From an uncultured Acidobacteriota bacterium (GTDB taxonomy: Bacteria; Acidobacteriota; Vicinamibacteria; Vicinamibacterales; 2-12-FULL-66-21): a stretch of 64,000 nt of DNA. Both the position numbers and the translations under genes were made by a program. This document shows, one piece after another, positions 1-64,000 of this stretch (position 1 is its first letter; every line of letters begins with the position of its first letter). Location of the stretch: assembly GCA_963836735.1 (NCBI GenBank), contig CAWIKP010000012.1:25441-89440 (forward strand), read 5' to 3'. The notes below the pieces were generated by a model. The model was not told the DNA's origin and made no database searches. It saw nothing but the letters and a program-made list of their open reading frames with translations.

Positions 1-1758
1 GGGCACACGCTGGAGTACGCGGTCCGTCGCAGCTCGGCCAGGATGTAGCGCATCTTTTCCTGGGTCAACGGATAGTTGGCTTTCACTGCCGCGTGACACG
101 CCATCGTCGCGGCGATGCGCCGCAGCGCATCTTCGACGCGAGCGCCGGGCTGCCCTCCCTCGAGGTCCTCGGCCAGCGCACGAATCGCCGCTTCACACTC
201 GCCGGGCTCGAGCAGGGCGGGCACCGCGGAGAGCCGCACGGCGTCCCCGCCGAAGTGCTCCACTTCGAGCCCGAACCGATGCAGCACCGCCGCGTGCTGA
301 GCGAGCGCCTGGCGCTGCGGCGCCGACAGCTCCAGCACGATCGGCGCCAGCAGCCGCTGGCTGTCCAGCGTTCCAGACGTCAGTTTCTCCATCACCTGCT
401 CGAACAGCACCCGCTCGTGCGCGACGTGCTGGTCGATGATCGCGATGCCCTCGTCGTCGATGGCGATGATGTAGGTGTCGCGGAACTGGCCGAGGGGAAT
501 CATCGGCCGGATGTCGCCCGCCGCCGGCGGAGGACGTCACCGCAGCCGCGGTCGCCGGCTCCGTTGCGACACTCGTGGGGGCATCGGACCAGCGGCTGCC
601 GTCCGGCCGGGACTGCCAGGCCGCGGCGGCCGCCGATGGAATCGGGCGATCGATGGGATATGGCTCCGCCGACCACCGGCTGCCAATGGTTGCGCCCGCG
701 AGTACCCCGGGAATCGTCATGGGCCGCGGTTCGCCCGGCCGGCTGTCGAACGGCGAGAGCTGAAGCTCCGGGGCCGGCCCTCGCCCCAGCGCGTCGGCCA
801 GCCCGCGCCGCAGCACCTCGTGCACCAGCGACTGTTCGAGGAACCGCACCTCCGCCTTCGTCGGGTGCACGTTCACGTCCACGCGATCGGGCGGGATCTC
901 GATGAACAGGTGGACCTCGGGACTGCGTTCCTTGATCGTCGCGACGCTGTAGGCCTCGGAAATGGCGTGCGCGATGGTGCGGTCCTTGACGATGCGACGG
1001 TTGACGAATACGTTCTGGGGCCCGCGAACCGGACCGTGATCGCCGAGCGCCGCAACGTAACCATGGATCGAGATCCCCGCCGCGTTCTTCTGAATCTCGA
1101 TCAGATCCGGACGATCGCCGAACAACTGAAAGAACCGCTCCGGCAACCCCGCAGCTGGCGGACACTCGAGCACCGTCCGCACGCTCGACGTCAACGACCA
1201 GCCGATCTCCGGGTAGCCGAGCGCCAGCTGCGTGATCAGCCGCGAGACCTGGGTCGCCTCGGCAACGTCGGACTTGAGGAACTTGCGTCGCGCCGGCAGG
1301 TTGAAGAACAGATCCGCGACCTCGATGCAGGTTCCCTCGCGCGTGCCGACGTCGCGCGCGGACGCCGCCCGTCCGCCATCGATCCTGATCTCGGTGCCGC
1401 TCTCTGCGCCTCGCGCCCGCGTGCGAAGAACGAAGTGCGAGACCGACGCGATGCTGGGAAGCGCTTCCCCGCGAAACCCGAGCGTCCGGATCGCGCCGAG
1501 GTCGTCTGGCGTCCTGATCTTGCTGGTGGCATGCCGCTCGACCGCGAGCTGCGCGTCCTCGGCGTCCATGCCCTCGCCGTCGTCTTCGACGCGGATCAGC
1601 TTCTTGCCCCCCAGCTCGATCGCGACCGCGATGCGGGTCGCGGCCGCGTCGAGCGCGTTCTCGACCAGCTCCTTCACGACCGAGGCCGGGCGCTCGACGA
1701 CCTCGCCGGCGGCAATCTGGTTCGCGAGGTGCAACGGCAGACGATGGATGCGGGGCAT
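1..1758 (-). pseudogene. mutL: DNA mismatch repair protein MutL; 3' end runs off the window; frame broken near 511-536
   Basis: ORF 193..1758 starts MPRIHRLPLHLANQIAAGEVVERPASVVKELVENALDA, a GHKL ATPase N-terminus typical of MutL. Below ~536 that frame becomes Arg/Ala nonsense. The +1 frame reads the C-terminal dimerisation domain (RPMIPLGQFRDTYIIAIDDEGIAIIDQHVAHERVLFEQ...MACHAAVKANYPL) down to base 1. Confidence 0.9.
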
Positions 1759-2010
1759 GGGTTCAGGGTTCCGGGTGCAGGGTTCCGGGGTTCGGTTCAG
1801 GGTTCACGGTTCGGTTCCGGGTTCACGGTTCAGGGTTCACGTTCGGTGCTCAATCAGCGCAAGTGGAAGGTTCGTTCGCCTCTGAGTTTACAGGCTGGAT
1901 GAAATGGAATGCACAACGCTCGAACCAGCTGGAACCCCGAACCCAGAACCCTGAACCGAACCCGGAACCCTGAACCGAACCCTGAACCCGGAACCCCGGA
2001 ACCCGGAACC
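1759..2010. repeat. Tandem-repeat-armed palindrome (unit GGTTCNG / CNGAACC) filling the corA-mutL gap
   Basis: Left arm 1759-1846 is ~12 consecutive 6-7 nt GGTTC(A/C)(G/C) units. Right arm 1921-2010 is ~13 units of the reverse complement (GAACC). A unique 74-nt spacer lies at 1847-1920. The element abuts the mutL start codon (1756-1758) and ends 2 nt before the corA stop (2013-2015). Confidence 0.85.
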
Positions 2011-2012
2011 GA

Positions 2013-2978
2013 CTAAATCCAACCCTTCCGTCGAAACACCGTAATCATCCCGACCGCGAGCGCGACCATGATGCCGACGACCCACCAGAACTGCCACTCC
2101 TCACCGCCTGGCATGTGCGGCAGCGTCACGTTCATGCCGTACATGCCGGTCAACACCGTCATCGGCAGGAAGATCGTCGAGATCAGCGTCAGCACCTTCA
2201 TCACCTGGTTCAGCTGATTCGAGACCGCCGACAGATGCGCGTCGAGGATGCCCGAGATCCGATCCTGGAAGAACATGGCTTCATCGGACAGCCGCACCAG
2301 GTGGTCGTGCACGTCTCGAAACCGATAGGCCAGCTGTTCGGAAATCAACGCAAACTCCCGCCTCGCCAGCCGACCCACCGCGTCCCGCTCCGGCAGCACG
2401 ACCTGCCGCAACGATGCGACGTCGCGCTTGAGGTCGAGGATCTGCCGGGTCTGCTTCGGATTGGGCTTCTCGAACACCTCGGTTTCCAGCTTGTCGAGCC
2501 GCTGCTGGAGCTTCTCGATCTCCGGCCGGTAGTTGTCGACCAGCGCATCGATCAGCCGGTGCAGCAGCGCCGCGGTCCCTTCGGCGAGGACCTGGTTGTT
2601 GCGTTCGCAGATTTGCTCCACCTTCGAGATCGATCGCGACACCCCGTGATGGATGGTGAGGAGAAACTGCGGCGAGAGAAAGAAATCGACATCCTTGGTC
2701 TTGAACAGGTGGTGGCGCGCCTGGAAGTCGATGCCGTGCAGGACCAGGTAGAGGTACTCGCCGTAGGAGTCGATCTTGGGGTGATGGATCTCGGCGAGCG
2801 CATCTTCGATTGCGAGCTCGTGGATGTGGAACACGTCGCTGAGGATCTTTGCCTCCGCGGCGGTTGGGTTGTCCATCACCACCCAGACCAGCACCCCGCT
2901 CCCGGGCTGCAGCCATGCGGGGTCCACGGCCTCGACGGGCTTCGTCACCCCGTTCTGGTGCGCGTAGATCTTGACCAA
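2013..2978 (-). CDS. corA: Magnesium/cobalt transporter CorA
   Basis: Intact 321-aa ORF. The C-terminus carries the CorA signature YGMNV (LTGMYGMNVTLPHMPG) between two hydrophobic helices (LISTIFLPMTVL and WQFWWVVGIMVALAVGMITVF). Confidence 0.9.
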   Translation of the reverse strand: MVKIYAHQNGVTKPVEAVDPAWLQPGSGVLVWVVMDNPTAAEAKILSDVFHIHELAIEDALAEIHHPKIDSYGEYLYLVLHGIDFQARHHLFKTKDVDFFLSPQFLLTIHHGVSRSISKVEQICERNNQVLAEGTAALLHRLIDALVDNYRPEIEKLQQRLDKLETEVFEKPNPKQTRQILDLKRDVASLRQVVLPERDAVGRLARREFALISEQLAYRFRDVHDHLVRLSDEAMFFQDRISGILDAHLSAVSNQLNQVMKVLTLISTIFLPMTVLTGMYGMNVTLPHMPGGEEWQFWWVVGIMVALAVGMITVFRRKGWI

Positions 2979-3066
2979 GCCTGCGATCTTATCGCAGCGT
3001 CACGGAAGTGTCCGTGCGCGCAAACACGACGGGCCGCCCGGAATCTCCGAGCGGCCCTCGTTCTTC

Positions 3067-3086
3067 CTTCCGCCAAAAGGCGGAAG
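3067..3086 (-). terminator. Hairpin CTTCCGCC-N4-GGCGGAAG directly after the ppdK stop
   Basis: An 8-bp perfect stem (3067-3074 / 3079-3086) with a 4-nt A/T loop touches the ppdK stop codon (3087-3089). The same stem sequence recurs after corC at 23092-23111. There is no clear U-tract. Confidence 0.45.
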
Positions 3087-5919
3087 CTACTCTCCCTTGG
3101 CTCCCGCCAACGCCGCCTGCGCCGCCGCCAGGCGCGCGACCGGCACGCGGTACGGCGAGCAGCTCACGTAGTCGAGCCCGACCTTCTCGAAGAACTGGAT
3201 CGACGACGGATCGCCGCCGTGCTCGCCGCAGATCCCGAGCTTGATGTTCGGGCCGTGAGGCGCGGCCCTTCTTCACCGCGATGTCGACGAGCTGGCCGAC
3301 GCCGGTGGCGTCGATCGTCGCGAACGGGTTCTTCTTGACGATCTCGAGCTCCGCATACTGCGGCAGGAACGAGCCCGAATCGTCGCGCGACATGCCGAGG
3401 CCGGTCTGGGTCAGGTCGTTGGTGCCGAAGCTGAAGAACTCCGCCGACTGGGCGATCTCGTCGGCAGTGAGCGCGCCGCGCGGGATCTCGATCATCGTGC
3501 CGACCAGGTAGTTCAGCTTCACCTTCTGCTCCGCCTGGACCTCCTTGGCGGCCTGGTGCACCACCTCGATCTGCAGATCGAGCTCCTTCTTGAACCCGAC
3601 CAGCGGGATCATGACCTCGGGCCGGACCTTGATGCCTTCCTTCTGGACCTCCGCCGCGGCTTCGAACACGGCGCGCGCCTGCATCGCCGAGATTTCCGGA
3701 TAGCCGATCCCGAGGCGGCAGCCGCGGAAGCCGAGCATCGGGTTGAACTCGTGCAGCTGCGAGACGCGCTGCTCGATGCGCGACGCCGGCACGCCGATCT
3801 TCTTCGCCAGCTCCGCCTGCTGCTCCTTGGTGTGCGGCAGGAACTCATGGAGCGGCGGGTCGAGGAAGCGAATCGTCGCCGGGTAGCCCTTCAGCGCGCG
3901 GAAGATGCCGGCGAAGTCCTCGCGCTGGTACGGCAGCAGCTTGGCGAGCGCGGCCTTCCGCTCCTCCACCGTCTCGGCGAGGATCATCTCGCGCATCGCG
4001 TCGATGCGATCGCCCTCGAAGAACATGTGCTCGGTGCGCGTGAGGCCGATGCCGACGGCGCCGAACGCCACGGCGTTCTCGGTCTGCTCCGGCGTATCGG
4101 CATTGGTGCGGACGACCATGCGCGTCGCGTCCGAGCACCACTTCATCAGCTGCTGGAAGTTCTTGAACTTCTCGGTCTGCTGGGCGGCCTTGTCGCCGTT
4201 GATCAGGCCGGCGACGATCTCCGACGGCGCGGTCTTCACCTGGCCGGCGTAGACCTTGCCGACCGTCCCGTCGATCGACATCCAGTCGCCTTCCTTGAAC
4301 GTCTGGCCCTCGACCTTCACCGTGCGCGCCTGGTAGTCGACCTCGACCGCCGCGGCGCCGCACACGCAGACCTTGCCCATCTGCCGGGCGACGAGCGCCG
4401 CGTGCGACGACACGCCGCCGCGCGCGGTGAGGATGCCTTCCGCCGCGATCATGCCGCGCAGATCCTCGGGCGAGGTTTCGACGCGGACGAGCAGCACCTT
4501 CTCGCCCTTGTCGGCCGCCGCCACCGCGCGATCGGCGTTGAGGTAGATCTGGCCGGACGCCGCGCCGGGACCGGCCGGCAGACCGGTCGCGATCGCCTTC
4601 GCCTTGGCCACTTCGGCGGCATCGAACACCGGCGCCAGCAGCTGCTCCAGCTGGTCGGCCGGGTTGCGCATCACCGCCGTCTTCCAGTCGATCAGCTTCT
4701 CCTTGTACATGTCCACCGAGAACTTCAGCGCCGCCATCGCGGTGCGCTTGCCGTTGCGCGTCTGCAGCATGTAGACGACGCCGTCCTCGATCGTGAACTC
4801 GAAGTCCTGGACGTCCTTGAAGTGCTTCTCGAGCGTCTGGCGGATGCGCTCGAGCTCGGCGTAGGCCTTCGGCATCTGCTTCTTCAGCTCCGCCACCGGC
4901 TCCGGCGTGCGCACGCCGGCGACGACGTCCTCGCCCTGCGCGTTGATCAGGAACTCGCCGTAGAACTCCTTGACGCCGTTGGCCGGGTTGCGCGTGAAGG
5001 CGACGCCGGATCCGGACTCGTCGCCGGTGTTGCCGTAGACCATCGCCTGGACGTTGACGGCGGTGCCCCACTCGGTCGGGATGTTGTACTTGCGGCGGTA
5101 GACGATCGCCCGATCGTTCATCCACGATCCGAACACCGCGCCGACCGCACCGAGCAGCTGATCCCAGGGCGAGCTCGGGAACTGCTTGCCCGCGCGCTCC
5201 TTGACCAGCGCCTTGAAGCGGACGACCAGCTCCTTCAGATCGCCGACCGTGAGCTTGGTGTCCTCGATGTCCTGGTGATAGCGCTCGTGCTTGAGCCCCT
5301 CGATCACCGTCTCGAACGGCTCGTGATCCTCATCCGGCCGCTTCTGCACGCCGAGCACGACGTCGCCGTACATCTGGACGAAGCGGCGGTAACAGTCCCA
5401 GGCAAAGCGCGGGTTCCCGGTCTTGGCCGCCAGCGCCTCGACCGTCTGGTCGTTCAAGCCGAGGTTGAGGATGGTGTCCATCATGCCCGGCATCGAGTCG
5501 CGGGCGCCGGAGCGCACCGAGACGAGCAGCGGGTTCTTCAGGTCGCCGAACTTCTTGCCGGTCTGCTGCTCGAGCGACGCGACGCCGCGCTCCATCTCCT
5601 GGCGCAGCGTCGGCGGATACGTCCGCTTGTTGGCGTAGTAGTAGGTGCAGACCTCGGTGGTGATCGTGAACCCCGGCGGCACCGGCAGCCCGATGCGGCA
5701 CATCTCGGCGAGGTTCGCGCCCTTGCCGCCGAGCAGCGGCTTCATCGTCCCGTTGCCATCGGTCTTCTTGCCGAACAGATAGACGTACTTGGTGCCCTTC
5801 GCGGCCTTCAGGCTCTTGGACGTCTTGCCATTCGGCGCGACGGCCTTGGCCCTCGCTGCAGACGAGCCACCGGACGACTTCTGTGCTGCTGACTTTCGAG
5901 CCTGTTGCTTCTTTGCCAT
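3087..5919 (-). pseudogene. ppdK: Pyruvate, phosphate dikinase; frame broken near 3258-3272
   Basis: ORF 2989..5919 carries the ATP-grasp N-terminus ([26 protein letters not shown]) and the phosphohistidine motif ([18 protein letters not shown]). The conserved C-terminal end ([47 protein letters not shown]...GE*) is only readable in the +1 frame. That frame stops at 3087-3089. Confidence 0.92.
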
Positions 5920-5928
5920 TTCGACTGC

Positions 5929-8119
5929 CTACTCCGTGTGAGGAACGATTTCAGAGATGTCCGCGAGCGCGAGAATCATGTCGCGCAGGGTGGCCATGAG
6001 CGTCAGCCGCGCGGTCCTCACGCGGGCATCCTCGGCCATGACGAACACTTCGGTGAAGAATCAATCGACGACCGGCCGAAGGGCCGCCACGTCGGTGAAC
6101 GCGCGGGTGTAATCGGCCCGCGCCGCGGCCGCGTCAATCCCGGGACGCGCCGCGTCGAGCCCGGCAAGCAGCGCGCGCTCGGCCGGCTCGGTCAGCGCCG
6201 CGCGATCGAGCGCCGGCACCTCGGCCAACTCCTTCGCGATGTTCTTGACCCGCTTGAACAACACCGCCACCGCCTGGAAGTCCTCGGACGATCGCATCCG
6301 CTGCAGCGCTTCGGCGAGGCGGCGAGCGCGTAGCGGCGCGACGTCCGGCGTGGAGGTGACCGCGCGGACGATTTCGACCGGGTATCCACGCTGCTCGAGC
6401 GCGAAACGCACCCGCTCGACCGCGAACGCCGCGGCCTGGCCGGTGACGGCTCCCGTCCGCGCCAGCGAACGCCCCGCGAGCCCGATCCACGAGTGGACCG
6501 ACTCCGAGCTCGCGATCGATGCCGGTCAGTTCCGGCAGATCCATCAGGATTCGGACGATCCCGTGCATCTGGCGACGCAGCCCGAACGGATCCCGGGAGC
6601 CGGTCGCACGCTCGCCGGCATGCATCAGCCCCGTCACCGTATCGAGCTTGTCGGCCAGCGACACCGCCGCCCACGTGACCGCCGCCGCGCCGAGTTCCGC
6701 GCGGCCCGGCGGCGCGTCGGCTTCGACGCCCACCGGCAGGTAGTGGTGATAGATCGCCTTCCAGACCTGCTCCGGCTGGCCTTCCTCCCGGGCGTAGACC
6801 CCTCCCATCGTGCCCTGCAGCTCGGGAAACTCGAACACCATGTCGGTCGTCAGGTCCGCCTTGGCGAGACGCGCCGCGCGCCCCGCGAACGCCGCCGCTT
6901 CCGGCTGGCCAAGCCCATCATTCGCAATCCACGCCGCGAGCGCCTCGATGCGCTCCGCCTTGTCGCGGTAACTTCCCAGTTTCTTGTGAAACAGCAGCGT
7001 GTGCAACCGTTCCAGCCGGGACTCCAGCGTGGTTCGCCGATCGCTCTCCCAGAAGAACCGCGCATCGCGCAGCCGGGCCGTCACCACCCGTTCGGCATTC
7101 TTCGCGATCAGGCGCTCGTCCTTGGGCTGCGTGTTGACGACGGCGAGGAAGGCTTCCTTGAGCTCGCCACGGTCCGAGAGCACGGGGAAGTAGTGCTGAT
7201 GGTGGACGAGCGTGGTGGCCAGCACCTCCTGCGGCAACGCGAGAAACGCGCGATCGAAGAACCCCGCAACCACCCCGGGGAATTCGACGAGATCGGCGAC
7301 CTCGTCGAGCAGGCGCTGGTGGTCCTTCAGCGCCACGCGGCCGTTCAGCCGGCGAGCGTGACCTTCGAGATCCCGCGCAATGCGATCCCGGCGCTCCGCG
7401 TGCTCGAGGACGATGAAGTGCTCCTTGAGGCGAAGCTGGTACTCGTCGAAGCTGCGGACCTTGATCGATCTCCCGGCGCGGCCGCTGGTCGCGAGAAACC
7501 GGTGACCGTAGGTCAACGCGCCCGAGGGCACTTCCTGCACCGATGACCCGGCGGCATTGGCCGCGCGTCCGATCGTGAAGGGCACCACCCGCCCTCCATA
7601 AAGGAACAGCAGCCAGCGAATCGGACGCCCGAAGACGAACTCGCCCCGTCCATCGTCGAGGGTCGCGTCCCATTTCATCTGCTTGGGAAACGTCAGGTCG
7701 CGGAGCACGCCGCCGAGCACGTCGGGCAGTGCATCGATCGCGCTCTTGCCGCGCTGGCGCTTGAGGAACGTGAGGTATTCGCCGCGCGGCGAAGCGGCCC
7801 GCCCCAGTTCCTCGACCGTGACACCCTGTTTCTTCGCGAAGCCAATCGCGGCCGGCGTGGGCTGGCCCTGAGCGTCGAACGCCGCAGACACGGGCGGCCC
7901 GGTCACGACCTCTTCGAGGTCCTCCTGCCGCTCCGCGATCTTGGCCAGCCGCGCGGTGAGACGACGCGGCGTGCTGTAGGTCTCGACCGGCGCGCCGGGC
8001 GCAATGCGCGCTTCCTTGAGCCGCGCCTCGAGCCGCTCGCCAAGCTGGCGGGTCAGAGCCGGCATCCAGGCGGCCGGGAGCTCCTCGACGCCGATTTCTA
8101 TTAAAAGCTCTCTATCCAT
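5929..8119 (-). pseudogene. glyS: Glycine--tRNA ligase beta subunit; frameshift near 6440-6470 and in-frame TGA at 6061-6063
   Basis: ORF 6134..8119 starts MDRELLIEIGVEELPAAWMP and matches GlyS throughout. After ...GVGPLVDR the sequence continues in the +1 frame (VTGQAAAFAVERVRFALEQRGYPVEIVRAV..., ORF 6061..6411). After the TGA the same frame continues with FFTEVFVMAEDARVRTARLTLMATLRDMILALADISEIVPHTE* (stop 5929-5931). Confidence 0.9.
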
Positions 8120-8200
8120 TCAGTTACTGTCTCGGAGTCTCTTCCACCGGTCTTCACGGTCACGCTGCAATCATGATCACGGTTGCGCTTCGCGCATTCA

Positions 8201-8378
8201 CTACGACACGACGCTCACGACGGCAACGACGTTAGTGCGTTTCGTTCGGGTAACGTCAACTTCATCCTGCTTTCAGGGCGCTGTTCACTGCCCGCTTCCG
8301 ATCACTGGTGGAAGGCGCCGCGACTTTGCCACTTACCCATTTGCTTGCGTCGTGTCGTCGTGTCGTCGTGTCGTCGTG
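8201..8378. repeat. Tandem-repeat-armed palindrome (ACGAC-type units / CGTCGTGT x3.5) in the glyQ-glyS gap
   Basis: Left arm 8201-8231 is ctacgacacgacgctcacgacggcaacgacg. Right arm 8348-8378 is cgtcgtgtcgtcgtgtcgtcgtgtcgtcgtg, with an 8-nt period. The spacer is ~116 nt. The right arm lies inside the last ~15 codons of the glyQ ORF. Confidence 0.75.
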
Positions 8379-9292
8379 GCGCCCGAAGGGCCCGCCGTCG
8401 GCGCGTTTTCGTCAGGGCGGCTGTCGCCCGAACCTTGCTCCCCAACCCACGCCTTCGCGATCGCCACCGCCAGCTGCCGCACCTTGAGGATGTAGGCCAT
8501 CCGCTCGGTGACCCCGATCCCGCCGCTCGCGTCGAGCAGGTTGAACATGTGCGAGCACTTCAGGCAGTAGTCGAGGGCGGGCAGCAGCAGGTTGGAGCGC
8601 AGCAGCGTTTCGCCAAGGTAGTAATACTGATCGAACAGGTTGCGGTGCAGTGCGTGCAGCTCGGCCGCCGGCATGTCGATCTGTCCGAAGGCGTACTTCG
8701 ACTGCTCGACCTCGTCGCGATGACGAACGTCGCGGTATTTCACGCCGGGCGCCCACTCCAGTTCGTAGACGTCGTCCACGTCCTGCAGCGCCATCGCGAA
8801 ACGCTCGATCCCGTAGGTGAGCTCGACGGAGATCGGCGACAGGTCGACGCCGCCCGCCTGCTGGAAATACGTGAACTGCGTGATCTCCTGGCCGTCGAAC
8901 AGCACCTGCCAGCCGATGCCCCAGGCCCCGAGGGTCGGCGACTCCCAGTTGTCCTCCTCGAACCGCACGTCGTGGGCGCGCAGATCGATGCCGCACGCCT
9001 CCAGACTCTGCAGATAGAGCTGCTGCACGTCGTCAGGCGCCGGCTTCAGGATCACCTGGTACTGCTGGTGCTTGAAGAGACGATTGGGATTCTCGCCGAA
9101 GCGGCCGTCTGCCGGCCGCCGCGACGGCTGGACGTATGCGACGTTCCAGTGATCGGGACCGAGCACCCGCAGGAACGTCTCGGGGTGCATCGTGCCCGCG
9201 CCCATCTCGATGTCGAGCGGCTGCTGCAGCAGGCAGCCCCGGGAAACCCAGAACTCGGACAGCTTGAAGATCAGTTGCTGAAGAGTGACCAT
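8333..9292 (-). CDS. glyQ: Glycine--tRNA ligase alpha subunit
   Basis: Intact 319-aa ORF starting [46 protein letters not shown], typical of GlyQ. It has a ~30-aa low-complexity C-terminal extension (…[33 protein letters not shown]). The end of that extension is encoded by the repeat arm at 8348-8378. Confidence 0.92.
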
Positions 9293-9353
9293 GCAGACGG
9301 AGCTTGAAACGTCTCCCTTTCCCTTCTGAACGTGTGTCGGGTGCCTTCGTGAC

Positions 9354-10103
9354 CTAGCGCGCCTGCCGCATTTCGCGAAGCACGCGCGCCGATTTCAGAT
9401 CCTTGTCGAGATGGGCGCTGATCAGCTGCCGGTGCGCCGACTCGAGCTCCCTCGCCGCGTGAGCACCGAGCGCCAGCGTTGCGAGATGGTCCGGCGCCAC
9501 CGCCGTCGCACTCCTCAAGAACATCATCGCTTCCGGCGACAACCGCGTGCCCGCGACACCCGGGGCGCAGCCGCGGCACAGGAGCACGGCATCCTTCGCC
9601 GGCATCGCGGCTCCGTCGCTCAGGCCCGCCCCGCAGGCCGGACACTGCCGGATGGACGGATACACGCCCTGCAGCCGCAACAACCAGTATTCGAAATAGC
9701 GCGCCAGCACTTCCACCGGCGCGCCGGCCGTGATCGCGTCCACCACCGACGATCCCAGCCGGTACAACCGTTCGTCGGCATGCGCCTCGGGCGCCCACTC
9801 GTCGATCAACTCGGCAAAGTACCCGACATAGCCGAGCGCATCGCCCGAGGCGCCCGAGAGCGGCGAGCGGGTGGGCTCGACATAGTTGAGCCGGACCAGT
9901 TCCCGCTGTTCCCGCTCGTAGTAGGCCACCCCGGCCCGTGTCATCGGCTCGAGCGCCCCCGTATACCGCGAGCGCACCCGGCGCGCCCCCTTGGCGACCC
10001 CACGCTTCTTGCCGCGATCGCGGGTGAGAAAAACGACAATCCTGTCGGCTTCGCCAAGCTTGTAGGTCCGAAGGATCAACGCTTCGGACTTGTAGACGGG
10101 CAC
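9354..10103 (-). CDS. recO: DNA repair protein RecO
   Basis: Intact 249-aa ORF with a GTG start. It has an OB-fold N-terminus ([32 protein letters not shown]) and a zinc-finger pair (CPACG...CRGC). Confidence 0.85.
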
Positions 10104-10116
10104 CTTTACATTCTAG

Positions 10117-10199
10117 TCGGGGCTCGGGGCTCGGGGACTCGGGGGCTCGGAATTCTTCGATTCCGGTTTGCTCTTCCGAGCCCCGAGTCCCGCGCCCCG
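10117..10199. repeat. Tandem-repeat-armed palindrome (unit GGGGCTC / GAGCCCC) in the mgtE-recO gap
   Basis: Left arm 10117-10150 is tcGGGGctcGGGGctcGGGGactcGGGGGctcgg. A 25-nt spacer (aattcttcgattccggtttgctctt) follows. Right arm 10176-10199 is ccgagccccgagtcccgcgccccg. Confidence 0.85.
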
Positions 10200-10245
10200 C
10201 TTGCCCGCCGTAGCGCGCAGCGCGAAGGCGGGAGTCCCGAGCGTC

Positions 10246-11610
10246 CTATCCCCAATGCCGCAGCACCAGCGTCCCGAGCCCGAGAAACGACAGGAAGCCG
10301 AACACGTCCGTCAGCGTCGTGATGAACACGGATGATGCGAGCGCGGGATCGATCTTCATCGCCCGCAGCGCAAGCGGAATCAGCGTGCCGGCGGTGGCCG
10401 CCACGAACATGTTGATGATCATCGCCGCGCCGATGATCACGCCCAGGGCCGGGCTGCCTTTCCAGATCCAGACCACCAGCCCCGCGACCACGCCGCAGCC
10501 GATGCCGTTGGCGATGCCGACAGCCGCCTCCTTCAGGAGCGCTTTCCGGGTATTGGCCCACGTCAGCTCGCCGAGCGCGATGCCCCGGACGATGACCGTC
10601 AGCGTTTGCGTGGCGGCGTTGCCGCCCATGCCGGCGACCACGGGCATGAACACCGCGAGCGCGCTCCATCGGCCGATGGTGCCCTCGAAAAGCGCGACCA
10701 CGGACGCGGCGATGAACGCGGTGACCAGGTTCACCTGCAGCCACGGCAGCCGCTTCCTCAGCGACTCGGAGGGCCGGCTGAACACGCGATCGTCGCCGGT
10801 CACGCCGGCCAGGCGATACACGTCCTCGGTCGCCTCATCCTTGATGACGTCGATGACGTCGTCCACCGTGATGACCCCGACCAGCTTGTTCTCTTCGTCG
10901 ACGACCGGGATCGCCAGCAGGTTGTAGGACGCGACCTGGCGCGCGACCTCCTCCTGGTCCATGTCCACGCGGGCGCTGATCAGATCCGTCGTCATGATCC
11001 GTTTCAGCGGTGTGGTTGGCGGCACCAGCAGCAGCCGCCGCAGGGAGACCACGCCGACCAGATGCCGGCGGACGTCGATGACGTAGAGATAGAACACCAT
11101 CTCGACGTCGCGCGATCCTTGCAGCGCCGTAATCGCCTCGGCCGCCGTCATGTCCTCCGAAAGCGCAAAGACTTTCGGGTTCATGATGCGGCCGGCGGTC
11201 TGTTCGGGATATTCGAGCAGCTCGCCGACCTCGCCGCCGGCGGGGCGCTTCTGCATCAACTCGAGGACCTTCGCCGAGACGTCCTCCGGCAGGTAGTCGA
11301 TGATCGCCGCCGCGTCGTCGGAGGGGAGCTCCTGGAGTAACTTGCCGATTTCTTCGGCCGATCGCCCGGCCAGCAGGGCCGCGCCTTTTTCGGGCCCGAG
11401 CTCGCTCAGCGCTTCCATGGCGAGCCGGCTGTTGCGCTCGACCAGTAACGAAAACGTGGAGGCCCGATCTTTGTCGGTCAGCTCCGAAAACACCTGTGCC
11501 AGGTCCGCAGGGTGCTGTTTCTGGAGCAGATTGACGAGGTTCGCCGTCGCGCCTACGCGAAGCAGGCGTTTGACGGAGTCCAGCACGACATCGAGCTTGC
11601 GCTGCGCCAT
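10246..11610 (-). CDS. mgtE: Magnesium transporter MgtE
   Basis: Intact 454-aa ORF with the MgtE N-domain, a tandem CBS pair (…IMTTDLISARVDMDQEEVARQVASYNLLAIPVVDEENKLVGVITVDDVIDVIKDE) and the C-terminal 5-TM MgtE channel domain. Confidence 0.92.
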   Translation of the reverse strand: MAQRKLDVVLDSVKRLLRVGATANLVNLLQKQHPADLAQVFSELTDKDRASTFSLLVERNSRLAMEALSELGPEKGAALLAGRSAEEIGKLLQELPSDDAAAIIDYLPEDVSAKVLELMQKRPAGGEVGELLEYPEQTAGRIMNPKVFALSEDMTAAEAITALQGSRDVEMVFYLYVIDVRRHLVGVVSLRRLLLVPPTTPLKRIMTTDLISARVDMDQEEVARQVASYNLLAIPVVDEENKLVGVITVDDVIDVIKDEATEDVYRLAGVTGDDRVFSRPSESLRKRLPWLQVNLVTAFIAASVVALFEGTIGRWSALAVFMPVVAGMGGNAATQTLTVIVRGIALGELTWANTRKALLKEAAVGIANGIGCGVVAGLVVWIWKGSPALGVIIGAAMIINMFVAATAGTLIPLALRAMKIDPALASSVFITTLTDVFGFLSFLGLGTLVLRHWG

Positions 11611-11740
11611 GGGAATAGGTTCGGCCCGAACGTGAACTGCTCAATGTAGCACGGCACCAAGGGGGATTGTTCGAGCGGAGGGGTGTGGGGAGCGGCGGTC
11701 TCAGCATTTCTCAGTTGCGGCGGGGCCCCACCCCCGCGGC

Positions 11741-11764
11741 GCGCGCCGGGGGGCCCCGGCGCGC
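11741..11764 (-). terminator. GC-rich palindrome downstream of the secreted-protein gene
   Basis: The sequence is GCGCGCCGGGG-GG-CCCCGGCGCGC, with 11-nt complementary halves. It lies 17 nt past the stop at 11781-11783 on the minus strand. There is no U-tract. Confidence 0.4.
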
Positions 11765-11780
11765 AACCAAGTAATGCTGG

Positions 11781-12741
11781 CTAGCGCGCCGGCGCCTTGT
11801 AGGGGGACTCGAGAATCGTGTAGTCCGCCGGCACGTCGAACAGGTTTCCCTGCGGCTCGGCGCGAACGATGTTGGTGACGGTGTAGGTCGTGTCACCCGA
11901 TCGCGGATCGCTGTGCCTGGTCATCGATCAGGATTTCGAGATCAGGTGAGAACCACTGCTCCGACAGGACGGTGATCGGCTGCTGGTTGCCGATCGCGCC
12001 GGCCGGCAGCACCGTCGTGACCCGTTTGCCGTCTGCCATCACGCCTTCGACCACCTTCTGCCCGAGCGACTCTTCTTTCGCATCTTTCATATCCGGGGCG
12101 ATCCGAACCGCCGGCTGAACACCGCGACCGCGGCCCCCGCCGCCAGCGGCGATCTCTGCCTGCTGCCGCTTGCGCAGCTCCTCGGTGACGGCCTGTGGCG
12201 GAACCTCCGCCGGGGCGACGAGCACAATCCCGCCAGCCGCGCTCTCAACCGATCCGCGGTCGACTGCCTTCCTTGCCTCGATCCTTTTCTTGTCCTCATC
12301 GGTCAGCGTCGCCGCCGAGGCGGGGTACGCGATGCGAATCGCCGACTTGCGAGCCGTGCGGGTGGCCGGGTCCAGCACGTAGCTCACGTGCGCGACCGGG
12401 TCATAGATGCTGACGAACTTCACGGCCCCGTCGGTCCCCAGTTCCTCACGGCGGGTCCTGCCGTCGCTGTCGCGATAGATCCGGACGGTGGCCCTCCTCG
12501 CGATCTTGTTGCCGTCGCCCAATACCTGGGTGAACTCGGTTGTGGCCTCCCCCGAGTACGGCCGGCCGATGGTGATGCGCGTCTCCACGACCGTGCTCGC
12601 GCGCATGACCGGCACCCCGGGTTGCCCCTCCGACACAACGACGTCGGTCATCACCGGCGACGGGACTCTTTCCCGAACCTGCGCCGCGGCGCCGTCGGTC
12701 ACCAACGCGATCAGCGCTGCCACTGCCATTCGTCCCTTCAT
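11781..12741 (-). pseudogene. Secreted hypothetical protein, last gene of the ECF sigma operon; frame broken between 11896 and 11927
   Basis: ORF 11893..12741 has a signal peptide (MKGRMAVAALIALVTDGAAAQ). The +1 frame continues ...MTRHSDPRSGDTTYTVTNIVRAEPQGNLFDVPADYTILESPYKAPAR* to a stop at 11781-11783. I recognise no family. The start overlaps the anti-sigma stop (ATGA). Confidence 0.6.
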
Positions 12742-13526
12742 CGTCTGCTCCTTGTGTCCTGGGTCGTCGATTCTTCGGCGCTCACCAACCGGATCGCGCG
12801 AGGCAGGCCGTCCTGGCCCACGAGCACGTCGGCGTCCACCGTCGTCTTCGACCCTCCCTGAACGATGTCCAACCCATATTCCGGGAGTGCGCCGACCGGA
12901 ACCGCAATCCGGACGACGCTCCCGCTCTCGAGATCCGGCAGCCCGGCTGCGCCGGGCAGGGTCATGAATTCGAACGATCTCACCTGCTTCGGCGGTGCGG
13001 CTCGCCGCCCGGCTCCCGCGCGGACGGGAACCGGTCGCTCAGGCGTCACGTTTCCTTCGACCATCGACGACGCCGGCGTCTTTCCCTCCATCGCCGACGG
13101 CGTGGAGACGGCCGGCAATGTCACAGAGGAGGCCGACGGTGACGCAAGGTCATCTGGAGACACTGACGTCGAAGGGCGGCTGCCAAGCCAAACCGCCAGC
13201 GCGATGACGGCCGCACCAGCCAGCGCATAGATCCACTGATCCGTCCGCTTCGATTCCAACTGCGGTATTGGTGCGACCGGCATCCGGGCGACGAATGCCT
13301 CCTGAAGCCGCCCTTCGATCGCCGGAGAGGCCTTCCAGTTCTGCGCTTCGGTCGCCAGGGCGCTGAGCGCCGCAGTCAAATTGCGCTGCCGTTCGAACTC
13401 CACCGCACAGTTCGCGCAATCGTCCAGGTGCTGCTCGACCGCGAGCCGGACGTCCTCGGGCATCGACACGTCACGCGCGAAGTCCAGGATCGCCTCTCTT
13501 GTCGCCGCGCAGGTCATGCCATGCAC
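12738..13526 (-). CDS. Anti-sigma factor (zf-HC2 type, single-pass membrane)
   Basis: 262 aa. The N-terminal H-x3-C-x2-C motif (EQHLDDCANCAVEF) is followed by one TM helix (WIYALAGAAVIALAVWLG) and an extracytoplasmic domain. It overlaps the upstream ECF sigma gene by 13 nt. Confidence 0.8.
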   Translation of the reverse strand: MHGMTCAATREAILDFARDVSMPEDVRLAVEQHLDDCANCAVEFERQRNLTAALSALATEAQNWKASPAIEGRLQEAFVARMPVAPIPQLESKRTDQWIYALAGAAVIALAVWLGSRPSTSVSPDDLASPSASSVTLPAVSTPSAMEGKTPASSMVEGNVTPERPVPVRAGAGRRAAPPKQVRSFEFMTLPGAAGLPDLESGSVVRIAVPVGALPEYGLDIVQGGSKTTVDADVLVGQDGLPRAIRLVSAEESTTQDTRSRR

Positions 13527-14158
13527 CTCTTCTGCGTGACCGGCACATCCGATGACCGGTCTCGCGTGTTCGTTACCCTGCGCTCTTCCTCCGCCCGCAA
13601 TGCGACGAGTCGCGTCGCGAGCATCGCGCGCGCCCGGTGGAGACGCGATCGGATCGTCCCAATCGCACAGTCCAGCGCGTCAGCGGCATCGGCATACGTC
13701 AGCTCCTCGAGATCGCAGAGCACGACGACCTCCCGATACCGGACCGGCAGCGCAAGCACCGCACGCCGCAGCATCGCGATTCGCTCGACGCGTGACAGCT
13801 CACCGAGCGGATCCGGCTGAACGGCAGGCAGCACGCCATCGTCTTCAGAGGTCGCGGCGAGGCTCTCGAGCCTGGCGTCGCGGTCGAGCCGGTGCCGGAC
13901 ACAATTGCGCGCGATCCCGCAGAGCCACGCCGTCACCGAAGACCGTCCCAGCTCGTACCGCGCCGCATCCCGCATCACGATCAGGAACACGTCCTGAGTC
14001 ACGTCGTCGGCCAGCGCCGGCGTTCCACTCATGTGGAGGGCGAATCGATAAATGTCCCCCTGCCGCCGCCGGAACAATGCCGTCAAGGCTTCCGGCCTGC
14101 CTGCGGCAATGCCGGCAATGAGTGTGTCGTCGTTTGCGCGCTCGAGATCGTCGGTCAT
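13514..14158 (-). CDS. ECF-type RNA polymerase sigma-70 factor
   Basis: From Met-65 of ORF 13514..14350: region 2 (ALFRRRQGDIYRFALHMSGTPALADDVTQDVFL) and region 4 HTH (LPVRYREVVVLCDLEELTYADAADALDCAIGTIRSRLHRAR). The start at 14158 is chosen by homology-like length; the upstream extension is Arg/Ser junk. Confidence 0.85.
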   Translation of the reverse strand: MTDDLERANDDTLIAGIAAGRPEALTALFRRRQGDIYRFALHMSGTPALADDVTQDVFLIVMRDAARYELGRSSVTAWLCGIARNCVRHRLDRDARLESLAATSEDDGVLPAVQPDPLGELSRVERIAMLRRAVLALPVRYREVVVLCDLEELTYADAADALDCAIGTIRSRLHRARAMLATRLVALRAEEERRVTNTRDRSSDVPVTQKRCMA

Positions 14159-14231
14159 CGGATGCCGGGTTTGACGCCGCCATCCTCTATTCAGTCGGGA
14201 GAGAGAAGAAGTTCCAAGATCTGAGGGAAGC

Positions 14232-15140
14232 CTACCGTCGCCGAGGCTTCCGCGTCGTGCGGGGGACGCCGAGGTCGTCCAGGGCGCGATCGTCGTTGCG
14301 CCAGTCGGGGTTGACCTTGACCCGCAGGTCAAGGAACACGCGCGTTTCAAAGGTGTCTTCCAGATCCTTGCGAGCCTCGGTACCGATGCGCTTGATCATG
14401 TCGCCGCCCCGGCCGATGACGATGGCCTTCTGCGACTCCTGCTCGACGAAGATCGTGCAGTAGAGCCGCAGCATGCGATCCCGCTCCTCCTCGTCGAACT
14501 TGTCAACGACGACGGCGGTCGAGAACGGCAGCTCGGCGCGGGTGTGCTGCAGGATCTTCTCGCGGACGGTCTCGGCGACCAGCGTGCGCTCGGGTTGATC
14601 GGTCAGATAGTCGTCGGGATACAGCGACTCTCCTTCCGGAAGCTGCTCGAGCAGTACCCGCTCGAGCCGATCGATGCCGTCGCCGGTCTGCGCCGAAACC
14701 GGCACGATCGCGGCGAACTCCCGCCATTTCTGCACCCGTTCCATCAACGGCAGGAGCTGCGCCTTCTTGACCAGGTCGATCTTGTTGAGCACCAGGACGA
14801 CGGGATTCCGCACTTTCTCGAGGAGCGCGGTCACGAACTCGTCGCCGTGGCCGGGCCTGCTCGACGCATCGAAGATCAGCGCCACCACGTCGACCTCGCG
14901 GAGCGTCTCGACCGCCGCATCCACCATGCGCACATTCATGCGATGAAGCGGCCGGTGGATGCCGGGCGTGTCGACGAACACAATCTGTCCGTCCGGATAG
15001 TGCTTCACCCCCAGAATCCGCCCGCGGGTGGTCTGCGGCTTGTCGGACACGATCGCGACCTTGGCCCCGACCATGGTGTTGAGGAGCGTCGATTTCCCGG
15101 CATTCGGCCGGCCGATGAGGGAAACGTACCCGGACTTCAT
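14232..15140 (-). CDS. era: GTPase Era
   Basis: Intact 302-aa ORF with G1 (GRPNAGKSTLLN), G3 (DTPG), G4 (NKID) and a C-terminal KH domain. Confidence 0.92.
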   Translation of the reverse strand: MKSGYVSLIGRPNAGKSTLLNTMVGAKVAIVSDKPQTTRGRILGVKHYPDGQIVFVDTPGIHRPLHRMNVRMVDAAVETLREVDVVALIFDASSRPGHGDEFVTALLEKVRNPVVLVLNKIDLVKKAQLLPLMERVQKWREFAAIVPVSAQTGDGIDRLERVLLEQLPEGESLYPDDYLTDQPERTLVAETVREKILQHTRAELPFSTAVVVDKFDEEERDRMLRLYCTIFVEQESQKAIVIGRGGDMIKRIGTEARKDLEDTFETRVFLDLRVKVNPDWRNDDRALDDLGVPRTTRKPRRR

Positions 15141-15267
15141 CAGAGGGACTCTATCGAACTACCGGGTTGGTCCGGCGTTCTGTTTGCATTTCTTGTTTGT
15201 GGTGAGGGGCCCCGCCTCCGATCCAACCCTCCAACCAACCCAACTGACCACATCGTACGTTATACTG

Positions 15268-15297
15268 ACCAAGCGGTCATTTCGATGACCGCTTGGT
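15268..15297. promoter_or_regulatory. Perfect 13-bp inverted repeat; putative TetR operator in front of the efflux operon
   Basis: ACCAAGCGGTCAT-TTCG-ATGACCGCTTGGT ends 3 nt before the tetR ATG (15301). A -10-like TATACT sits immediately upstream at 15261-15266. Confidence 0.6.
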
Positions 15298-15300
15298 GCA

Positions 15301-15933
15301 ATGACACACAGAGCGCTCCAGCCAAGTAAAGACGAGGTCGTTTCCGCGTACCGCCGGGACCAGATCCTCACCGCCGCTCACGGTGTCTTCGCCAGCAAGG
15401 GGTTTCGCCCGGCGACCGTCGGCGACATTGCCGATGCGGCCGGGATCGCCAAGGGCACGCTCTACCTCTACTTCAAGTCGAAAGACGACATCTACTGGGC
15501 GGCGATGAATCGCGGCCTGGACGGGCTGCAGGCGCTGACCGCGGCGGCGCTGGACGGCGTCGGTCACCCGCGAGAAAAGCTTCGCGCCTTCATCGAAACC
15601 AAGGTCCGCTTCTTCGACGCGGATCGGGACTTCTTCAGCATCTATTTCGCGGAGTTCGGCAACGTGTCCCCTCATCATCTGCCGGCGCAGAAGCCGTTTC
15701 TCCGCCGCTACATGGATCAGGTCGAGCTGCTGGATCGGACGCTGCAGCAGGCCGCGGCGGACGGACTGGTCCGCACGGCGGCCCTGAATGGCCTCGGCTA
15801 CTCGGTGATGGCGCTCACCGCGAGCGTGATCGCCCGGCGGCTTCGCGGCTGGTCGCAGGGCTCGCTCGAGGAGGATGTGACCGCCGCAGTCGAGCTGCTC
15901 TGGAAAGGCGTCGCGGAATCCCGTCATGCGTAA
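15301..15933 (+). CDS. TetR/AcrR family transcriptional regulator
   Basis: 210 aa with an N-terminal HTH (ILTAAHGVFASKGFRPATVGDIADAAGIAKGTLYLYFKSKDDIY). It overlaps the downstream outer-membrane gene by 8 nt. Confidence 0.88.
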   Translation: MTHRALQPSKDEVVSAYRRDQILTAAHGVFASKGFRPATVGDIADAAGIAKGTLYLYFKSKDDIYWAAMNRGLDGLQALTAAALDGVGHPREKLRAFIETKVRFFDADRDFFSIYFAEFGNVSPHHLPAQKPFLRRYMDQVELLDRTLQQAAADGLVRTAALNGLGYSVMALTASVIARRLRGWSQGSLEEDVTAAVELLWKGVAESRHA

Positions 15934-17339
15934 CTTCGTGCGGTTTCTCTGCACCGCGCTCGTTGCCGCGTCCGCCGGCGCCCGGGCCTCGGCACAGGTG
16001 CTTCCTCCGCGCGGCCCCCTCGGCGACGCGGGGCCGTTCTCCGGGGCCGTTCCGACAGGTCAGCGATCGGATCAGCCGCTGCCGCTCACGTTGACCGATG
16101 CCATCGCCCGCGGACTTCAACACAACCTCGGTGTGATCACACGACAAGAGGACGTCGAGAAGGCTCGGAGCGATCGATGGCGTGCGCTCTCGGCGGTGCT
16201 GCCGAACGTCTCCGGACGCCTCAGCGCCGATCGCGAGGTCATCAACCTCGCAGCGCTGGGCTTCAGTGGCTTTCCTGGAATCCCCGCGGTCATCGGCCCG
16301 TTCAACGTGTTCGACGCACGCATCGGAGTCTCCCAGCCGGTGATCGATTCGCAGGGCATCTTTCACCTGCACGAGACCAATCACGACCTGAGCGCCGCCC
16401 AGCACAACTTCCGGAATGCTCGTGACCTGGTGGTGGTCGCCGTTACGAACCTCTATCTGCAGGCGCTGGCAACCGACAGCCGTGTTGCCGCCGTGCGGGC
16501 CGAACTCGAGACCGCGGAAGCGCTCGCCACGCTCGCCGAAGATCGCCGCAAGGCCGGGCTGGTACCGGCAATCGATGCCAACCGGGCGCAGGTGCAGCGG
16601 CAGAACGCCCAGCAGCGGCTCATCACGTCCGAGAATGCTGCCGCCAAACAGAAGCTGGTGCTCGCCCGCGCGATCGGGCTTCCTCTCGGGCAGGCGGTCT
16701 CCCTCACCGACCCGATGCCCTACGCGCCCGGCACGGCGCCGTCGCTCGACGCCGCGGTCAAGGAGGCGTACGCCCATCGCGAGGATCTGCAGGGACAGGA
16801 AGAAGCGCTGAACGCCGCGCGTGATGCCGAACGGGCCGCGACCGCCGCGCACCTGCCCTCTCTGCATGTCGACGCCAACTGGGGGGCGATCGGCCAGACT
16901 CCTGGCGAAGCCGTGCCGACCTACACGGTGGGCGCCTCGGTGCACGTGCCGCTGTTCAACGCGGGTGCCGACAAGGCGCGCTCCATCGAGGCGGCAGCCA
17001 CAGCGCGGCGCCGCCGCGCGGAGCTCGAAGACACGCGCGCGAAGGTCTACTACGAGGTGCAGACGGCGCTCCTCGACGTCGACGCGGCCCGGCGGCAGGT
17101 GGATCTGGCGACGCGTACAGGTCGCGCTCGCCGATGAGCAGCTCGCGCAGGCGCGCGACCGGTTCGGAGCCGGAGTCGCCGACACGATCGAAGTCGTCCA
17201 GGCCCAGGAAGCGCTCGCCAGCGCCCACGATGCGAGCGTCGTCAGCCTGTACGGCTACAACGCGGCACGGGCCTCGCTGGCGGCGGCGCTCGGCCTGGCT
17301 GAAGAAGACATGCCGCGATTCCTCGGAGCCTCGAAGTAA
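15926..17339 (+). pseudogene. TolC-like outer membrane efflux protein; frame broken near 17110-17120
   Basis: ORF 15926..17137 has a signal peptide and two OEP repeats. The last ~70 aa (VQVALADEQLAQARDRFGAGVADTIEVVQAQEALASAHDASVVSLYGYNAARASLAAALG...) are in the +1 frame, which ends at 17339. Confidence 0.85.
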
Positions 17340-18572
17340 TGTCAGACCGACCCACACCTCCTCCGCCGTCGCGATCGCGTTTGAAGGTCTTCATCACGAT
17401 TGCCCTGGTGGTCGCCGCCGGCGGCGGGCTTCTCGCCTGGTGGATGCTTGGCGGCGGCGAGTCCACCGACGACGCGCAAATCGACGGGCACATCGTCCCG
17501 ACGGCGGCACGGGTCCAGGGAACCGTGCTGCGCGTCCAGGTTCAGGACAACCAGGAAGTCAAAGCCGGGGATCTGCTCGTCGAGCTCGATCCGCGCGACT
17601 ACGAGCTCGCCCTGGCGCGGGCCGAAGCGGAGCTGGCCGACGCGCGTGCGGCGGCGGAGGAAGCCGCGGCAGCGGTGCCGGTCGCAAGCGCGACGTCGAC
17701 TGGCAATCTGAGCGGCGCCCGCGCCGGCGTCCAGGAAGCGGAGGCCGCGATCGAAGCCGCTCGCGCCGCCTTGAACGCGGCCACTGCGCGGCGGGCCGCC
17801 GCCGAAGCCCGCGTCAAGGCGGCCGAGACGGCCGACCGCAAGGCCGCGGCGGACCTCGCGCGCTTCGAGCCGCTGATCAAGAAGGAAGAGATCTCGCGGG
17901 CGCAATACGACGCCGCGGTCGCGGCCGCTGACACGGCCCGGGCCTCGCTGGCCTCGGCACGCGCCGCGGTAGCCGAAGCCGAGAACGACATCGCGCGTTC
18001 GCAGAGTCTGGTCGCCCAGGCCCAGGCTGCGCTGGGGGGCGCCGAGGCGTCGGCGAGAGCAGCCGCGGCAGCGCCATCCCAGATCGCCGGCAGCCGCGCG
18101 CACGCCTCCGCGGCCGAAGCGCGCGTCCAGCGCGCACAGTCCGCGGTCGAACAGGCGAAGCTGAATCTCGATTACACCAGAGTGCGAGCGGCGCGCGGCG
18201 GCATGGTGAGCCGCAAGACCGTCGAGGTCGGCCAGATTGTTCAACCCGGTCAACCGTTGCTGGCGCTGGTCCCGCTCGACGACGTCTGGGTGACCGCCAA
18301 CTTCAAGGAGACGCAGCTCGAACACATCCGTCCGGGCCAGCCAGCGCACGTCTCGGTCGATGCGTTCGGCCACACTTTCGAGGGAAAGGTAGACAGCATC
18401 GCCGCGGCCACGGGCGCACGCTTCAGCCTGCTGCCTCCCGAGAACGCCAGCGGCAACTTCGTGAAGGTCGTGCAGCGCGTGCCCGTCAAGAATCACCCTC
18501 TCGCCCGGCCAGAACGACGAGCGCCTGCTCCGTCCAGGCATGTCGGTTCACGCCACGGTGGCATCCCGGTAA
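17339..18572 (+). pseudogene. HlyD/EmrA-family membrane fusion protein; frame broken at ~18489-18492
   Basis: It has an N-terminal TM, a biotinyl-lipoyl-like fold (VQGTVLRVQVQDNQEVKAGDLLVELD), a long coiled coil and ...GNFVKVVQRVPVK. The conserved end (ITLSPGQNDERLLRPGMSVHATVASR*) is in the +1 frame, with a stop at 18570-18572. The start overlaps the upstream stop (TAATG). Confidence 0.85.
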
Positions 18573-18578
18573 ACCGCG

Positions 18579-20135
18579 ATGACCGAGTCGGGCCCGCCGT
18601 ACGTCAACCCGTGGTTGACGGCAGTCGCCGTGATGTTCGGCACCTTCATGGTGGTGCTCGACACGACCGTCGTGAACGTGTCGCTGCCGCAGATCGCCGG
18701 CAGCCTCGGGGCCACGGTCGATGAGGCGACATGGGCTCTGACCTCCTATCTCGTGGCCAATGCCGTCGTCCTGCCGCTGACCGGGTGGCTGGCGACGGTG
18801 TTCGGGCGAAAACGCCTGCTGATCGTCGCGGTCATGGGCTTCACGACGGCCTCGCTCCTTTGCGGCGTCGCGCCGACGCTCGCCGTGCTGATCGTCTTCC
18901 GCGTGCTGCAGGGCGCAACCGGCGCGGTCATGCAGCCGCTCTCGCAGGCGGTCCTGCTCGAGGCATTCGAGCCGAAGGACCGCGGCAAGGCCATGGGTTT
19001 CTGGGGCCTCGGAGTGGTCGCCGCGCCGATCCTGGGGCCGGTGCTGGGCGGCTGGCTCACCGACAACTACTCCTGGCGGTGGGTCTTCTACATCAACATC
19101 CCGGTCGGCGTCGCCGGCGTGATCATGACCCGCCTTTTCGTCTGGGACCCCTCCTATCTGAAGCGTCGCAGCGAGGTCGTCGACTACCTCGGGATCGGTC
19201 TGCTCGCCATCGGGATCTCGGCGCTCCAGATCGCGCTCGACAAGGGACAGCAGGAGGACTGGCTCTCCTCCCCGTTCATCGCCGGGATGCTGATCGCCGC
19301 GATCGCGGCGCTGGCGGGGTTCGTGTGGCGAGAACTGACGACCGAGCACCCGGTGGTCGATCTGCGCGTGTTCCGGATTCCGACTTATTCGATCGGCCTG
19401 GCGATCACGGCGGTGCTCGGTTTCGTGTTGTATGGCAGCCTCGTGCTGCTGCCGGTCATGCTGCAGACCCTGATGGGGTATCCGCCGCTCCAGGCGGGAA
19501 TTGCGATGGCGCCGCGCGGGATGGGGTCGTTCATCGCGATGCCGCTCGTCGGCGTGCTGACGCAGCGGTTCGACGGCCGCAAGCTGGTGGGATTCGGGCT
19601 CGCGCTCGGCGCCTTCACCAACCTCTGGCTGTCATGGCTCAACCTGTCGGCCGGCTACTGGGATCTGTTCTGGCCGCAGTTCCTCCAGGGCTTTGCCCTG
19701 GGCCTGCTGTTCGTGCCGCTGACCACGATCACGATGGCCCCGATTGCGCGCGAGGCGATGGGCAACGCCACGAGCCTCTTCAATCTGATGCGGAACCAGG
19801 CCGGCGGGATCGGCATCGCGTTCGTCACCACGATGCTGGCCCGCCGCCGCGCGTATCACACCGCGGTGCTGACCAGCCACATCAGCCAGTACGCGTCGAC
19901 GAGCGCGAGCTACCTGGAGAATCTGCGCGCCGGATTCATGGCGCGCGGCGCGGATGCGGCGACCGCAACGCAGCGCGCCTACGCCGCAGCCGCCGGCATG
20001 GTGGCACGCCAGGCGGCCACGCTGTCCTTCATCGATCTGTTCTGGATCCTCGGAATGTTCTTCCTGGCGATGATCCCGCTGCTGTTTTTCATGAAACGGC
20101 CGGAACACGCGGAAGTGGCGATCGCTGGGGAATAA
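18579..20135 (+). CDS. MFS drug:H+ antiporter, DHA2/EmrB family (14 TM)
   Basis: Intact 518-aa ORF starting ...MFGTFMVVLDTTVVNVSLPQIAGSLGAT, the DHA2 N-terminal signature. It is hydrophobic throughout and sits downstream of the MFP gene. Confidence 0.88.
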   Translation: MTESGPPYVNPWLTAVAVMFGTFMVVLDTTVVNVSLPQIAGSLGATVDEATWALTSYLVANAVVLPLTGWLATVFGRKRLLIVAVMGFTTASLLCGVAPTLAVLIVFRVLQGATGAVMQPLSQAVLLEAFEPKDRGKAMGFWGLGVVAAPILGPVLGGWLTDNYSWRWVFYINIPVGVAGVIMTRLFVWDPSYLKRRSEVVDYLGIGLLAIGISALQIALDKGQQEDWLSSPFIAGMLIAAIAALAGFVWRELTTEHPVVDLRVFRIPTYSIGLAITAVLGFVLYGSLVLLPVMLQTLMGYPPLQAGIAMAPRGMGSFIAMPLVGVLTQRFDGRKLVGFGLALGAFTNLWLSWLNLSAGYWDLFWPQFLQGFALGLLFVPLTTITMAPIAREAMGNATSLFNLMRNQAGGIGIAFVTTMLARRRAYHTAVLTSHISQYASTSASYLENLRAGFMARGADAATATQRAYAAAAGMVARQAATLSFIDLFWILGMFFLAMIPLLFFMKRPEHAEVAIAGE

Positions 20136-20172
20136 CACTGACGGATGTCGGGACTCGGGCCCCGAAAATGAC

Positions 20173-21615
20173 CTACTTCTCCCCCACCGGATTCCCCTCG
20201 ATGTCGTAGTAGACAATCGGCGCGATGTTGGCCGCCTTGAGCGGCCCTTCGATGAGCTTGCGATCGCCGACAATCACGATATCCAGCTTGTCGACGGTCA
20301 CGTACTGTTTCGCCACCCGCAGCACATCGTCTTTCGTGATCGCGGCGATCCGCTTCGTGTACTGCTGGTAGTAGTCGTCCGGCAGGTTCTGCACCCACAG
20401 GCCCGTCAGCGCCGAGTTGATGCTGCTGACGGATGCGAACGTCCCGGGAAGACGCTGGATCAGCGCGTCCTTCGCGACGCTCAACTCTTCATCGGTAATC
20501 GGCCTGGCGCCCAGGATGCCGCGGAGCTCCTTCATGAACTCGACGAGCGCCGCATCGCTCTTCTCGGTCACGATGTCGCCGCCGGTCCGGAAAGGACCCG
20601 GACCCTTGCCATATCCGAAGCCCGAGGTCACGCCGTAGCTGTAGCCCTTCTCCTCGCGGATATTGGCGTTCAGGCGCGACTGGAACATGCCGCCGAGCAT
20701 CGTGTTCATGACCTGGATCGCGTAGTAGTCCGGCGTGTTCCTCGGCGGCCCCGGCCGTCCAATCGCGAAGGTGGACTGCGCCGCGCCCGGCTTGTCGACC
20801 AGGAAAATCGTGGTGGCCTTCGGCTCCGCAACCGGCGGGAACGTGAACGAAGGCTTCTCTCCACCCTTCGTCCAGGCCCCCAGCGCCTTTTCGATCACGG
20901 GCTTGACGTTCGCGGCGGTGGTGTCACCAACAACGGTGATCAGCGCGCGCCCGGGCAGGTAGTAGGCCTTGTGAAACTCGACGAGGTCCGCGCGCGTGAC
21001 GGCCTTCAGCGATTCCTCGGTCACCACGCGCCCGTAGGGATGCCCGGAGCCGTAGACGATGCGGGGAAAGACCCGATTGGCAATCGCACCGGGCTGCGCG
21101 CGCGCCTGGGTCAGCTGGACCAGCCGCTGCCCGCGCAGCCGCTCGAGCCCGTTGTCCGGAAACGTCGGGTTGACCAGCATGTCGGCAAGGATGTCCAGCG
21201 TGGCTGGTAACTTCGCCGTGGTCGATCGGAAGCTGATCGATCCGCTCTCGCCCGCGACCGACGCGCTCACCGACGTCCCGAGCAGCTGCAGCGCGTTCGA
21301 CAGCGCCTCGGCGTCACGCGTTTTCGTGCCCTCGCTCAGCAGAGCCGCGGTGAGCGAGGCGACACTCTGCTTGCCTGCCGGCTCGAACTGATCGGCGCCG
21401 CCGAGGAACGTGATCGAGAACGAGATGAGCGGCAGGTCGTGCTTCTCGGAGACGATGAGCTCGGCACCGTTGGCCAGCGTGCTCTTCGTCCATGCGGGCA
21501 CCCGCAGTTCCGGCGTCTTCCCCGGCGGCGGAACCTTCTTTCGATCGAGCCCCTGCTGCGCGGAGGGCGCCGCCGACAGCAGCAGGAGCACAGCGAACGC
21601 GATCCCGCCCCTCAT
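20173..21615 (-). CDS. M16-family (insulinase-like) peptidase, probably the non-catalytic partner
   Basis: Intact 480-aa ORF with a signal peptide and M16 fold features, but I see no HxxEH motif. It overlaps the upstream M16 gene by 4 nt. Confidence 0.75.
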   Translation of the reverse strand: MRGGIAFAVLLLLSAAPSAQQGLDRKKVPPPGKTPELRVPAWTKSTLANGAELIVSEKHDLPLISFSITFLGGADQFEPAGKQSVASLTAALLSEGTKTRDAEALSNALQLLGTSVSASVAGESGSISFRSTTAKLPATLDILADMLVNPTFPDNGLERLRGQRLVQLTQARAQPGAIANRVFPRIVYGSGHPYGRVVTEESLKAVTRADLVEFHKAYYLPGRALITVVGDTTAANVKPVIEKALGAWTKGGEKPSFTFPPVAEPKATTIFLVDKPGAAQSTFAIGRPGPPRNTPDYYAIQVMNTMLGGMFQSRLNANIREEKGYSYGVTSGFGYGKGPGPFRTGGDIVTEKSDAALVEFMKELRGILGARPITDEELSVAKDALIQRLPGTFASVSSINSALTGLWVQNLPDDYYQQYTKRIAAITKDDVLRVAKQYVTVDKLDIVIVGDRKLIEGPLKAANIAPIVYYDIEGNPVGEK

Positions 21616-23051
21616 TTGCCACCTGCCGGTTTCTTGGCGTCGTAGTCGGTCACCCGCTTGCTCTGGTCGGGCTTCGCCGCCTGATCCAGCTTGCCCTCCG
21701 GCACGACGCTGAGCACCACGCGTCCACTCGTCAGGTACTTGTTCGCCACGCGCTTGACGTCCTCGGCGGTCACCGAGAGCGTCTTCTTGTAGGCGGTTCG
21801 GAAATAGCCGGCGTCGCCGTGATAGCCCGCGCCGTCAGCCAGTTGAAAGGCCTTGCCCAGGTTCGACTCCAGGTTGCTCACGAAGCCCAGCTCCTCGCCG
21901 GCGATCGCCTTCTGAATCTCCTCGGCGGTGGGGCCTTCCTTCTTCAGCCGCTCGATGATCGCCTCGCTCGCCGCTTCGAGCGAGGTCAGCGTGTGCCCGG
22001 GCCGCGGCGTGATGATCAGGATGAACTCTCCGACATCCTCGTTGGTGGACTGACCCGACTGCACGGAGGCCGCGGCCTGCTCGTCGTAGACCAGCGCTTT
22101 GGTGATCCGCGCCGTGCGCGCGCCGCTCAGGATCGTGCCGAGCACGTCGAGGGCGAAGCGGTCGTCGTGCTTCTCGCCGACCGTCGGCCACTGGATGTAG
22201 AGGCGAGGGACCTGCACGCGGTCCTCGTAAACGAGCCGCTTCTCCGCGCTGAGCGTCACCGGTTCGACCTTCGGCCGGGTGATCGGCTTGCCGCGGCCGA
22301 TGTCGCCGAAGTACTTGGTCACCCAGGCCTTGGTCTGGGCGCTGTCGAAGTCCCCCACGATCGACAGATAGGCGTTGTTGGGCGCGTAGTACAGCCGGAA
22401 GAAGTTCTTGACGTCCTCTTCGGACGCCGCGGACAGGTCCTCCATGCTGCCAATCACGTCCCATGAGTAGGGATGGGTGGACGGATAGGTGGCGTGCGCG
22501 AGGATTTCACCGGCGCGGCCGTACGGCTGGTTGTCGTACGCACTGCCGGCGCTCGTTCTTCACGATGTCCCGCTGCGCGTTCAGCTTGGCCAGGTCGAGC
22601 GCGTCGAGCAGGTAGCCCATGCGGTCGGCCTCGAGCCAGAGCGCGGACTCGAGATAGTTCGACGGCACCGTCTCGTAATACGTCGTCCGATCGTTGTTGG
22701 TGGTCCCGTTGTTCGATCCGCCGACGCCTTCGGTGAGCTTGTCGTGCAGACCGTAGGGCACGTTGCCCGAACCGGTGAACATGACGTGCTCGAACAGATG
22801 GGCGAAGCCCGTTCGTCCGACCACTTCGTTCTTCGAGCCCACCTTGTACCAGACGTTGACCGCGACGGTCGGCGTGGCCTTGTCGGGCGACAGGATCACC
22901 GTCAGGCCATTCGGCAGCGTGTAGGTTTCAAATGGCAGCTTGATGGCGTCGCGCGCCGGCTGCGGCCGGGACGCGTCGGGGACTGAGCGGACAGCGCAGT
23001 GCTCAGCGAGAGGGTGATGACGAAGGCAAGTCTGCGTATGGGTGAATGCAC
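21612..23051 (-). pseudogene. M16-family zinc peptidase (HxxEH); frame broken near 22538-22546 and 22977-22983
   Basis: Three fragments make up the gene. The first has a GTG start at 23051 with a signal peptide (VHSPIRRLAFVITLSLSTALSAQ). The second is PDASRPQPARDAIKLPFETYTLPNGLTVILSPDK...GFAHLFEHVMFTGS (ORF 22507..22899). The third is ...YDNQPYGRAGEILAHATYPSTHPYSWDVIGSMEDL... (ORF 21612..22457). Confidence 0.85.
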
Positions 23052-23091
23052 AGCTCTTTCTCGCTTGTTGATGCTCGTCTGCGTCTGGTGC

Positions 23092-23111
23092 CTTCCGCCT
23101 TTAGGCGGAAG
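23092..23111 (-). terminator. Hairpin CTTCCGCC-N4-GGCGGAAG after the corC stop
   Basis: The 8-bp stem is identical to the one at 3067-3086 and the loop is TTTA. It lies 5 nt past the corC stop (23117-23119). Confidence 0.45.
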
Positions 23112-23116
23112 ATCCC

Positions 23117-24376
23117 CTATTCTGCCTCGACTGATGCGACCGGGGCCGCTCGACGAATCTTGACCCGGTGGATCCGGCGGCGTTCCGCTTCCACGACTTC
23201 GACGACCAGGCCGTCGAGCTCGAAGGCCTCGCCGACCGACGGCACGCGTCCCACTCGGGTGAGGACGTAGCCGCCGACCGTTTCGAAGCCTTCCGGCTGG
23301 ATCTCGACGTGCAGCCAATCCCGCACCTCGGCGAAGTTCGCCTTGCCGCTGAATACGTATGTGCCGTGGCCGACCTCGACCACCGGTTCGGCTTCCACGT
23401 CGTACTCGTCCCGGATCTCTCCGACAATTTCCTCGAGGAGATCCTCCAGCGTGGCCAGGCCGGCGGTGCCGCCGTATTCGTCCACGACGATCGCGAGCTG
23501 GACCTGCTTGCGCTGGAATTCCTTCAGCAGATCGGAGACCCGCTTGGTTTCCGGCACGAAGGTCGCCGGCCGCAACAGCGGCAGGATGCTGTCGGAGTCC
23601 TTCGAGTCGTCGGCCAGTCGAATCAGGTCTTTGACGAATATGACGCCGAGAATGTTGTCGAGGTTTTCCTTGTAGACCGGGATTCTGGAGTACTCCTGCT
23701 CCCGGAACAACGCGCGCAGGTCGGCGATCCTGGCGTCTTCCGTGATCGCGACGATGTCCGGCCGCGGCGTCATGACCTCGCGCACCAGCGTGTCGCTGAA
23801 CTCGACGATTGACTGCAGCAGCCGCCGCTCGTCCCCTTCCATCAGGTGCTGTTCCTCTGCCGTGTCCGGCGCGGTGTCCGGGGCGGCGCGCGGCTCCTCG
23901 ACGACTGGATTTACCGCCTGCGACGCGTGCCGATCGCGCCGGGCATCGACGATCAGCCGCACCAGCGCATTGGTCAGCGGCGCGACGAAACGGGCGGCGA
24001 CATCGAAGGGCGGCAGCAGCACCTTGAGCACCCGTTCGGGATCGCGGCGCGCGATGAACATCGGCACGACGTGCTCGCAGATGAGGATGAAGATCGCGAC
24101 GAACAGCAGCAGCATTCCAATCGACTGGAACGTTCCGGTCCGCCGCGTCAGGATCGCGATCGCCATGGTGGCGAGCGAGAAGATGATGCCCAGAATCAGC
24201 CTGGCGGGCACGAACAGGCGGATCGGGTCGTCGAAATAGAAGCCGAGCCGATCGTCGCGGCCGCCACGCTCGACCATGAGCCGCAGCGACAGGCGCATCA
24301 GCGTGCTGAAGGCGGTCTCGATGGTCCCCACGTAGACGGCGGCAACCGCCAGCAGGAGCAGGAGGACTGGTATCAC
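23117..24376 (-). CDS. HlyC/CorC-family transporter (DUF21-CBS-CorC_HlyC)
   Basis: Intact 419-aa ORF with an N-terminal 4-TM DUF21, a CBS pair ([14 protein letters not shown]...) and a C-terminal CorC_HlyC domain. It is the third gene of the phoH-ybeY-corC cluster. Confidence 0.88.
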
Positions 24377-24906
24377 CGGCCGGCTCCAGCCCGGGCAATC
24401 AGACCGGTCGGCAGCCCGCCGCGGCGGCGCAGTCGCGTCTCTGCCCGGGCCATACGGCCGTGGTCGTCCGGGGCGGCGTGGTCGTAGCCCAGAAGGTGAA
24501 GGAAACCATGAAGGGCGAGAAGGCGCAACTCGGTCGGGTACGCGTGGCCGGCCTCCCTGGCCTGCCGCTTCGCCACGCCTGTCGCAATGACGATGTCGCC
24601 GAGGAAGCGGCCGTTCGACTCGCGTTGTTCATGCGCTCGCTCAGGCCAGGCTGGTCCGCTTGCCCTGAGCGAGGCGGAGCCGAGTCGAAGGGCGGGAAAC
24701 GACAGAACGTCCGTCGCGTAATCCTTGCCCCGGTATTGCCGATTCAGCTTGCGGATGTGGGGGTCGGGGACCAGCGCAATCGCGACCTCGCCGTGCAGGC
24801 GCGCGGGGAGCACGGCGGCCAGCCATCGAGCCAGGCCGCCATCGGCGATCCGGCGGCCGTGGCCGTCGGTCACCGTCACGCTGACGCGTCTACTGTCGGG
24901 ATCCAC
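24373..24906 (-). CDS. ybeY: rRNA maturation endoribonuclease YbeY
   Basis: 177 aa with the zinc motif [11 protein letters not shown], plus TDVLSFP and LGDIVI. It carries a longer-than-usual insert ([28 protein letters not shown]) that coincides with a 10-bp inverted repeat at 24636-24673. Confidence 0.88.
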
Positions 24907-25843
24907 CGTACGATTCGTACACCTTGACGATCTGCTGCACCAGCTGGTGGCGCACGACGTCCTTGTCGTCGAACCGGATGAATGCGATGCCCTCGATGTT
25001 ACCGACGACCTTCATCGCTTCGACCAGTCCCGACGTCCGGCCCGTCGGGAGATCGATCTGGGTGATGTCTCCGGTAATGACCGCCTTCGACCCGAAGCCG
25101 AGGCGCGTGAGGAACATCTTCATCTGTTCGGAGGTGGTGTTCTGCGCCTCGTCCAGGATGACGAAGGCGTCATTCAGCGTGCGGCCGCGCATGAACGCGA
25201 TCGGCGCCACCTCGACGGTCCCGCGTTCGATCAGGCGTTCGGCCCGCTCCACGTCGAGCATGTCGTAGAGCGCGTCGTACAGGGGCCGCAGATACGGGTT
25301 GACCTTCTCCTGCAGATCGCCCGGCAGGAAGCCGAGCTTTTCCCCGGCTTCCACCGCCGGCCGCGCCAGGATGATCCGGGTGACCTTCTTCGCGAGCAGG
25401 AACGACACCGCCTGCGCCATGGCGAGATAGGTCTTTCCGGTACCGGCAGGTCCGATGCCGAACACGATGTCGTGGTTCTCGATCACGTCGAGATAGCGGC
25501 GCTGATTGACGCTCTTCGGCAGGACCTGGCGCTTGCCGGAGGTCCGCGGCGCGCCGCGCAGGAAATAGTCGGCGAGCTCGACGTTCTCGTCCTGCGCCAC
25601 GAGCTGAGCGGCGGTCTTCACGTCCCCCTTCGCCAGCCGATAGCCGCCCCGCATCAGGCTGGCCAGCTGATCGAGCACACGTTCGGCGCGCAGCGCATCC
25701 GGCGCATCGCCTTCCACGATCAGCTCCTCGCCGCTCGTGCGAATCCGCACGTTGAAGAGCCCTTCGAGGTGCTTGAGGTTCTCGTCGTAATTCCCGAACA
25801 GCGATTCGGCGCCCTCATCGGGAACCGGAATCTTGCGCATCAC
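24890..25843 (-). CDS. phoH: PhoH-family ATPase
   Basis: Intact 317-aa ORF with Walker A ([11 protein letters not shown]) and the PhoH signature (ILDEAQNTT). Confidence 0.9.
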
Positions 25844-25897
25844 GGTAGCGGGCGGTATAGGGGGAACTCCTTAGTGGTGAATGGATTGGATGGTACC

Positions 25898-26052
25898 ACA
25901 ACGACAACTCCCAACTCCCAACTTCCAACTCCCAAGGGAAGTCCTTCGAAGAAACCGGGTGAAAGCCGGCCAACCCGCTGGATCGGACGGCTTTCACCCG
26001 GTTGTTCGATCGTTTCGCCTTGGGAGTTGGAAGTTGGGCGTTGGGAGTTGTG
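25898..26052. repeat. Tandem-repeat-armed palindrome (unit CAACTCC / GGAGTTG) with a perfect 16-bp inner hairpin, in the aspS-phoH gap
   Basis: Left arm 25898-25937 is acaacgacaactcccaactcccaacttccaactcccaagg. Right arm 26018-26052 is ccttgggagttggaagttgggcgttgggagttgtgt. The inner stem is aaccgggtgaaagccg (25953-25968) paired with cggctttcacccggtt (25988-26003). Its 19-nt loop contains GCTGGATC. The element ends at the aspS stop (26053). Confidence 0.88.
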
Positions 26053-27822
26053 TCAGTCGACCTTGAGATGCAGCTCCCTGAGCTGCTTCCTGTTGACTGT
26101 CGAGGGTGCCCCGGCCATGAGATCGACGGCTTGCGCGGTCTTCGGGAAGGCGATGACGTCGCGGATCGACGGCTCCCCGCACAGGATCGCGACCGTCCGA
26201 TCCAGGCCAATCGCGATGCCGCCGTGCGGGGGCGTCCCGTATTCGAGCGCGTCGAGGAAGAAGCCGAAGCGGAGCTTTGCCTCCTCGTCCGAGATCTTCA
26301 ACAGCTTGAAGATCAGGCGCTGCAGCGCCTGATCGTGAATCCTGATGCTGCCGCCGGCGATCTCGCTGCCGTTCAGGACCAGATCGTAGGCCCGGGCCCG
26401 CACGCTGCCCTGATCCGACTCCAGCCGGGCCGCGTCCGCTTCGAGCGGCGCCGTGAACGGGTGGTGCATGAACTCGTAGCGGTTCTCCTCTTCCAGCCAC
26501 TCGAACATCGGAAAGTCGACCACCCACAGGAACTCGAAGCGATCCGGATCGAGCAGGTTCAGCTTCTTCGCCACGTGGAGGCGAAGCTGGCCGAGTGTTG
26601 TTGCGGTCGGATAGTGCTTCCCGGCGGCCATCACCAGCAGGTCCTCGGGACCGCACGACGCCAGCTCCAGCGCTGCCTTGATCGCGTCCTCACCGGCGGT
26701 CTTGAGCGCCGGGCTCTGCGGCGTGCCCTCGGACGTTCGCGCCCAGACCAGGCCCGCGGCGCCGAACTGCTTCGCCTGCTCGGTCAGCTCGTCGAGCTCA
26801 CGGCGCGAGTACCTGGCCGCCCCGGGAATCACGAACCCGCGCACTTCGCCGCCGGCGTCGAGCGCGCTGCGGAACGGTGGAAATGCCGACGCGTCGAACG
26901 CCTTCGACAGGGATACGAGCTCCATCCCGGCGCGCAGGTCCGGCTTGTCGGACCCGTACTTCGCGATGGCCTCGGCGTAGGGCAGCTTCCTGAACGGGTG
27001 CGAGACCTCGCGTCCAATCAGCCGCAGCAGCCGATCCATCAGCGGCTCGATGGTGGCGAACACGAGCGACTCGGTGGCGAAGGAGATCTCGAGGTCCACC
27101 TGCGTGAACTCGGGCTGCCGATCGGCGCGCAGGTCCTCGTCGCGGAAGCACTTCACGATCTGGAAGTACCGATCCAGTCCCGAGATCATCAGGATCTGCT
27201 TGAAGATCTGCGGCGACTGGGGCAGCGCGTAGAACTCCCCCGGGTGGACGCGGCTGGGCACCAGGTAGTCGCGCGCCCCTTCGGGTGTCGACTTGGTGAG
27301 CATGGGCGTCTCGATCTCGAGGAAGCCCCGCTCGTCGAAGTACTTCCTGATCTCCATCGTCGCCCGGTGACGGAGGATGACGTTGCGCTGCATGCGCGAG
27401 CGGCGGAGGTCCAGATAGCGGTACTTCAGCCGCGTGTCTTCGGCGACCGGGCCTTCGTCGGCGATCGGGAATGGCGGCGTCTTCGCGTCGTTGAGCAGCC
27501 GGACTTCGCTCAGCGCGATCTCGATCTCCCCGGTCTTGAGCTTCGGATTCACCGATTCCGGCGACCGGCGCTCGACCGTGCCGATCACCGCCACCACGTA
27601 CTCAGGTCGCAGGGACTGCACGGCTTCGACCAGTGCCGGGTTGTCGCGTGCCACCACCTGGGTGATGCCGTGCCGGTCACGGATATCGATGAACGCCAGC
27701 GATCCAAGATCGCGCAGCCGGTGCACCCATCCGAGGAGGACGACCTGCTGACCGGCGTATTGCAGTCCCAGCTCGCCGCACGTGTGGGTGCGGGCGAGGT
27801 GTTCGAGCGGTTGAATGTTCAT
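26053..27822 (-). CDS. aspS: Aspartate--tRNA ligase
   Basis: Intact 589-aa ORF with the OB anticodon domain, class II motif 2 (FRDEDLRADRQPEFTQVDLE) and motif 3 (GGIAIGLDRTVAIL). Confidence 0.95.
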   Translation of the reverse strand: MNIQPLEHLARTHTCGELGLQYAGQQVVLLGWVHRLRDLGSLAFIDIRDRHGITQVVARDNPALVEAVQSLRPEYVVAVIGTVERRSPESVNPKLKTGEIEIALSEVRLLNDAKTPPFPIADEGPVAEDTRLKYRYLDLRRSRMQRNVILRHRATMEIRKYFDERGFLEIETPMLTKSTPEGARDYLVPSRVHPGEFYALPQSPQIFKQILMISGLDRYFQIVKCFRDEDLRADRQPEFTQVDLEISFATESLVFATIEPLMDRLLRLIGREVSHPFRKLPYAEAIAKYGSDKPDLRAGMELVSLSKAFDASAFPPFRSALDAGGEVRGFVIPGAARYSRRELDELTEQAKQFGAAGLVWARTSEGTPQSPALKTAGEDAIKAALELASCGPEDLLVMAAGKHYPTATTLGQLRLHVAKKLNLLDPDRFEFLWVVDFPMFEWLEEENRYEFMHHPFTAPLEADAARLESDQGSVRARAYDLVLNGSEIAGGSIRIHDQALQRLIFKLLKISDEEAKLRFGFFLDALEYGTPPHGGIAIGLDRTVAILCGEPSIRDVIAFPKTAQAVDLMAGAPSTVNRKQLRELHLKVD

Positions 27823-29158
27823 TGTCCTTCTTCAGAGGCCTGACGCACGACCGCCTGGCGGAGCGCCGCCGGCAGCTCGGCCCTGGGGATTGGCTGCTGC
27901 TCCCCGGACCGCATGTCCTTGATGGTGACGACGCCCCGCGCGCGTTCGTCGGCGCCGAGGACGGCGACGCGGGCAATCGCGGCGGCGCTCGCGTACTTGA
28001 ACTGCTTCCCGAGCTTGTCCGGCTCTGGATAGACCTCGACGCGCAACCCGGCCTGGCGCAGTTCCGCCGCCAGGCGCAACGCCTCCGCGGGATCCTCGCC
28101 TTCGAAGAGCGTGACCAGCACGTCGGCGCCGCCGGCATCGACGCCCGCGGGGAACATGCCCCGCTCCGCCATCACGACGAGAATGCGCTCGAGACCGAGC
28201 GAGAACCCGCACGCGGGGATGTTCTCGCCCGAGAACATCCCGATGAGCCCATCATACCGGCCGCCGCCGCCGAGACTGCCCGCGAGATCCGGAACGTTGA
28301 TCTCCATGATCGCTCCGGTGTAGTAGGACAGCCCGCGCGCGAGCGTCGCGTCGAAGCGCACGTGCGGTCCGGCGCTCGTCTCCGCGGCGAGGTTGAAGAT
28401 CTGCTCGAGCTCCGCGATCGCGCCCTGCGCCTCTGGTCGATCGCCGACGAACTCACGCACCGTCTGCAGCGTGGCATCGGCGGCAAAGGCGGCGAGCAGG
28501 CGCTGACCGTTGGTCGCGATCCCCCGCTCCTGCAGCTCGCGCAGCACGCCCTCGGCGCCGATCTTGTCCATCTTGTCGAGCGCGATGAGTGCCTGACCGT
28601 GCAGCTCGGAGCCCACGCCTGCCGCATCGAGCAGGCCGGCCAGCAGCCGGCGATGGTTGATCCGGATGACGAAGTCGCGAAAGCCCAGTCGCTGCAGCAC
28701 ATCGGCGACCGCCGAGCACAGCTCGGCCTCGACCACCATCGACCGCGACCCGATCGCGTCGACGTCGCACTGGTAGAACTCCCGGAACCGGCCCCGCGCC
28801 GGCCGGTCGGCCCGCCAGACCGGCTGGATCTGATAGCGCTTGAAGAAGCGCGGCAGCTTCCCCGGTGCTCCGCGACCACTCTCGCCAACGGCACGGTGAG
28901 GTCGTAACGGAGCGCCAGATCGGTTTCCCCGGACGACTCGTGCTCGCCCCGCCGCAGCACCTTGAAAATGAGCTTGTTGCCCTCTTCGCCGTACTTGCCG
29001 GTCAGCGTCTCGATGTTCTCGAGCGCGGGTGTCTCCAGCGGCTGGAAACCGTAGCGCCGGTAGGTCTCCTCGACGATGGCGATGACGAACTCGCGGCGGC
29101 GGACATCCTGCGGAAGAAAGTCCCGCATCCCACGCGCGGGACGAACTGACGGGGGCAT
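27819..29158 (-). pseudogene. hisS: Histidine--tRNA ligase; -1 frame break in a C4/G4 run near 28858-28864
   Basis: The N-terminal fragment (ORF 28172..29158) reads MPPSVRPARGMRDFLPQD...DLTVPLARVVAEHRG. The continuation KLPRFFKRYQIQPVWRADRPARGRFREFYQCDVDAIG...GGGRYDGLIGMF... is in the frame of ORF 27819..28739. The gene overlaps aspS by 4 nt. Confidence 0.92.
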
Positions 29159-29180
29159 CTCACGGATCTTAACAAACCGC

Positions 29181-29327
29181 TAAATCCCAAGCTCCAAGTT
29201 CCAAATCCCAAGGCACTCCCGATTCCCAAATCCCAACCAAATTCCCAAGCGACGTGGTCCTGCTATTTGGCTCGGCCCGTTGGCAGCTGGGAGTGCGTTG
29301 GGATTTGGAACTTGGAGCTTGGGATTT
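29181..29327. repeat. Tandem-repeat-armed palindrome (unit ~TCCCAAN / NTTGGGA) in the M20-hisS gap
   Basis: Left arm 29181-29250 is taaatcccaagctccaagttccaaatcccaagg...attcccaagc. Right arm ~29287-29327 is ctgggagtgcgttgggatttggaacttggagcttgggattt. The spacer is ~36 nt. Confidence 0.8.
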
Positions 29328-29370
29328 CGCGTATCCAACCGTCAGTTCTTCCTGACGGTTGGATACGCGA
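29327..29370 (-). terminator. Perfect 19-bp hairpin spanning the stop codon of the M20 gene
   Basis: tcgcgtatccaaccgtcag-ttcttc-ctgacggttggatacgcga. The M20 stop (29342-29344) and its last codons lie inside the stem. There is no U-tract. Confidence 0.5.
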
Positions 29371-30956
29371 TCCCCAACTGCTCCAGGTAAGTCTTGTATC
29401 GGGTCGGGTCGTAGTAGTACTTGCGCATCTCCGGGCGGTAGCGGTCCATGACCCCCTTGTTCAGGAAGATTGCCGGCTTGTCCTCGGGCCGGAGCAGCGG
29501 CTCGTACTTCTGATCCTTCGTCTGCACGTTGCGGAAGTAGTCCCACGCCTGCGCAATCAGCTGCGGCTGCATCATCAGGTCGAGGATCGTCATCGCCTGG
29601 ACCCTGGCGCCGGCGGTCGTCCCTTTGTGGGCGATCGGGGTAGCCATGGCGATGGCGTTGGCCCAGTTGTGCCCCGGCAGGCCGGGAATGTTGGCCGGAT
29701 ATCGCAGCGTCACCGTCGGCACGTTCCACGAGACGTCGCCGATGTCATCCGAGCCGCCACCGCGGTTGTCGGTGACGGGGCCCTGGAGCTCCTTCGGGAG
29801 ACTCGTCGCGAGCCCCTGATCCCGTGAGCCGATCTCTTTCTGCAGCGCCTTGGCCAGGGTCTGATCGGCGTCGCTCCATTTCGGCATCCCGACCTTCTGG
29901 ATGTTCGCCCAGGTCGTTTCGGCCACCGTCTTGTTCATGTGTTGCGGCCATGCCGTGCCGAGGACGCGGCTCGGCAGGAGCTCGGTGCCGGTCATCAGCG
30001 CCGCGGCTTTCGCCATGTCGTCGCCGATCTTCCAGAGCTCCTTGATCCGGGGGTACGAGGTGTGCCGGAAGTAGTACCAGACCGAGGCGTTCACCGGAAC
30101 GACGTTGGGCTGATCGCCGCCGTTCGTGACCACGTAATGGGAGCGATGATCGAGCGGCAGGTGCTCCCGCCGGTAGTTCCAGCCGATGTTCATCAGCTCG
30201 ACGGCGTCGAGCGCGCTTCGTCCGCGCCACGGGGCACCCGCCGCATGCGCGGTCTCGCCGCGGAACGAGGTACTCGACCGACACCAGCCCCGTCCCGGCG
30301 CGCTCCCCCCACGAGACCGCGAGCTCATTGTCCACGTGCGCGAACAATGCGACGTCGACGTCCTTGAAGAATCCGGCGCGCACGAAGTGGGCCTTGGTGC
30401 CGACGAGCTCTTCCGCGGTGCCCGGCCAGATCCGAATCGTGCCCGGCAGCTTCTCGCGCTCCATGATCTTCTTCACCACGATCGCCGCGGTGATGTTCAG
30501 CGCCTGCCCGGAGTTGTGGCCTTCGCCGTGTCCGGGCGCGCCTTCGATCAGGGGATCGTGATAGGCCACCCCCGGCTTCTGCGACGACTGCGGGATCCCG
30601 TCGATATCGGACCCGAGCGCAATCACGGGCTTCCCGGAACCCCAGGTCGCCATGAAGGCGGTCGGAATACCGGCGATGCCCTCCTCCACCGTGAAGCCGT
30701 TCTTCTTCAGCGTGTCGACGAGGTAGCGATGAGTCTCCTGCTCCTGGAACCCGAGCTCCCCGTAACTGAAGATCTGGTCGACCATCTGCTGCGTGAAGAC
30801 AGCCATGCCGTCGACGGCCGCGGCCGCCTCGGTTTTCAGGCGGTCGAGTCGCGGATCCGTCTTCGTGGCCCCCGCTGCGGGCGGCTCCTGCGCCCGCGGC
30901 ATGGCCACCAGCATCGAAATCAGGATGAGAACGGCACAGCCCCGGCCTGCTGACAT
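29342..30956 (-). pseudogene. M20-family amidohydrolase (AbgB-like), exported; frame broken near 30266-30273
   Basis: The N-terminal part starts at ATG 30956 (MSAGRGCAVLILISMLVAMPRAQE...GAPGHGEGHNSGQALN...GLVSVEY) within ORF 29745..31433. The C-terminal part (SFRGETAHAAGAPWRGRSALDAVELMNIGWNYRREHLP...) is in ORF 29342..30328, the +1 frame. Confidence 0.82.
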
Positions 30957-31013
30957 ACGATGTCCTCCCAAACGCTGGCAAATTGACGCATGCGATAATA
31001 AGCGTCTTTCCCG

Positions 31014-32042
31014 ATGGCTGTCTCCATCGTCGATCGCTTCGGGCGGCCGCTCCGCAGTCTCCGGGTCTCGGTGACCGACCGCTGCAACCTGCGGTGTCAC
31101 TACTGCATGCCGGAGACCGACTACGCGTGGCTGCCCCGCGAAACCCTGCTCTCGTTCGAAGAGATCACCAGTATCGCCGGCGCGTTCGTGGCGGTCGGCG
31201 CCGACCGCGTTCGCATCACGGGAGGCGAGCCGCTGCTTCGCCGCGATCTGCCCGTTCTCATCTCCCAGCTGGCCTCGCTGGCAGGCGTGCAGGACCTGGC
31301 GCTCACCACCAATGGGGTCCTCCTGGCCGACAAGGCTGCCGCGCTGCGCGACGCCGGCCTGCACCGGATCACCGTCAGCCTCGACACGCTCCATCGCCGC
31401 CGCTTCGAACGGCTGACGCGGTTCGACGAGCATGCGGCCGTCCTCGCCGGGATCGGCGCGGCGAACCGGGCCGGCTTTGCCGCGCTGAAGATCGACACCG
31501 TCGTGATGCGGGGCACGAATGACGACGAGCTGATCGATCTGCTCGAATACGGGCGAAGCGTCGGCGCCGAAGTGCGGTTCATCGAGTACATGGACGTCGG
31601 CGGAGCCACGCGCTGGAGCCGCGACGCGGTGGTCTCGCAGGACGAGATGCTACGGACGATCGAGGCGCATTACGGCCCCGTGTCCGCGCTCGCCGGCCGG
31701 GGCTCGGCGCCAGCCGACCGCTTCGCCCTGCCCGACGGGACCACGTTCGGCATCATCGCGTCGACCACACGCCCGTTCTGCCAGGACTGCGACCGCAGCC
31801 GCCTGACCGCCGATGGCGTCTGGCTGATGTGCCTCTACGCGACCGCCGGCACGGATTTACGGCGGCCGCTGCGCGCCGGTGCCAGCCGCGAAGACCTCGT
31901 CCGCCTGATTCAAACGGTCTGGTCGCAACGAGCGGACCGCGGCGCCGAGGAGCGGCTCCTCCTCGGCTCTCGCACACCGCTGATTCCCCTGGCGGCGTTG
32001 AAGAAAGACGCGCATCTGGAGATGCATACCCGGGGGGGATAA
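31014..32042 (+). CDS. moaA: GTP 3',8-cyclase MoaA (radical SAM)
   Basis: Intact 342-aa ORF with the radical-SAM cluster motif (CNLRCHYCMPE) and the C-terminal auxiliary cluster cysteines (CQDCDRSRLTADG...C). Confidence 0.92.
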   Translation: MAVSIVDRFGRPLRSLRVSVTDRCNLRCHYCMPETDYAWLPRETLLSFEEITSIAGAFVAVGADRVRITGGEPLLRRDLPVLISQLASLAGVQDLALTTNGVLLADKAAALRDAGLHRITVSLDTLHRRRFERLTRFDEHAAVLAGIGAANRAGFAALKIDTVVMRGTNDDELIDLLEYGRSVGAEVRFIEYMDVGGATRWSRDAVVSQDEMLRTIEAHYGPVSALAGRGSAPADRFALPDGTTFGIIASTTRPFCQDCDRSRLTADGVWLMCLYATAGTDLRRPLRAGASREDLVRLIQTVWSQRADRGAEERLLLGSRTPLIPLAALKKDAHLEMHTRGG

Positions 32043-32063
32043 GGGTCAGAGAGATCAGAAGCG

Positions 32064-33485
32064 ATGTACCGTCATTTGACCGCCGCCCTCCTCGCGCTCC
32101 TCCTCGTCCCCGAGGCCGCGTTCGCACAGCGCTCTGCGGCAACGGTCGCCACGCTCACTGATCTCTCACGGTCGCTCGAAGACCTCTCCCAGAAGGTCAG
32201 CGCCAGCGTGGTGCAGATTTTCGTCACCGGCTACGCGGCGCCCGAAGAAGACGATCCGCACGCGGCCGCGCAGCCGACCCTCGAGCGGAGCAGCGGCTCG
32301 GGCGTGATCGTGGATGCCGATGGCTACATCATCACCAACGCGCACGTCGTCGAGAACGCCACGCGAATGGAGGTGGAACTGCCCTTGGGGGCGGTCGGCG
32401 GCGATCCCGGGCGATCGATCTTGAGGCGGCGCGGGCGCACCGTCGGCGCCCAGATCGTCGCGATCGATCGGGAAACCGACATCGCGGTGGTCAAGATCGA
32501 GGCGAAAGCGCTGCCGGTTCTGACGTTCGGCGACTCGGATACGCTGCGTCCCGGTCAGCTGGTGCTGTCCTTCGGAAGTCCGCTCGGACTGGACGCCTCG
32601 GTCACGCTCGGGATCGTCAGCGCCGTCGCGCGCCAGCTCACGCCAGAAGACCCGATGATCTACATCCAGACCGACGCCCCCATCAATCCCGGGAACAGCG
32701 GCGGCGCGCTGGTCGATACCGAAGGCCGGCTGGTGGGCATCAGCACCCTCATCTATTCGCAGTCGGGCGGAAACGAAGGGATCGGGTTCGCCGCGCCGAG
32801 CAACATCGTCCGCAACATCTTCGAGCAGATTCGGAAGACCGGCCGGGTGCGCCGGGGCGAGATCGGGATCTCGACGCAGACCATCACCACGACGCTGGCC
32901 GAGGCGCTGAAGATCACCGCGGATGCCGGCGTCATCGTGGCGGACGTCGAAGAAGACGGACCGGCGGCGCGCGCCGGCTTGCAGCCTGGAGACGTGATCC
33001 TGTCGCTCGACGGCAAACGCATGGAAAACGGCCGGCAGTTCCGAATCAACATCTACACGCGCGCGATTGGCCAGCAGGTCTCGCTCGATGTGCAGCGCGG
33101 CGACCGGCGGCTGACGGTGCGGATTCCGGTGTTCGAGCGCCAGAGCACAACCACCCGGTTGAGCGATCTGATCACTCCGCAGAACAGCATCCGCGGGCTC
33201 GGAGTGACGGCCATCGACCTGACCCCGCAGATCAAGCAGGCGCTGCCGGATCTGCGGCGGAGCCGCGGAGTGGTCGTCGCGAATGTCTCGGGCGAGGCCC
33301 CCTACTCGCAGCAGGGTCAGCTCCAGGCGGGTGACGTCATCTACGAGTTGAACGCCCAACCGATTGAATCGGTGGCAGCGCTGAAAGCGGCCGTCGAGCA
33401 GCTCAAGCCGCGCGATGCGGCGGTCCTCCAGATCGAGCGGGAGGGCAGCCTGCTGTACATCGCCTTCCGTATCGAATCCCGCTGA
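32064..33485 (+). CDS. Do/HtrA-family periplasmic serine endopeptidase with two PDZ domains
   Basis: Intact 473-aa ORF with a signal peptide. The catalytic triad context is ITNAHVV, DIAVVKI and GNSGGAL. Two PDZ-like segments follow. Confidence 0.9.
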   Translation: MYRHLTAALLALLLVPEAAFAQRSAATVATLTDLSRSLEDLSQKVSASVVQIFVTGYAAPEEDDPHAAAQPTLERSSGSGVIVDADGYIITNAHVVENATRMEVELPLGAVGGDPGRSILRRRGRTVGAQIVAIDRETDIAVVKIEAKALPVLTFGDSDTLRPGQLVLSFGSPLGLDASVTLGIVSAVARQLTPEDPMIYIQTDAPINPGNSGGALVDTEGRLVGISTLIYSQSGGNEGIGFAAPSNIVRNIFEQIRKTGRVRRGEIGISTQTITTTLAEALKITADAGVIVADVEEDGPAARAGLQPGDVILSLDGKRMENGRQFRINIYTRAIGQQVSLDVQRGDRRLTVRIPVFERQSTTTRLSDLITPQNSIRGLGVTAIDLTPQIKQALPDLRRSRGVVVANVSGEAPYSQQGQLQAGDVIYELNAQPIESVAALKAAVEQLKPRDAAVLQIEREGSLLYIAFRIESR

Positions 33486-33772
33486 CGCGGTCAGACCGGG
33501 GTCTGCCCCCGCTCGCGACGTGTCTCATCCTGCGCCAGGCGTGCCCCGTTTCGCGACTTCAGGCGCTAAGTCCACCTCCCGCCGCCTGATAGCAGAATCC
33601 AGAGCAGTCAATCCTGCGCACACGCTGTGCCGAAGTAGCGCACAACGCCGGACCGCTCGAAAACGCACGGCAGACCCTAACCAATATTCCATCAGCAAGT
33701 TACAACAAACTCTGCCGTGAGGGCGCGGAAGTTGCTCTTGCTGCTGACCTCGGTCGTCTATCCAGAGGCTCA

Positions 33773-35500
33773 ATGCTGCGCTTCCGCTTCCGCGTCTCTC
33801 TTGCCGTCGTCGTCGCCGCGCTGTTGTCGTGGCCTCTGTCCACGCATGGGCAGCGGCTGCCGTCCGTGTCGCCGGACCTCCACAACCTGCGCTCGGACCG
33901 CGTGCGCGTCATCGTTCAGGCCGATGCGCCAGGGCTGAAATCGGTGCGTGGACGACTGCTGCGCGCGCTTCGACGGGAGCTCGACGGCGCCGCCGCACTG
34001 GACCTGACCCGTGCCGAATACGAGGCCCTCAAGCGGGATTCGTCGGTCCTCCACATCTCGAAGGACCTCCCGGTCGTCGCGGACATGGCGATCACGAACA
34101 AGGTCACGCGGGCCGAAACCGTGTGGCAGGGCACGAGCGGCCTGCTCGGTCTCGGATCGGGCCCCGGCTACCAGGGCGCCGGCATCGGCGTGGCGGTGAT
34201 CGACTCGGGAATCTCGCCTCACAGCGCGATCGGGTCGCGCGTTGTCGCGCGGGTGAATCTCGTCTCCAATGAGGCGAACGTCAGCGGCGATCCATTCGGG
34301 CACGGAACCCATGTCGCCGGGATGATCGGCGGCGCCGGATCCGCGGCCGCGCGTGTGACGGCCGCTTACACAGGCGGCAGCGCTCCAGCCGTTCGATTCA
34401 TCGACATCCGCGTGCTCGGCCGCACCGGCATCGGTTACACGAGCGACGTGCTCGCCGGCATCGACTGGGCGGTTGCCAATCGCACGAAGTACGGCATCCG
34501 CATCATCAACCTCTCGCTCGGCCATCCGGTTGCCGAGCCCGCGGCGACCGATCCGCTGTGCGTCGCGGTCGAGCGCGCGGTCAAGGCCGGCATCGTCGTC
34601 GTCACCTCCGCAGGCAACTATGGCGTGACGCCAACTGGCGCCCCGGTTCTCGGCGGGATTACTTCCCCCGGAAATTCGCCTGCCGCGATCACCGTGGGCG
34701 CCGTCGACACCAAGGGCACCGCCGATCAGTCCGACGACGTGGTGGCGCCCTACAGCTCGAAGGGCCCGACCCGCTTCGACTTCAGCGTCAAGCCTGACGT
34801 CGTCGCGCCGGGCACGCGCATCGTTTCGCTCGAGGCGAACGGGTCCTACATCGCCACGACCTATCCGCAGTACCACGTCGCCGGCACCGGCAATAACGCG
34901 CTACCTCCGCCTGAGCGGCACGAGCATGGCGACCGGCGTCGTCAGCGGCGGCGTGGCGCTGCTGCTGAATGCGGAGCCCTCGCTGTCCCCGGCGCAGGTG
35001 AAAGTCGCACTGCAGACCGGCGCGCGCTTCATTCCGTCGGCGGGTCTGATCGCCGCCGGCACCGGCAGCGTCGACTTCGCGCAGAGCGCTCAAGATCGCC
35101 GATCAGGGTCTGATCACCGGACTGCTGTCCACCCTGCAGAACATTCTCGGGCTGTCGAGCGGTGCGTCGTTCTTCGACCGGGGCACGCTGATCGACCGTG
35201 TCTACGACCGCACCGGCATCCGGCTGCTCGGCCTGCTCGATCTCAGCGTACTGCTCGGCGGTGCCGATTCGGCGGAGTCGGGCGTGCTCAGCCTGCTCGG
35301 TCAGTCGAACCCGATCGGCTACACGCCGGCGAACTACGTTGTCTGGGGCACCGCTGCGAACTGGACTTCCAGCTACTACGTGGTCTGGGGCACGTCGATG
35401 CGGGATCCGTCGGGCCAGTACCGTTGTCTGGGGCACGGCCACCGACGAGGACTATGTCGTGTGGGGCACGCACATCGATCCCTCGGACGACAGACGGTGA
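33773..35500 (+). pseudogene. Exported S8 (subtilisin-family) peptidase with C-terminal YVVWGT repeats; three +1 frame breaks (~34898-34903, ~35088-35096, ~35418-35424)
   Basis: It has a signal peptide and catalytic Asp (VAVIDSGI) and His (HGTHVAG). The catalytic Ser motif YLRLSGTSMATGVVSG is split by the first shift. The tail reads ANYVVWGTAANWTSSYYVVWGTSMRDPSGQY/VVWGTATDEDYVVWGTHIDPSDDRR*. The stop (35498-35500) overlaps the next ATG (TGATG). Confidence 0.85.
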
Positions 35501-37486
35501 TGTCCGAGCCGGCGGCAGATCCCTCGCGTCCTGTGGCGCTGCGCGCCTACACCGGAGCGGTATCTGCCGCTGGCTTGTGCCTCTTCACGTATTGCGTCAC
35601 CCGCATCGCCGGTGAGGGACTGCCGGTCGGAGTGGTGGCTCTTCGCCGCGCTGACCTTCATCAGCGGCCGGATCACCCTGGTGATGCCCGGCCTCGAGGC
35701 GCGGTTCACGGTTTCCGAGGTCTTCGCGTTCACGGCAGTTCTTCTCTTCGGCCCGGAGGCAGGCGCGGTCACGCTGGCACTGGACAGTCTGGTGCTGGCG
35801 TGGCATCGCCGGATGCAGCTGAACAAGGCCGCATTCAATTTCGGGAACCTGACACTGGCGGTCTGGGTCTCGGGCACGCTGTTCTTCCGGGTGTCGGGTA
35901 TCGATCGTCTGCTCGGCGGCGGTGGACCAGCGGCGGAACTGCTCGTTCCGCTGGCCCTGCTGGGTACGACCTATTTTGTCGTCAACACCGGCCTGCTCGC
36001 AGTCGCCATCGGGATCGACACGGCGGCCAGCCCGCTCCTGTTGTGGCGGCGGCACTTCCTCGCGCTCGCGCCCGGCTACGCCGCCAGTGCCTCGCTCGCG
36101 CTGCTGCTGGTACTGGCGCTGCAAACGGTGCATCTCGTCGGCGTTCGCGCTGCTGGCGCCGCTGCTGCTGGTCTTCTACTACACGTACCGGTCCTCGTTC
36201 GGACGGGTCGAGGACGCGAAGGGCCACCTCGACAAGCTCAACACGCTGTATCTGTCCACGGTGGAGACGCTCGCCACCGCAATCGACGCCAAGGACGAAG
36301 TCACCCACGGGCACATCCGGCGCGTCCAGCTCGCCGCGATGGGCCTGGCACGCGAGCTCGGGGTCAAGGACGACGGAAACGCTGAAAGCGATCGAGGCCG
36401 CGGCGCTGCTCCACGACACCGGGAAGATCGCGATCCCCGAGCACATCCTCAACAAGCCGGGCAAGTTGACGGCGGCCGAGTACGACAAGATGAAGCTCCA
36501 CGCCCCGATCGGCGCGGAGATTCTCTCGGCGATCGACTTTCCCTACCCGGTCGTTCCGATCGTCCGGCATCACCACGAGAACTGGGACGGTACCGGCTAT
36601 CCGGATCGAATCGCCGGCACCGACATCCCGATCGGCGCTCGCATCCTTTCGGTCGTCGACTGCTTCGACGCGCTCACGTCCGATCGTCCGTACCGGAAGC
36701 GAATGAGGGACGAGGAGGCGCTGGCAATCCTGCGGGAGCGGCGGGGGACGATGTACGACCCGCTGGTGGTGGACGTGTTCTCGGCCAACTACAAACGGAT
36801 CATGCCGGCCGACGAGGCCGCGGCGCATCCCGCCACGAAGGCCGTCGGCGGCGCGCGGCAGGCCGCACCGGCTTCCGCGACCGAGTCACAGGAGATCGAC
36901 GGCGCATCGACCGCCGAGAGCGGCGCGATCAACGAGGTGCTGACGATCAGCAGCCTGGCGCGCGCGGTCTCGGGCAACGCCTCGCTGACCGACGTCGGCG
37001 CGCTCGCGTGGATGACGCTCAGAAACGTGGTTCCCGCCACGGCGATGGCCCTGTTCGTCGAAGACGAGCGCCAGGATCTGATGACGGTTGCCTACGCGGC
37101 CGGCGCGCACACCGCCGATGTTGCGGCAGCTGAAGAAAGCCCGCGGTGGCGGCATCGCCGGCTGGGTCGCGGTCAATCGGCGCGGAGTGCTCAACTCGGA
37201 GGCCGCGCTCGATCTGGGACTGTCCGCGCCGTCGCTCGATCCGCCGTTGCAAAGCTCGCTGACCGTTCCGCTGTCGCATGACGGCCGCGTGGTCGGCGTC
37301 CTATCGTGCTATTCATCGATCGCCCGGGGATTCACGGAGGACCATCAGCGTCTTCTCGAGCTCGTGGCAGCCAGCCTGGGGAGTGCCATTGCGGCGGTCG
37401 CAAACACGGAAGACGCCGCGCCGGCGCTTGCCGCCAACGGTTCGCGGCGGGTCCCGAGCTCCACGGTGCTGTCGATCGTCCGCTGA
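35500..37486 (+). pseudogene. Membrane-anchored HD-GYP phosphodiesterase with a C-terminal GAF-like domain; four +1 frame breaks (~35600-35615, ~36125-36140, ~36370-36385, ~37105-37120)
   Basis: The gene is read as four successive segments. First, the start MSEPAADPSRP... Second, a multi-TM block (EWWLFAALTFISGRITLVMPG...LLLVLALQTVHL). Third, ...AFALLAPLLLVFYYTYRSSFGRVEDAKGHLDKLNTLYLSTVETLATAIDAKDEVTHGHIRRV. Fourth, the HD-GYP core (AALLHDTGKIAIPE...HHENWDGTGYP) followed by GIAGWVAVNRRGVLNSEAALD...SLTVPLSHDGRVVGVLSCY (GAF-like). Confidence 0.85.
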
Positions 37487-37490
37487 GACA

Positions 37491-37519
37491 GATCGGGGCG
37501 GGTCTTCAGACCGCCGATC
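37491..37519. repeat. REP-like hairpin (GGGTCTTCAGACC core) filling the convergent HD-GYP/galK gap
   Basis: The sequence is gatcggggcgggtc-ttca-gaccgccgatc. It spans the whole 31-nt gap and overlaps the galK stop (37518-37520). It is related to the hairpins at 48010-48115 and 53019-53038. Confidence 0.7.
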
Positions 37520-38695
37520 ACACCAACCGAACCCCTTCCGCCGGCCGGCTGACGATCACTCGAGGCTGCAACCCTGTCGCAGCCTGGTAGCGATCCGCGA
37601 TCGATTTGGAAAATGGCGCGACCGCCGGCAGATCGACCAGCGCGACGATGCAGCCGCCGAATCCCGCGCCGGTCAGGCGCGCGCCATGGCATCCGGGTTC
37701 GGCCATCGCCAGCGTCACCAGCAGATCGAGCTCGGCCGACGACACTTCGTAGAGATCGCGCAAGCTCGCGTGCGAGTCGAGCATGAGGCGGCCTGCCGCG
37801 GCGAGATCGTGGTCCCGAAGCGCGGCGGCGAGCCTCCGCGGCCGCGCGTTCTCTGTAATCACATGAGACGCGCGCCGAAACGCGATGTCGTCCATCCGGC
37901 TCCGGGCCAGGCTCAGAAGCGCAGCATCGACGTCACGGAGCGCGCGGACCGATGGCTCGACCTCCCGAATCGCGGCGACGGCGCGCTCGCAGGCCGCGCG
38001 GCGGTCGTTGTAGGCACTCGCCGCAAGCGTTCGTGAAACACCGCTGTAGACGATGACCACGCCAGCGTTCTCCGGCAGTGGGACGTCTTCAGTCGTCAGC
38101 GAGCGGCAATCGAGAAGCAGCGCCTGCCCCGGCCGGCCGCACGCGACCGCCATCTGATCCATGATCCCGCAGGCAACGCCAATGAACTCGTGCTCGGCCC
38201 GCTGTGCGATCTGCGCGGCCTGACGGGGATTCCAGGCCTCGCCGCTGGTTGCCGCGAGCACCCGGGCGATCGAGAGCTCGACGGCAGCCGACGAGGAGAG
38301 CCCGGCATCGGATGGGAGCGTCGATGCGAGGGCGATGTTCGTGCCTGTGACGCGCAGCCCGGCAGCCGCCATCGTTCGCGCGATCCCCACGCCGTAGCGG
38401 AACCATCCCGCCGGTTCCACCGGCGCTCGTGCCGCCTTCGAGCGCCATCTCGCGCGTCTCACCGAACTCGCGGGCATGAATCCGGAGGATCTGTTCGTCG
38501 TTTGGCGCCATAGGCGGCGGCAATGCCGTCTTCAATCGCCATCGGCAGAACGAAGCCGTCGTTGTAGTCGGTGTGCTCCCCGATCAGGTTGACCCGCCCG
38601 GGGGCGAACGCCACCCCCGTCGGTGGCGCGCCGAACTGGCGCCGGAACTCCTCGCGGGCCGCTGCGGGAGCGTCAGTGGGGCTCGGCGGAATCAT
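37518..38695 (-). pseudogene. galK: Galactokinase; two +1 frame breaks (~38500-38510, ~38415-38430)
   Basis: The N-terminal signature [22 protein letters not shown] is in ORF 38459..38695. The next segment is [25 protein letters not shown]. The rest follows in ORF 37518..38477: PVEPAGWFRYGVGIAR...LPSDAGLSSSAAVE (GHMP P-loop)...GARLTGAGFGGC. Confidence 0.9.
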
Positions 38696-38730
38696 TGGAT
38701 CGGTGATGGTAGTGCATGGAGGGTTCTCTG

Positions 38731-38874
38731 TCGGGGCTCGGGGCTCGGGGCTCGGGGTTCGGGGCTCGGAAAGCCGGTGGTACCAGAGGCAACGAGGCGC
38801 TTGGATCTGCCCCCGTTGCCTCTGAAGATCACCGGCTCTCCGCGCCCCGAGTCCCGAGGCCCGAGCCCCGCCCC
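38731..38874. repeat. Tandem-repeat-armed palindrome (unit GGGGCTC) with a conserved 62-nt hairpin core, in the divergent galK gap
   Basis: Left arm 38731-38769 has five GGGG runs. Core 38774-38835 is ccggtggtaccagaggcaacg-[19-nt loop aggcgcTTGGATCtgcccc]-cgttgcctctgaagatcaccgg. Right arm 38841-38874 is the C-rich complement. The core is ~85% identical to 61377-61437. Confidence 0.9.
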
Positions 38875-38950
38875 CTCCGAGATATGATCCGTCCGACTCT
38901 TGTCACCCGGGAGGCAGACAAACATCGCGCGGACGCCGGTTTTTTCGGGC

Positions 38951-39271
38951 ATGACTCTGGCAGCTAGACAAGCGATGCGGCCGACGCCGAGGCTGATCCT
39001 GATCGTCTTCCTGCTCACGCAGATCTTCGACGGGATCCTCACGTACACCGCGGTCGCCTGGCTCGGCGTCGTGGGCGAGGGGAATCTGCTGCTTGCCACC
39101 GCCATGCACCTGGCCGGTGCGGGGCCGGCACTGCTCTGCGCCAAGGGCCTGGCTGCCGCGTGCGGCGTCCTGCTCTACATCCGCGGGCTTCACGGCGTGC
39201 TCGGCGTCCTGACCGGCTTGTACATCCTTGCCGCGATCGCGCCGTGGCTGATGATCTTCCACAGTCTCTGA
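38951..39271 (+). CDS. Small integral membrane protein (3-4 TM; resembles the DUF5658 pattern D..LT...G..E.N)
   Basis: The ORF 38900..39271 opens with TTG; ATG codons at 38951 and 38975 are more likely starts. It has hydrophobic helices and the motif LTQIFDGILTYTAVAWLGVVGEGNLLL. The family assignment is from memory and is tentative. Confidence 0.45.
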   Translation: MTLAARQAMRPTPRLILIVFLLTQIFDGILTYTAVAWLGVVGEGNLLLATAMHLAGAGPALLCAKGLAAACGVLLYIRGLHGVLGVLTGLYILAAIAPWLMIFHSL

Positions 39272-39309
39272 CTTCATTCGCCGGTTGTCCGGCGTTCGAA
39301 TTGATAACT

Positions 39310-40158
39310 ATGGCACTGACGATTGTCGTGATGGCTGCGGGTGTGGGCTCGAGGTTTGGCGGCCCCAAACAGCTCGAGCCCGTAGGGCCCGCCGATGAAA
39401 CGTTGATTGACTACCTGCTCGTCGATGCGCGCCGCGCCGGCTTCGATCGGGCGGTGCTCGTGATCCGCGACGAGCTCACCGCGCGGATCGAGGCGGTCGC
39501 CGAGCGGCATCGCGGCGATCTCGAGGTGGTGCTCGCCTACCAGCAACTCGGTCCGGAGATCCCGCGCGGGACGGTGCCGGCGGTGCTCGCGGCCAGCGAG
39601 CACATCGACGGCCCGTTCGTCGCGCTCAACGCCGACGATTTCTACGGCACGACGGCCTATCAGCGGGCCGCGGATTTCCTTCGCAAGGGCGGCGTGCCGA
39701 CGAATACGCACGCCTTCGTCTCGTTCCCGCTGCGTGCAACGCTGTCTCCGAACGGCGCGGTCGTGCGCGGCGTCTGCGAGACCCAGGGCGATCTGCTGGT
39801 GCGGGTCGACGAAATCCGCGGCATCGAGCCCGAGGGTCAGGGCGCCCGCGCCGGCGACCGGCGCTTCACCGGCGATGAGCGGGTGTCGATGAACTTCTGG
39901 GCGTTTCAGAAGAGCATGCTCGACGAGCTGCAGCGCGAGTTCGCCGAGTTCAGCCGGGACCACAACTCGTCCCACGAGTTGCTGCTGCCGGTGACCGTCG
40001 ACCGGCTCGTCACGCAGGGGCGGGTGCAGGTGCGCGTACTGAGCGCGCCCGGGCCATGGCTGGGTCTGACGCACGCCAGCGATCTGCCCGGCGCGCGTCA
40101 GGCGCTCGCCGAGGCGGCTCAGCGCGGCGACTATCCGACGCCGGCCTGGGGGAACTGA
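39310..40158 (+). CDS. Sugar-phosphate nucleotidyltransferase (NTP_transferase fold)
   Basis: From ATG 39310: MALTIVVMAAGVGSRFGGPKQLEPVG, the G-x-G-S/T-R pyrophosphorylase loop. The protein is 282 aa. It is transcribed divergently from galK. Confidence 0.75.
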   Translation: MALTIVVMAAGVGSRFGGPKQLEPVGPADETLIDYLLVDARRAGFDRAVLVIRDELTARIEAVAERHRGDLEVVLAYQQLGPEIPRGTVPAVLAASEHIDGPFVALNADDFYGTTAYQRAADFLRKGGVPTNTHAFVSFPLRATLSPNGAVVRGVCETQGDLLVRVDEIRGIEPEGQGARAGDRRFTGDERVSMNFWAFQKSMLDELQREFAEFSRDHNSSHELLLPVTVDRLVTQGRVQVRVLSAPGPWLGLTHASDLPGARQALAEAAQRGDYPTPAWGN

Positions 40159-40163
40159 ACGGC

Positions 40164-42827
40164 TCAGTCATACCTAAGCGCCCGCATCGGATCGATCCTG
40201 GCTGCCCGCCGCGCCGGCACGAAGGCGGCGAGCACGGCGACCGCGGTCAGGAGCAGCGTCATCGCTCCATATAGCCGCACGTCGGTCGGCGTGACGCCGA
40301 ACAGCATCGCCTTGAGGGTGTGGCCGAGGGCGAACGCGAGCGCCAGCCCCGGCACGAACGCGGCCCCGAGCAACAGCCGGATCTGCTTCAACACGAGAAT
40401 CGCGACGTCGGCGCGGCTGGCGCCGAGGGCCATGCGGATGCCGATCTCGCGGGTACGCTGGGCGAAGGTGTACGACACGACGCCATAGACGCCGACACCC
40501 GCGAGCAGGAGCGTGACGGCGCCGAGCACCGTCACGAACGTTCCGATGGTTTCGAACGGACCCGTGACGCGCTTGATCAACTCATCCATCGTCGCTATCG
40601 CGGCGACCGGCTCGGCCGGATCGACCGCAGCGACAGCGGCGCGCGCGGCCGGCGCGAGGCTGTCGGGGGCACCCAGTGTGCGAACCACGACGGTCATCGT
40701 GCGACGCGGCTGCTGCGCGAATGGGATGTGCACCTGGGGCTCGGCCGGGTCGGTGCGTTTCGTAATTCTTCACATCCGCGGTGACGCCGACGACGGTCCA
40801 CACGTCGGCTGTGCCGCGCCCCAGCCGGAGCCGCCGGCCGAGCGCTTCGCGGCCGCCGAGGAACCGGGCGGCAAGCGTCTCGTTCACCAGCGCCACTTTC
40901 TGTCCTTCCGCGACATCGCTCTCAGTCGATCGACCGGCCACGCACGATCCGCAGCCCCATCAGGCTGCAGTACCCGCCAGTGACGTGATTGAGCGCGGTG
41001 ATCGGGGTATCAGCAGGTTTCGTTTCCGGCTCGCCGTCGATGAAGAGCTCGAGCGGCGTTGCCGAAGCCCGAGAACGGTACCAGCGTGCCGGCGGCGGCC
41101 CCGGCAACGCCAGGGTGCTGGGCGAGGGCCTGCGTCAGCCGCTCCGTGAAGCTGCGAATCTCCGCCGGCTCCACGTAGCGCTGTGCGTCGAGGGACAGCC
41201 TGAACGTCAGCAGCCGCGCCCGATCGAAGCCGACGTCCACATGGGTAATGTTGCGGGCCGTCTGCACCAGAAGCCCCGCCCCGATGAGAACGGCCAGGGC
41301 GAGTGCGACCTCGCTGACGACCAGCGTCGATCGCATTCTGGCGCCGGCCCGGCTGGTGGTCGATCGCGCTGAGCCGTCGCGCAGATCCGCGTTGACGTCG
41401 GCGCTGGCACCGTTCCATGCCGGAAGCCACCCGAACACCGCTCCGCAGAGCGCGCCGATGCCGAGCGCAAAGGCGATCACCACGCGATCGACGCTGAGGA
41501 CGCAAAGTTGCGCAGGTACTGCCGGTTGTTCACGGGAATCGAGTCCGTGATCCAGCCGGTCCCGTAGACGGCGAGTGCCGCTCCGCGACGGCGCTGGCCA
41601 CCACGAACAGCAGCACGTGCTCGACGAGCCATTGCTGAACCAGACGCGCGCGCGACGCCCCGAGCGCCAGCCGAATCGCCATCTCCTGCCGGCGCGCGCT
41701 GGTTCGCGCGAGCATGACGTTCGTGACGTTGACGCACGCAATCAGCAGCACACAGCCGACCATCGCAAACATCACCGGGACGATGAAGCCGAGATCGTGG
41801 TGAAACCGGACCTCGTCGGCCAGCGGGATGACGCGAACGCCGCGGCGGGCATTCGTGTCCGGATACGTCTTCGAGAGCTGTTCGGCGAGCGCACCAGCTG
41901 GCCTCGTCCCTCTTCGACCGAACGCCGCGTCGCGCAGCCGGCCCACGGCGACGAGGGCGCGCGGCCGCCGGTCGGTAATCTGTTCGGCCGTGAACATGAG
42001 CGGCCGCCAGACGTCGATCGCGCCCGAGCAGCGTGAAGTGAAAGGCGTCGGGCAGCACTCCAATGACGGTGTAATCCTGGCCGTCCAGACGCAGCGTGCG
42101 GCCAATCGCGTCCGGGTCGCCGTGAAAGCGATCGCGCCACAGCGTGGCGCTGATGACCACGAGCTTTGGCGCCGACGGTTCGCCGTCGGCAGGCTCGAAG
42201 ACCCGGCCGAGCGCCGCCGTCGTTCCCAAGACGCTGAAGAACCCCGTGGTGACGAGTGCGCCGCGGACGCGCTCGGCTCGATCGCCGCCGGTCAGGCGCA
42301 CGTCGGCGCTGCCGATACCCGGCCAGATCGCTGAAGGCGCTCCGCCCCTCGCTGAAAGTCGCGGAAATCGGCGGCATTGACCGAGATCGGTCACCGGAAG
42401 ACCGGTCGATGGAGCGGATGTCGACGAGCGCGTCGGGATCGGCGAACGGCAGCGGTTCGAGGATCCAGGCCTTCGTCATGGTGAAGGTGATGGTCGGGCC
42501 CGCGACCCCGAGCGCAATAGTCGTCAGCGCGACGGCCGCAAAACCGGGACTGCGGCGGAGAGTCCGGCCGGCGTAGCGAACGTCCTGTCGAAGCCGCGAC
42601 AGCAGCGGAATCGAGCGCTGGTCTCGATACTGCTCGGTGACCGACTGCAGGCCGCCCAGCCGAATCAGCGCGGCGGTCCGCGCGGCGTCGGGCGTCATGC
42701 CCTGCCGGACGTTGTCGTCGATGTGCAGCTGCAGATGACTCTCGAGCTCGTCGGCCAGGTCCTGCTCGCGCCGCGCCCCGCCGAACACGCCCCGCAGCCG
42801 GCTCGCCCACCCGCGCAGTCGTCCCAT
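40164..42827 (-). pseudogene. ADOP-type (duplicated FtsX/MacB-like) ABC permease; at least seven frame breaks of both signs
   Basis: The N-terminus is MGRLRGWASRLRGVFGGARREQDLADELESHLQLHIDDNVRQGMTPDAARTAALIRLGG...DVRYAGRTLRRSPGFAAVALTTIALG (ORF 41772..42884). Later segments are scattered over ORFs 41477..42394, 41530..42105, 41010..41741, 40922..41107 and 40582..40941. The intact C-terminal FtsX half (REIGIRMALGASRADV...RIDPMRALRYD*) is in ORF 40164..40733. Confidence 0.85.
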
Positions 42828-42915
42828 CGCCGTGCTCCTATGGCTGACCAATAGGAGCCTCGCACATCTCGTATTGGGTGGCAATAGGGAAATGGATCGG
42901 CTGGGGGACGCTAGG

Positions 42916-43100
42916 CCGCTGGTCCGCTGGTCCGCTGGTCCGCTGGTCCGCTGGTCCGCTGGACCGCTGGTCCGCTGGACCGCTGGACGGCTCGTCCGAT
43001 GGGCCGCAGGTCGACGGGGGCGTCGACAACTGGCTGACCCACCCGCGTACTCTGCGGACCCGGAGAACGGACCAGCGGACAGCGAACCAGCGAACCAGCG
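42916..43100. repeat. Tandem-repeat-armed palindrome (unit CGCTGGTC, 9 phased copies vs ~4 complementary copies) between the divergent ADOP genes
   Basis: GCTGG recurs every 8 nt from 42918 to 42982. The right arm 43069-43100 is ggaccagcggacagcgaaccagcgaaccagcg. The spacer contains nested palindromes (ccgcag...gtcgac-gggggc-gtcgac...ctgcgg). Confidence 0.88.
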
Positions 43101-43140
43101 ATTTCCAAACGAAATCTCTCCAGACCGCGTCTAACTCCCC

Positions 43141-45610
43141 ATGCTCGAAGCCTTTGTCAAAGATCTGAAGCAATCCATACGGATGTTCCGGCAGAGTCCT
43201 GCGTTCACCGGTGCGGCGGTGGCCGCGCTCACGCTGGGGATTGGCGCCAATACGGCGATTTTCTCGGTCGTCAACGCCGTCCTGCTGAGGCCGGTTCCGT
43301 TCCTCGATCCCGACCGGCTGGTGCTGTTTCTCAACACGTCGCCGCAGGGGTCGGGCCCGGGAGCCTCCCCGCCAAGTTCCAGCACTGGAAAGCCCTCGAT
43401 TCGGTCGTCCAGGACGTCTCGGTCTTCCGCACCGGCATCATGAACTACACCGGTGGCACCTTTCCGGAGCAGTTGCGGTCCGGCCAGGTGTCGGTCGATT
43501 TCTTCAAGCTCTTGGGCGCGCCGATCATCCGCGGCCGCAGCTTCACCGCGGCGGAAGACCTGCCCGACGCCGAACGGGTCGTCGTCATCAGCCAGCGATT
43601 CTGGGAGAGCCGCTTCAATCGGACGGAGGACGTGATCGGGAAATCGATTTCGCTGAGCGGTGAGCCCTACACCGTCGTGGGCGTGCTCGGCGATACGTTC
43701 GACTTCACCGAGTACGGGCCACAGCCACAGGTCTGGTATCCGTTCCAGCTCCCGCCGAACACGACCGATCAGGGTCACTACTTCACGGCTGCTGGCCGGT
43801 TGAAGCCGGGAGTGTCGCTGGAGCAGGCGAAGACGCGGGTCGCGGCGTCGGCCGAGGAATACAAACGCAGGTTTCCGAACGCGCTCGGACCGAACGGCGG
43901 CTTCTCGCGTCGATCCGATTCGCGACGTGCTCGTCAGGAACGTGCGGCAGTCGCTGTTCGTCCTCGGCGGCGCCGTCAGCTTCGTGCTGCTGATCGCGTG
44001 CGCCAATGTCGCCAACCTGCTGCTGGTCAGGGCGACCGGCCGGCGCCGCGAGATCGCGATTCGCGCGGCGATCGGTGGCTCTCGCGGCCGCATCATCCGC
44101 CAGCTGCTCACCGAGAGCGTCGTCCTGTCGCTGGCCGGCGGCGTCCTCGGAATGATCTTCGGCGTGATTGGGATCCGGGCGCTGCTGCAGGTCAATACCG
44201 CGGGGCTGCCCCGCATCGGCGAAGCCGGCGCCGCGGTCGGCGTCGACTGGCGTGTCATGGCGTTCGCCTTCCTCGTCTCGCTGTTCACCGGCGTCGTGTT
44301 CGGCCTGATCCCGGCCCTCCAGAGCTCGAAGACCGATCTCACGACCACCTTGAAGGAAAGCAGCGGACGATCGGGCACCGGCTTCAGGCAGAACAAGGCA
44401 CGGTCGATCCTCGTTGTCACCGAAGTAGCGCTCGCGCTCGTGCTGCTGATTGGCTCGGCGCTGCTGATTCGCACCGCGGTGGCCCTCGGGCGCGTGAACC
44501 CGGGCTTCGACGCGACCAACGTCCTGACCATGCGGATGTCGCTGACCGGACCGCGCTACCAGAGCGCGCAGGGCGTCGAGCAGATGATCCGGAACGGCGT
44601 CGAGCAGCTGAAAACGCTGCCCGGCGTGGTCGACGTCAGCGCCACCTGTTGTGTGCCGCTGACCGGCGGGTATGGCCTGCCGTTCATCATCGTCGGCCGG
44701 CCGGTCGAAGGGCCGGGGCCGTTCCACGGTGGCGGCGGGTGGATGACGGTCTCGCCGCGCTACTTCGAGGTCTTCAAGATCCCGGTGAAACGCGGCCGCA
44801 CGTTCGAGATCCGTGACGACGCCACGTCGCCGCCGGTCATCATCATCAACGAGACGATGGCCAAGAGGTACTGGGCCGACAAGGATCCGCTGAACGATCG
44901 CCTGACCGTCGGGCGCGACATCATGCGCGAGTTCGCCGGCGAGCCGGATCGTCAGATCATCGGGGTGGTGGGCGACATCCGTAACGGCGGCCTCGACAAC
45001 GAGCCCAACCCCATGATGTTCATTCCACAGGCCCAGGTACCGGATCTGGTCAACCGTCTGAACCTGCGTCTCTCGCCCATGGCCTGGCTCATACGCACGC
45101 AGACCGAACCGCTGTCGATGAGCAACGCCATCCAGGAGCAGCTGCGCCAGTCGACCGGGCTGCCGGTCTCCGACGTGCGGTCGATGTCGCAGGTCGTGTC
45201 GCGATCGGTATCGCGCCAGAAATTCAACATGTGGCTGATGACGGTGTTCGGCTGCCTCGGCGCTCCTCCTCGCCGCGATCGGCATCTACGGCCTGATGGC
45301 GTACTCGGTCGAACAGCGGACCCAGGAGATCGGCATCCGGATGGCGCTCGGCGCCCAGGCTTCGCAGGTGAAGAACATGATCGTCCGCCAGGGGATGGTG
45401 CTGGCGATCGCCGGCGTGGCCATCGGCCTCGCTTTCTCTTTCGGCCTCGCACGGTTCATTGCCACGTTCCTGTTCGGCGTCGGGAAGTGGGATCCGCTCG
45501 TCTTCGTCGCGGTTCCTGCGGTGCTGACGTTCGTCGCGCTCGTGGCGGTCTGGCTTCCGGCCCGCCGTGCCAGCCGGGTCGATCCGATGGTCGCGCTCAG
45601 ATACGAATGA
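43141..45610 (+). pseudogene. ADOP/MacB-like ABC permease, second copy; three frame breaks (~43370 -1, ~43905-43912 +1, ~45262-45268 +1)
   Basis: The fragments are [49 protein letters not shown]..., then ...[30 protein letters not shown]..., then ...VDPIRDVLVRNVRQSLFVLGGAVSFVLLIACANVANLLL...REIAIRAAIG..., and finally ...LLAAIGIYGLMAYSVEQRTQEIGIRMALGA...VDPMVALRYE*. Confidence 0.88.
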
Positions 45611-45654
45611 CCGCGACCTCGTGCAATAATGACGCCGCCCATTCGAGGGGGGTC

Positions 45655-47988
<2,334 letters not shown>

Positions 47989-48009
47989 GAGCACGTCGTC
48001 CCCATCGTC

Positions 48010-48115
48010 GATGTAGGGCGGAGATCGGCCGGGTCTGAAGACCCGCCCTACATCCGCACGAGGAGCCTGCTCCACCGTCTGTAGGGCCGGGTCTTAGACC
48101 CGGCCGATTTCCGCC
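48010..48115. repeat. Inverted pair of ~37-nt REP-like units (TGTAGGGC...GGGTCTNAAGACCC) between convergent genes
   Basis: Unit 1 (48017-48053) is ggcggagatcggccgggtctgaagacccgccctaca. Unit 2 (48079-48115), read on the other strand, is ggcggaaatcggccgggtctaagacccggccctacag, ~90% identical. The TAA stop of the Gfo/Idh/MocA gene (48094-48096) is the loop of the unit-2 hairpin ggccgggtc-tta-gacccggcc. Confidence 0.8.
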
Positions 48116-49114
48116 GGGCACTCCCATCGCCCCGATTCCGCGGATCGAAACACCGCCTCGATGCACTCCATGTTGCGGATCGAATCCTCGAGCGGCTCGG
48201 GGACCTCGGTTCCGTCGAGCACGGCCTTCGAGAACAGGTCCCCCTGAATCGTGTATTGGTCGCACACCGGGAACCTCAACAGCTCCTGCCCGCCGCCATA
48301 GAGGTCCTTCCCGCTGTCGACCACGACTTCGCAGGCGCGATCCGGCGGGGCGTTGAACGGAATCCGGATATCGATCTGGCCGCGGGTGCCGAAGATGTGA
48401 ATCCGCTGCCAGGGCACCATCTGCGTGCTGCACGTGCCTGCCAGCTGCATCCCACCGAAGTCCAGCAGCATGGAGGTCAGACGATCGGTGCCGAATTTCG
48501 GATCGCGTTCGACGGCGCCGACGACACGCTCGGGCTCGCGGCCAGTGATGAACCGCGAGGTGTTGATCAGATAGCAGCCAATGTCCATCAGGGCGCCGCC
48601 GCCGAACGCCGGCACGTTGCGAATGTTCGACGGGTCCTCGTTGAAGTAGCTGAAAACGCCGAGCATGGCCCGAAGGTCACCGATCCTTCCATCGGTGACC
48701 AGCTTTCGCGCGGCCTGCCACTGCGGGTGGGACCGCACCATGAAGGCTTCCTGAATCCTGACGCCAGTCCTGCCGCGGACGTCCAGAAGCGTTCGCGCTT
48801 CGGCAGACGACAGCGCGATGGGCTTCTCGCACAGCACGTGTTTGCCGGCCTCCGCGGCACGGATCGTCCACGGCACGTGAAGGTGGTTCGGCAATGGGTT
48901 GTAGACCGCATCGATCTCCGGATCGGCGAGCAGTTCCTCATACGGACCCGTAGGCCTTCTGGATGGCAAGCGCAGCCGCCGCTGCCCGGGCCTTGCCAGG
49001 ATCGCGGGACGCGATCGCCGTGACCGTCGTGAGATCGCCTTTCTGCATCGCGGGAATCACTTTCTTCGTGGCGATGCCGGCGACACCAAGTACTCCCCAT
49101 CTGAGTCGAGTCAT
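48094..49114 (-). pseudogene. Gfo/Idh/MocA-family NAD(P)-dependent oxidoreductase; +1 frame break near 48940-48947
   Basis: The N-terminal Rossmann segment MTRLRWGVLGVAGIATKKVIPAMQKGDLTTVTAIASRDPGKARAAAAALAIQKAYGS starts at ATG 49114 and runs into a stop. The +1 frame continues YEELLADPEIDAVYNPLPNHLHVPWTIRAAEAGKHVLCEKPIALS... (ORF 48094..48969). Confidence 0.85.
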
Positions 49115-49131
49115 TTTTTTGCTATCAGTTA

Positions 49132-49800
49132 TCAGCTATCAGGAGCTTCGTCACCAATCAATCGGGCGAACGCGTCAGCAGGCAGATCCTCGAGTGACGC
49201 CACGACCAGGTCGGCCTCGAAGCCCGGGGCGCGGCTGACGCCGATCGTCTTGATTCCGGCCCGCCGCGCGGCCTCGATACCGACAGCTGCGTCCTCTACA
49301 ACGACACAGCGTTCGGGCAGAACGCCAACGGCGGCTGCCGCTCTCAGGAACACCTGCGGATCGGGCTTGCCGACCGTCACGTCCTCGGCCGAGACGATGG
49401 CATCGAGCTCGGTGTCGACGCCAAGCACCCTCAACATGACCGCGACGTTGGCTCCAGGGGCGGACGATGCGATTGCCTGCTTCCATCCGGCGGCGTGCAG
49501 GGTCCGGAGCCACTCCACTGCACCAGGTAGCGGCGTCAGCCCGCGATGCTGCACGAGCCGGCGATATTCCGCCTCCTTGGCGTCCCCGACCTGACGAATG
49601 CGCTGCGGCGACGTTCCCTCGCCGAGCCACCCGGGCAGGATGCGATCGTTCTTCTGGCCGAAGGTCTCCAGGAACTGTTCGTAGGTGATGTGGTGTCCTT
49701 CGGCAGCGAGGGTGTCCCGCCACGACAGCCAGTGCAACTCCGCCGAGTCGACGAGGGTGCCATCCAGATCCCAGAGAACTGCGCGTAACGATGTGGTCAT
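49132..49800 (-). CDS. HAD-IA hydrolase (beta-phosphoglucomutase-like)
   Basis: From Met at 49800: MTTSLRAVLWDLDGTLVDSAELH (motif I DxDGT), ...ASSA (motif II) and ...GKPDPQVF...VVEDAAVGIEAARRAGI (motifs III/IV). The protein is 222 aa. The longer ORF 49132..50277 has a junk N-terminal extension antisense to the AKR gene. Confidence 0.85.
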   Translation of the reverse strand: MTTSLRAVLWDLDGTLVDSAELHWLSWRDTLAAEGHHITYEQFLETFGQKNDRILPGWLGEGTSPQRIRQVGDAKEAEYRRLVQHRGLTPLPGAVEWLRTLHAAGWKQAIASSAPGANVAVMLRVLGVDTELDAIVSAEDVTVGKPDPQVFLRAAAAVGVLPERCVVVEDAAVGIEAARRAGIKTIGVSRAPGFEADLVVASLEDLPADAFARLIGDEAPDS

Positions 49801-49840
49801 TCGGCGACGATCCGAAAAGCAGCATGGTACTGTAAACGCC

Positions 49841-50828
49841 ATGGAACAGCGGCGGCTGGGTCGCACCGACATGATGGTGTCGACGATCGGGTTCGGGGCC
49901 TGGGCGATCGGCGGATCGTGGGGCGAGGTTGACGATGAGGCCTCGATGCTGGCGCTGCATGCGGGCGTCGACGCCGGCATGAACTTCATCGACACCGCCG
50001 ACGTGTACGGCGACGGCCGCAGCGAACGGCTGATCGCGCGGCTCCGGCGGGAGCGGCCGGGCGACACCATCCGGGTCGCGACGAAGGCCGGCCGGCGCCT
50101 TCCGCAGCAGACCTGCGACGGGTATTCGCGCGAGAACCTGGTGGCCTGGATCGACCGGAGCCTTCGCAACCTCGAGATGGAGACGCTGGATCTGCTGCAG
50201 CTGCATTGCCCGCCGTCGGACCTGTATCGGCGAGCCGACGTGTTCGGCATCCTCGACGACCTCGTCTCGGCCGGCAAGCTGCGCTACTACGGGGTCAGCG
50301 TCGAGACCGTGCAGGAGGCGCTGACTGCCATGCAGCATCCGGGCGTGCAGAGCATCCAGATCATCTTCAACATGTTCCGGCGGAAACCCGCCGAGGCCGT
50401 GCTCGGCGAAGCGGCGCGGCGTCGAGATCGGCGTCCTTGCCCGCGTGCCGCTGGCGAGCGGCCTGCTGACCGGCAAGCTGAGGAGCGATACGGCCTTTGC
50501 CGCCGACGATCATCGATCGTTCAATCGCGACGGTCAGGCCTTCGACAAGGGCGAGACGCTGTCGGGCGTGCCGTACGAGGTCGGCCTCGCCGCGGTCGAG
50601 GAACTCCGCCCCCTCGTACCGCCAGGCACCTCACTCACGCAGCTGGCCTTGCGCTGGATCCTGACGTTCGACGGCGTCACCTGCGCGATTCCCGGCGCGC
50701 GCACCGCCGGGCAGGCGCGGGAAAACGCGAGGGCCGCGGCGCTGCCACCGCTCGACGATGAAACGATGGTCGCGGTGCGGCGCGTTTACGATGAGCACAT
50801 CCGTCAGCACGTGCACGGGGGATGGTAG
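49841..50828 (+). pseudogene. Aldo/keto reductase; +1 frame break near 50414-50422
   Basis: MEQRRLGRTDMMVSTIGFGAWAIGGSWGEVDDEASMLALHAGVDAGMNFIDTADVYGDGRSE...IQIIFNMFRRKPAEAVLGEAARR is followed in the +1 frame by VEIGVLARVPLASGLLTGKL...IPGARTAGQARENA... (ORF 50445..50828). Confidence 0.88.
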
Positions 50829-50849
50829 GCAGTTCCCGGTTGCCGGTTG

Positions 50850-51131
50850 TCAACCTCCCTGCCGCTGCGACCGGCCCGTACTTCGCCAGGTTGCTCGAAC
50901 ACTGACCCGCGGCTCTCCAGCGGTCCGAGGTTGCTCATTCGTCTCGAAGGCTGGCGATCTCGATGTGAGTGGGATTGCTATCGCAGACCCATGTCGCTCC
51001 TGAGGCGGGCCGTCCGCGCCGATTGCCGCTTCGTGGCTGCTGTGGAGAGTCATCATCCCGCCGCAACCCGAGACCGTGCAATTCTTGGACGGCGCATTGC
51101 GCCGTGAATCATTCTGTAAGCTAGGTGCCAT
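50850..51131 (-). CDS. Hypothetical 93-aa ORF in a 340-bp convergent gap; doubtful
   Basis: The ATG at 51131 is preceded by AAGGA at a 7-nt spacing. However, third-codon positions are not GC-enriched as in the neighbouring genes, and I recognise no family (MAPSLQNDSRRNAPSKNCTVSGCGGMMTLHSSHEA...). Confidence 0.25.
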   Translation of the reverse strand: MAPSLQNDSRRNAPSKNCTVSGCGGMMTLHSSHEAAIGADGPPQERHGSAIAIPLTSRSPAFETNEQPRTAGEPRVSVRATWRSTGRSQRQGG

Positions 51132-51167
51132 CGTTCCATCCTTCTCAATCGCCCTTACCAGCCGCCG

Positions 51168-52433
51168 TCACTGAACTCCGAACCTCCACACCGTCTTCGA
51201 TCGATAAGTGGCTCCCGGCTGCAGGATCGTGTTCGGAAACGCCGCCTGATTCGGCGAGTCCGGGAAGTGCTGAGTCTCTAGGCACAGGCCGCTGCGTTGC
51301 GGGTAGCCCACACCGCCCTTGCCCTTGACCGTGGCATCCAGGAAGTTGCCCGTGTAGAACTGCACGCCAGGCTCGGTGGTCGAGACCTCCAGCATCCTGC
51401 CGCCGACGGGCTCGACCACGCGGGCCGCCAGCTGAAGGCCGTCGCCGGCGCGATTCAGGACCCAGTTGTGGTCGTAGCCCCGGCCGAACTTGATCTGTTC
51501 AGTGGCGGCGTCGATCCGTGCCCCCACTTTCGTCGCACGCCGGAAGTCCATCGGGGTGCCTTCGACCGGCGCCAGCACACCCGTCGGGATCAGCGACTCC
51601 CCGACCGGCGTGAAACGGTCCGCGTTGATCGTCACCTCGTGATCCAGGATGCTGCCGGTGCCCTGGCCCGCCAGGTTGAAGTAGGTGTGCTGGGTCAGGT
51701 TCACCGGCGTGGCCTTGTCGGTGGTTGCCTGGTACTCGATCTCGAGCGTGTTCGCATCGGTCAGGACGTATGAGACGCGCACCTCGAGTCTGCCGGGATA
51801 GCCCTCCTCGCCATCGGGGCTGACGCGCGAGAACGCGACGCCATTCACGCCGGTAATTCGCTCGGCAGCCCACACGTACTTGTCGAAGCCCCGGACACCG
51901 CCGTGGAGGTGATTCGGGCCGTTGTTCGCCGCCAGCTGATAGGTTCTGCCATTCAGCGCAAAGCGGGCGTTGCCGATCCGGTTCCCGTAACGGCCCACCA
52001 CCGCGCCGAAATAGGGATGCTCGCCAAGGTATCCCTGGAGCGCGTCGAAGCCGAGGGCGACGTCAGCCATCACGCCCTTGCGATCCGGGACCCTGATCGA
52101 GGTGATGATCGCGCCGTAAGTCATCGCGCGAATCTCAAGGCCGCGCGCGTTGGTGAGCGTATACACCTCGACAGGCGTCCCTGCCGCGTTTCCGAATGCC
52201 TCTCGCGTCACCTGCGCCCCCCGCTCTGCCCCATTGTCCGCCTCCGCGCTGGTGCTATCGGCTACGGCGAGACCGCGCCGCAGCTGGTCGGCTGGATTCT
52301 CGCCGACCAGCGGAGGCGGGCCAAACCTGCCAAGATGGCCAAAACTGCCAAAATCTGGCGCGCTCCCGTTACCGGCAGCGCTGCCAAATGCGGCCATCGC
52401 CAGCACCGCCAGCCACGATTTCCACGTCTGCAT
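51168..52433 (-). CDS. galM: Aldose 1-epimerase (galactose mutarotase); start uncertain
   Basis: The catalytic body is EAFGNAAGTPVEVYTLTNARGLEIRAMTYGAIITSIRVPDR...NNGPNHLHGG...TQHTYFNL...ETQHFPDSPN. The ATG at 52433 gives a signal peptide (MQTWKSWLAVLAMAAFGSAAG) plus a ~55-aa linker that contains the repeat at 52269-52356. An alternative GTG at 52211 (VTREAFGN) would give a cytoplasmic enzyme and place the repeat in the leader. Confidence 0.85.
   Translation of the reverse strand: MQTWKSWLAVLAMAAFGSAAGNGSAPDFGSFGHLGRFGPPPLVGENPADQLRRGLAVADSTSAEADNGAERGAQVTREAFGNAAGTPVEVYTLTNARGLEIRAMTYGAIITSIRVPDRKGVMADVALGFDALQGYLGEHPYFGAVVGRYGNRIGNARFALNGRTYQLAANNGPNHLHGGVRGFDKYVWAAERITGVNGVAFSRVSPDGEEGYPGRLEVRVSYVLTDANTLEIEYQATTDKATPVNLTQHTYFNLAGQGTGSILDHEVTINADRFTPVGESLIPTGVLAPVEGTPMDFRRATKVGARIDAATEQIKFGRGYDHNWVLNRAGDGLQLAARVVEPVGGRMLEVSTTEPGVQFYTGNFLDATVKGKGGVGYPQRSGLCLETQHFPDSPNQAAFPNTILQPGATYRSKTVWRFGVQ
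52269..52356. repeat. Copy 1 of a ~75-nt repeat (hairpin gctggtcgg-N10-ccgaccagc plus TGCCAAGAT-type units)
   Basis: 52269-52343 is ~89% identical (7 mismatches, 1 indel) to 54810-54883 in the same orientation. The 9-bp stem is 52283-52291 / 52303-52311 and the loop contains TGGATTCTC. It is followed by gccaaacctgccaagatggccaaaactgccaaaatctgg. Confidence 0.85.
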
Positions 52434-52597
52434 CGCCTTCACTCCGACCTCGGTCGCTTGTGACCAGCCAGTATTGCCGAGAGCGGCCGAATCCTGCCTT
52501 TGAATGTTGGCAATCTCTCGCCCAAGCGCCACCGGCCGAGGCCCGCGGGGCGAAGACGGACAATTCTCCCAAGGAACAAGGGGCATCATGGTTTCGT

Positions 52598-52624
52598 CAT
52601 ATATCTTGCGTGACAAGATATATG
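52598..52624. promoter_or_regulatory. AT-rich perfect 11-bp inverted repeat; putative PadR operator
   Basis: CATATATCTTG-cgtga-CAAGATATATG ends 8 nt before the padR ATG (52633). It is strikingly AT-rich for this sequence. Confidence 0.6.
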
Positions 52625-52632
52625 GCACTACC

Positions 52633-52983
52633 ATGATCCCTGTGGACGAGCCCAGGCGCAGCATCGAGCGGGAACTCAAGCGCGGGTCGCTCGAGCTGAT
52701 CGTGCTGCACCTGCTCGCGCCGGGAGAGGCCTACGGGTACGAGATTGTGTCGAAGCTCACGGCGCAGACCAATGGAGCGCTCGAGGTGACTGACGGCACC
52801 CTTTATCCCGTGCTCTATCGCCTCGAGCGGGCCGGGTACGTCGCGGTGCGATGGGAAACACCGGCGCGCGGGGTGCCGCGCAAGTACTACCAGCTCACCG
52901 ACAGCGGGCGCGAGGAACTCGAGCGCCTGAGGAAGGAATGGACGACGTTCGCGGCGGCCATGGCGGACCTGCTCAATGGGTAG
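52633..52983 (+). CDS. PadR-family transcriptional regulator
   Basis: From ATG 52633: MIPVDEPRRSIERELKRGSLELIVLHLLAPGEAYGYEIVSKL...GTLYPVLYRLERAGYVAVRWE...RKYYQLTDSGREEL, a winged-helix PadR signature. Confidence 0.88.
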   Translation: MIPVDEPRRSIERELKRGSLELIVLHLLAPGEAYGYEIVSKLTAQTNGALEVTDGTLYPVLYRLERAGYVAVRWETPARGVPRKYYQLTDSGREELERLRKEWTTFAAAMADLLNG

Positions 52984-52990
52984 AGACCCG

Positions 52991-53038
52991 CGGTTCGCGG
53001 GTTCGCGGTTCGCAGTTCGCCGGGTCTGAACACCCGGC
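52991..53038. repeat. Four GGTTCGC heptamers followed by a REP-like hairpin (gccgggtctgaacacccggc)
   Basis: cggttcgcgggttcgcggttcgcagttcgc (52991-53020) is followed by the stem ccgggt/acccgg around ctgaac (53019-53038). It lies just after the padR stop. Confidence 0.65.
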
Positions 53039-53115
53039 GCCACAAAGTCCTGGTCAGCAGCAACCGAGCCGGAGGCTCAGTCTTCATTCGCCGACGATCA
53101 AGAAAGACACACACC

Positions 53116-53760
53116 ATGACTATCGACGACTACGTCAACGACGTGCTGAACCGGATGCCGGCGGGAACCCCGCGGCGCGAGCAGATCGGGACCGAGCTGC
53201 GTGGTCACATTGCCGAGCGTCTCGCGCAGGGCCGCGCCCTCGACGACGTCCTGCGCGATCTCGGCGACCCGGGGGCGCTCGCCGATTCGTACCTGGCGGA
53301 AGTCCCGCTGATGCAGCCGCCGCACGGCCGCCGCATCGTCGCCAAGCTGATCGATGTGGTGCTGATCGTGTGTCTGTTCGCCGCGCTCGTCATCCCGGCC
53401 GCAACACTGACCGCGTTCAACATCGGCGAACAGTTCGTGTGGATCGCGCTGTGCCTGTCGGTCATCGCCGGCGGCATCCTGGCGTCGTTCTACACGATCG
53501 TCCTGGAATGGCGATACGGCTACACCGTCGGGAAGTATCTCACCGGGCTGAGGGTGGTGCGCGAAACAGGCGCTCGAATCAGCTTCGGACAGTCGGTGGT
53601 CAGGCAGCTGCCGGTGTTCCTGCAGGTCGGCTGGGTCGACGCGATGTTCGTGCTCTTTACCGACAAACGCCAGCGCGCGTTCGAGCTGTTGTCGAAGAGC
53701 CGGTGCGTCGCGGCGCACGAATCCACGTCACAGCAGGCCGCCTTTGCGAGCGAACACTAG
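53116..53760 (+). CDS. Membrane protein with an N-terminal HAAS/DUF1700-like sensor helix bundle fused to an RDD domain
   Basis: 214 aa. The N-terminus is MTIDDYVNDVLNRMPAGTPRREQIGTELRGHIAERLAQG...LGDPGALADSYL, typical of PadR-partner proteins. The RDD-family TM region follows (RRIVAKLIDVVLIVCLF...GKYLTGLRVV). Confidence 0.7.
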   Translation: MTIDDYVNDVLNRMPAGTPRREQIGTELRGHIAERLAQGRALDDVLRDLGDPGALADSYLAEVPLMQPPHGRRIVAKLIDVVLIVCLFAALVIPAATLTAFNIGEQFVWIALCLSVIAGGILASFYTIVLEWRYGYTVGKYLTGLRVVRETGARISFGQSVVRQLPVFLQVGWVDAMFVLFTDKRQRAFELLSKSRCVAAHESTSQQAAFASEH

Positions 53761-54741
53761 GGCCTCGATAGCCGCTCCGCGGGCGCCGGCGGTGTCGCCG
53801 TTCGGCATGATGTGAATCGGGATGTCGGCCTGCTCCTCGCGCTGGGCCGGCATTCCCTCGCGGATCTCGTCGATGAACCAGCCCTGGAACAGCTGCCCCG
53901 TCTCGATCGCGCCGCCGCCGACGATGAGCGCATCGGGGTCGAAGGTGTTGATCATCTCGTCGAAGAACAGGCCGAGCGCGCGGGCCTGGACGCGGAAGAT
54001 GTCGCGGCACATCGCATCACCCCGCTCGGCCATGCCGCGCACCTTCTTCGCCGCTTCCGCCGGCGGGAGCGATGCCAGCTCGTGGCCGGGATAGCGGGCG
54101 AGGAAATACGGCAGCAGCGTCCGCCGGATCGCGGTGAGCGAGCACAACGACTCCAGGTCGCCGACCCGCCCGCAGTTGCAGTCGGGCCTGAGGCCGGAGA
54201 TTTCGGTGATGCTCTGATACGGGATCAGCACGTGCCCGAGCTCGCCGCCGAATCCCTTTCGGCCCTTCACGACCGCCCCGTCCACGATCACACCGCCGCC
54301 GAGGCCGGTGCCGACGATCGCCGAGATCGACGTGGCCGGCGCCGACGCAAAAATCGCGAAGTGGCCCCACAAGGCGCCGGCATTGCCGTCGTTCAGATAG
54401 GTGACGGGCTTATTGAGCTTTCGCGCCAGCGCGTCGCGGATGTCGAAGCTGGCCCAGCGATCGTGAACGAAGTTGGTGGAGCCGCGCGCACTGAGATGAC
54501 CGGCGGCGCTCGCCGGCCCCGGCGTGTCGAGCCCCACGACCGCGATGTCGTCGCGGGTGAGCCCCGCGCGCGCCGCCGCCACGGTCAGCCCGTCGTCTAT
54601 CTGCCGCAGGCAGATGTCCGGCCCTTCCACGGCCCGCGCCGGATGCTCGCAGAGGCCGTCGATCAGCCACTGCCCGTCCGCGGTGATGAATGTGTAGTTG
54701 ACGGCGGTGCCGCCGAGATCGATGCCAGCTGTGACACGCAC
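53728..54741 (-). CDS. ROK-family sugar kinase (glucokinase-like)
   Basis: Intact 337-aa ORF with a GTG start. It has DLGGT (GIDLGGTAVN), LNDGNAGALWG, the ROK signature GTGLGGGVIVDG...GGELGH and the zinc motif CNCGRVGDLES. Confidence 0.88.
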   Translation of the reverse strand: MRVTAGIDLGGTAVNYTFITADGQWLIDGLCEHPARAVEGPDICLRQIDDGLTVAAARAGLTRDDIAVVGLDTPGPASAAGHLSARGSTNFVHDRWASFDIRDALARKLNKPVTYLNDGNAGALWGHFAIFASAPATSISAIVGTGLGGGVIVDGAVVKGRKGFGGELGHVLIPYQSITEISGLRPDCNCGRVGDLESLCSLTAIRRTLLPYFLARYPGHELASLPPAEAAKKVRGMAERGDAMCRDIFRVQARALGLFFDEMINTFDPDALIVGGGAIETGQLFQGWFIDEIREGMPAQREEQADIPIHIMPNGDTAGARGAAIEALVFARKGGLL

Positions 54742-54809
54742 GGGAGCTCCGCTACTTCATTGCCAAAAGGTCCGCCTTCGCGCCGTTACTAATCGGGCGG
54801 CGCTCCGGC

Positions 54810-55068
54810 GAGACCTCGCCGTAGCTGGTCGGTGGATTCTCGCCGACCAGCGTAGGCGGGCCAACATTGCCAAGATTGCCAAATCAAATGCTGGGCACGT
54901 TCCGACGCTTCAGCAGCCAGGCACAACTCTGCTCCCTCGAGCTCGCAGTCTTCGCAGTTGGCAATCCTGGTGCGGGGTGAGTGACGCCCCGGAGTCGCCC
55001 ACGTCCGAACTGCCCCGAGCATTTGCAATCTTGGCAATTTTGGCAATCTTGGCACTTCTGGCAATGCT
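54810..55068. repeat. Composite element in the OFOR/ROK gap: copy 2 of the 75-nt repeat plus a palindrome with 9-nt ATTGCCAAG / CTTGGCAAT arms
   Basis: 54810-54883 matches 52269-52343; its hairpin is 54824-54832 / 54843-54851. Left arm 54862-54893 is ccaacattgccaagattgccaaatcaaatgc. Right arm 55019-55068 is gcatttgcaatcttggcaattttggcaatcttggcacttctggcaatgc. The spacer is ~125 nt. The element ends at the OFOR-beta stop (55069). Confidence 0.85.
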
Positions 55069-56124
55069 CTAGCGGAAGCGCGCCTGCAGCTTGTCCAGTT
55101 CGGCGCTTCCGGGACACAGCTCTTCGTAGGAGAGCTGCGTCAACGGCGTCGCGACCGTATCGTTCTGCTCGTGCAGGTCGCTCGAGTCGGGTGAGAGATA
55201 GAGCAGGCCGGTCACGATCTCGCCCTCTTTCTGCCGCTCGCGGATGTAGGCGTAGGCGCGATCGCGATCGGTGGGGTCGTACTGCTCGGCCACCTTGCGC
55301 AGCCGCACGGCGCTCCCGTCGTGGAGCGTGACGGTCTGGACGCTGCCCGGCTCGTAGTCGGTGGTGATCGCCCGGGTTGGCAGCACGAAGTCCGCCTGCA
55401 CGACCTCGACGTTCTTCTCGCGCGTGTAGGCGTAGCTCTTGGTGGACCCTTCGTGGTCGTTGAACGTGACGCAGGGGGAGATCACGTCGATGAACGCGAA
55501 GCCCGCGTGCGAGAGCCCGGCCTTGATGATCGGCACGAGCTGCGCCTTGTCGCCCGAGAAGCCGCGGGCGACGAACGTCGCGCCGAGCGCCAGCGCCAGC
55601 AGGCAGCCGTCGATCGCTTCCATCGTGTTCGGCTCACCCTTCTTGCTGAGCGAACCGGGATCGGCCGACGCCGAGAACTGGCCCTTGGTCAGGCCGTAGA
55701 CGCCGTTGTTCTCCAGCACGTAGAGAACGTTGACGTTGCGGCGGATCGCATGGCACAGCTGCCCGAGGCCGATCGACAGCGAGTCGCCGTCGCCGGACAC
55801 GCCGATGTAGATGATGTCGCGATTGGCGGCGTTCGCGCCGGTCACCAGCGCCGGCATGCGCCCGTGCACGCCGTTGAAGCCGTGCGCCTCGCGCAGGAAA
55901 TACGCGGGCGTCTTCGACGAGCAGCCGATGCCCGACAGCTTGGCCACCCGGTGCGGCGGAATCGACAGTTCCCAGAAGGCCTGGATGATGGCCGCCGTAA
56001 TCGAATCGTGGCCGCACCCGGCGCAGAGCGTCGTCAGCGAGCCTTCGTAGTCGCGGCGGATCAGGCCGATCGCGTTCTTCTGGAGCGCGGGATGATGAAC
56101 CGTGGGCTTGGCGATGTAGGTCAC
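55069..56124 (-). CDS. 2-oxoacid:ferredoxin oxidoreductase, beta (TPP-binding) subunit
   Basis: The GTG at 56124 is preceded by GGAGAAAG and overlaps the alpha-subunit stop (GTGA). The sequence reads VTYIAKPTVHHPAL...TLCAGCGHDSI...GVSGDGDSLSIGLGQL...NNGVYGLTKGQ, and the protein is 351 aa. The listed ORF 55069..57033 is a chimera with a shifted alpha fragment. Confidence 0.88.
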   Translation of the reverse strand: MTYIAKPTVHHPALQKNAIGLIRRDYEGSLTTLCAGCGHDSITAAIIQAFWELSIPPHRVAKLSGIGCSSKTPAYFLREAHGFNGVHGRMPALVTGANAANRDIIYIGVSGDGDSLSIGLGQLCHAIRRNVNVLYVLENNGVYGLTKGQFSASADPGSLSKKGEPNTMEAIDGCLLALALGATFVARGFSGDKAQLVPIIKAGLSHAGFAFIDVISPCVTFNDHEGSTKSYAYTREKNVEVVQADFVLPTRAITTDYEPGSVQTVTLHDGSAVRLRKVAEQYDPTDRDRAYAYIRERQKEGEIVTGLLYLSPDSSDLHEQNDTVATPLTQLSYEELCPGSAELDKLQARFR

Positions 56125-57919
56125 GCCGCTTTCTCCAGTCTGGCCTTGACGCCGGCGATCACGTGATGGGCGCTCATCGGGAACCCGCCGTAGTAGCGAA
56201 CCGGCTCCAGCTTCTCGACCGCGACGCCGGTCTCGAGCTGCAGCAGGTTGCGAAGCTGCCCGTCGCGATTCTGCTCGACGATGAAGTTCACGTCGTGTCG
56301 CTCGAGGAAGGCGCCCACCTCGTCGCCGAAGGGGAAGCCCGCGGACGCGCATGTAGTTCACCGCGATGCCGTCGGCGGCGAGCCGGTCGAGCGCTTCGGT
56401 GCAGGCGGCATGACAGCCGCCGACCGTGACCAGCCCGACCCGGGCGCCCGCGGCCAGCTGCACGATCGGCTGGGGCACCGCACGCGCCGCGCGCTGGATC
56501 TTGCGATCGATCCGATCGATGACCTCGACGTATTCCTCGGAGTCCTCGGTGTAGGCGCCGAAGCGGTTGTGCCCCGAGCCTCGCGTGAAGTACGCCCCGC
56601 TCGGGTGCACGCCTGGAAGCGTCCGGGGCGCGATCCCGTCGCCATCCGCATCGATGTAGCGGGCGAAGGACTTGACCTCGTCCAGCTCCTCCGCCGAGAG
56701 CACCTTGCCGCGGTCGGGCCGATAGTTGTCGTCCCAGGTGAGCTTCGGCACCATCCAGTCGTTCATGCCGATGTCCAGATCGGTGAGCACGAAGACCGGC
56801 GTCTGGAACCGCTCGGCGAGATCGAACGCGCTCGCGGCGAATTCGAAGGCCTCCCGGGGATCTCCGGGATAGATGCAGATGTGCCGGGTGTCGCCGTGCG
56901 ACGCATACGCGCACATCATCAGGTCGCATTGCTGCGTGCGGGTCGGCATGCCGGTGGAGGGTCCGGTGCGCTGCACGTCGAAGATCACCGCCGGAACCTC
57001 GGCGTAATACGCCAGCCCGATGAACTCGTTCATCAGCGAGATGCCCGGGCCCGGCGGTCGGCGTGAACGCGCGCGCGCCTGCCCACGACGCCCCGATCAC
57101 CATGCCGATCGCGGCGATCTCGTCCTCGGCCTGGAGAATCGCAAACCGGTTCCGACTGGTCTCGGGCTCGCGGCGATACTTCTGGCAGAACCCTTTGAAG
57201 GCTTCCATCAGCGACGTCGCCGGCGTAATCGGATACCACGCGCCGACCGTCGCCCCGGCGTAGAGGCAGCCGAGCGCCGCCGCGGTGTTGCCGTCGATCA
57301 GAATCGAATCGCGGGTGAGATCCAGTGCCGACAGGTGAATCGGGAGCGGACAATCGAAGTGCGCCTTCGCGTAGTCGTAGCCGATGTCGACCGCCTGCCG
57401 GTTGGAGTCCATCAGCGCCGGCTTGCGCCCGTACCTTTCCTTGAGCAGCGCGCGGATCACGTCGGGATCCATGTTCAGCAGCGCCGCCAGCGCGCCGGCG
57501 TACGCGATGTTCTTCATCAGGATCCGCTCGCGCATGCCGGAGAACCGTGCGTTGCACATCTCGGCGAGCGGGATGCCCAGATAGGTGATATCGGGCCGGA
57601 GCAGCCGCTGATCGAGCGGCCAGGTCGAGTCGTACAGCAGCCAGCCCCCGGAACGGACTTCGGCGACGTCCCGGCCGTAGGTGGCGGGATTGAGCGCCAC
57701 CATCAGGTCGAAATGAGGCGTCCTCGCGGTATAGCCGCGCTCGCTGACCCGGATCTCATACCAGGTCGGCAGCCCCTGAATGTTGGAAGGAAACACGTTC
57801 TTGCCGGTGACAGGAATGCCCATCCGGAAGATCGCCTGCATGATGAGCCCGTTGGCGGAGGCCGATCCGGTCCCGTTGGCGGTGGCGATCTTGAACGCGA
57901 AGTCGTTGGTCTGGTTCAT
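56121..57919 (-). pseudogene. 2-oxoacid:ferredoxin oxidoreductase, alpha subunit; two +1 frame breaks (~57040-57050, ~56334-56342)
   Basis: MNQTNDFAFKIATANGTGSASANGLIMQAIFRMGIPV...FTPTAGPG is followed by ISLMNEFIGLAYYAEVPAVIFDVQRTGPSTGMPTRTQQCDL...AVNYMRVRG and then FPFGDEVGAFLERHDVNFIVEQNRDGQLRNLLQLE...ARLEKAA*. Confidence 0.88.
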
Positions 57920-57920
57920 A

Positions 57921-58053
57921 AAGTCGAAACAGCTTCCAGCTCCCAGCTTCCAGCTTCCAGCGGCTCGGGAGTGACATCGCCCGGCCGCTGACGACACCGA
58001 GAATCCGGAGCTCTGAGCTGGCAACTGGAAGCTGGAAGCTGGCAACTTTCGAC
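57921..58053. repeat. Tandem-repeat-armed palindrome (unit CAGCTTC / GAAGCTG) between the GltD-like gene and OFOR-alpha
   Basis: Left arm 57921-57961 is aagtcgaaacagcttccagctcccagcttccagcttccagc. Right arm 58017-58053 is gctggcaactggaagctggaagctggcaactttcgac. The 55-nt spacer contains ctcgggagtgacatcgcccgg. Confidence 0.88.
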
Positions 58054-58063
58054 GTCAGTTCCC

Positions 58064-59869
58064 TCACACCGCCATCAACGGAATCACCGTGGCCCCGGCA
58101 TACGGAATCTGGAGCGCGAACTTCCGCATGTCCCATGCGTAGGTCGGGCAGCGCTCCGCGCACAGACCGCAGTGCAGGCAGATGTTCTCGTCCTTGGCCA
58201 TCACCCGGCCGGTCTGCTTGAGCGCGCTGGAGGCGTAGAGCGGCTGATCGAGATTGAGCGCCGGCGCCGAGGAACTGCGTCCGCATCTCCGGCTCGGGCA
58301 GGCTCGGGGTAATGGTGAGGCAGTCCACCGGACAGATATCGACGCAGGCATCGCACTCGATGCAGAGCGATTCGGTGAAGTGGGTCTGCACGTCGCAGTT
58401 CAGGCACCGCTCCACTTCCGCCGTGGTCTGCTCCAGCGAGAAGCCCTTTTCCACTTCCGTGGTCATGCTCTGGAAGCGGATGCGCAGATCCACGTGCTTC
58501 ATCTTCTGGCGCGGAGCGTGGTCGTAGTTGTTGCTGTACGCCCACTGATGCAGCCCCATCTTGGTGCTCGTGAGCGTCTGGCCCTGCGGCGGCCGCTCGG
58601 TGACCGGAATGCCCTGGCAGTAGTTGTGGATGGAGATGGCCGCCTGATGGCCGTGCTCCACCGCCCAGATGATGTTCGCGGGACCGAACGCGGCGTCGCC
58701 GCCGAAGAAGACTCCGGGGCGCGTGGACATGAACGTGGTCTTGTCGACGACCGGCATGTCCCACTTCCCGAACTCGAGCCCGATGTTGCGCTCGATGAAC
58801 GGAAACGCGTTGTCCTGCCCGATGGCGAGCACCACCGTGTCGCACGGCAGAATCTCGCGGCCGATGACCTCCTGCTTGAGGCCCTGTGTCGGTCTCGACC
58901 GACTGGAACTTGTCGAACTCCATCCCGGTCAGCTTGCCGTTCTCGATGATGAAGCGGACCGGCTGGAGGTTCTCGATGATGTCCACGCCTTCTTCTTCGG
59001 CGTCCTCGAGCTCCCAGGGCGACGCCTTGAAGTACTTGCGGGTCTTGCGGGCGATGACCTTGACCGTCGGTCGCGCCGAGCCGCTTCGCCGAGCGGCAGC
59101 AATCCATCGCGGTATTGCCGACACCGATAATCAGCACGCGCTTGCCGACCGAGTCGACGTGACCGAAATGGATCGACTCGAGCCACTCGATGCCGATGAA
59201 GATCTGGTCGGTCTCGTGACGGCCGGGAATCTCGAGCTCCTTGCCTTTCGGCGCGCCGCTGCCGACGAACACCGCATCGTATTCGCCGGAATCGAGCAGG
59301 GCGCCGAGGCTGTTCACGGGCGAGTCGTAGCGGACGTCCACGCCCATGTCCGTGATGTAGGCGATCTCTTCGTCCAGCACTTCTTCCGGCAGCCGGAATG
59401 CGGGGATGTTGATGCGCATCAGCCCGCCCGGACGCGGCAGCTTCTCGAAGATCGTCACCGAGTAGCCGAGCGGCATCAGGTCGTTGGCCACGGTCAGCGA
59501 CGCCGGCCCGGCGCCGATCAGCGCGACTTTCTTGCCGTTCTTCTCGTCGGGCGCCTTCGGCAGCAGGTGCCGGACTTCGCCGCGATGGTCCGCGGCGACT
59601 CGCTTCAAGCGGCAGATGGCGACCGGTTTCCCGTCGATGCGGCCACGCCGGCAGGCGGGCTCGCACGGACGGTCGCAGGTCCGGCCGAGAATGCCGGGAA
59701 ACACGTTCGACTCGCGATTCACCATGTAAGCCTCGGTGAACCGCCCCTGCGCGATCAGTCGGATGTACTCGGGAACGTTGGTGTGGGCGGGACACGCCCA
59801 CTGACAGTCAACGACGCGATGGTAGTAGTCCGGATGCCCGACGTTGGTAGGCTGCATGCAAGAGGCCAT
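58064..59869 (-). pseudogene. GltD-like NAD(P)H-dependent oxidoreductase fused to a C-terminal 2x[4Fe-4S] ferredoxin domain; three +1 frame breaks (~59066-59078, ~58878-58890, ~58255-58270)
   Basis: The N-terminus has Cys clusters (DCQWACPAHTNVPEYI...TCDRPCEPACRRG) and a Rossmann motif (KKVALIGAGPASLTVANDL). The next segments are PTVKVIARKTRKYFKASPWELEDAEEEGV... and ...VVLAIGQDNAF...FFGGDAAFGP. The ferredoxin motifs are CLNCDVQ...CIECDACVDICP and CLHCGLCAERCP. Confidence 0.82.
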
Positions 59870-59913
59870 TATAGGGCAATCGCGGCAAAGCGTTGGAAGT
59901 CGCGGGATGGCTA

Positions 59914-60034
59914 GGCTCGGGGCTCGGGGCTCGGGGCTCGGGGAGCTCGGGGTAATCAGAGGCAACGAGCAAATCGGCAGGGCTTCGACCCCGCCATTCG
60001 ACTTTCAGCTCGAATCCCGAGCCCCGAGCCCCGG
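59914..60034. repeat. Tandem-repeat-armed palindrome (unit GGGGCTC) with a partial copy of the conserved core
   Basis: Left arm 59914-59952 has five GGGG runs. Right arm 60016-60034 is cccgagccccgagccccgg. The spacer starts taatCAGAGGCAACGAGc; that 13-mer (59957-59969) is identical to 38784-38796 and 61386-61398. Confidence 0.85.
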
Positions 60035-60041
60035 ACAAGCG

Positions 60042-61302
60042 TCAGACCGCAATCGCCGGCGCCGTCAGCGCGGCGAGCACTTCCTTGTAGAGATACTTCG
60101 CGCCCTCCACGCCGTTCAGCGGCCCTTCCTCGTACTCGAGCGCGAAGGTGCCCTTGAAGCCGCCGGCGAGCATGATGCGCACCGATCGCTGCACGTCGTT
60201 CCTGTCGCCCCAGCGGTCCCAGTACTTGGCGTGCACGTTGGTGTGCGGCGTACGGCGCGAGCGCCTTGAGGCCGTGGAAGAGCATGTACTCGTGCTCCCA
60301 GTTGCAGAAGTCGGGAGACGCCTCGCAGTACGGGTGGTTCACCTCGTCGAGGATGATGCGGATGTTCTGCGGATCGGCCGCCAGGCCCCAGTGGTTCTCG
60401 ATGGTGACCTTGATGCCGAGGTTGCCGCCGTAGTCCGCCATCTCCTTGTACGACTCGATCGCGGCCTTCAGCATCGGGACGATGTCGACGTTGCGGGGGT
60501 AGCCGTCGCCGGGACCGCGCGGGATGGCGTTCGGCCGGATGCCCGGGCCGAGCGCGGACGTGGAGTTCATGCGCATCGACTTCACGCCGAGCACCGCGCA
60601 GCCCTCGAGCCACTTCTTGCGCGATCTCGACACCAGCCTTGCGCGGCGTCCTCGTCCGGTCCGGCGAGATTGGTCGGCGCGTTGTTCGAGATGTGCTGGC
60701 ACTTGACGCCGGTCTTCGCCATGACGCCGGCCAGGCGATCGAGCCACTTGCGCGCCGGAGGGCGTCGACGGATCGAACGTGCGCCCGGCGAACATGCTGT
60801 CGTCGGTGACGTCCCCGAACAGCCCCGAGAACAGGTCCATGTGCGTCACGCCCGGGAACGTGTCCTTCGTGAACTGCGGGAAGTCCAGCATCGTGATCTC
60901 GCCGTACTTCGCCTTCATCTGTTCCGGCGACCAGCCGCCGTTGGCTGGAGAACGCTGAACGATCGGCGCGGCGTCACCGCCCCTGCCCGCTGCCGGCGCG
61001 CGGCGCCTGGGTCGCGCCGGCCTGCGCTCCTGGTGCTGGCGGGGCTGCCGCCGGCGCCTCCCGGCGCCGCGCCGCGGCCCACCGCCGCCGCCCCGCCCCG
61101 CGCCCCCGCGCGCTGCTTGAAAATCGATCGAATCGGCCACGTGCACGACGCAAGGCGCATCGAGCCGATCCTTGTCGGTCTTGAACTGCGCCAGCGCCCG
61201 CTCGGCCGGCGTCAGCGCCACACCCGCCGCCGTGAGCCCCGCACCCGCGACCCGGATGAAATTGCGTCGATCAATACCCTTGTCGGTCTGCTGTTCTTCC
61301 AT
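60042..61302 (-). pseudogene. Tat-exported sugar phosphate isomerase/epimerase (xylose isomerase-like TIM barrel); about four +1 frame breaks (~60750-60760, two near 60625-60650, ~60238-60246)
   Basis: The twin-arginine signal is MEEQQTDKGIDRRNFIRVAGAGLTAAGVAL. The body reads ...FPGVTHMDLFSGLFGD... / KWLDRLAGVMAKTGVKCQHISNNAP / KKWLEGCAVLGVKSMRMNS...IKVTIENHWGL...PDFCNWEHE / NVHAKYWDRWGD...FALEYEEGP...*. A Gly/Arg-rich linker (60950-61130) has an uncertain frame. Confidence 0.75.
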
Positions 61303-61345
61303 CTCGTTGCCCTCGAGCGTGCATCATATCGCGTCGCGTCGGCTA

Positions 61346-61474
61346 CGGGGCTCGGGGCTCGGGCCGGGCCGGCGGACCGGTGTACCAGAGGCAACGAGCC
61401 GCTGGGATCTGCCACCGTTGCCATCTGAGTACACCGGCTCTGCCGAGCCCCGAGCCCCGAGCCCCAGCCCCGAG
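61346..61474. repeat. Tandem-repeat-armed palindrome (unit GGGGCTC) with a conserved 61-nt hairpin core, in the divergent TIM-barrel/pilT gap
   Basis: The left arm is 61346-61372. Core 61377-61437 is ccggtgtaccagaggcaacg-[19-nt loop agccgcTGGGATCtgccac]-cgttgccatctgagtacaccgg. Right arm 61443-61474 is ccgagccccgagccccgagccccagccccgag. Confidence 0.9.
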
Positions 61475-61541
61475 TCTGGTACTCTGACTTCCATGACCAC
61501 TGGCGCACAGAATCCTCCGCCGCCCGCCGACGGGCGACACC

Positions 61542-62653
61542 GTGGCCCCTGCGCCGGCGATTCCGACACAGGCGTTGATCACGGCGATGCTCGATTCCGG
61601 CAAGGGCATCAGCGATCTCGTGTTTTCTCCGGGACGCCCTCCGCAGGTCGAGAAACAGGGGCAGCTGACGCCGGTCGCCTTCCGTCGCTGTCGACGCTTC
61701 GGCCGGAAGACACGGCGAGAATTGCCGGCGAGCTCCTGCGGGGCAACGAAACAGCGCTTCGCACGCTCAAGGAACAGGGGGCGTGCGACTTGTCGTACTC
61801 GCTGCCGGAGCGCGGCCGGTTCCGCGTGAACATCTTCAAGCAGCGCGGCTCGTTTGCCATCATCATGCGGGTCATCGCGGGGAAGATTCCGACGCTCGCC
61901 GAGCTGCAGCTGCCGCCCGTCCTGGCGGAGATGGCGACGCTGAAAAACGGCATCGTCCTGGTGACCGGGCCGACCGGATCGGGGAAATCCTCCACGCTGG
62001 CGGCGATCATCGATCTCATCAACGACACACGCGCCGAGCACATCCTCACCATCGAGGATCCGATCGAGTTCCTCCACTACCACAAGAAGGCCACGATCCA
62101 TCAGCGCGAGCTCCACAGCGATACGCCGACGTTCGCGGCCGCGCTGAAGGCTGCCCTTCGTCAGGCGCCGAAAGTGATCCTGGTCGGCGAGATGCGCGAT
62201 CGGGAGACCATCGAAATCGCGCTGACCGCCGCAGAGACCGGGCACCTGGTGTTCTCGACCCTGCACACGATCGACGCCTCGAAGACAGTGGACCGGATCA
62301 TCGGCACCTTCGACGCCGGCGATCAGCAGGCCGTGCGGACGCGCCTGGCCAATTCATTCCGCTACATCGTGTCGCAGCGTCTCGTGCCGACGAAAGCCGG
62401 CGGCCGGGTGGCTGTGCTGGAGATCCTGAAGGCGACGATGCGGACGCGCGAGTACCTCGAGCGTGGCGAGGCCGAGGGAAAGACGCTGCTCGATGCCATG
62501 CGCGACGGCGAGCTCGATGGCATGCAGCACTTCGATGGTGAGCTGGAGAAGCTGCTGCGGGCCGACGCCATCAGCCGGGCGACCGCCCTCCTCTACGCCA
62601 CCAACCAGGGCAACCTGCAGCTGCAGATTGCCGACATTCCGTCCGACGCCTGA
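61542..62653 (+). pseudogene. pilT: Type IV pilus retraction ATPase PilT; -1 frame break near 61678-61684; start uncertain
   Basis: The GTG 61542 frame gives MAPAPAIPTQALITAMLDSGKGISDLVFSPGRPPQVEKQGQLTPVAF. It continues in the frame of ORF 61172..62653: PSLSTLRPEDTARIAG...GPTGSGKSSTLAA (Walker A)...ILVGEMRD...TGHLVFSTLHT. The ATG at 61493 is in the second frame and would need an extra compensating shift. Confidence 0.88.
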
Positions 62654-62733
62654 CGCGAAGGGCCGCGCCCTGGACGATATAATTCGCGGTTCAGGAGACC
62701 TGAGAGTGCCGAACCCTTCGAGATACAGCGCGT

Positions 62734-63667
62734 GTGCCGCTGTCGTGTGTGATGGTGTCGACCGTCGTGCTCGTGCGCGCCGCGCAGGCACCTCAGCAGC
62801 CGCCCCCGCCGACTCCCCCGCCGCAAACAGCGCCCGCGCAGCCGCCAGCCGGCGGACGCCAGGGCGGGGGGCGTGGTCGAGGGACAGCAGCAGCCGGGGA
62901 CATTCCCCGCGCAGCAGCGCCCGCCCGGCGATCCCGCGCTGATCGAGCGCGGCAAGTCGGTCTATTCCGCGACCTGCACCGCCTGTCACGGCGCCGACTT
63001 GCGCGGCGGTCAGCTGGGAGGCCCGAATCTGCTCCGCTCGCTCGTGGTGTTGAACGATCAGCAGGGCGAGCTGATCACGCCGATCGTCCGCGGCAGCCGC
63101 GCCGAGCGCGGCATGCCGCCGCTGCCGCTGTCGGACGACGACGTGCGCGCGGTCGCCGAATACATCCACAGCGTGCTGGCCACGTCGGGCCGCCAGGGTG
63201 GACCTCCCGGAATTGCGGCGCCGGCCCCGGATATCGTGGTCGGCGATGCCACCGCCGGTCAGGCGTACTTCGCGGCGAAGTGCGGCTCGTGTCACTCCCC
63301 CACCGGTGATTTGCAGGGGATCGCCACGAGAATTCCCGATCCGAAGACATTGCAGACCACGTGGGTCTCGGGCGGCGCCGTCGGCGGACGCGGCAGGGGC
63401 GCGTCGTCCAGTGGCGCGCCGCGCAAGCCGGTCACCGTGACGGTGACCACACCGACGGGCGAGAAGGTCAACGGCCGCCTGATGCGGATCGATCATTTCA
63501 TCGTGACGCTGGCGCTCGAGGACGGCACGGTCCGCAGTTTCCGGCGAACCGGCGACTCGCCCAGGGTCGAGATCCAGGACCCGCTCGCGGGTCACAAGGC
63601 CCTGTTCAGCGTGCTGACCGAAAAAGACATTCACGACACGACCGCATACCTGGTGACCTTGAAATGA
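62734..63667 (+). pseudogene. Exported dihaem c-type cytochrome; +1 frame break somewhere in 62840-62900
   Basis: The GTG 62734 frame gives a signal peptide (MPLSCVMVSTVVLVRAAQA) and a Pro/Gln linker. ORF 62873..63667 carries two haem motifs (CTACHG and CGSCHS). Its stop overlaps the next ATG (ATGA at 63664-63667). Confidence 0.8.
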
Positions 63668-64000
63668 CGTCCAAGCGATTGCTGTACACGGCGCCGTTCG
63701 TTCTGGCCTCTGCGGTGCTCGCGGCCCAGGGCCGCGGGCTCGATCCCGCCGACCTGCTGAAGCCGCTCGGCGACTCGTGGCCGACCTACTCCGGCGACTA
63801 CAGCGGCAAACGGTATAGCTCGCTGAAACAGATCAACCAGACAACCGTGAAGTCGCTCACGCTCGCATGGACGGTGCGGCTGATCGACGGCCCCGGCGGG
63901 GGATTTGGCGGGCGCGGTGTGATCGTTGGCGGCGAGGGCAAGGGAGACTGGCCGATTCAGCCCGACGGGACCATCAAGGGCACGCCGCTGCTGGTGAACG
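63664..64000 (+). CDS. PQQ-dependent dehydrogenase (quinoprotein alcohol/glucose dehydrogenase family), 5' part only
   Basis: MTSKRLLYTAPFVLASAVLAAQG is a signal peptide. It is followed by LGDSWPTYSGDYSGKRYSSLKQINQTTVKSLTLAW, the typical N-terminal blade of PQQ propeller dehydrogenases. The gene continues past the window end. Confidence 0.8.
   Translation, partial: MTSKRLLYTAPFVLASAVLAAQGRGLDPADLLKPLGDSWPTYSGDYSGKRYSSLKQINQTTVKSLTLAWTVRLIDGPGGGFGGRGVIVGGEGKGDWPIQPDGTIKGTPLLVN

Follow-up and report, generated by a model that had tools for sequence, protein, structure and literature searches.

The closest precedent for the elements considered here is provided by the inverted arrays of the heptamer GGGAATC in Xanthomonas campestris and X. 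axonopodis, of which each genome carries 70-75 pairs (Rehm et al. 2015, PMC4692102). These arrays are 89-93% intergenic, lie nearer the end of the upstream ORF and, at corresponding gaps, vary in length and sequence between related species; the paired arrays are convergent, on opposite strands, and could form stem-loops or cruciforms, and no function was found for them (PMC4692102). Bacterial MITEs such as Nezha and Correia offer a second point of comparison, filled and empty sites in close relatives being accepted as evidence of their mobility (Delihas 2011, PMC3184786). REP/BIME sequences have been assigned putative roles in supercoiling, in termination and in the stability of mRNA (Di Nocera et al. 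2013, PMC3733652; Nunvar et al. 2010, PMC2817692). Intergenic tandem heptamers that often end beside a start codon are known from cyanobacteria (STRR) and, as TAACTGA repeats, from Beggiatoaceae (MacGregor 2015, PMC4679880).

We analysed a stretch of 64 kb of DNA from a soil bacterium of the Vicinamibacterales (Acidobacteriota), referred to below as the window, and compared it with loci on the metagenome contigs of relatives, some of them mosaic (L followed by a number). Like the Xanthomonas pairs, the elements of the window consist of at least two tandem units in each of two nearby intergenic arrays on opposite strands. Xanthomonas uses a single genome-wide unit, discussed as a G-quadruplex motif, whereas at least eight different units of 7, 8 or 9 nt occur within these 64 kb, most of them without G3 runs; family-specific cores, the presence of one family at several loci and the presence or absence of whole elements, all found here, are not described in PMC4692102. 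The first-pass annotation of this DNA knew of no described family of the kind, and the Xanthomonas arrays supply a precedent.

The elements share with MITEs (80-430 nt) a small size, below about 400-500 bp, an intergenic and non-coding nature, terminal inverted repeats around a core, a stable predicted fold and an occurrence in several copies. They differ in having tandem arrays as arms, atypical for MITEs, in place of a single terminal inverted repeat, in the absence of any visible target-site duplication and in having no known parent insertion sequence. As for REP/BIME sequences (PMC3733652, PMC2817692), they are extragenic palindromes just after genes, lack target duplications and cluster or nest with other repeats; REPs, however, are single, imperfect hairpins of 20-40 nt with a conserved GTAG/CGTC head and RAYT (Y1/HUH) transposases, whereas the elements of the window have arms built of repeats and no common head. 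Single-armed arrays resembling those of STRR and TAACTGA are present in the relatives examined, but the latter systems use one unit per genome, nearly always direct (in the BOGUAY genome, 169 sets are direct and 1 is inverted, PMC4679880). The Drosophila foldback transposons Galileo (PMC4168063) and FB also have inverted repeats that contain or consist of tandem repeats, arm growth by expansion and a variable middle. The analogy is architectural only; these transposons are eukaryotic, kilobase-scale elements with 7-9 bp target duplications and a P-superfamily transposase. Taken together, the elements seem to represent a variant, specific to this lineage, of miniature mobile or palindromic repeats and not a wholly new kind.

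Paired arrays and their gene setting

At 11 of 11 loci, tandem units of 7-9 nt on one side are matched by their reverse complement on the other. The inverted arms contain 3-12 units and surround a variable core, often with an inner stem or an outer segment particular to the family; the whole element measures 83-310 nt and contains no transposase gene. Tandem Repeats Finder reported arrays of period 7-9 on both sides at 10 of the 11 loci, the right arm alone scoring at the 8201 locus. An inverted-repeat finder paired arms of 23-79 nt, 81-91% complementary, at 1759, 25898, 29181, 38731, 54862, 57921 and 59914, figures that cover the loci among its 25 longest pairs. A detector designed for two tandem arrays of period 5-12, with reverse-complement units and at most 300 nt apart, recovered nine of the 11 loci, with no match in 30 second-order Markov shuffles and no pair of arrays in the same orientation. 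When folded as single-stranded DNA, the nine loci other than 8201 and 54862 gave z-scores from -5.7 to -15.9, and none of 200 shuffles folded as well. The paired-arm architecture that the first-pass annotation had described at these 11 loci is thus borne out by repeat finders, detector and folding.

Complementarity between arms, which the same annotation had named as a point that formal alignment could refute, is 0.81-0.97 in register, 0.56-0.81 one unit off and about 0.03-0.3 at offsets that are not multiples of the unit; the arms therefore mirror one another, down to the order in which variant units follow. Nothing that the annotation had held to speak decisively against it, such as arms not complementary beyond chance or a lack of intergenic enrichment, was encountered.

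Approximately 8% of the window has a non-coding score, and all 11 elements fall in this portion, of which they make up about a third; their frequency is about one per 6 kb. The ORFs that cross them are read-through tails of flanking genes and nothing else: the called ORFs of glyQ and of the TIM-barrel gene enter an arm because they meet no earlier stop codon. Their non-coding nature, as first described, is upheld, as is the view that they are not CRISPR arrays, which are made of 24-48 nt direct repeats with unique spacers, whereas here the 7-9 nt units are contiguous and the arrays inverted. Rfam gave no match at gathering thresholds. The elements are enriched in the lineage: one and the same detector gives a density of 14 per 100 kb for the window, against 5-8 for close relatives and 0.19 for other phyla. 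Paired arrays are far commoner than single arrays in the window, and single-armed arrays were seen in L001, L004, L087, L106 and L175 and at 52989-53020 of the window.

According to Pfam assignments, the flanking genes lie on the same strand at 8 of the 11 loci, and the remaining three are divergent gaps: GHMP kinase (-)/unknown (+), FtsX permease (-)/MacB permease (+) and TIM barrel (-)/T2SSE (+). This agrees with the setting first described, as does the filling of gaps from stop to start codon, with the abutments given there at 1758/1759, 2010/2013 and 26052/26053 and further ones at 57920/57921 and 58053/58055.

The GGTTCNG element (1759-2010, z = -8.7) occupies exactly the interval from the corA stop to the mutL ATG, with arms of about 12 units each (1759-1839 and 1932-2010) around a core at 1840-1931. 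In the glyQ-glyS gap, the CGTCGTGT element (8150-8378) comprises an outer segment (8150-8200) that is 92% conserved in relatives, a degenerate arm (8201-8231), a core (8232-8347) and a second arm (8348-8378), and so reaches left to about 8150, beyond the 8201 first described. A GGGGCTC element with a short core fills 10117-10199 in the mgtE-recO gap (z = -6.1); a separate REP-like palindrome adjoins it at 10203-10232, and another lies at 48017-48115. Directly after the aspS stop, in the aspS-phoH gap, the CAACTCC element (25898-26052, z = -15.9) is a hairpin over its whole length; its arms are built of heptamers, and its inner stem (AACCGGGTGAAAGCCG...) is unique. The TCCCAAN element (29178-29331, z = -11.7), between the M20-like gene and hisS, has a pair of 52 nt that is 88% complementary; its arms score 0.94 in register versus 0.56-0.62 when shifted by one unit, and the order of variant units is mirrored.

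Two divergent gaps follow, the first with a GGGGCTC element (38731-38875, z = -11.2) whose core is CCGGTGGTACCAGAGGCAACG...CGTTGCCTCTG, the second, between two MacB/FtsX-type permease genes, with an element of the 8-nt unit CCGCTGGT (42916-43101, z = -6.6). The arms of the latter are unequal (12 versus 4 units), one arm having expanded alone. The element of the 9-nt unit ATTGCCAAG runs from the OFOR stop to the ROK start (54758-55068), further than the 54862 first described, and carries a nested palindromic insertion of about 90 nt (54771-54859) within one arm. The CAGCTTC element (57921-58053, z = -7.1) begins 1 nt after the upstream TGA and ends 0 nt before the OFOR ATG. The last two are GGGGCTC elements, one at the 3' end of the TIM-barrel gene (59912-60034, z = -5.7), which keeps half of the family core (TCAGAGGCAACGAG), and one with the family core in the divergent TIM-barrel/T2SSE gap (61341-61474, z = -8.6).

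Dispersed families and variation among relatives

According to the first-pass annotation, the architecture is conserved while the sequence is specific to each locus, which would set the elements apart from REP and MITE families. This does not hold for at least three families, GGGGCTC, CGTCGTGT and CAACTCC, in which sequence outside the arms is conserved in multiple dispersed copies. GGGGCTC has four copies in the window, those at 38731 and 61346 having in common a core of 41 nt with 93% identity, and the family core was also found in L164, L165 and L083: the mgtE-recO gap of L164 and L165 contains a member with the core CAGAGGCAAC, and L083 has GGGGCTC arms and family core at the position of the window's 59912 element. 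The CGTCGTGT family is found in the glyQ-glyS gap in the window versus the OFOR-ROK gap in L082, with homologous outer segments, and the 24-nt outer motif present in both has no other occurrence in 1.36 Mb with up to 4 mismatches. CAACTCC occupies the aspS-phoH gap in the window versus the glyQ-glyS gap in L176 (9840-9979), with homologous arms and inner stem. The five other units, GGTTCNG, TCCCAAN, CCGCTGGT, ATTGCCAAG and CAGCTTC, were each met at a single locus or its orthologs only and are candidate families.

Relatives at about 95% DNA identity differ in whole elements, with exact boundaries. The corA and mutL genes abut or overlap (TGATG or TAG-TTG) in L164, L165 and L166, whereas in the window and in L167 an element of about 250 nt separates them. 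Between mgtE and recO, the outgroups L173, L175 and L176 have only 13-14 nt, as opposed to about 85-170 nt in gaps with an element. L165-L171 carry the glyQ-glyS element and L164 has part of it; it is absent from L163, which differs from the window by only 0.11 at 4-fold sites, and from L175. Different families occupy the OFOR-ROK gap of L081 and that of L082; in L081, the ortholog of the ATTGCCAAG element has the unit (ATTGCCAAR) and boundaries of the window's element and an unalignable core, and the 57921 element has orthologs with related units in L081 and L082, CAGCTKC being kept in all three. Empty sites could in principle be deletions rather than the pre-insertion state, which is unlikely for mgtE-recO because three outgroups are empty.

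Comparison of filled and empty sites at corA-mutL, mgtE-recO and OFOR-ROK (three sites with short junctions) revealed no target-site duplication, and no common target motif was visible at the filled sites compared. Neither the approximately 60 ORFs of the window nor the genes called at the relatives' loci include a transposase or other mobilising gene, and no RAYT gene was found in the window or the other data examined. Other palindromes sit nested inside elements.

Origin of the elements

We consider, with a probability of about 0.6, that the 11 loci are copies of several small, non-coding, palindromic foldback families, MITE/REP-like and dispersed in Vicinamibacterales. Copies of one family occupy non-orthologous gaps, and they sit in the handful of bases that separate a stop codon from the initiation region of the next gene. 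A trans-acting activity would copy the elements to new sites, probably acting on DNA in single-stranded or hairpin form, since target duplications are not visible and a hairpin runs along the whole element. Selection would purge insertions outside stop-start junctions, replication slippage would lengthen the arms, and template switching or gene conversion between them would keep their mirror symmetry at the DNA level, selection on the sense transcript presumably not being what maintains it. Symmetry at the DNA level is supported by the mirrored order of variant units, by arm mismatches of G:T and A:C in near-equal number, by a divergence of arm columns that is 2-3 times below that of core columns, in part an alignment effect of the repeated units, and by the expansion of one arm alone at 42916. 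A function for the host, as mRNA hairpins or cruciforms serving as insulators or terminators, would be secondary and putative; putative likewise is the operon punctuation at the RNA level that the first-pass annotation had listed among possible roles.

It is unlikely that the elements are instead lineage-specific RNA hairpins evolving in place without mobility, that is, terminators without U-tract, RNase III sites or stabilisers of mRNA ends that punctuate operons, their arms grown by slippage under selection for stem length. A stop codon does immediately precede 8 of the 11 elements, many relatives have a comparable hairpin with other units at the 3' end of the TIM-barrel gene, and canonical intrinsic terminators occur in the window only at chance level (3 versus 4.1, 9 versus 9.2 and 8 versus 6.6 expected). 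In a comparison of the window with L167, RNAalifold moreover counts 10 kept double changes, but an unbiased recount gives 4 Watson-Crick versus 3 non-Watson-Crick double changes and 16 one-sided ones. Arm mismatches relative to the sense strand (G:T 17, A:C 19, other 53) reveal no G:U bias, stability favours the sense strand in only 13 of 21 elements, one and the same set of arms and core recurs at non-orthologous loci, and termination within the corA-mutL insertion, where the genes overlap in relatives, would cut off mutL. Rho-independent terminators as a class are rejected, since the arms are not followed by a T-run and three of the elements occupy divergent gaps; a terminator scan reports no element as a whole hairpin, its single match within an element being a short hairpin in the interior of the 10117 element, on the strand that does not carry the flanking genes. 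Equally doubtful is a mutational bias of the lineage, with heptamer slippage and quasi-palindrome template switching on any short intergenic inverted repeat, neither transposition nor function, and convergent likeness of units. Heptamer simple repeats are over-represented in many bacteria, which is attributed to polymerase slippage (PMC4692102), and the single-armed arrays, the unequal arms at 42916 and mismatches that are symmetric between strands fit such a bias. Against it, different loci have unique non-repetitive cores and outer segments in common, cores of 90-130 nt cannot come from slippage in an ancestral gap of 0-13 nt, paired arrays far exceed single ones, and insertion polymorphism of multi-copy families with common cores is already partly seen. 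The number of units, in addition, does not change over 7 samples or from the window to L165 (4-fold-site divergence about 0.3), and this comparison of orthologous gaps, suggested in the first-pass annotation, disfavours the slippage-prone substrates it had listed among possible roles.

Arrays of binding sites for sequence-specific regulators or nucleoid proteins (iteron- or operator-like), or G-quadruplex elements like those of Xanthomonas, are much less probable still. The orthologous gaps that keep ATTGCCAAR or CAGCTKC while the core diverges would suit binding sites, and from their sequence GGGGCTC and GGGTTCN match G3-4N3-4 motifs; yet at least eight unrelated units stand beside unrelated housekeeping genes, in no consistent orientation to them and with a presence at housekeeping operons that varies between strains, and most units (CGTCGTGT, ATTGCCAAG, CAGCTTC, CAACTCC) have no G-runs. 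The many frameshifted-looking genes of the window (mutL, glyS, hisS, OFOR, M16 peptidase, DPP-IV, permeases) suggest an error-prone assembly, and palindromes could be an artefact of long-read metagenome assembly. This reading is effectively refuted: orthologous elements with matching units are carried by at least 8 independent Illumina assemblies, and are therefore not assembly artefacts, elements occur in other soil metagenomes, and all 11 fall exactly in intergenic gaps. A bolder idea, to which we give little credence, is that of an undescribed class of bacterial foldback elements, in which a structure-specific and not sequence-specific enzyme would move hairpin single-stranded DNA, the insertions being tolerated in tight operons as the transcribed hairpin rejoins stop and start at its foot. 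Translational coupling would thereby survive insertion, in a manner resembling ribosome shunting; the 1759 and 57921 elements, which leave 0-2 nt between stop, hairpin and start, and the overlap of corA and mutL in relatives without the element are consistent with this idea.

Implications for genome analysis

The elements offer a multi-family system in which to ask why inverted arrays built of heptamers arise, a question left open in Xanthomonas, and a test of the effect of long palindromes within operons on termination, mRNA processing, translational coupling and supercoiling. The mobilising enzyme, if found, would be relevant to hairpin-directed DNA transposition. Vicinamibacterales rank with the most abundant bacteria of soil and have been little studied, and at the frequency seen in the window the elements are a major unannotated genome component; as they vary from strain to strain, they could serve as strain markers. 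They also stretch ORF calls into their arms, as for glyQ and the TIM-barrel gene, and break short-read assemblies: three short-read contigs terminate within such an element.

Architecture and genomic setting of the elements

The 11 intergenic hairpins, named here by start position or repeat unit, were examined with several repeat finders. Tandem Repeats Finder scored arrays of period 7-9 on both sides at 10 of the 11 loci, only the right arm scoring at 8201, and an inverted-repeat finder paired the arms at seven loci among its 25 longest pairs (23-79 nt, 81-91% complementary). A paired-array detector, which requires two tandem arrays of period 5-12, no more than 300 nt apart, with reverse-complementary consensus units, recovered 9/11 loci and gave no hit in 30 Markov shuffles of the window; it found no same-orientation array pairs. 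Folding as single-stranded DNA gave z values from -5.7 to -15.9 for nine loci, none of 200 shuffles being as stable. Arm complementarity is 0.81-0.97 in register, 0.56-0.81 one unit off and about 0.03-0.3 at other offsets; the arms are true mirror images. The inverted tandem-unit architecture that the first-pass annotation had described from sequence alone at 11 loci is thus confirmed as an observation, its interpretation being supported in part.

At 25898, 38731, 61346 and 10117 the entire element is a hairpin, with a unique inner stem, whereas at 1759, 8201 and 54862 the core is non-palindromic and 90-140 nt long. The arms at 42916 are unequal (12 versus 4 units, five identical), which shows that a single arm can expand alone. 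Searches of the window against Rfam at gathering thresholds and with a tRNA scan returned no matches.

Coding regions were called with a sliding coding-potential track and Pfam. All 11 elements lie in the approximately 8% of the window that the track scores as non-coding, and the Pfam matches bear out the flanking genes and strands first proposed, with eight same-strand and three divergent contexts. At 1759 and 57921, stop codon, element and start codon are separated by 0-2 nt only.

Occurrence and turnover in related genomes

Many genes of the window are frame-split or truncated relative to homologs, namely mutL, glyS (661 aa versus 729 aa), an M16 peptidase, hisS, two MacB/FtsX permeases, DPP-IV and OFOR (3-1758, 6134-8119, 21612-22899, 27819-29159, 40164-42884, 43131-45610, 45629-47988 and 55069-58045), which points to indel errors of long-read assembly or to pseudogenes; two syntenic contigs from ENA, L081 and L082, are fragmented in the same way. 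Since such genes look frameshifted, as in error-prone long-read assemblies, independent evidence for the elements was sought. JGI short-read contigs encoding a GlyS 93-98% identical to that of the window carry the same elements in the same gaps, and further contigs from soil metagenomes have this architecture built from other units, namely CTGAATG, GGACATGAA, GGTTCGACA, GAAGTCA, AGCTATC, CGAGTGA and AGTCCAG; three short-read contigs terminate within such elements. The aspS gene has its best matches in Vicinamibacterales/Vicinamibacteria MAGs of the Acidobacteriota (63-81% amino-acid identity). With one detector, the window has 14 elements per 100 kb and close relatives have 5-8, against 0.19 (one match in 516 kb) for aspS loci from other phyla. 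Tandem-arm elements are real and enriched in this lineage.

Comparison with fetched loci of relatives and metagenomes (L numbers) reveals filled and empty sites. Between corA and mutL, the genes overlap (TGATG) in L164 and abut (TAG TTG) in L165 and L166, whereas in the window and L167 a GGTTCNG element of about 250 nt lies exactly between stop and ATG. The mgtE-recO gap measures 13-14 nt in three outgroups (L173, L175, L176); in the window, L163, L164 and L165 an element directly follows the stop and a conserved AATAGAATGTAGC is left before the start codon, and L170 has a different small hairpin. The glyQ and glyS genes overlap in L175, and L163, although only 0.11 of its 4-fold sites differ from those of the window, lacks the CGTCGTGT element (window 8150-8378) and has in its place a tiny hairpin of two units. 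Although L165, L167 and L170 share 6 kb of identical sequence and match at about 95% in the remainder, their element content is not the same. As near-identical relatives differ in this way, turnover is rapid compared with sequence divergence, and what is gained or lost is the whole element, with exact boundaries. Unit copy number, which the first-pass annotation had proposed comparing between strains at orthologous gaps, is by contrast stable while whole elements come and go: 3.9/3.9 units were found in seven samples, arm lengths are equal between the window and L165 at a 4-fold divergence of 0.23-0.36, and between the window and L167 the difference is one unit at most.

The 100% identity of L165, L167 and L170 extends over about 6 kb from recO to glyS and switches at the glyS-PPDK junction in both comparisons, reflecting either strain recombination or chimeric metagenome assembly. 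In L175, the site of the GGTTCNG element in the corA-mutL gap is occupied (about 16000-16070) by an array (GGGACTC)5(GGGAGTC)4, a G-rich pseudo-palindrome with quadruplex potential in which the GACTC/GAGTC parts are reverse-complementary and the G-runs are not.

Unit families and arm symmetry

Arm sequence had been regarded as specific to each locus; this may hold for five unit types, each encountered at a single locus and its orthologs only, but not for three, which form dispersed families. GGGGCTC has four copies in the window, of which 38731 and 61346 share a core CCGGTG(G)TACCAGAGGCAACGAG...CGTTGCC.TCTG (93% identity over 41 nt) and 59914 retains half of it; arms and core recur at the mgtE-recO gap (L164, L165) and at the 3' end of the TIM-barrel gene (L083). 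The CGTCGTGT element of the window glyQ-glyS gap, core included, is also present in L165-L171, and its arms and a homologous outer segment (GTCACGCTGCA.TC.TGATCACGG...) are found in the OFOR-ROK gap of L082, unlike the window and L081, where this gap holds the ATTGCCAAG element; the outer motif has no further occurrence in 1.36 Mb at up to four mismatches. The CAACTCC element between aspS and phoH in the window is homologous, in arms and inner stem, to one in the L176 glyQ-glyS gap. A blastn-short comparison of every core with these 1.36 Mb of retrieved sequence gave back the 38731/61346 pair and the 8150-8200 segment, and no more.

The central core of the GGGGCTC family is inverted in L165 (7890-8000; also in L083) relative to L164 (1803-1925) and the window copy (38770-38839), reading TTGGATC versus GATCCAA, which could result from arm-to-arm recombination that flipped the core or from separate insertions in the two orientations. 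In two genomes, elements of like units lie on either side of the TIM-barrel gene, GGGGCTC in the window (59914-60034 and 61341-61474) and GAGGTCA/AAGTCAG in L114 (1-79 and 1491-1549); the units are the same or related within a genome and different between the two, a pattern suggestive of elements spreading locally or converting their neighbours.

In ortholog comparisons, divergence is 2-3 times lower in the arms than in the cores, column by column (0.19 vs 0.48, 0.10 vs 0.33 and 0.32 vs 0.56; flanking 4-fold sites, 0.26-0.38), a contrast that is partly an alignment effect of the repeated units. RNAalifold counted 10 double changes kept and no broken pairs between the window and L167, but this count was not relied on: with the structure fixed beforehand there were 4 Watson-Crick doubles, 3 non-Watson-Crick doubles and 16 one-sided changes, so that compensation is only modest. 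Selection on the sense transcript was sought in the 21 elements of known sense strand and no bias was seen, either in arm mismatches (G:T 17, A:C 19, other 53) or in stability, the sense strand being the more stable in only 13/21. Because the preference for G:U expected under such selection was not seen, we infer that the arms owe their symmetry to the DNA level, through template switching or conversion between arms or through recent origin, and not to selection on RNA.

Nature of the elements and neighbouring repeats

The elements have no U-tracts, and sigma-70 promoters and canonical intrinsic terminators are at chance level in the window, neither being enriched; the sigma-70 scan found no promoter in the element cores and one weak match in a ATTGCCAAG arm. 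That they occupy divergent gaps, and also junctions where the genes of relatives overlap, speaks against simple terminators, and the many unrelated units argue against recognition by one sequence-specific protein. To judge by sequence, only GGGGCTC and GGGTTCN arms could form quadruplexes. Several other kinds of sequence were considered and rejected: CRISPR arrays; integron attC sites, because housekeeping genes rather than cassettes flank the elements; telomere-like repeats, because G-rich units are in the minority; and sigma-54 promoters in the TTGGCAA arms, for which the spacing is wrong. A phage link was also rejected, since the eight viral contigs that a scan for (GGGGCTC)3 turned up have direct arrays only and no inverted pairs. 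No transposase was found among the approximately 60 ORFs of the window. We read the elements as selfish, foldback, MITE/REP-like sequences that survive only in stop-start junctions, with possible secondary effects on the host. More speculatively, the transcribed hairpin might hold stop and start codons adjacent, which, if true, would account for the tolerance of whole-length palindromes within tight operons.

The first-pass annotation knew of no described family of this kind. A precedent exists in Xanthomonas, for which Rehm et al. (2015, PMC4692102) describe intergenic GGGAATC heptamer arrays that form 70-75 inverted pairs in each genome. These arrays are situated closer to the upstream ORF, differ from species to species and are of no known function; this is the closest description, and we found none in the literature for Vicinamibacterales or Acidobacteria. 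The window elements differ from the Xanthomonas arrays in their many units, family-specific cores, occurrence of one family at different loci and strain-level presence/absence. They resemble MITEs (Delihas 2011, PMC3184786) in size, inverted ends, copy families and filled/empty sites, but no target-site duplication was seen at the filled and empty sites compared and no parent insertion sequence is known. They are not REPs, short hairpins with a GTAG or CGTC head, and the analogy with Drosophila foldback elements and Galileo is one of architecture only. The elements belong, as a variant, with palindromic dispersed repeats and inverted heptamer arrays; they are of moderate interest for their density, multi-family nature and precise placement within operons.

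Other palindromic repeats are nested in or adjoin the elements, including a perfect 35-bp palindrome in the core of the L082 element and REP-like CCCGCCTTCGCGC...GGCGGG units. One arm of the ATTGCCAAG element (54758-55068) contains a palindromic insertion of about 90 nt (54771-54859, ends CCGCCT...AGGCGG) that is missing from the L081 ortholog. A second dispersed palindrome family, CCCGCCTTCGCGCT.CGCGCTACGGCG(G/A)G, occurs at 10203-10232 in the window, about 8945-9080 in L164 and about 9795-9870 in L167, in relatives often alongside GGGTGGCTTCCGGCT.AAGCCGGAAGCCACCC hairpins; in L164 and L167 it takes up the PPDK-corA gap, which is only 10-13 nt long in the window and L165. At 48017-48115, a near-perfect REP-like palindrome (49-nt arms, 1-nt spacer; GGCCGGGTCTGAAGACCCGCCCTACA and its complement with a GTAG motif) has no tandem units and is separate from the tandem-unit elements. 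A perfect 13-bp hairpin, ACCAAGCGGTCAT-TTCG-ATGACCGCTTGGT (15268-15297), just 5' of a TetR-family gene (15301-15933), itself followed by efflux genes, is probably a TetR operator. Heptamer arrays with one arm and no inverted partner are present at 52989-53020 (CGCGGTT, 4.4 copies) and 15223-15250 (CCAACCN-like), and similar arrays lie directly 5' of start codons in relatives (L001 2942-2986, L004 869-918, L087 about 860-905, L106 about 29-105).

Follow-up and report, generated by a model that had tools for sequence, protein, structure and literature searches.

Tandem-armed nested hairpins in intergenic DNA of Vicinamibacteria-like Acidobacteriota: a probable dispersed palindromic repeat

What is a nested hairpin of about 60 nt, present in two similar copies between unrelated housekeeping genes, doing in a bacterial genome? 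The DNA that raises this question is a contiguous stretch of 64,000 nt, here called the window, which has a G+C content of 66.5% and carries the housekeeping genes mutL, corA, ppdK, glyQS, recO, mgtE, era, phoH, aspS, hisS, galK and pilT. The closest named homologs of its proteins are in Acidobacteria and Vicinamibacterales MAGs. An initial annotation, made from the letters of the window alone, had suggested that the hairpin could be a structured RNA or DNA element, an sRNA, a module for regulation or protein binding, or what is conserved of a non-autonomous mobile element. Our analysis favours a version of the last of these, with a probability of about 0.55: the hairpin, here called the core, would be a dispersed, non-coding palindromic repeat at the level of DNA, similar to REPINs and MITEs and not an RNA gene, belonging to a clade of Vicinamibacteria-like Acidobacteriota.

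Both core copies (Table 1) read letter for letter as first annotated. Global alignment gave 55 identical columns of 63, with three 1 nt gaps, and the identity that had been judged by eye at about 85% thus comes to 87.3%. The nested fold was also as described, with an outer stem, an 11 bp inner stem (CAGAGGCAACG/CGTTGCC(A)TCTG) and a 19 nt loop in both copies. For copies 1 and 2, respectively, the predicted folding energies of the core were -38.9 (z -6.8) and -35.9 kcal/mol (z -5.4) as RNA, and -20.3 (z -6.1) and -20.5 kcal/mol (z -5.2) as DNA; none of 200 shuffles folded as stably as either core, whether as RNA or as DNA. Each core forms the apex of a hairpin of 130–145 nt with arms made of the heptamer GGGGCTC, and as RNA these whole armed hairpins reach -123.7 (z -12.7) and -102.5 kcal/mol (z -9.1). 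Dimers of the heptamer occur 13 times in the window against an expected 0.13. A covariance model scored the window copies at 82 bits (E 5e-22) and 61 bits (E 1e-15), the first of them with 82.2 bits on the plus strand and 39.6 bits on the minus strand, and when the entire window was scanned without filters, nothing besides the two known copies scored above 20 bits. Given these scores, and a remainder of the window at 20 bits or less, the core copies are not a product of chance.

Table 1. Armed hairpins of the window and their parts (positions count from the first letter of the window)
Feature	Position	Strand	Description
Left arm, element 1	38731..38769	.	(GGGGCTC/GGGGTTC) x5.6; TRF period 7; pairs with 38840-38875 in the fold
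Core copy 1	38774..38835	+	Outer stem, 11 bp inner stem, 19 nt loop; model match plus linker, 38768-38837
Right arm, element 1	38840..38875	.	GAGCCCC-type x4.4; complementary to left arm
Left arm, element 2	61341..61376	.	GGGGCTC x3, then degenerate G-rich linker
Core copy 2	61377..61437	+	Model match 61370-61440, 61.4 bits; one bulged A in the 3′ half of the inner stem
Right arm, element 2	61443..61474	.	(GAGCCCC) x4.7; stops 19 nt before the pilT ATG at 61493
GGGGCTC-armed hairpin, truncated core	59914..60033	+	Core start CAGAGGCAACGAGC (59957-59970), 13-18 nt; remaining spacer unrelated
GGGGCTC-armed hairpin without core	10117..10199	.	25 nt spacer; between recO and mgtE
Further tandem-armed hairpin	1759-2010		
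Further tandem-armed hairpin	25905-26050		
Further tandem-armed hairpin	29178-29331		
Further tandem-armed hairpin	42916-43101		
Further tandem-armed hairpin	57930-58047		

The two copies lie, as had been noted, in divergent gaps, one between galK and the gene for a DUF5658-like membrane protein, and the other between an AP_endonuc_2 TIM-barrel gene and pilT. The 1 nt indels between the copies are likewise present; the argument that had been drawn from them, namely that no reading frame is conserved and a peptide is thereby disfavoured, is weak. In the window, galK, pilT, the AP_endonuc_2 TIM-barrel gene and a gltD-like gene all look frameshifted, and an ENA contig that is 93–95% identical to the window (L039) is equally fragmented. 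A noisy long-read assembly is the probable origin of the window sequence, and the single-base indels between the core copies may be assembly noise. The indel argument therefore carries little weight.

A third, partial copy had been proposed from an exact 13-mer, CAGAGGCAACGAG, which has exactly three occurrences in the window, at 38784, 59957 and 61386. The middle one belongs to an armed hairpin placed between the stop of the TIM-barrel gene and the start of the gltD-like gene, and the covariance model gives no detection of this hairpin. The proposal was nevertheless sound, as the likeness is a real homology and not a chance 13-mer: the orthologous element in a related contig (L032:2875-2945) has a full core between GCGGGTTC arms, and the window copy is therefore a truncated core.

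In its complete form, the element is a near-perfect inverted repeat of 130–160 bp. From left to right it consists of tandem G-rich units of 7–8 nt, a linker, the outer stem, the inner stem AGAGGCAAC, the 19 nt loop GCCGCTKGGATYTGCC, GTTGCCTCT, the outer stem again, a linker and the complementary tandem units; the conserved part, including the paired linker, measures approximately 70–85 nt. Thirteen further copies of the core, at about ten distinct intergenic sites and all in Vicinamibacteria-like Acidobacteriota, were found with a metagenome pattern scan, a covariance model and syntenic contigs. The pattern, CAGAGGCAACGAGN{12,22}CGTTGCC, fixed the inner stem and left the loop free. It matched 19 loci in JGI metagenomes, and in eight of these the core lies between inverted arrays of tandem repeats, namely in L020, L025 and L031, which are one locus in three samples, and in L022, L030, L032, L034 and L035. 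A covariance model built from nine copies extended the family to copies beyond the reach of the pattern (L035:13417, L032:2875 and L034:2958), and three more non-pattern copies (L039:9331, L041:9851 and L041:5475) came from syntenic contigs that were fetched via galK homologs and then searched with the covariance model. The loop is conserved in all copies, with the consensus given above, though the pattern had left it free. All 15 copies are intergenic, and in the sampled DNA, where the loci were chosen for holding a copy, the density of the core is about one per 20–30 kb.

Seventeen single matches to the same pattern among 185,579 species genomes are attributable to chance, being scattered over unrelated taxa with none flanked by GGGGCTC arms. 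None of the 28 pattern matches in IMG/VR viral contigs passed the covariance model, blastn against PLSDB plasmids returned no core match, and the covariance model found no core copy in the relatives L018, L019, L070 and L071 (43.5 kb). The core does not belong to a known Rfam family: the window has no match at gathering threshold, the comparison including the Acidobacteria motifs of Rfam 15, and the E-value mode returned only generic miRNA-precursor hairpins far below threshold (for example, 57.7 vs 168 bits).

The arms vary far more than the centre they enclose. All 15 copies are flanked by inverted arrays of 7–8 nt units, which fall into four classes. Class A units, GGGGCTC, surround both window copies as well as L041a and L022, with the variant GGGGCTG in L040 and L071; class B units, GCGGGTTC, occur in L030, L032a, L032b, L034b, L035a and L035b; class C units, GGGATCC/GGGGTCC, in L020 and L034a; and class D units, GGGGAGCT, in L041b. 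In all 13 complete elements (13 of 13) the class of the left arm is also that of the right, and this holds even when the class changes from one orthologous site to another; the mean duplex energy of an arm is -62 kcal/mol with its own partner vs -45 kcal/mol with the arms of other elements. To us, the most striking aspect of the family is that one conserved centre is combined with an arm unit class that switches jointly on both sides, at sites where even genomes that are 95% identical can carry different hairpins.

Comparison of orthologous elements also shows that the number of arm units varies within a species or population. The galK site has five units in the window and three in L039, which is of the same species; L020 has four units and L031 two; and at the MacB site, where the unit is CCGCTGGT, there are about 12 in the window and about six in L039. 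The arms probably evolve by replication slippage, and are probably kept complementary by intrastrand template switching, that is, by quasi-palindrome correction. Quasi-palindrome correction is an established mutational mechanism in Escherichia coli. The joint change of arm class around a recognizable centre represents a natural experiment in how long palindromes are kept complementary in vivo, and the variation in arm length might help to tell strains apart in soil metagenomes.

Orthologous sites in related contigs, some of them noisy long-read assemblies like the window appears to be, allow the turnover of the element to be followed. At the pilT site, the window has class A arms around the core. 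The contig with the most similar pilT gene (L071, 95% nucleotide identity) has GGGGCTG arms, and the 20 spacer bases visible before the end of the contig are not core-like. At 88% pilT identity, L070 has GCGGTCC arms around an unrelated cargo of approximately 150 nt, and L032 has class B arms around the core; L018 and L019, at 82–84%, have neither core nor tandem arms, L018 having a plain 12 bp hairpin. L032 is syntenic with 59.8–61.5 kb of the window and its flanks align base for base, and L032:1398-1468 is the ortholog of the second window copy, with the same core in the same orientation between class B arms into which some class A units are mixed. L039, L040 and L041 all retain the core at the galK site. 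The divergent MacB site holds a decayed core in class D arms in L041, and a (CCGCTGGT)n hairpin with a different spacer in the window and L039. The hisS site has flanks that are 92–95% identical between the window and L039, yet these enclose two hairpins with nothing in common; in L041 the hairpin there has arms of the window type and a loop of only 5 nt. We also compared the hisS-site cargo of L039 with the 3′ half of the core, and the likeness was not significant (E 0.35–0.43).

The comparison of the pilT, galK, MacB and hisS sites shows that these intergenic sites persistently hold some hairpin, and that the identity of the hairpin turns over fast. Insertion or replacement has recurred at individual hairpin sites between genes, more so between divergent ones, and the orientation of the core is retained at orthologous sites.

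In another reading, core and arms would be separate entities, the armed hairpins being hypervariable residents of their sites and the core, of approximately 70 nt, a tiny mobile palindrome that inserts at their apex. We regard this as quite unlikely. In its favour, there are arms without a core, at the recO–mgtE gap of the window, at L030:2600-2806 and at L018:8349-8621; one core sits in four arm classes; different cargo lies between similar arms at orthologous sites; and the hisS hairpin of the window has at its apex about 85 nt of inserted sequence, with GCACTCCC/GGGAGTGC at its borders, where that of L041 has its 5 nt loop. However, no orthologous pair was found to have identical arms together with a precise presence or absence of the core, the palindrome is continuous through the conserved linker (RRAG/CCGG...CCGG/CTYY) with no sharp boundary, and the arms that enclose a core all vary a single G-rich theme, as a common descent of core and arms would lead one to expect.

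A more radical reading of the same comparisons, which we consider doubtful, is that they concern a new kind of bacterial mobile or self-renewing DNA, in which palindromic modules that lack terminal repeats and make no target duplications would home to existing intergenic hairpins, at their apex. The arms would be rebuilt in concert, giving hypervariable ‘hairpin cassettes’ at fixed sites beside housekeeping genes, and the driver might be a hairpin-recognizing enzyme that acts on single-strand DNA. This reading would explain why a genome that is about 95% identical can have a completely different element at the same site, why one core sits in four arm classes, and why the two arms always match.

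The stability of the predicted folds could instead indicate a structured RNA, either a cis-acting element in 5′ UTRs (for example, a stabilizer, a processing site or an attenuator) or a separate sRNA. With start codons directly beside the elements, transcription probably covers at least part of each, and most of the G-rich heptamer repeats of Xanthomonas have been reported to be transcribed (PMC4692102). We nevertheless consider an RNA function very unlikely. Pairs were counted in the 15-copy alignment against the 24 bp helix, with shuffled 3′ partners (500 shuffles) as the null. Paired cells made up 80.4% of the total vs 78.8 +/- 1.0% in the shuffles, 29 of which reached 80.4%, and the compensatory substitutions that the initial annotation had looked to were at the level of the null, with changes on both sides in five pairs and eight cells vs 4.4 and 5.4 in the shuffles. 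There is no significant covariation in the core; in the inner stem any covariation is hidden, because the selection pattern fixed that stem in eight of the 15 aligned copies. Stem and loop match the consensus about equally (0.80–0.90) in five non-pattern copies.

A census of mismatches over whole hairpins, made with a gapped alignment for each element, counted 28 G·T, 32 A·C and 66 others (P = 0.70), with no G·U preference on either strand. A hint of wobble bias in the A5 alignment (11 G·U vs 24 A·C) vanished with this per-element alignment. The orientation of the core is independent of transcription, as one site between co-directional genes has it antisense and two sites are convergent. A promoter scan found no sigma-70 consensus near the elements, and there is no intrinsic-terminator consensus near either window copy, both of which lie between gene starts; the elements do not have the make-up of a Rho-independent terminator, a GC-rich hairpin with a T-run downstream of a gene. 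The sub-threshold Rfam matches, all to generic miRNA hairpins, likewise speak against an RNA. Copies at different sites in different genomes are 80–83% alike, and the orthologous pair formed by the first window copy and L041a only 75%, which argues for a star-like population of repeats around a master and not for a vertically conserved RNA gene.

The structured-RNA and sRNA options of the initial annotation are thus left unsupported, with pairing at shuffle level, no G·U bias and no promoter or terminator consensus. That annotation had tied its case to further copies and covariation, and to the core falling outside the known families: the covariance-model search, run on metagenomes and syntenic contigs, did bring further copies, so that by its own test the observation stands, and no known Rfam family matches; covariation is absent. 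The option of a non-autonomous mobile element fits the data, with about ten unrelated intergenic sites, no Rfam match and a patchy presence at orthologous sites.

The neighbours at the approximately ten core-bearing sites are unrelated housekeeping or metabolic genes with no common theme: apart from galK/DUF5658 and TIM barrel/pilT, they are gltD-like/TIM barrel, a MacB pair, peptidase/aldo-keto reductase, gdhA/MacB, hydrolase/uxaC, uxaC/aldo-keto reductase, MacB/Fe-ADH and a MutS-like gene. The flanking genes diverge at six or seven of these sites and converge at two; at one more they run in the same direction, and the core there is antisense. The divergent share is above the expected one quarter or so, with a binomial P of about 0.02 by our own rough estimate. 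The elements stop 10–36 nt from start codons and must, therefore, lie in promoter or 5′-UTR DNA of the flanking genes, housekeeping genes among them, whose expression they may change; we infer that any such effect would be a side effect.

The excess of divergent sites and the closeness to start codons would suit a DNA module selected by the host, in which the half-sites AGAGGCAAC-N21-GTTGCCTCT, or an extruded cruciform with its conserved loop, bind a nucleoid-associated protein or a global regulator. Such a module would act in shared promoter regions, like the IHF-binding centre of the E. coli BIME/RIP, and the arms would set its spacing or how readily it extrudes. In favour of this, conservation within the core is highest in the half-sites of the inner stem (0.86 even in non-pattern copies), orientation is retained at orthologous sites, and some hairpin keeps occupying the sites across relatives. 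We nevertheless hold this to be unlikely. The flanking genes have no functional theme, copies also lie between convergent and co-directional genes, and close relatives swap the core for unrelated cargo at the same site. Moreover, decay of the core looks unrestrained, since about 20% of the cells in its stems are unpaired, and no IHF or sigma-54 consensus is visible by eye.

We return to the dispersed palindromic repeat as our preferred reading. The copies at unrelated intergenic sites show descent from a common palindromic master, followed by decay without compensation. Seeding or re-homogenizing of the copies might be the work of a putative trans-acting enzyme that recognizes hairpins, or of gene conversion between copies. 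Pfam annotation revealed no transposase, RAYT or integrase among about 37 flanking and window proteins, which represent a minor part of the approximately 250 kb of related DNA in the loci, and, against a mobile repeat, the window elements and the L032 orthologs have no target-site duplication and no sharp ends. A host function is another possible reason why sites are occupied again and again with the orientation unchanged, and why six or seven of ten are divergent.

Several known systems resemble the core elements in part. The BIME/RIP elements of E. coli consist of inverted REPs around a conserved central motif that binds IHF. The core elements similarly have inverted outer repeats around a conserved centre and are intergenic, within and between operons; however, the sequences are unrelated, no IHF consensus is seen by eye, and the outer parts are tandem repeats and not REPs. 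Integron attC sites have R′′/R′ boxes (RYYYAAC...GTTRRRY) and stand in cassette arrays next to an integrase. We rejected attC as an identity for the core, as its inner stem GGCAAC...GTTGCC has only AAC/GTT in common with the boxes and the copies are single among housekeeping genes. Also rejected were a sigma-54 site, for which GG-N10-GC is off by one, and an IHF site (WATCAANNNNTTR), which was unconvincing; both were judged by eye.

REP and REPIN elements are mobilized by RAYT tyrosine (HUH) transposases in Pseudomonas and enterobacteria (PMC3116915, PMC3337134), and a REP is defined as an imperfect palindrome of 20–40 nt, one end of which bears a conserved tetranucleotide, either GTAG or CGTC (PMC3733652). 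Like REPINs, the core elements are short, non-coding, extragenic palindromes in multiple copies that form long hairpins, and they too form a population around a master that persists at orthologous sites and decays without compensation. By size and tag, however, the core is not a REP: it has 62–70 nt instead of 20–40 nt, and its foot, RRAG/CCGGTGGTAC in the 15-copy alignment, lacks GTAG and CGTC. It is one long palindrome, whereas a REPIN is made of two inverted REPs, and its outer arms are tandem 7–8 nt repeats of variable class.

Bacterial MITEs, such as Correia/NEMIS, ERIC and RU-1 (reviewed in PMC3184786), resemble the core elements in that they are non-coding and intergenic, measure 100–200 bp, have inverted ends, form long hairpins and are present or absent among relatives. 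At the orthologous pilT site the core does vary in this way: the window and L032 have it, and L018, L019 and L070 do not. In contrast to MITEs, the core elements have no target-site duplication, their ends are simple-sequence arrays and not fixed terminal inverted repeats, and no parent IS is known for them. The flanks of the four window elements have no direct repeat in common, the left ends being GTC, TAC, CTA and GTC and the right starts CCC, AGT, GAC and CTT.

The closest parallel to the arms is found in Xanthomonas, where intergenic tandem G-rich heptamers, (GGGAATC)n, usually of about four units, have been described (Rehm et al. 2015, PMC4692102). They often form convergent pairs capable of a stem-loop or cruciform, with 70–75 pairs per genome, and their length differs between related species with the repeat type preserved and no link to an IS (PMC4692102). 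The window arms too are intergenic tandem G-rich heptamers in inverted pairs, and they, though not the core, answer to the description of such paired simple-sequence repeats (at least two tandem units, convergent pairs, intergenic). By contrast, no conserved central hairpin has been described between the Xanthomonas pairs (PMC4692102), and a single unit type there stands against at least four arm classes around one core here, in another phylum. Heptamer arrays are also on record from Geobacter metallireducens (PMC2700814) and Beggiatoaceae (PMC4679880).

We found no publication that deals with small dispersed repeats in the Acidobacteriota, a phylum that is abundant in soil, seldom cultured and little studied. 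The core family links REP- and MITE-like palindromes with over-represented heptamer simple-sequence repeats, two kinds of DNA that are usually treated apart. The elements are also of practical concern, because assemblies break at them and gene prediction is misled, with open reading frames that extend across them.

Beyond the core family, the window has other hairpins of similar build. All-against-all BLAST of the non-core spacers detected no other cargo families, except small palindromes of the GGGTCTGA..ACCC type. A second core family at 25905-26050, a nested hairpin with the loop CCGCTGGATC, was considered and dropped, as it scored 17 bits on both strands, like a generic hairpin, and had no other copies. 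The motif GCCGCT(G), tried as a common apex motif of tandem-armed hairpins, was not enriched in 15 non-core spacers (P 0.2–0.35). The hairpin between recO and mgtE adds a fourth member to the GGGGCTC-armed set of the initial annotation. At least five further hairpins have tandem-repeat arms of other units around other spacers, and most of the five listed in Table 1 occupy the entire gap between co-directional housekeeping genes.

Besides the elements that carry the core (a nested hairpin of about 62 nt), the window contains five further long hairpins whose arms are likewise built of tandem 7-8-nt units, and whose spacers are unrelated. Several of these hairpins take up nearly all of the gap between two housekeeping genes that run in the same direction, as in the mutL-corA and phoH-aspS gaps.

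At two of the sites, comparison with related contigs revealed a change of occupant. On the hisS side, the window and L039, an ENA contig 93-95% identical to it, carry wholly different hairpins despite flanks that are 92-95% identical, while the related contig L041 has the arm type of the window with a loop of 5 nt; the window hairpin bears a roughly 85-nt insert at its apex, with the edges GCACTCCC/GGGAGTGC. Between the divergent MacB genes, the (CCGCTGGT) array comprises about 12 units in the window versus about 6 in L039, and in its place L041 has a decayed core element, its arms made of GGGGAGCT.

Coordinates of the hairpins, repeats, conserved block and split genes
Feature	Arm unit	Window	Related contigs
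Long hairpin	GGGTTCA	1759-2010	
Long hairpin	CAACTCC	25905-26050	
Long hairpin, hisS-side site	CCAAGTT-type	29178-29331	L039:18840-19030; L041:19440-19680
Long hairpin, divergent MacB site	CCGCTGGT	42916-43101	L039:4740-5110; L041:5390-5645
Long hairpin	CAGCTTC	57930-58047	
Conserved block		61320-61332	L018:9905-9917; L019:1848-1858; L032 (reverse) ~1515-1527
Split galK		37518-38695	
Split gltD-like		58499-59845	
Split TIM barrel		60042-61302	
Split pilT		61493-62653	
GGCCGGGTCTKARACCCGGCC-type palindromes		11701-11738, 48017-48115, 53017-53085	L018:8386-8596; L019, several
26-nt-unit arrays			L018:11271-11379; L019:3176-3460
51-nt direct repeat		52293-52343, 54833-54883	
Tandem nonamer arrays by the 51-nt repeat		52320-52353, 54860-54882, 55025-55065	
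Nonamer-armed hairpin			L032:7807-7946

The spacer of the CAACTCC-armed hairpin (25936-26019) forms a nested hairpin of 16 bp with a 19-nt loop, in which CCGCTGGATC is similar to CCGCTGGGATC of the core loop. This 10-mer of the loop occurs once in the window, and no further copies of the nested hairpin were found. It was rejected as a second core family, its score against the covariance model of the core being only generic.

Immediately left of the pilT-site element, the core-bearing hairpin between the divergent TIM-barrel and pilT genes, all relatives keep a short block, GCATCATAT / AATGATAT (TATGAT on the minus strand). This block may serve the TIM-barrel gene as its -10 box, in which case the left arm of the element would fall at or just upstream of the -35 region of that promoter.

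Many housekeeping genes of the window are broken by apparent frameshifts. Because genes throughout L039 are fragmented in the same way, the splits are better attributed to indel noise in long reads than to pseudogenes.

A second family of small repeats, GGCCGGGTCTKARACCCGGCC-type palindromes, is common to the window and its relatives L018 and L019, both of which also contain tandem arrays of a 26-nt unit that includes GGGGTCTGACCCC. Lastly, a direct repeat of 51 nt, its copies 90% identical and 2.5 kb apart, adjoins tandem nonamer arrays (GCCAAAACT, GCCAACATT, GCAATCTTG), and similar nonamer arms (CATTGCCAA) are found on a hairpin of the related contig L032.
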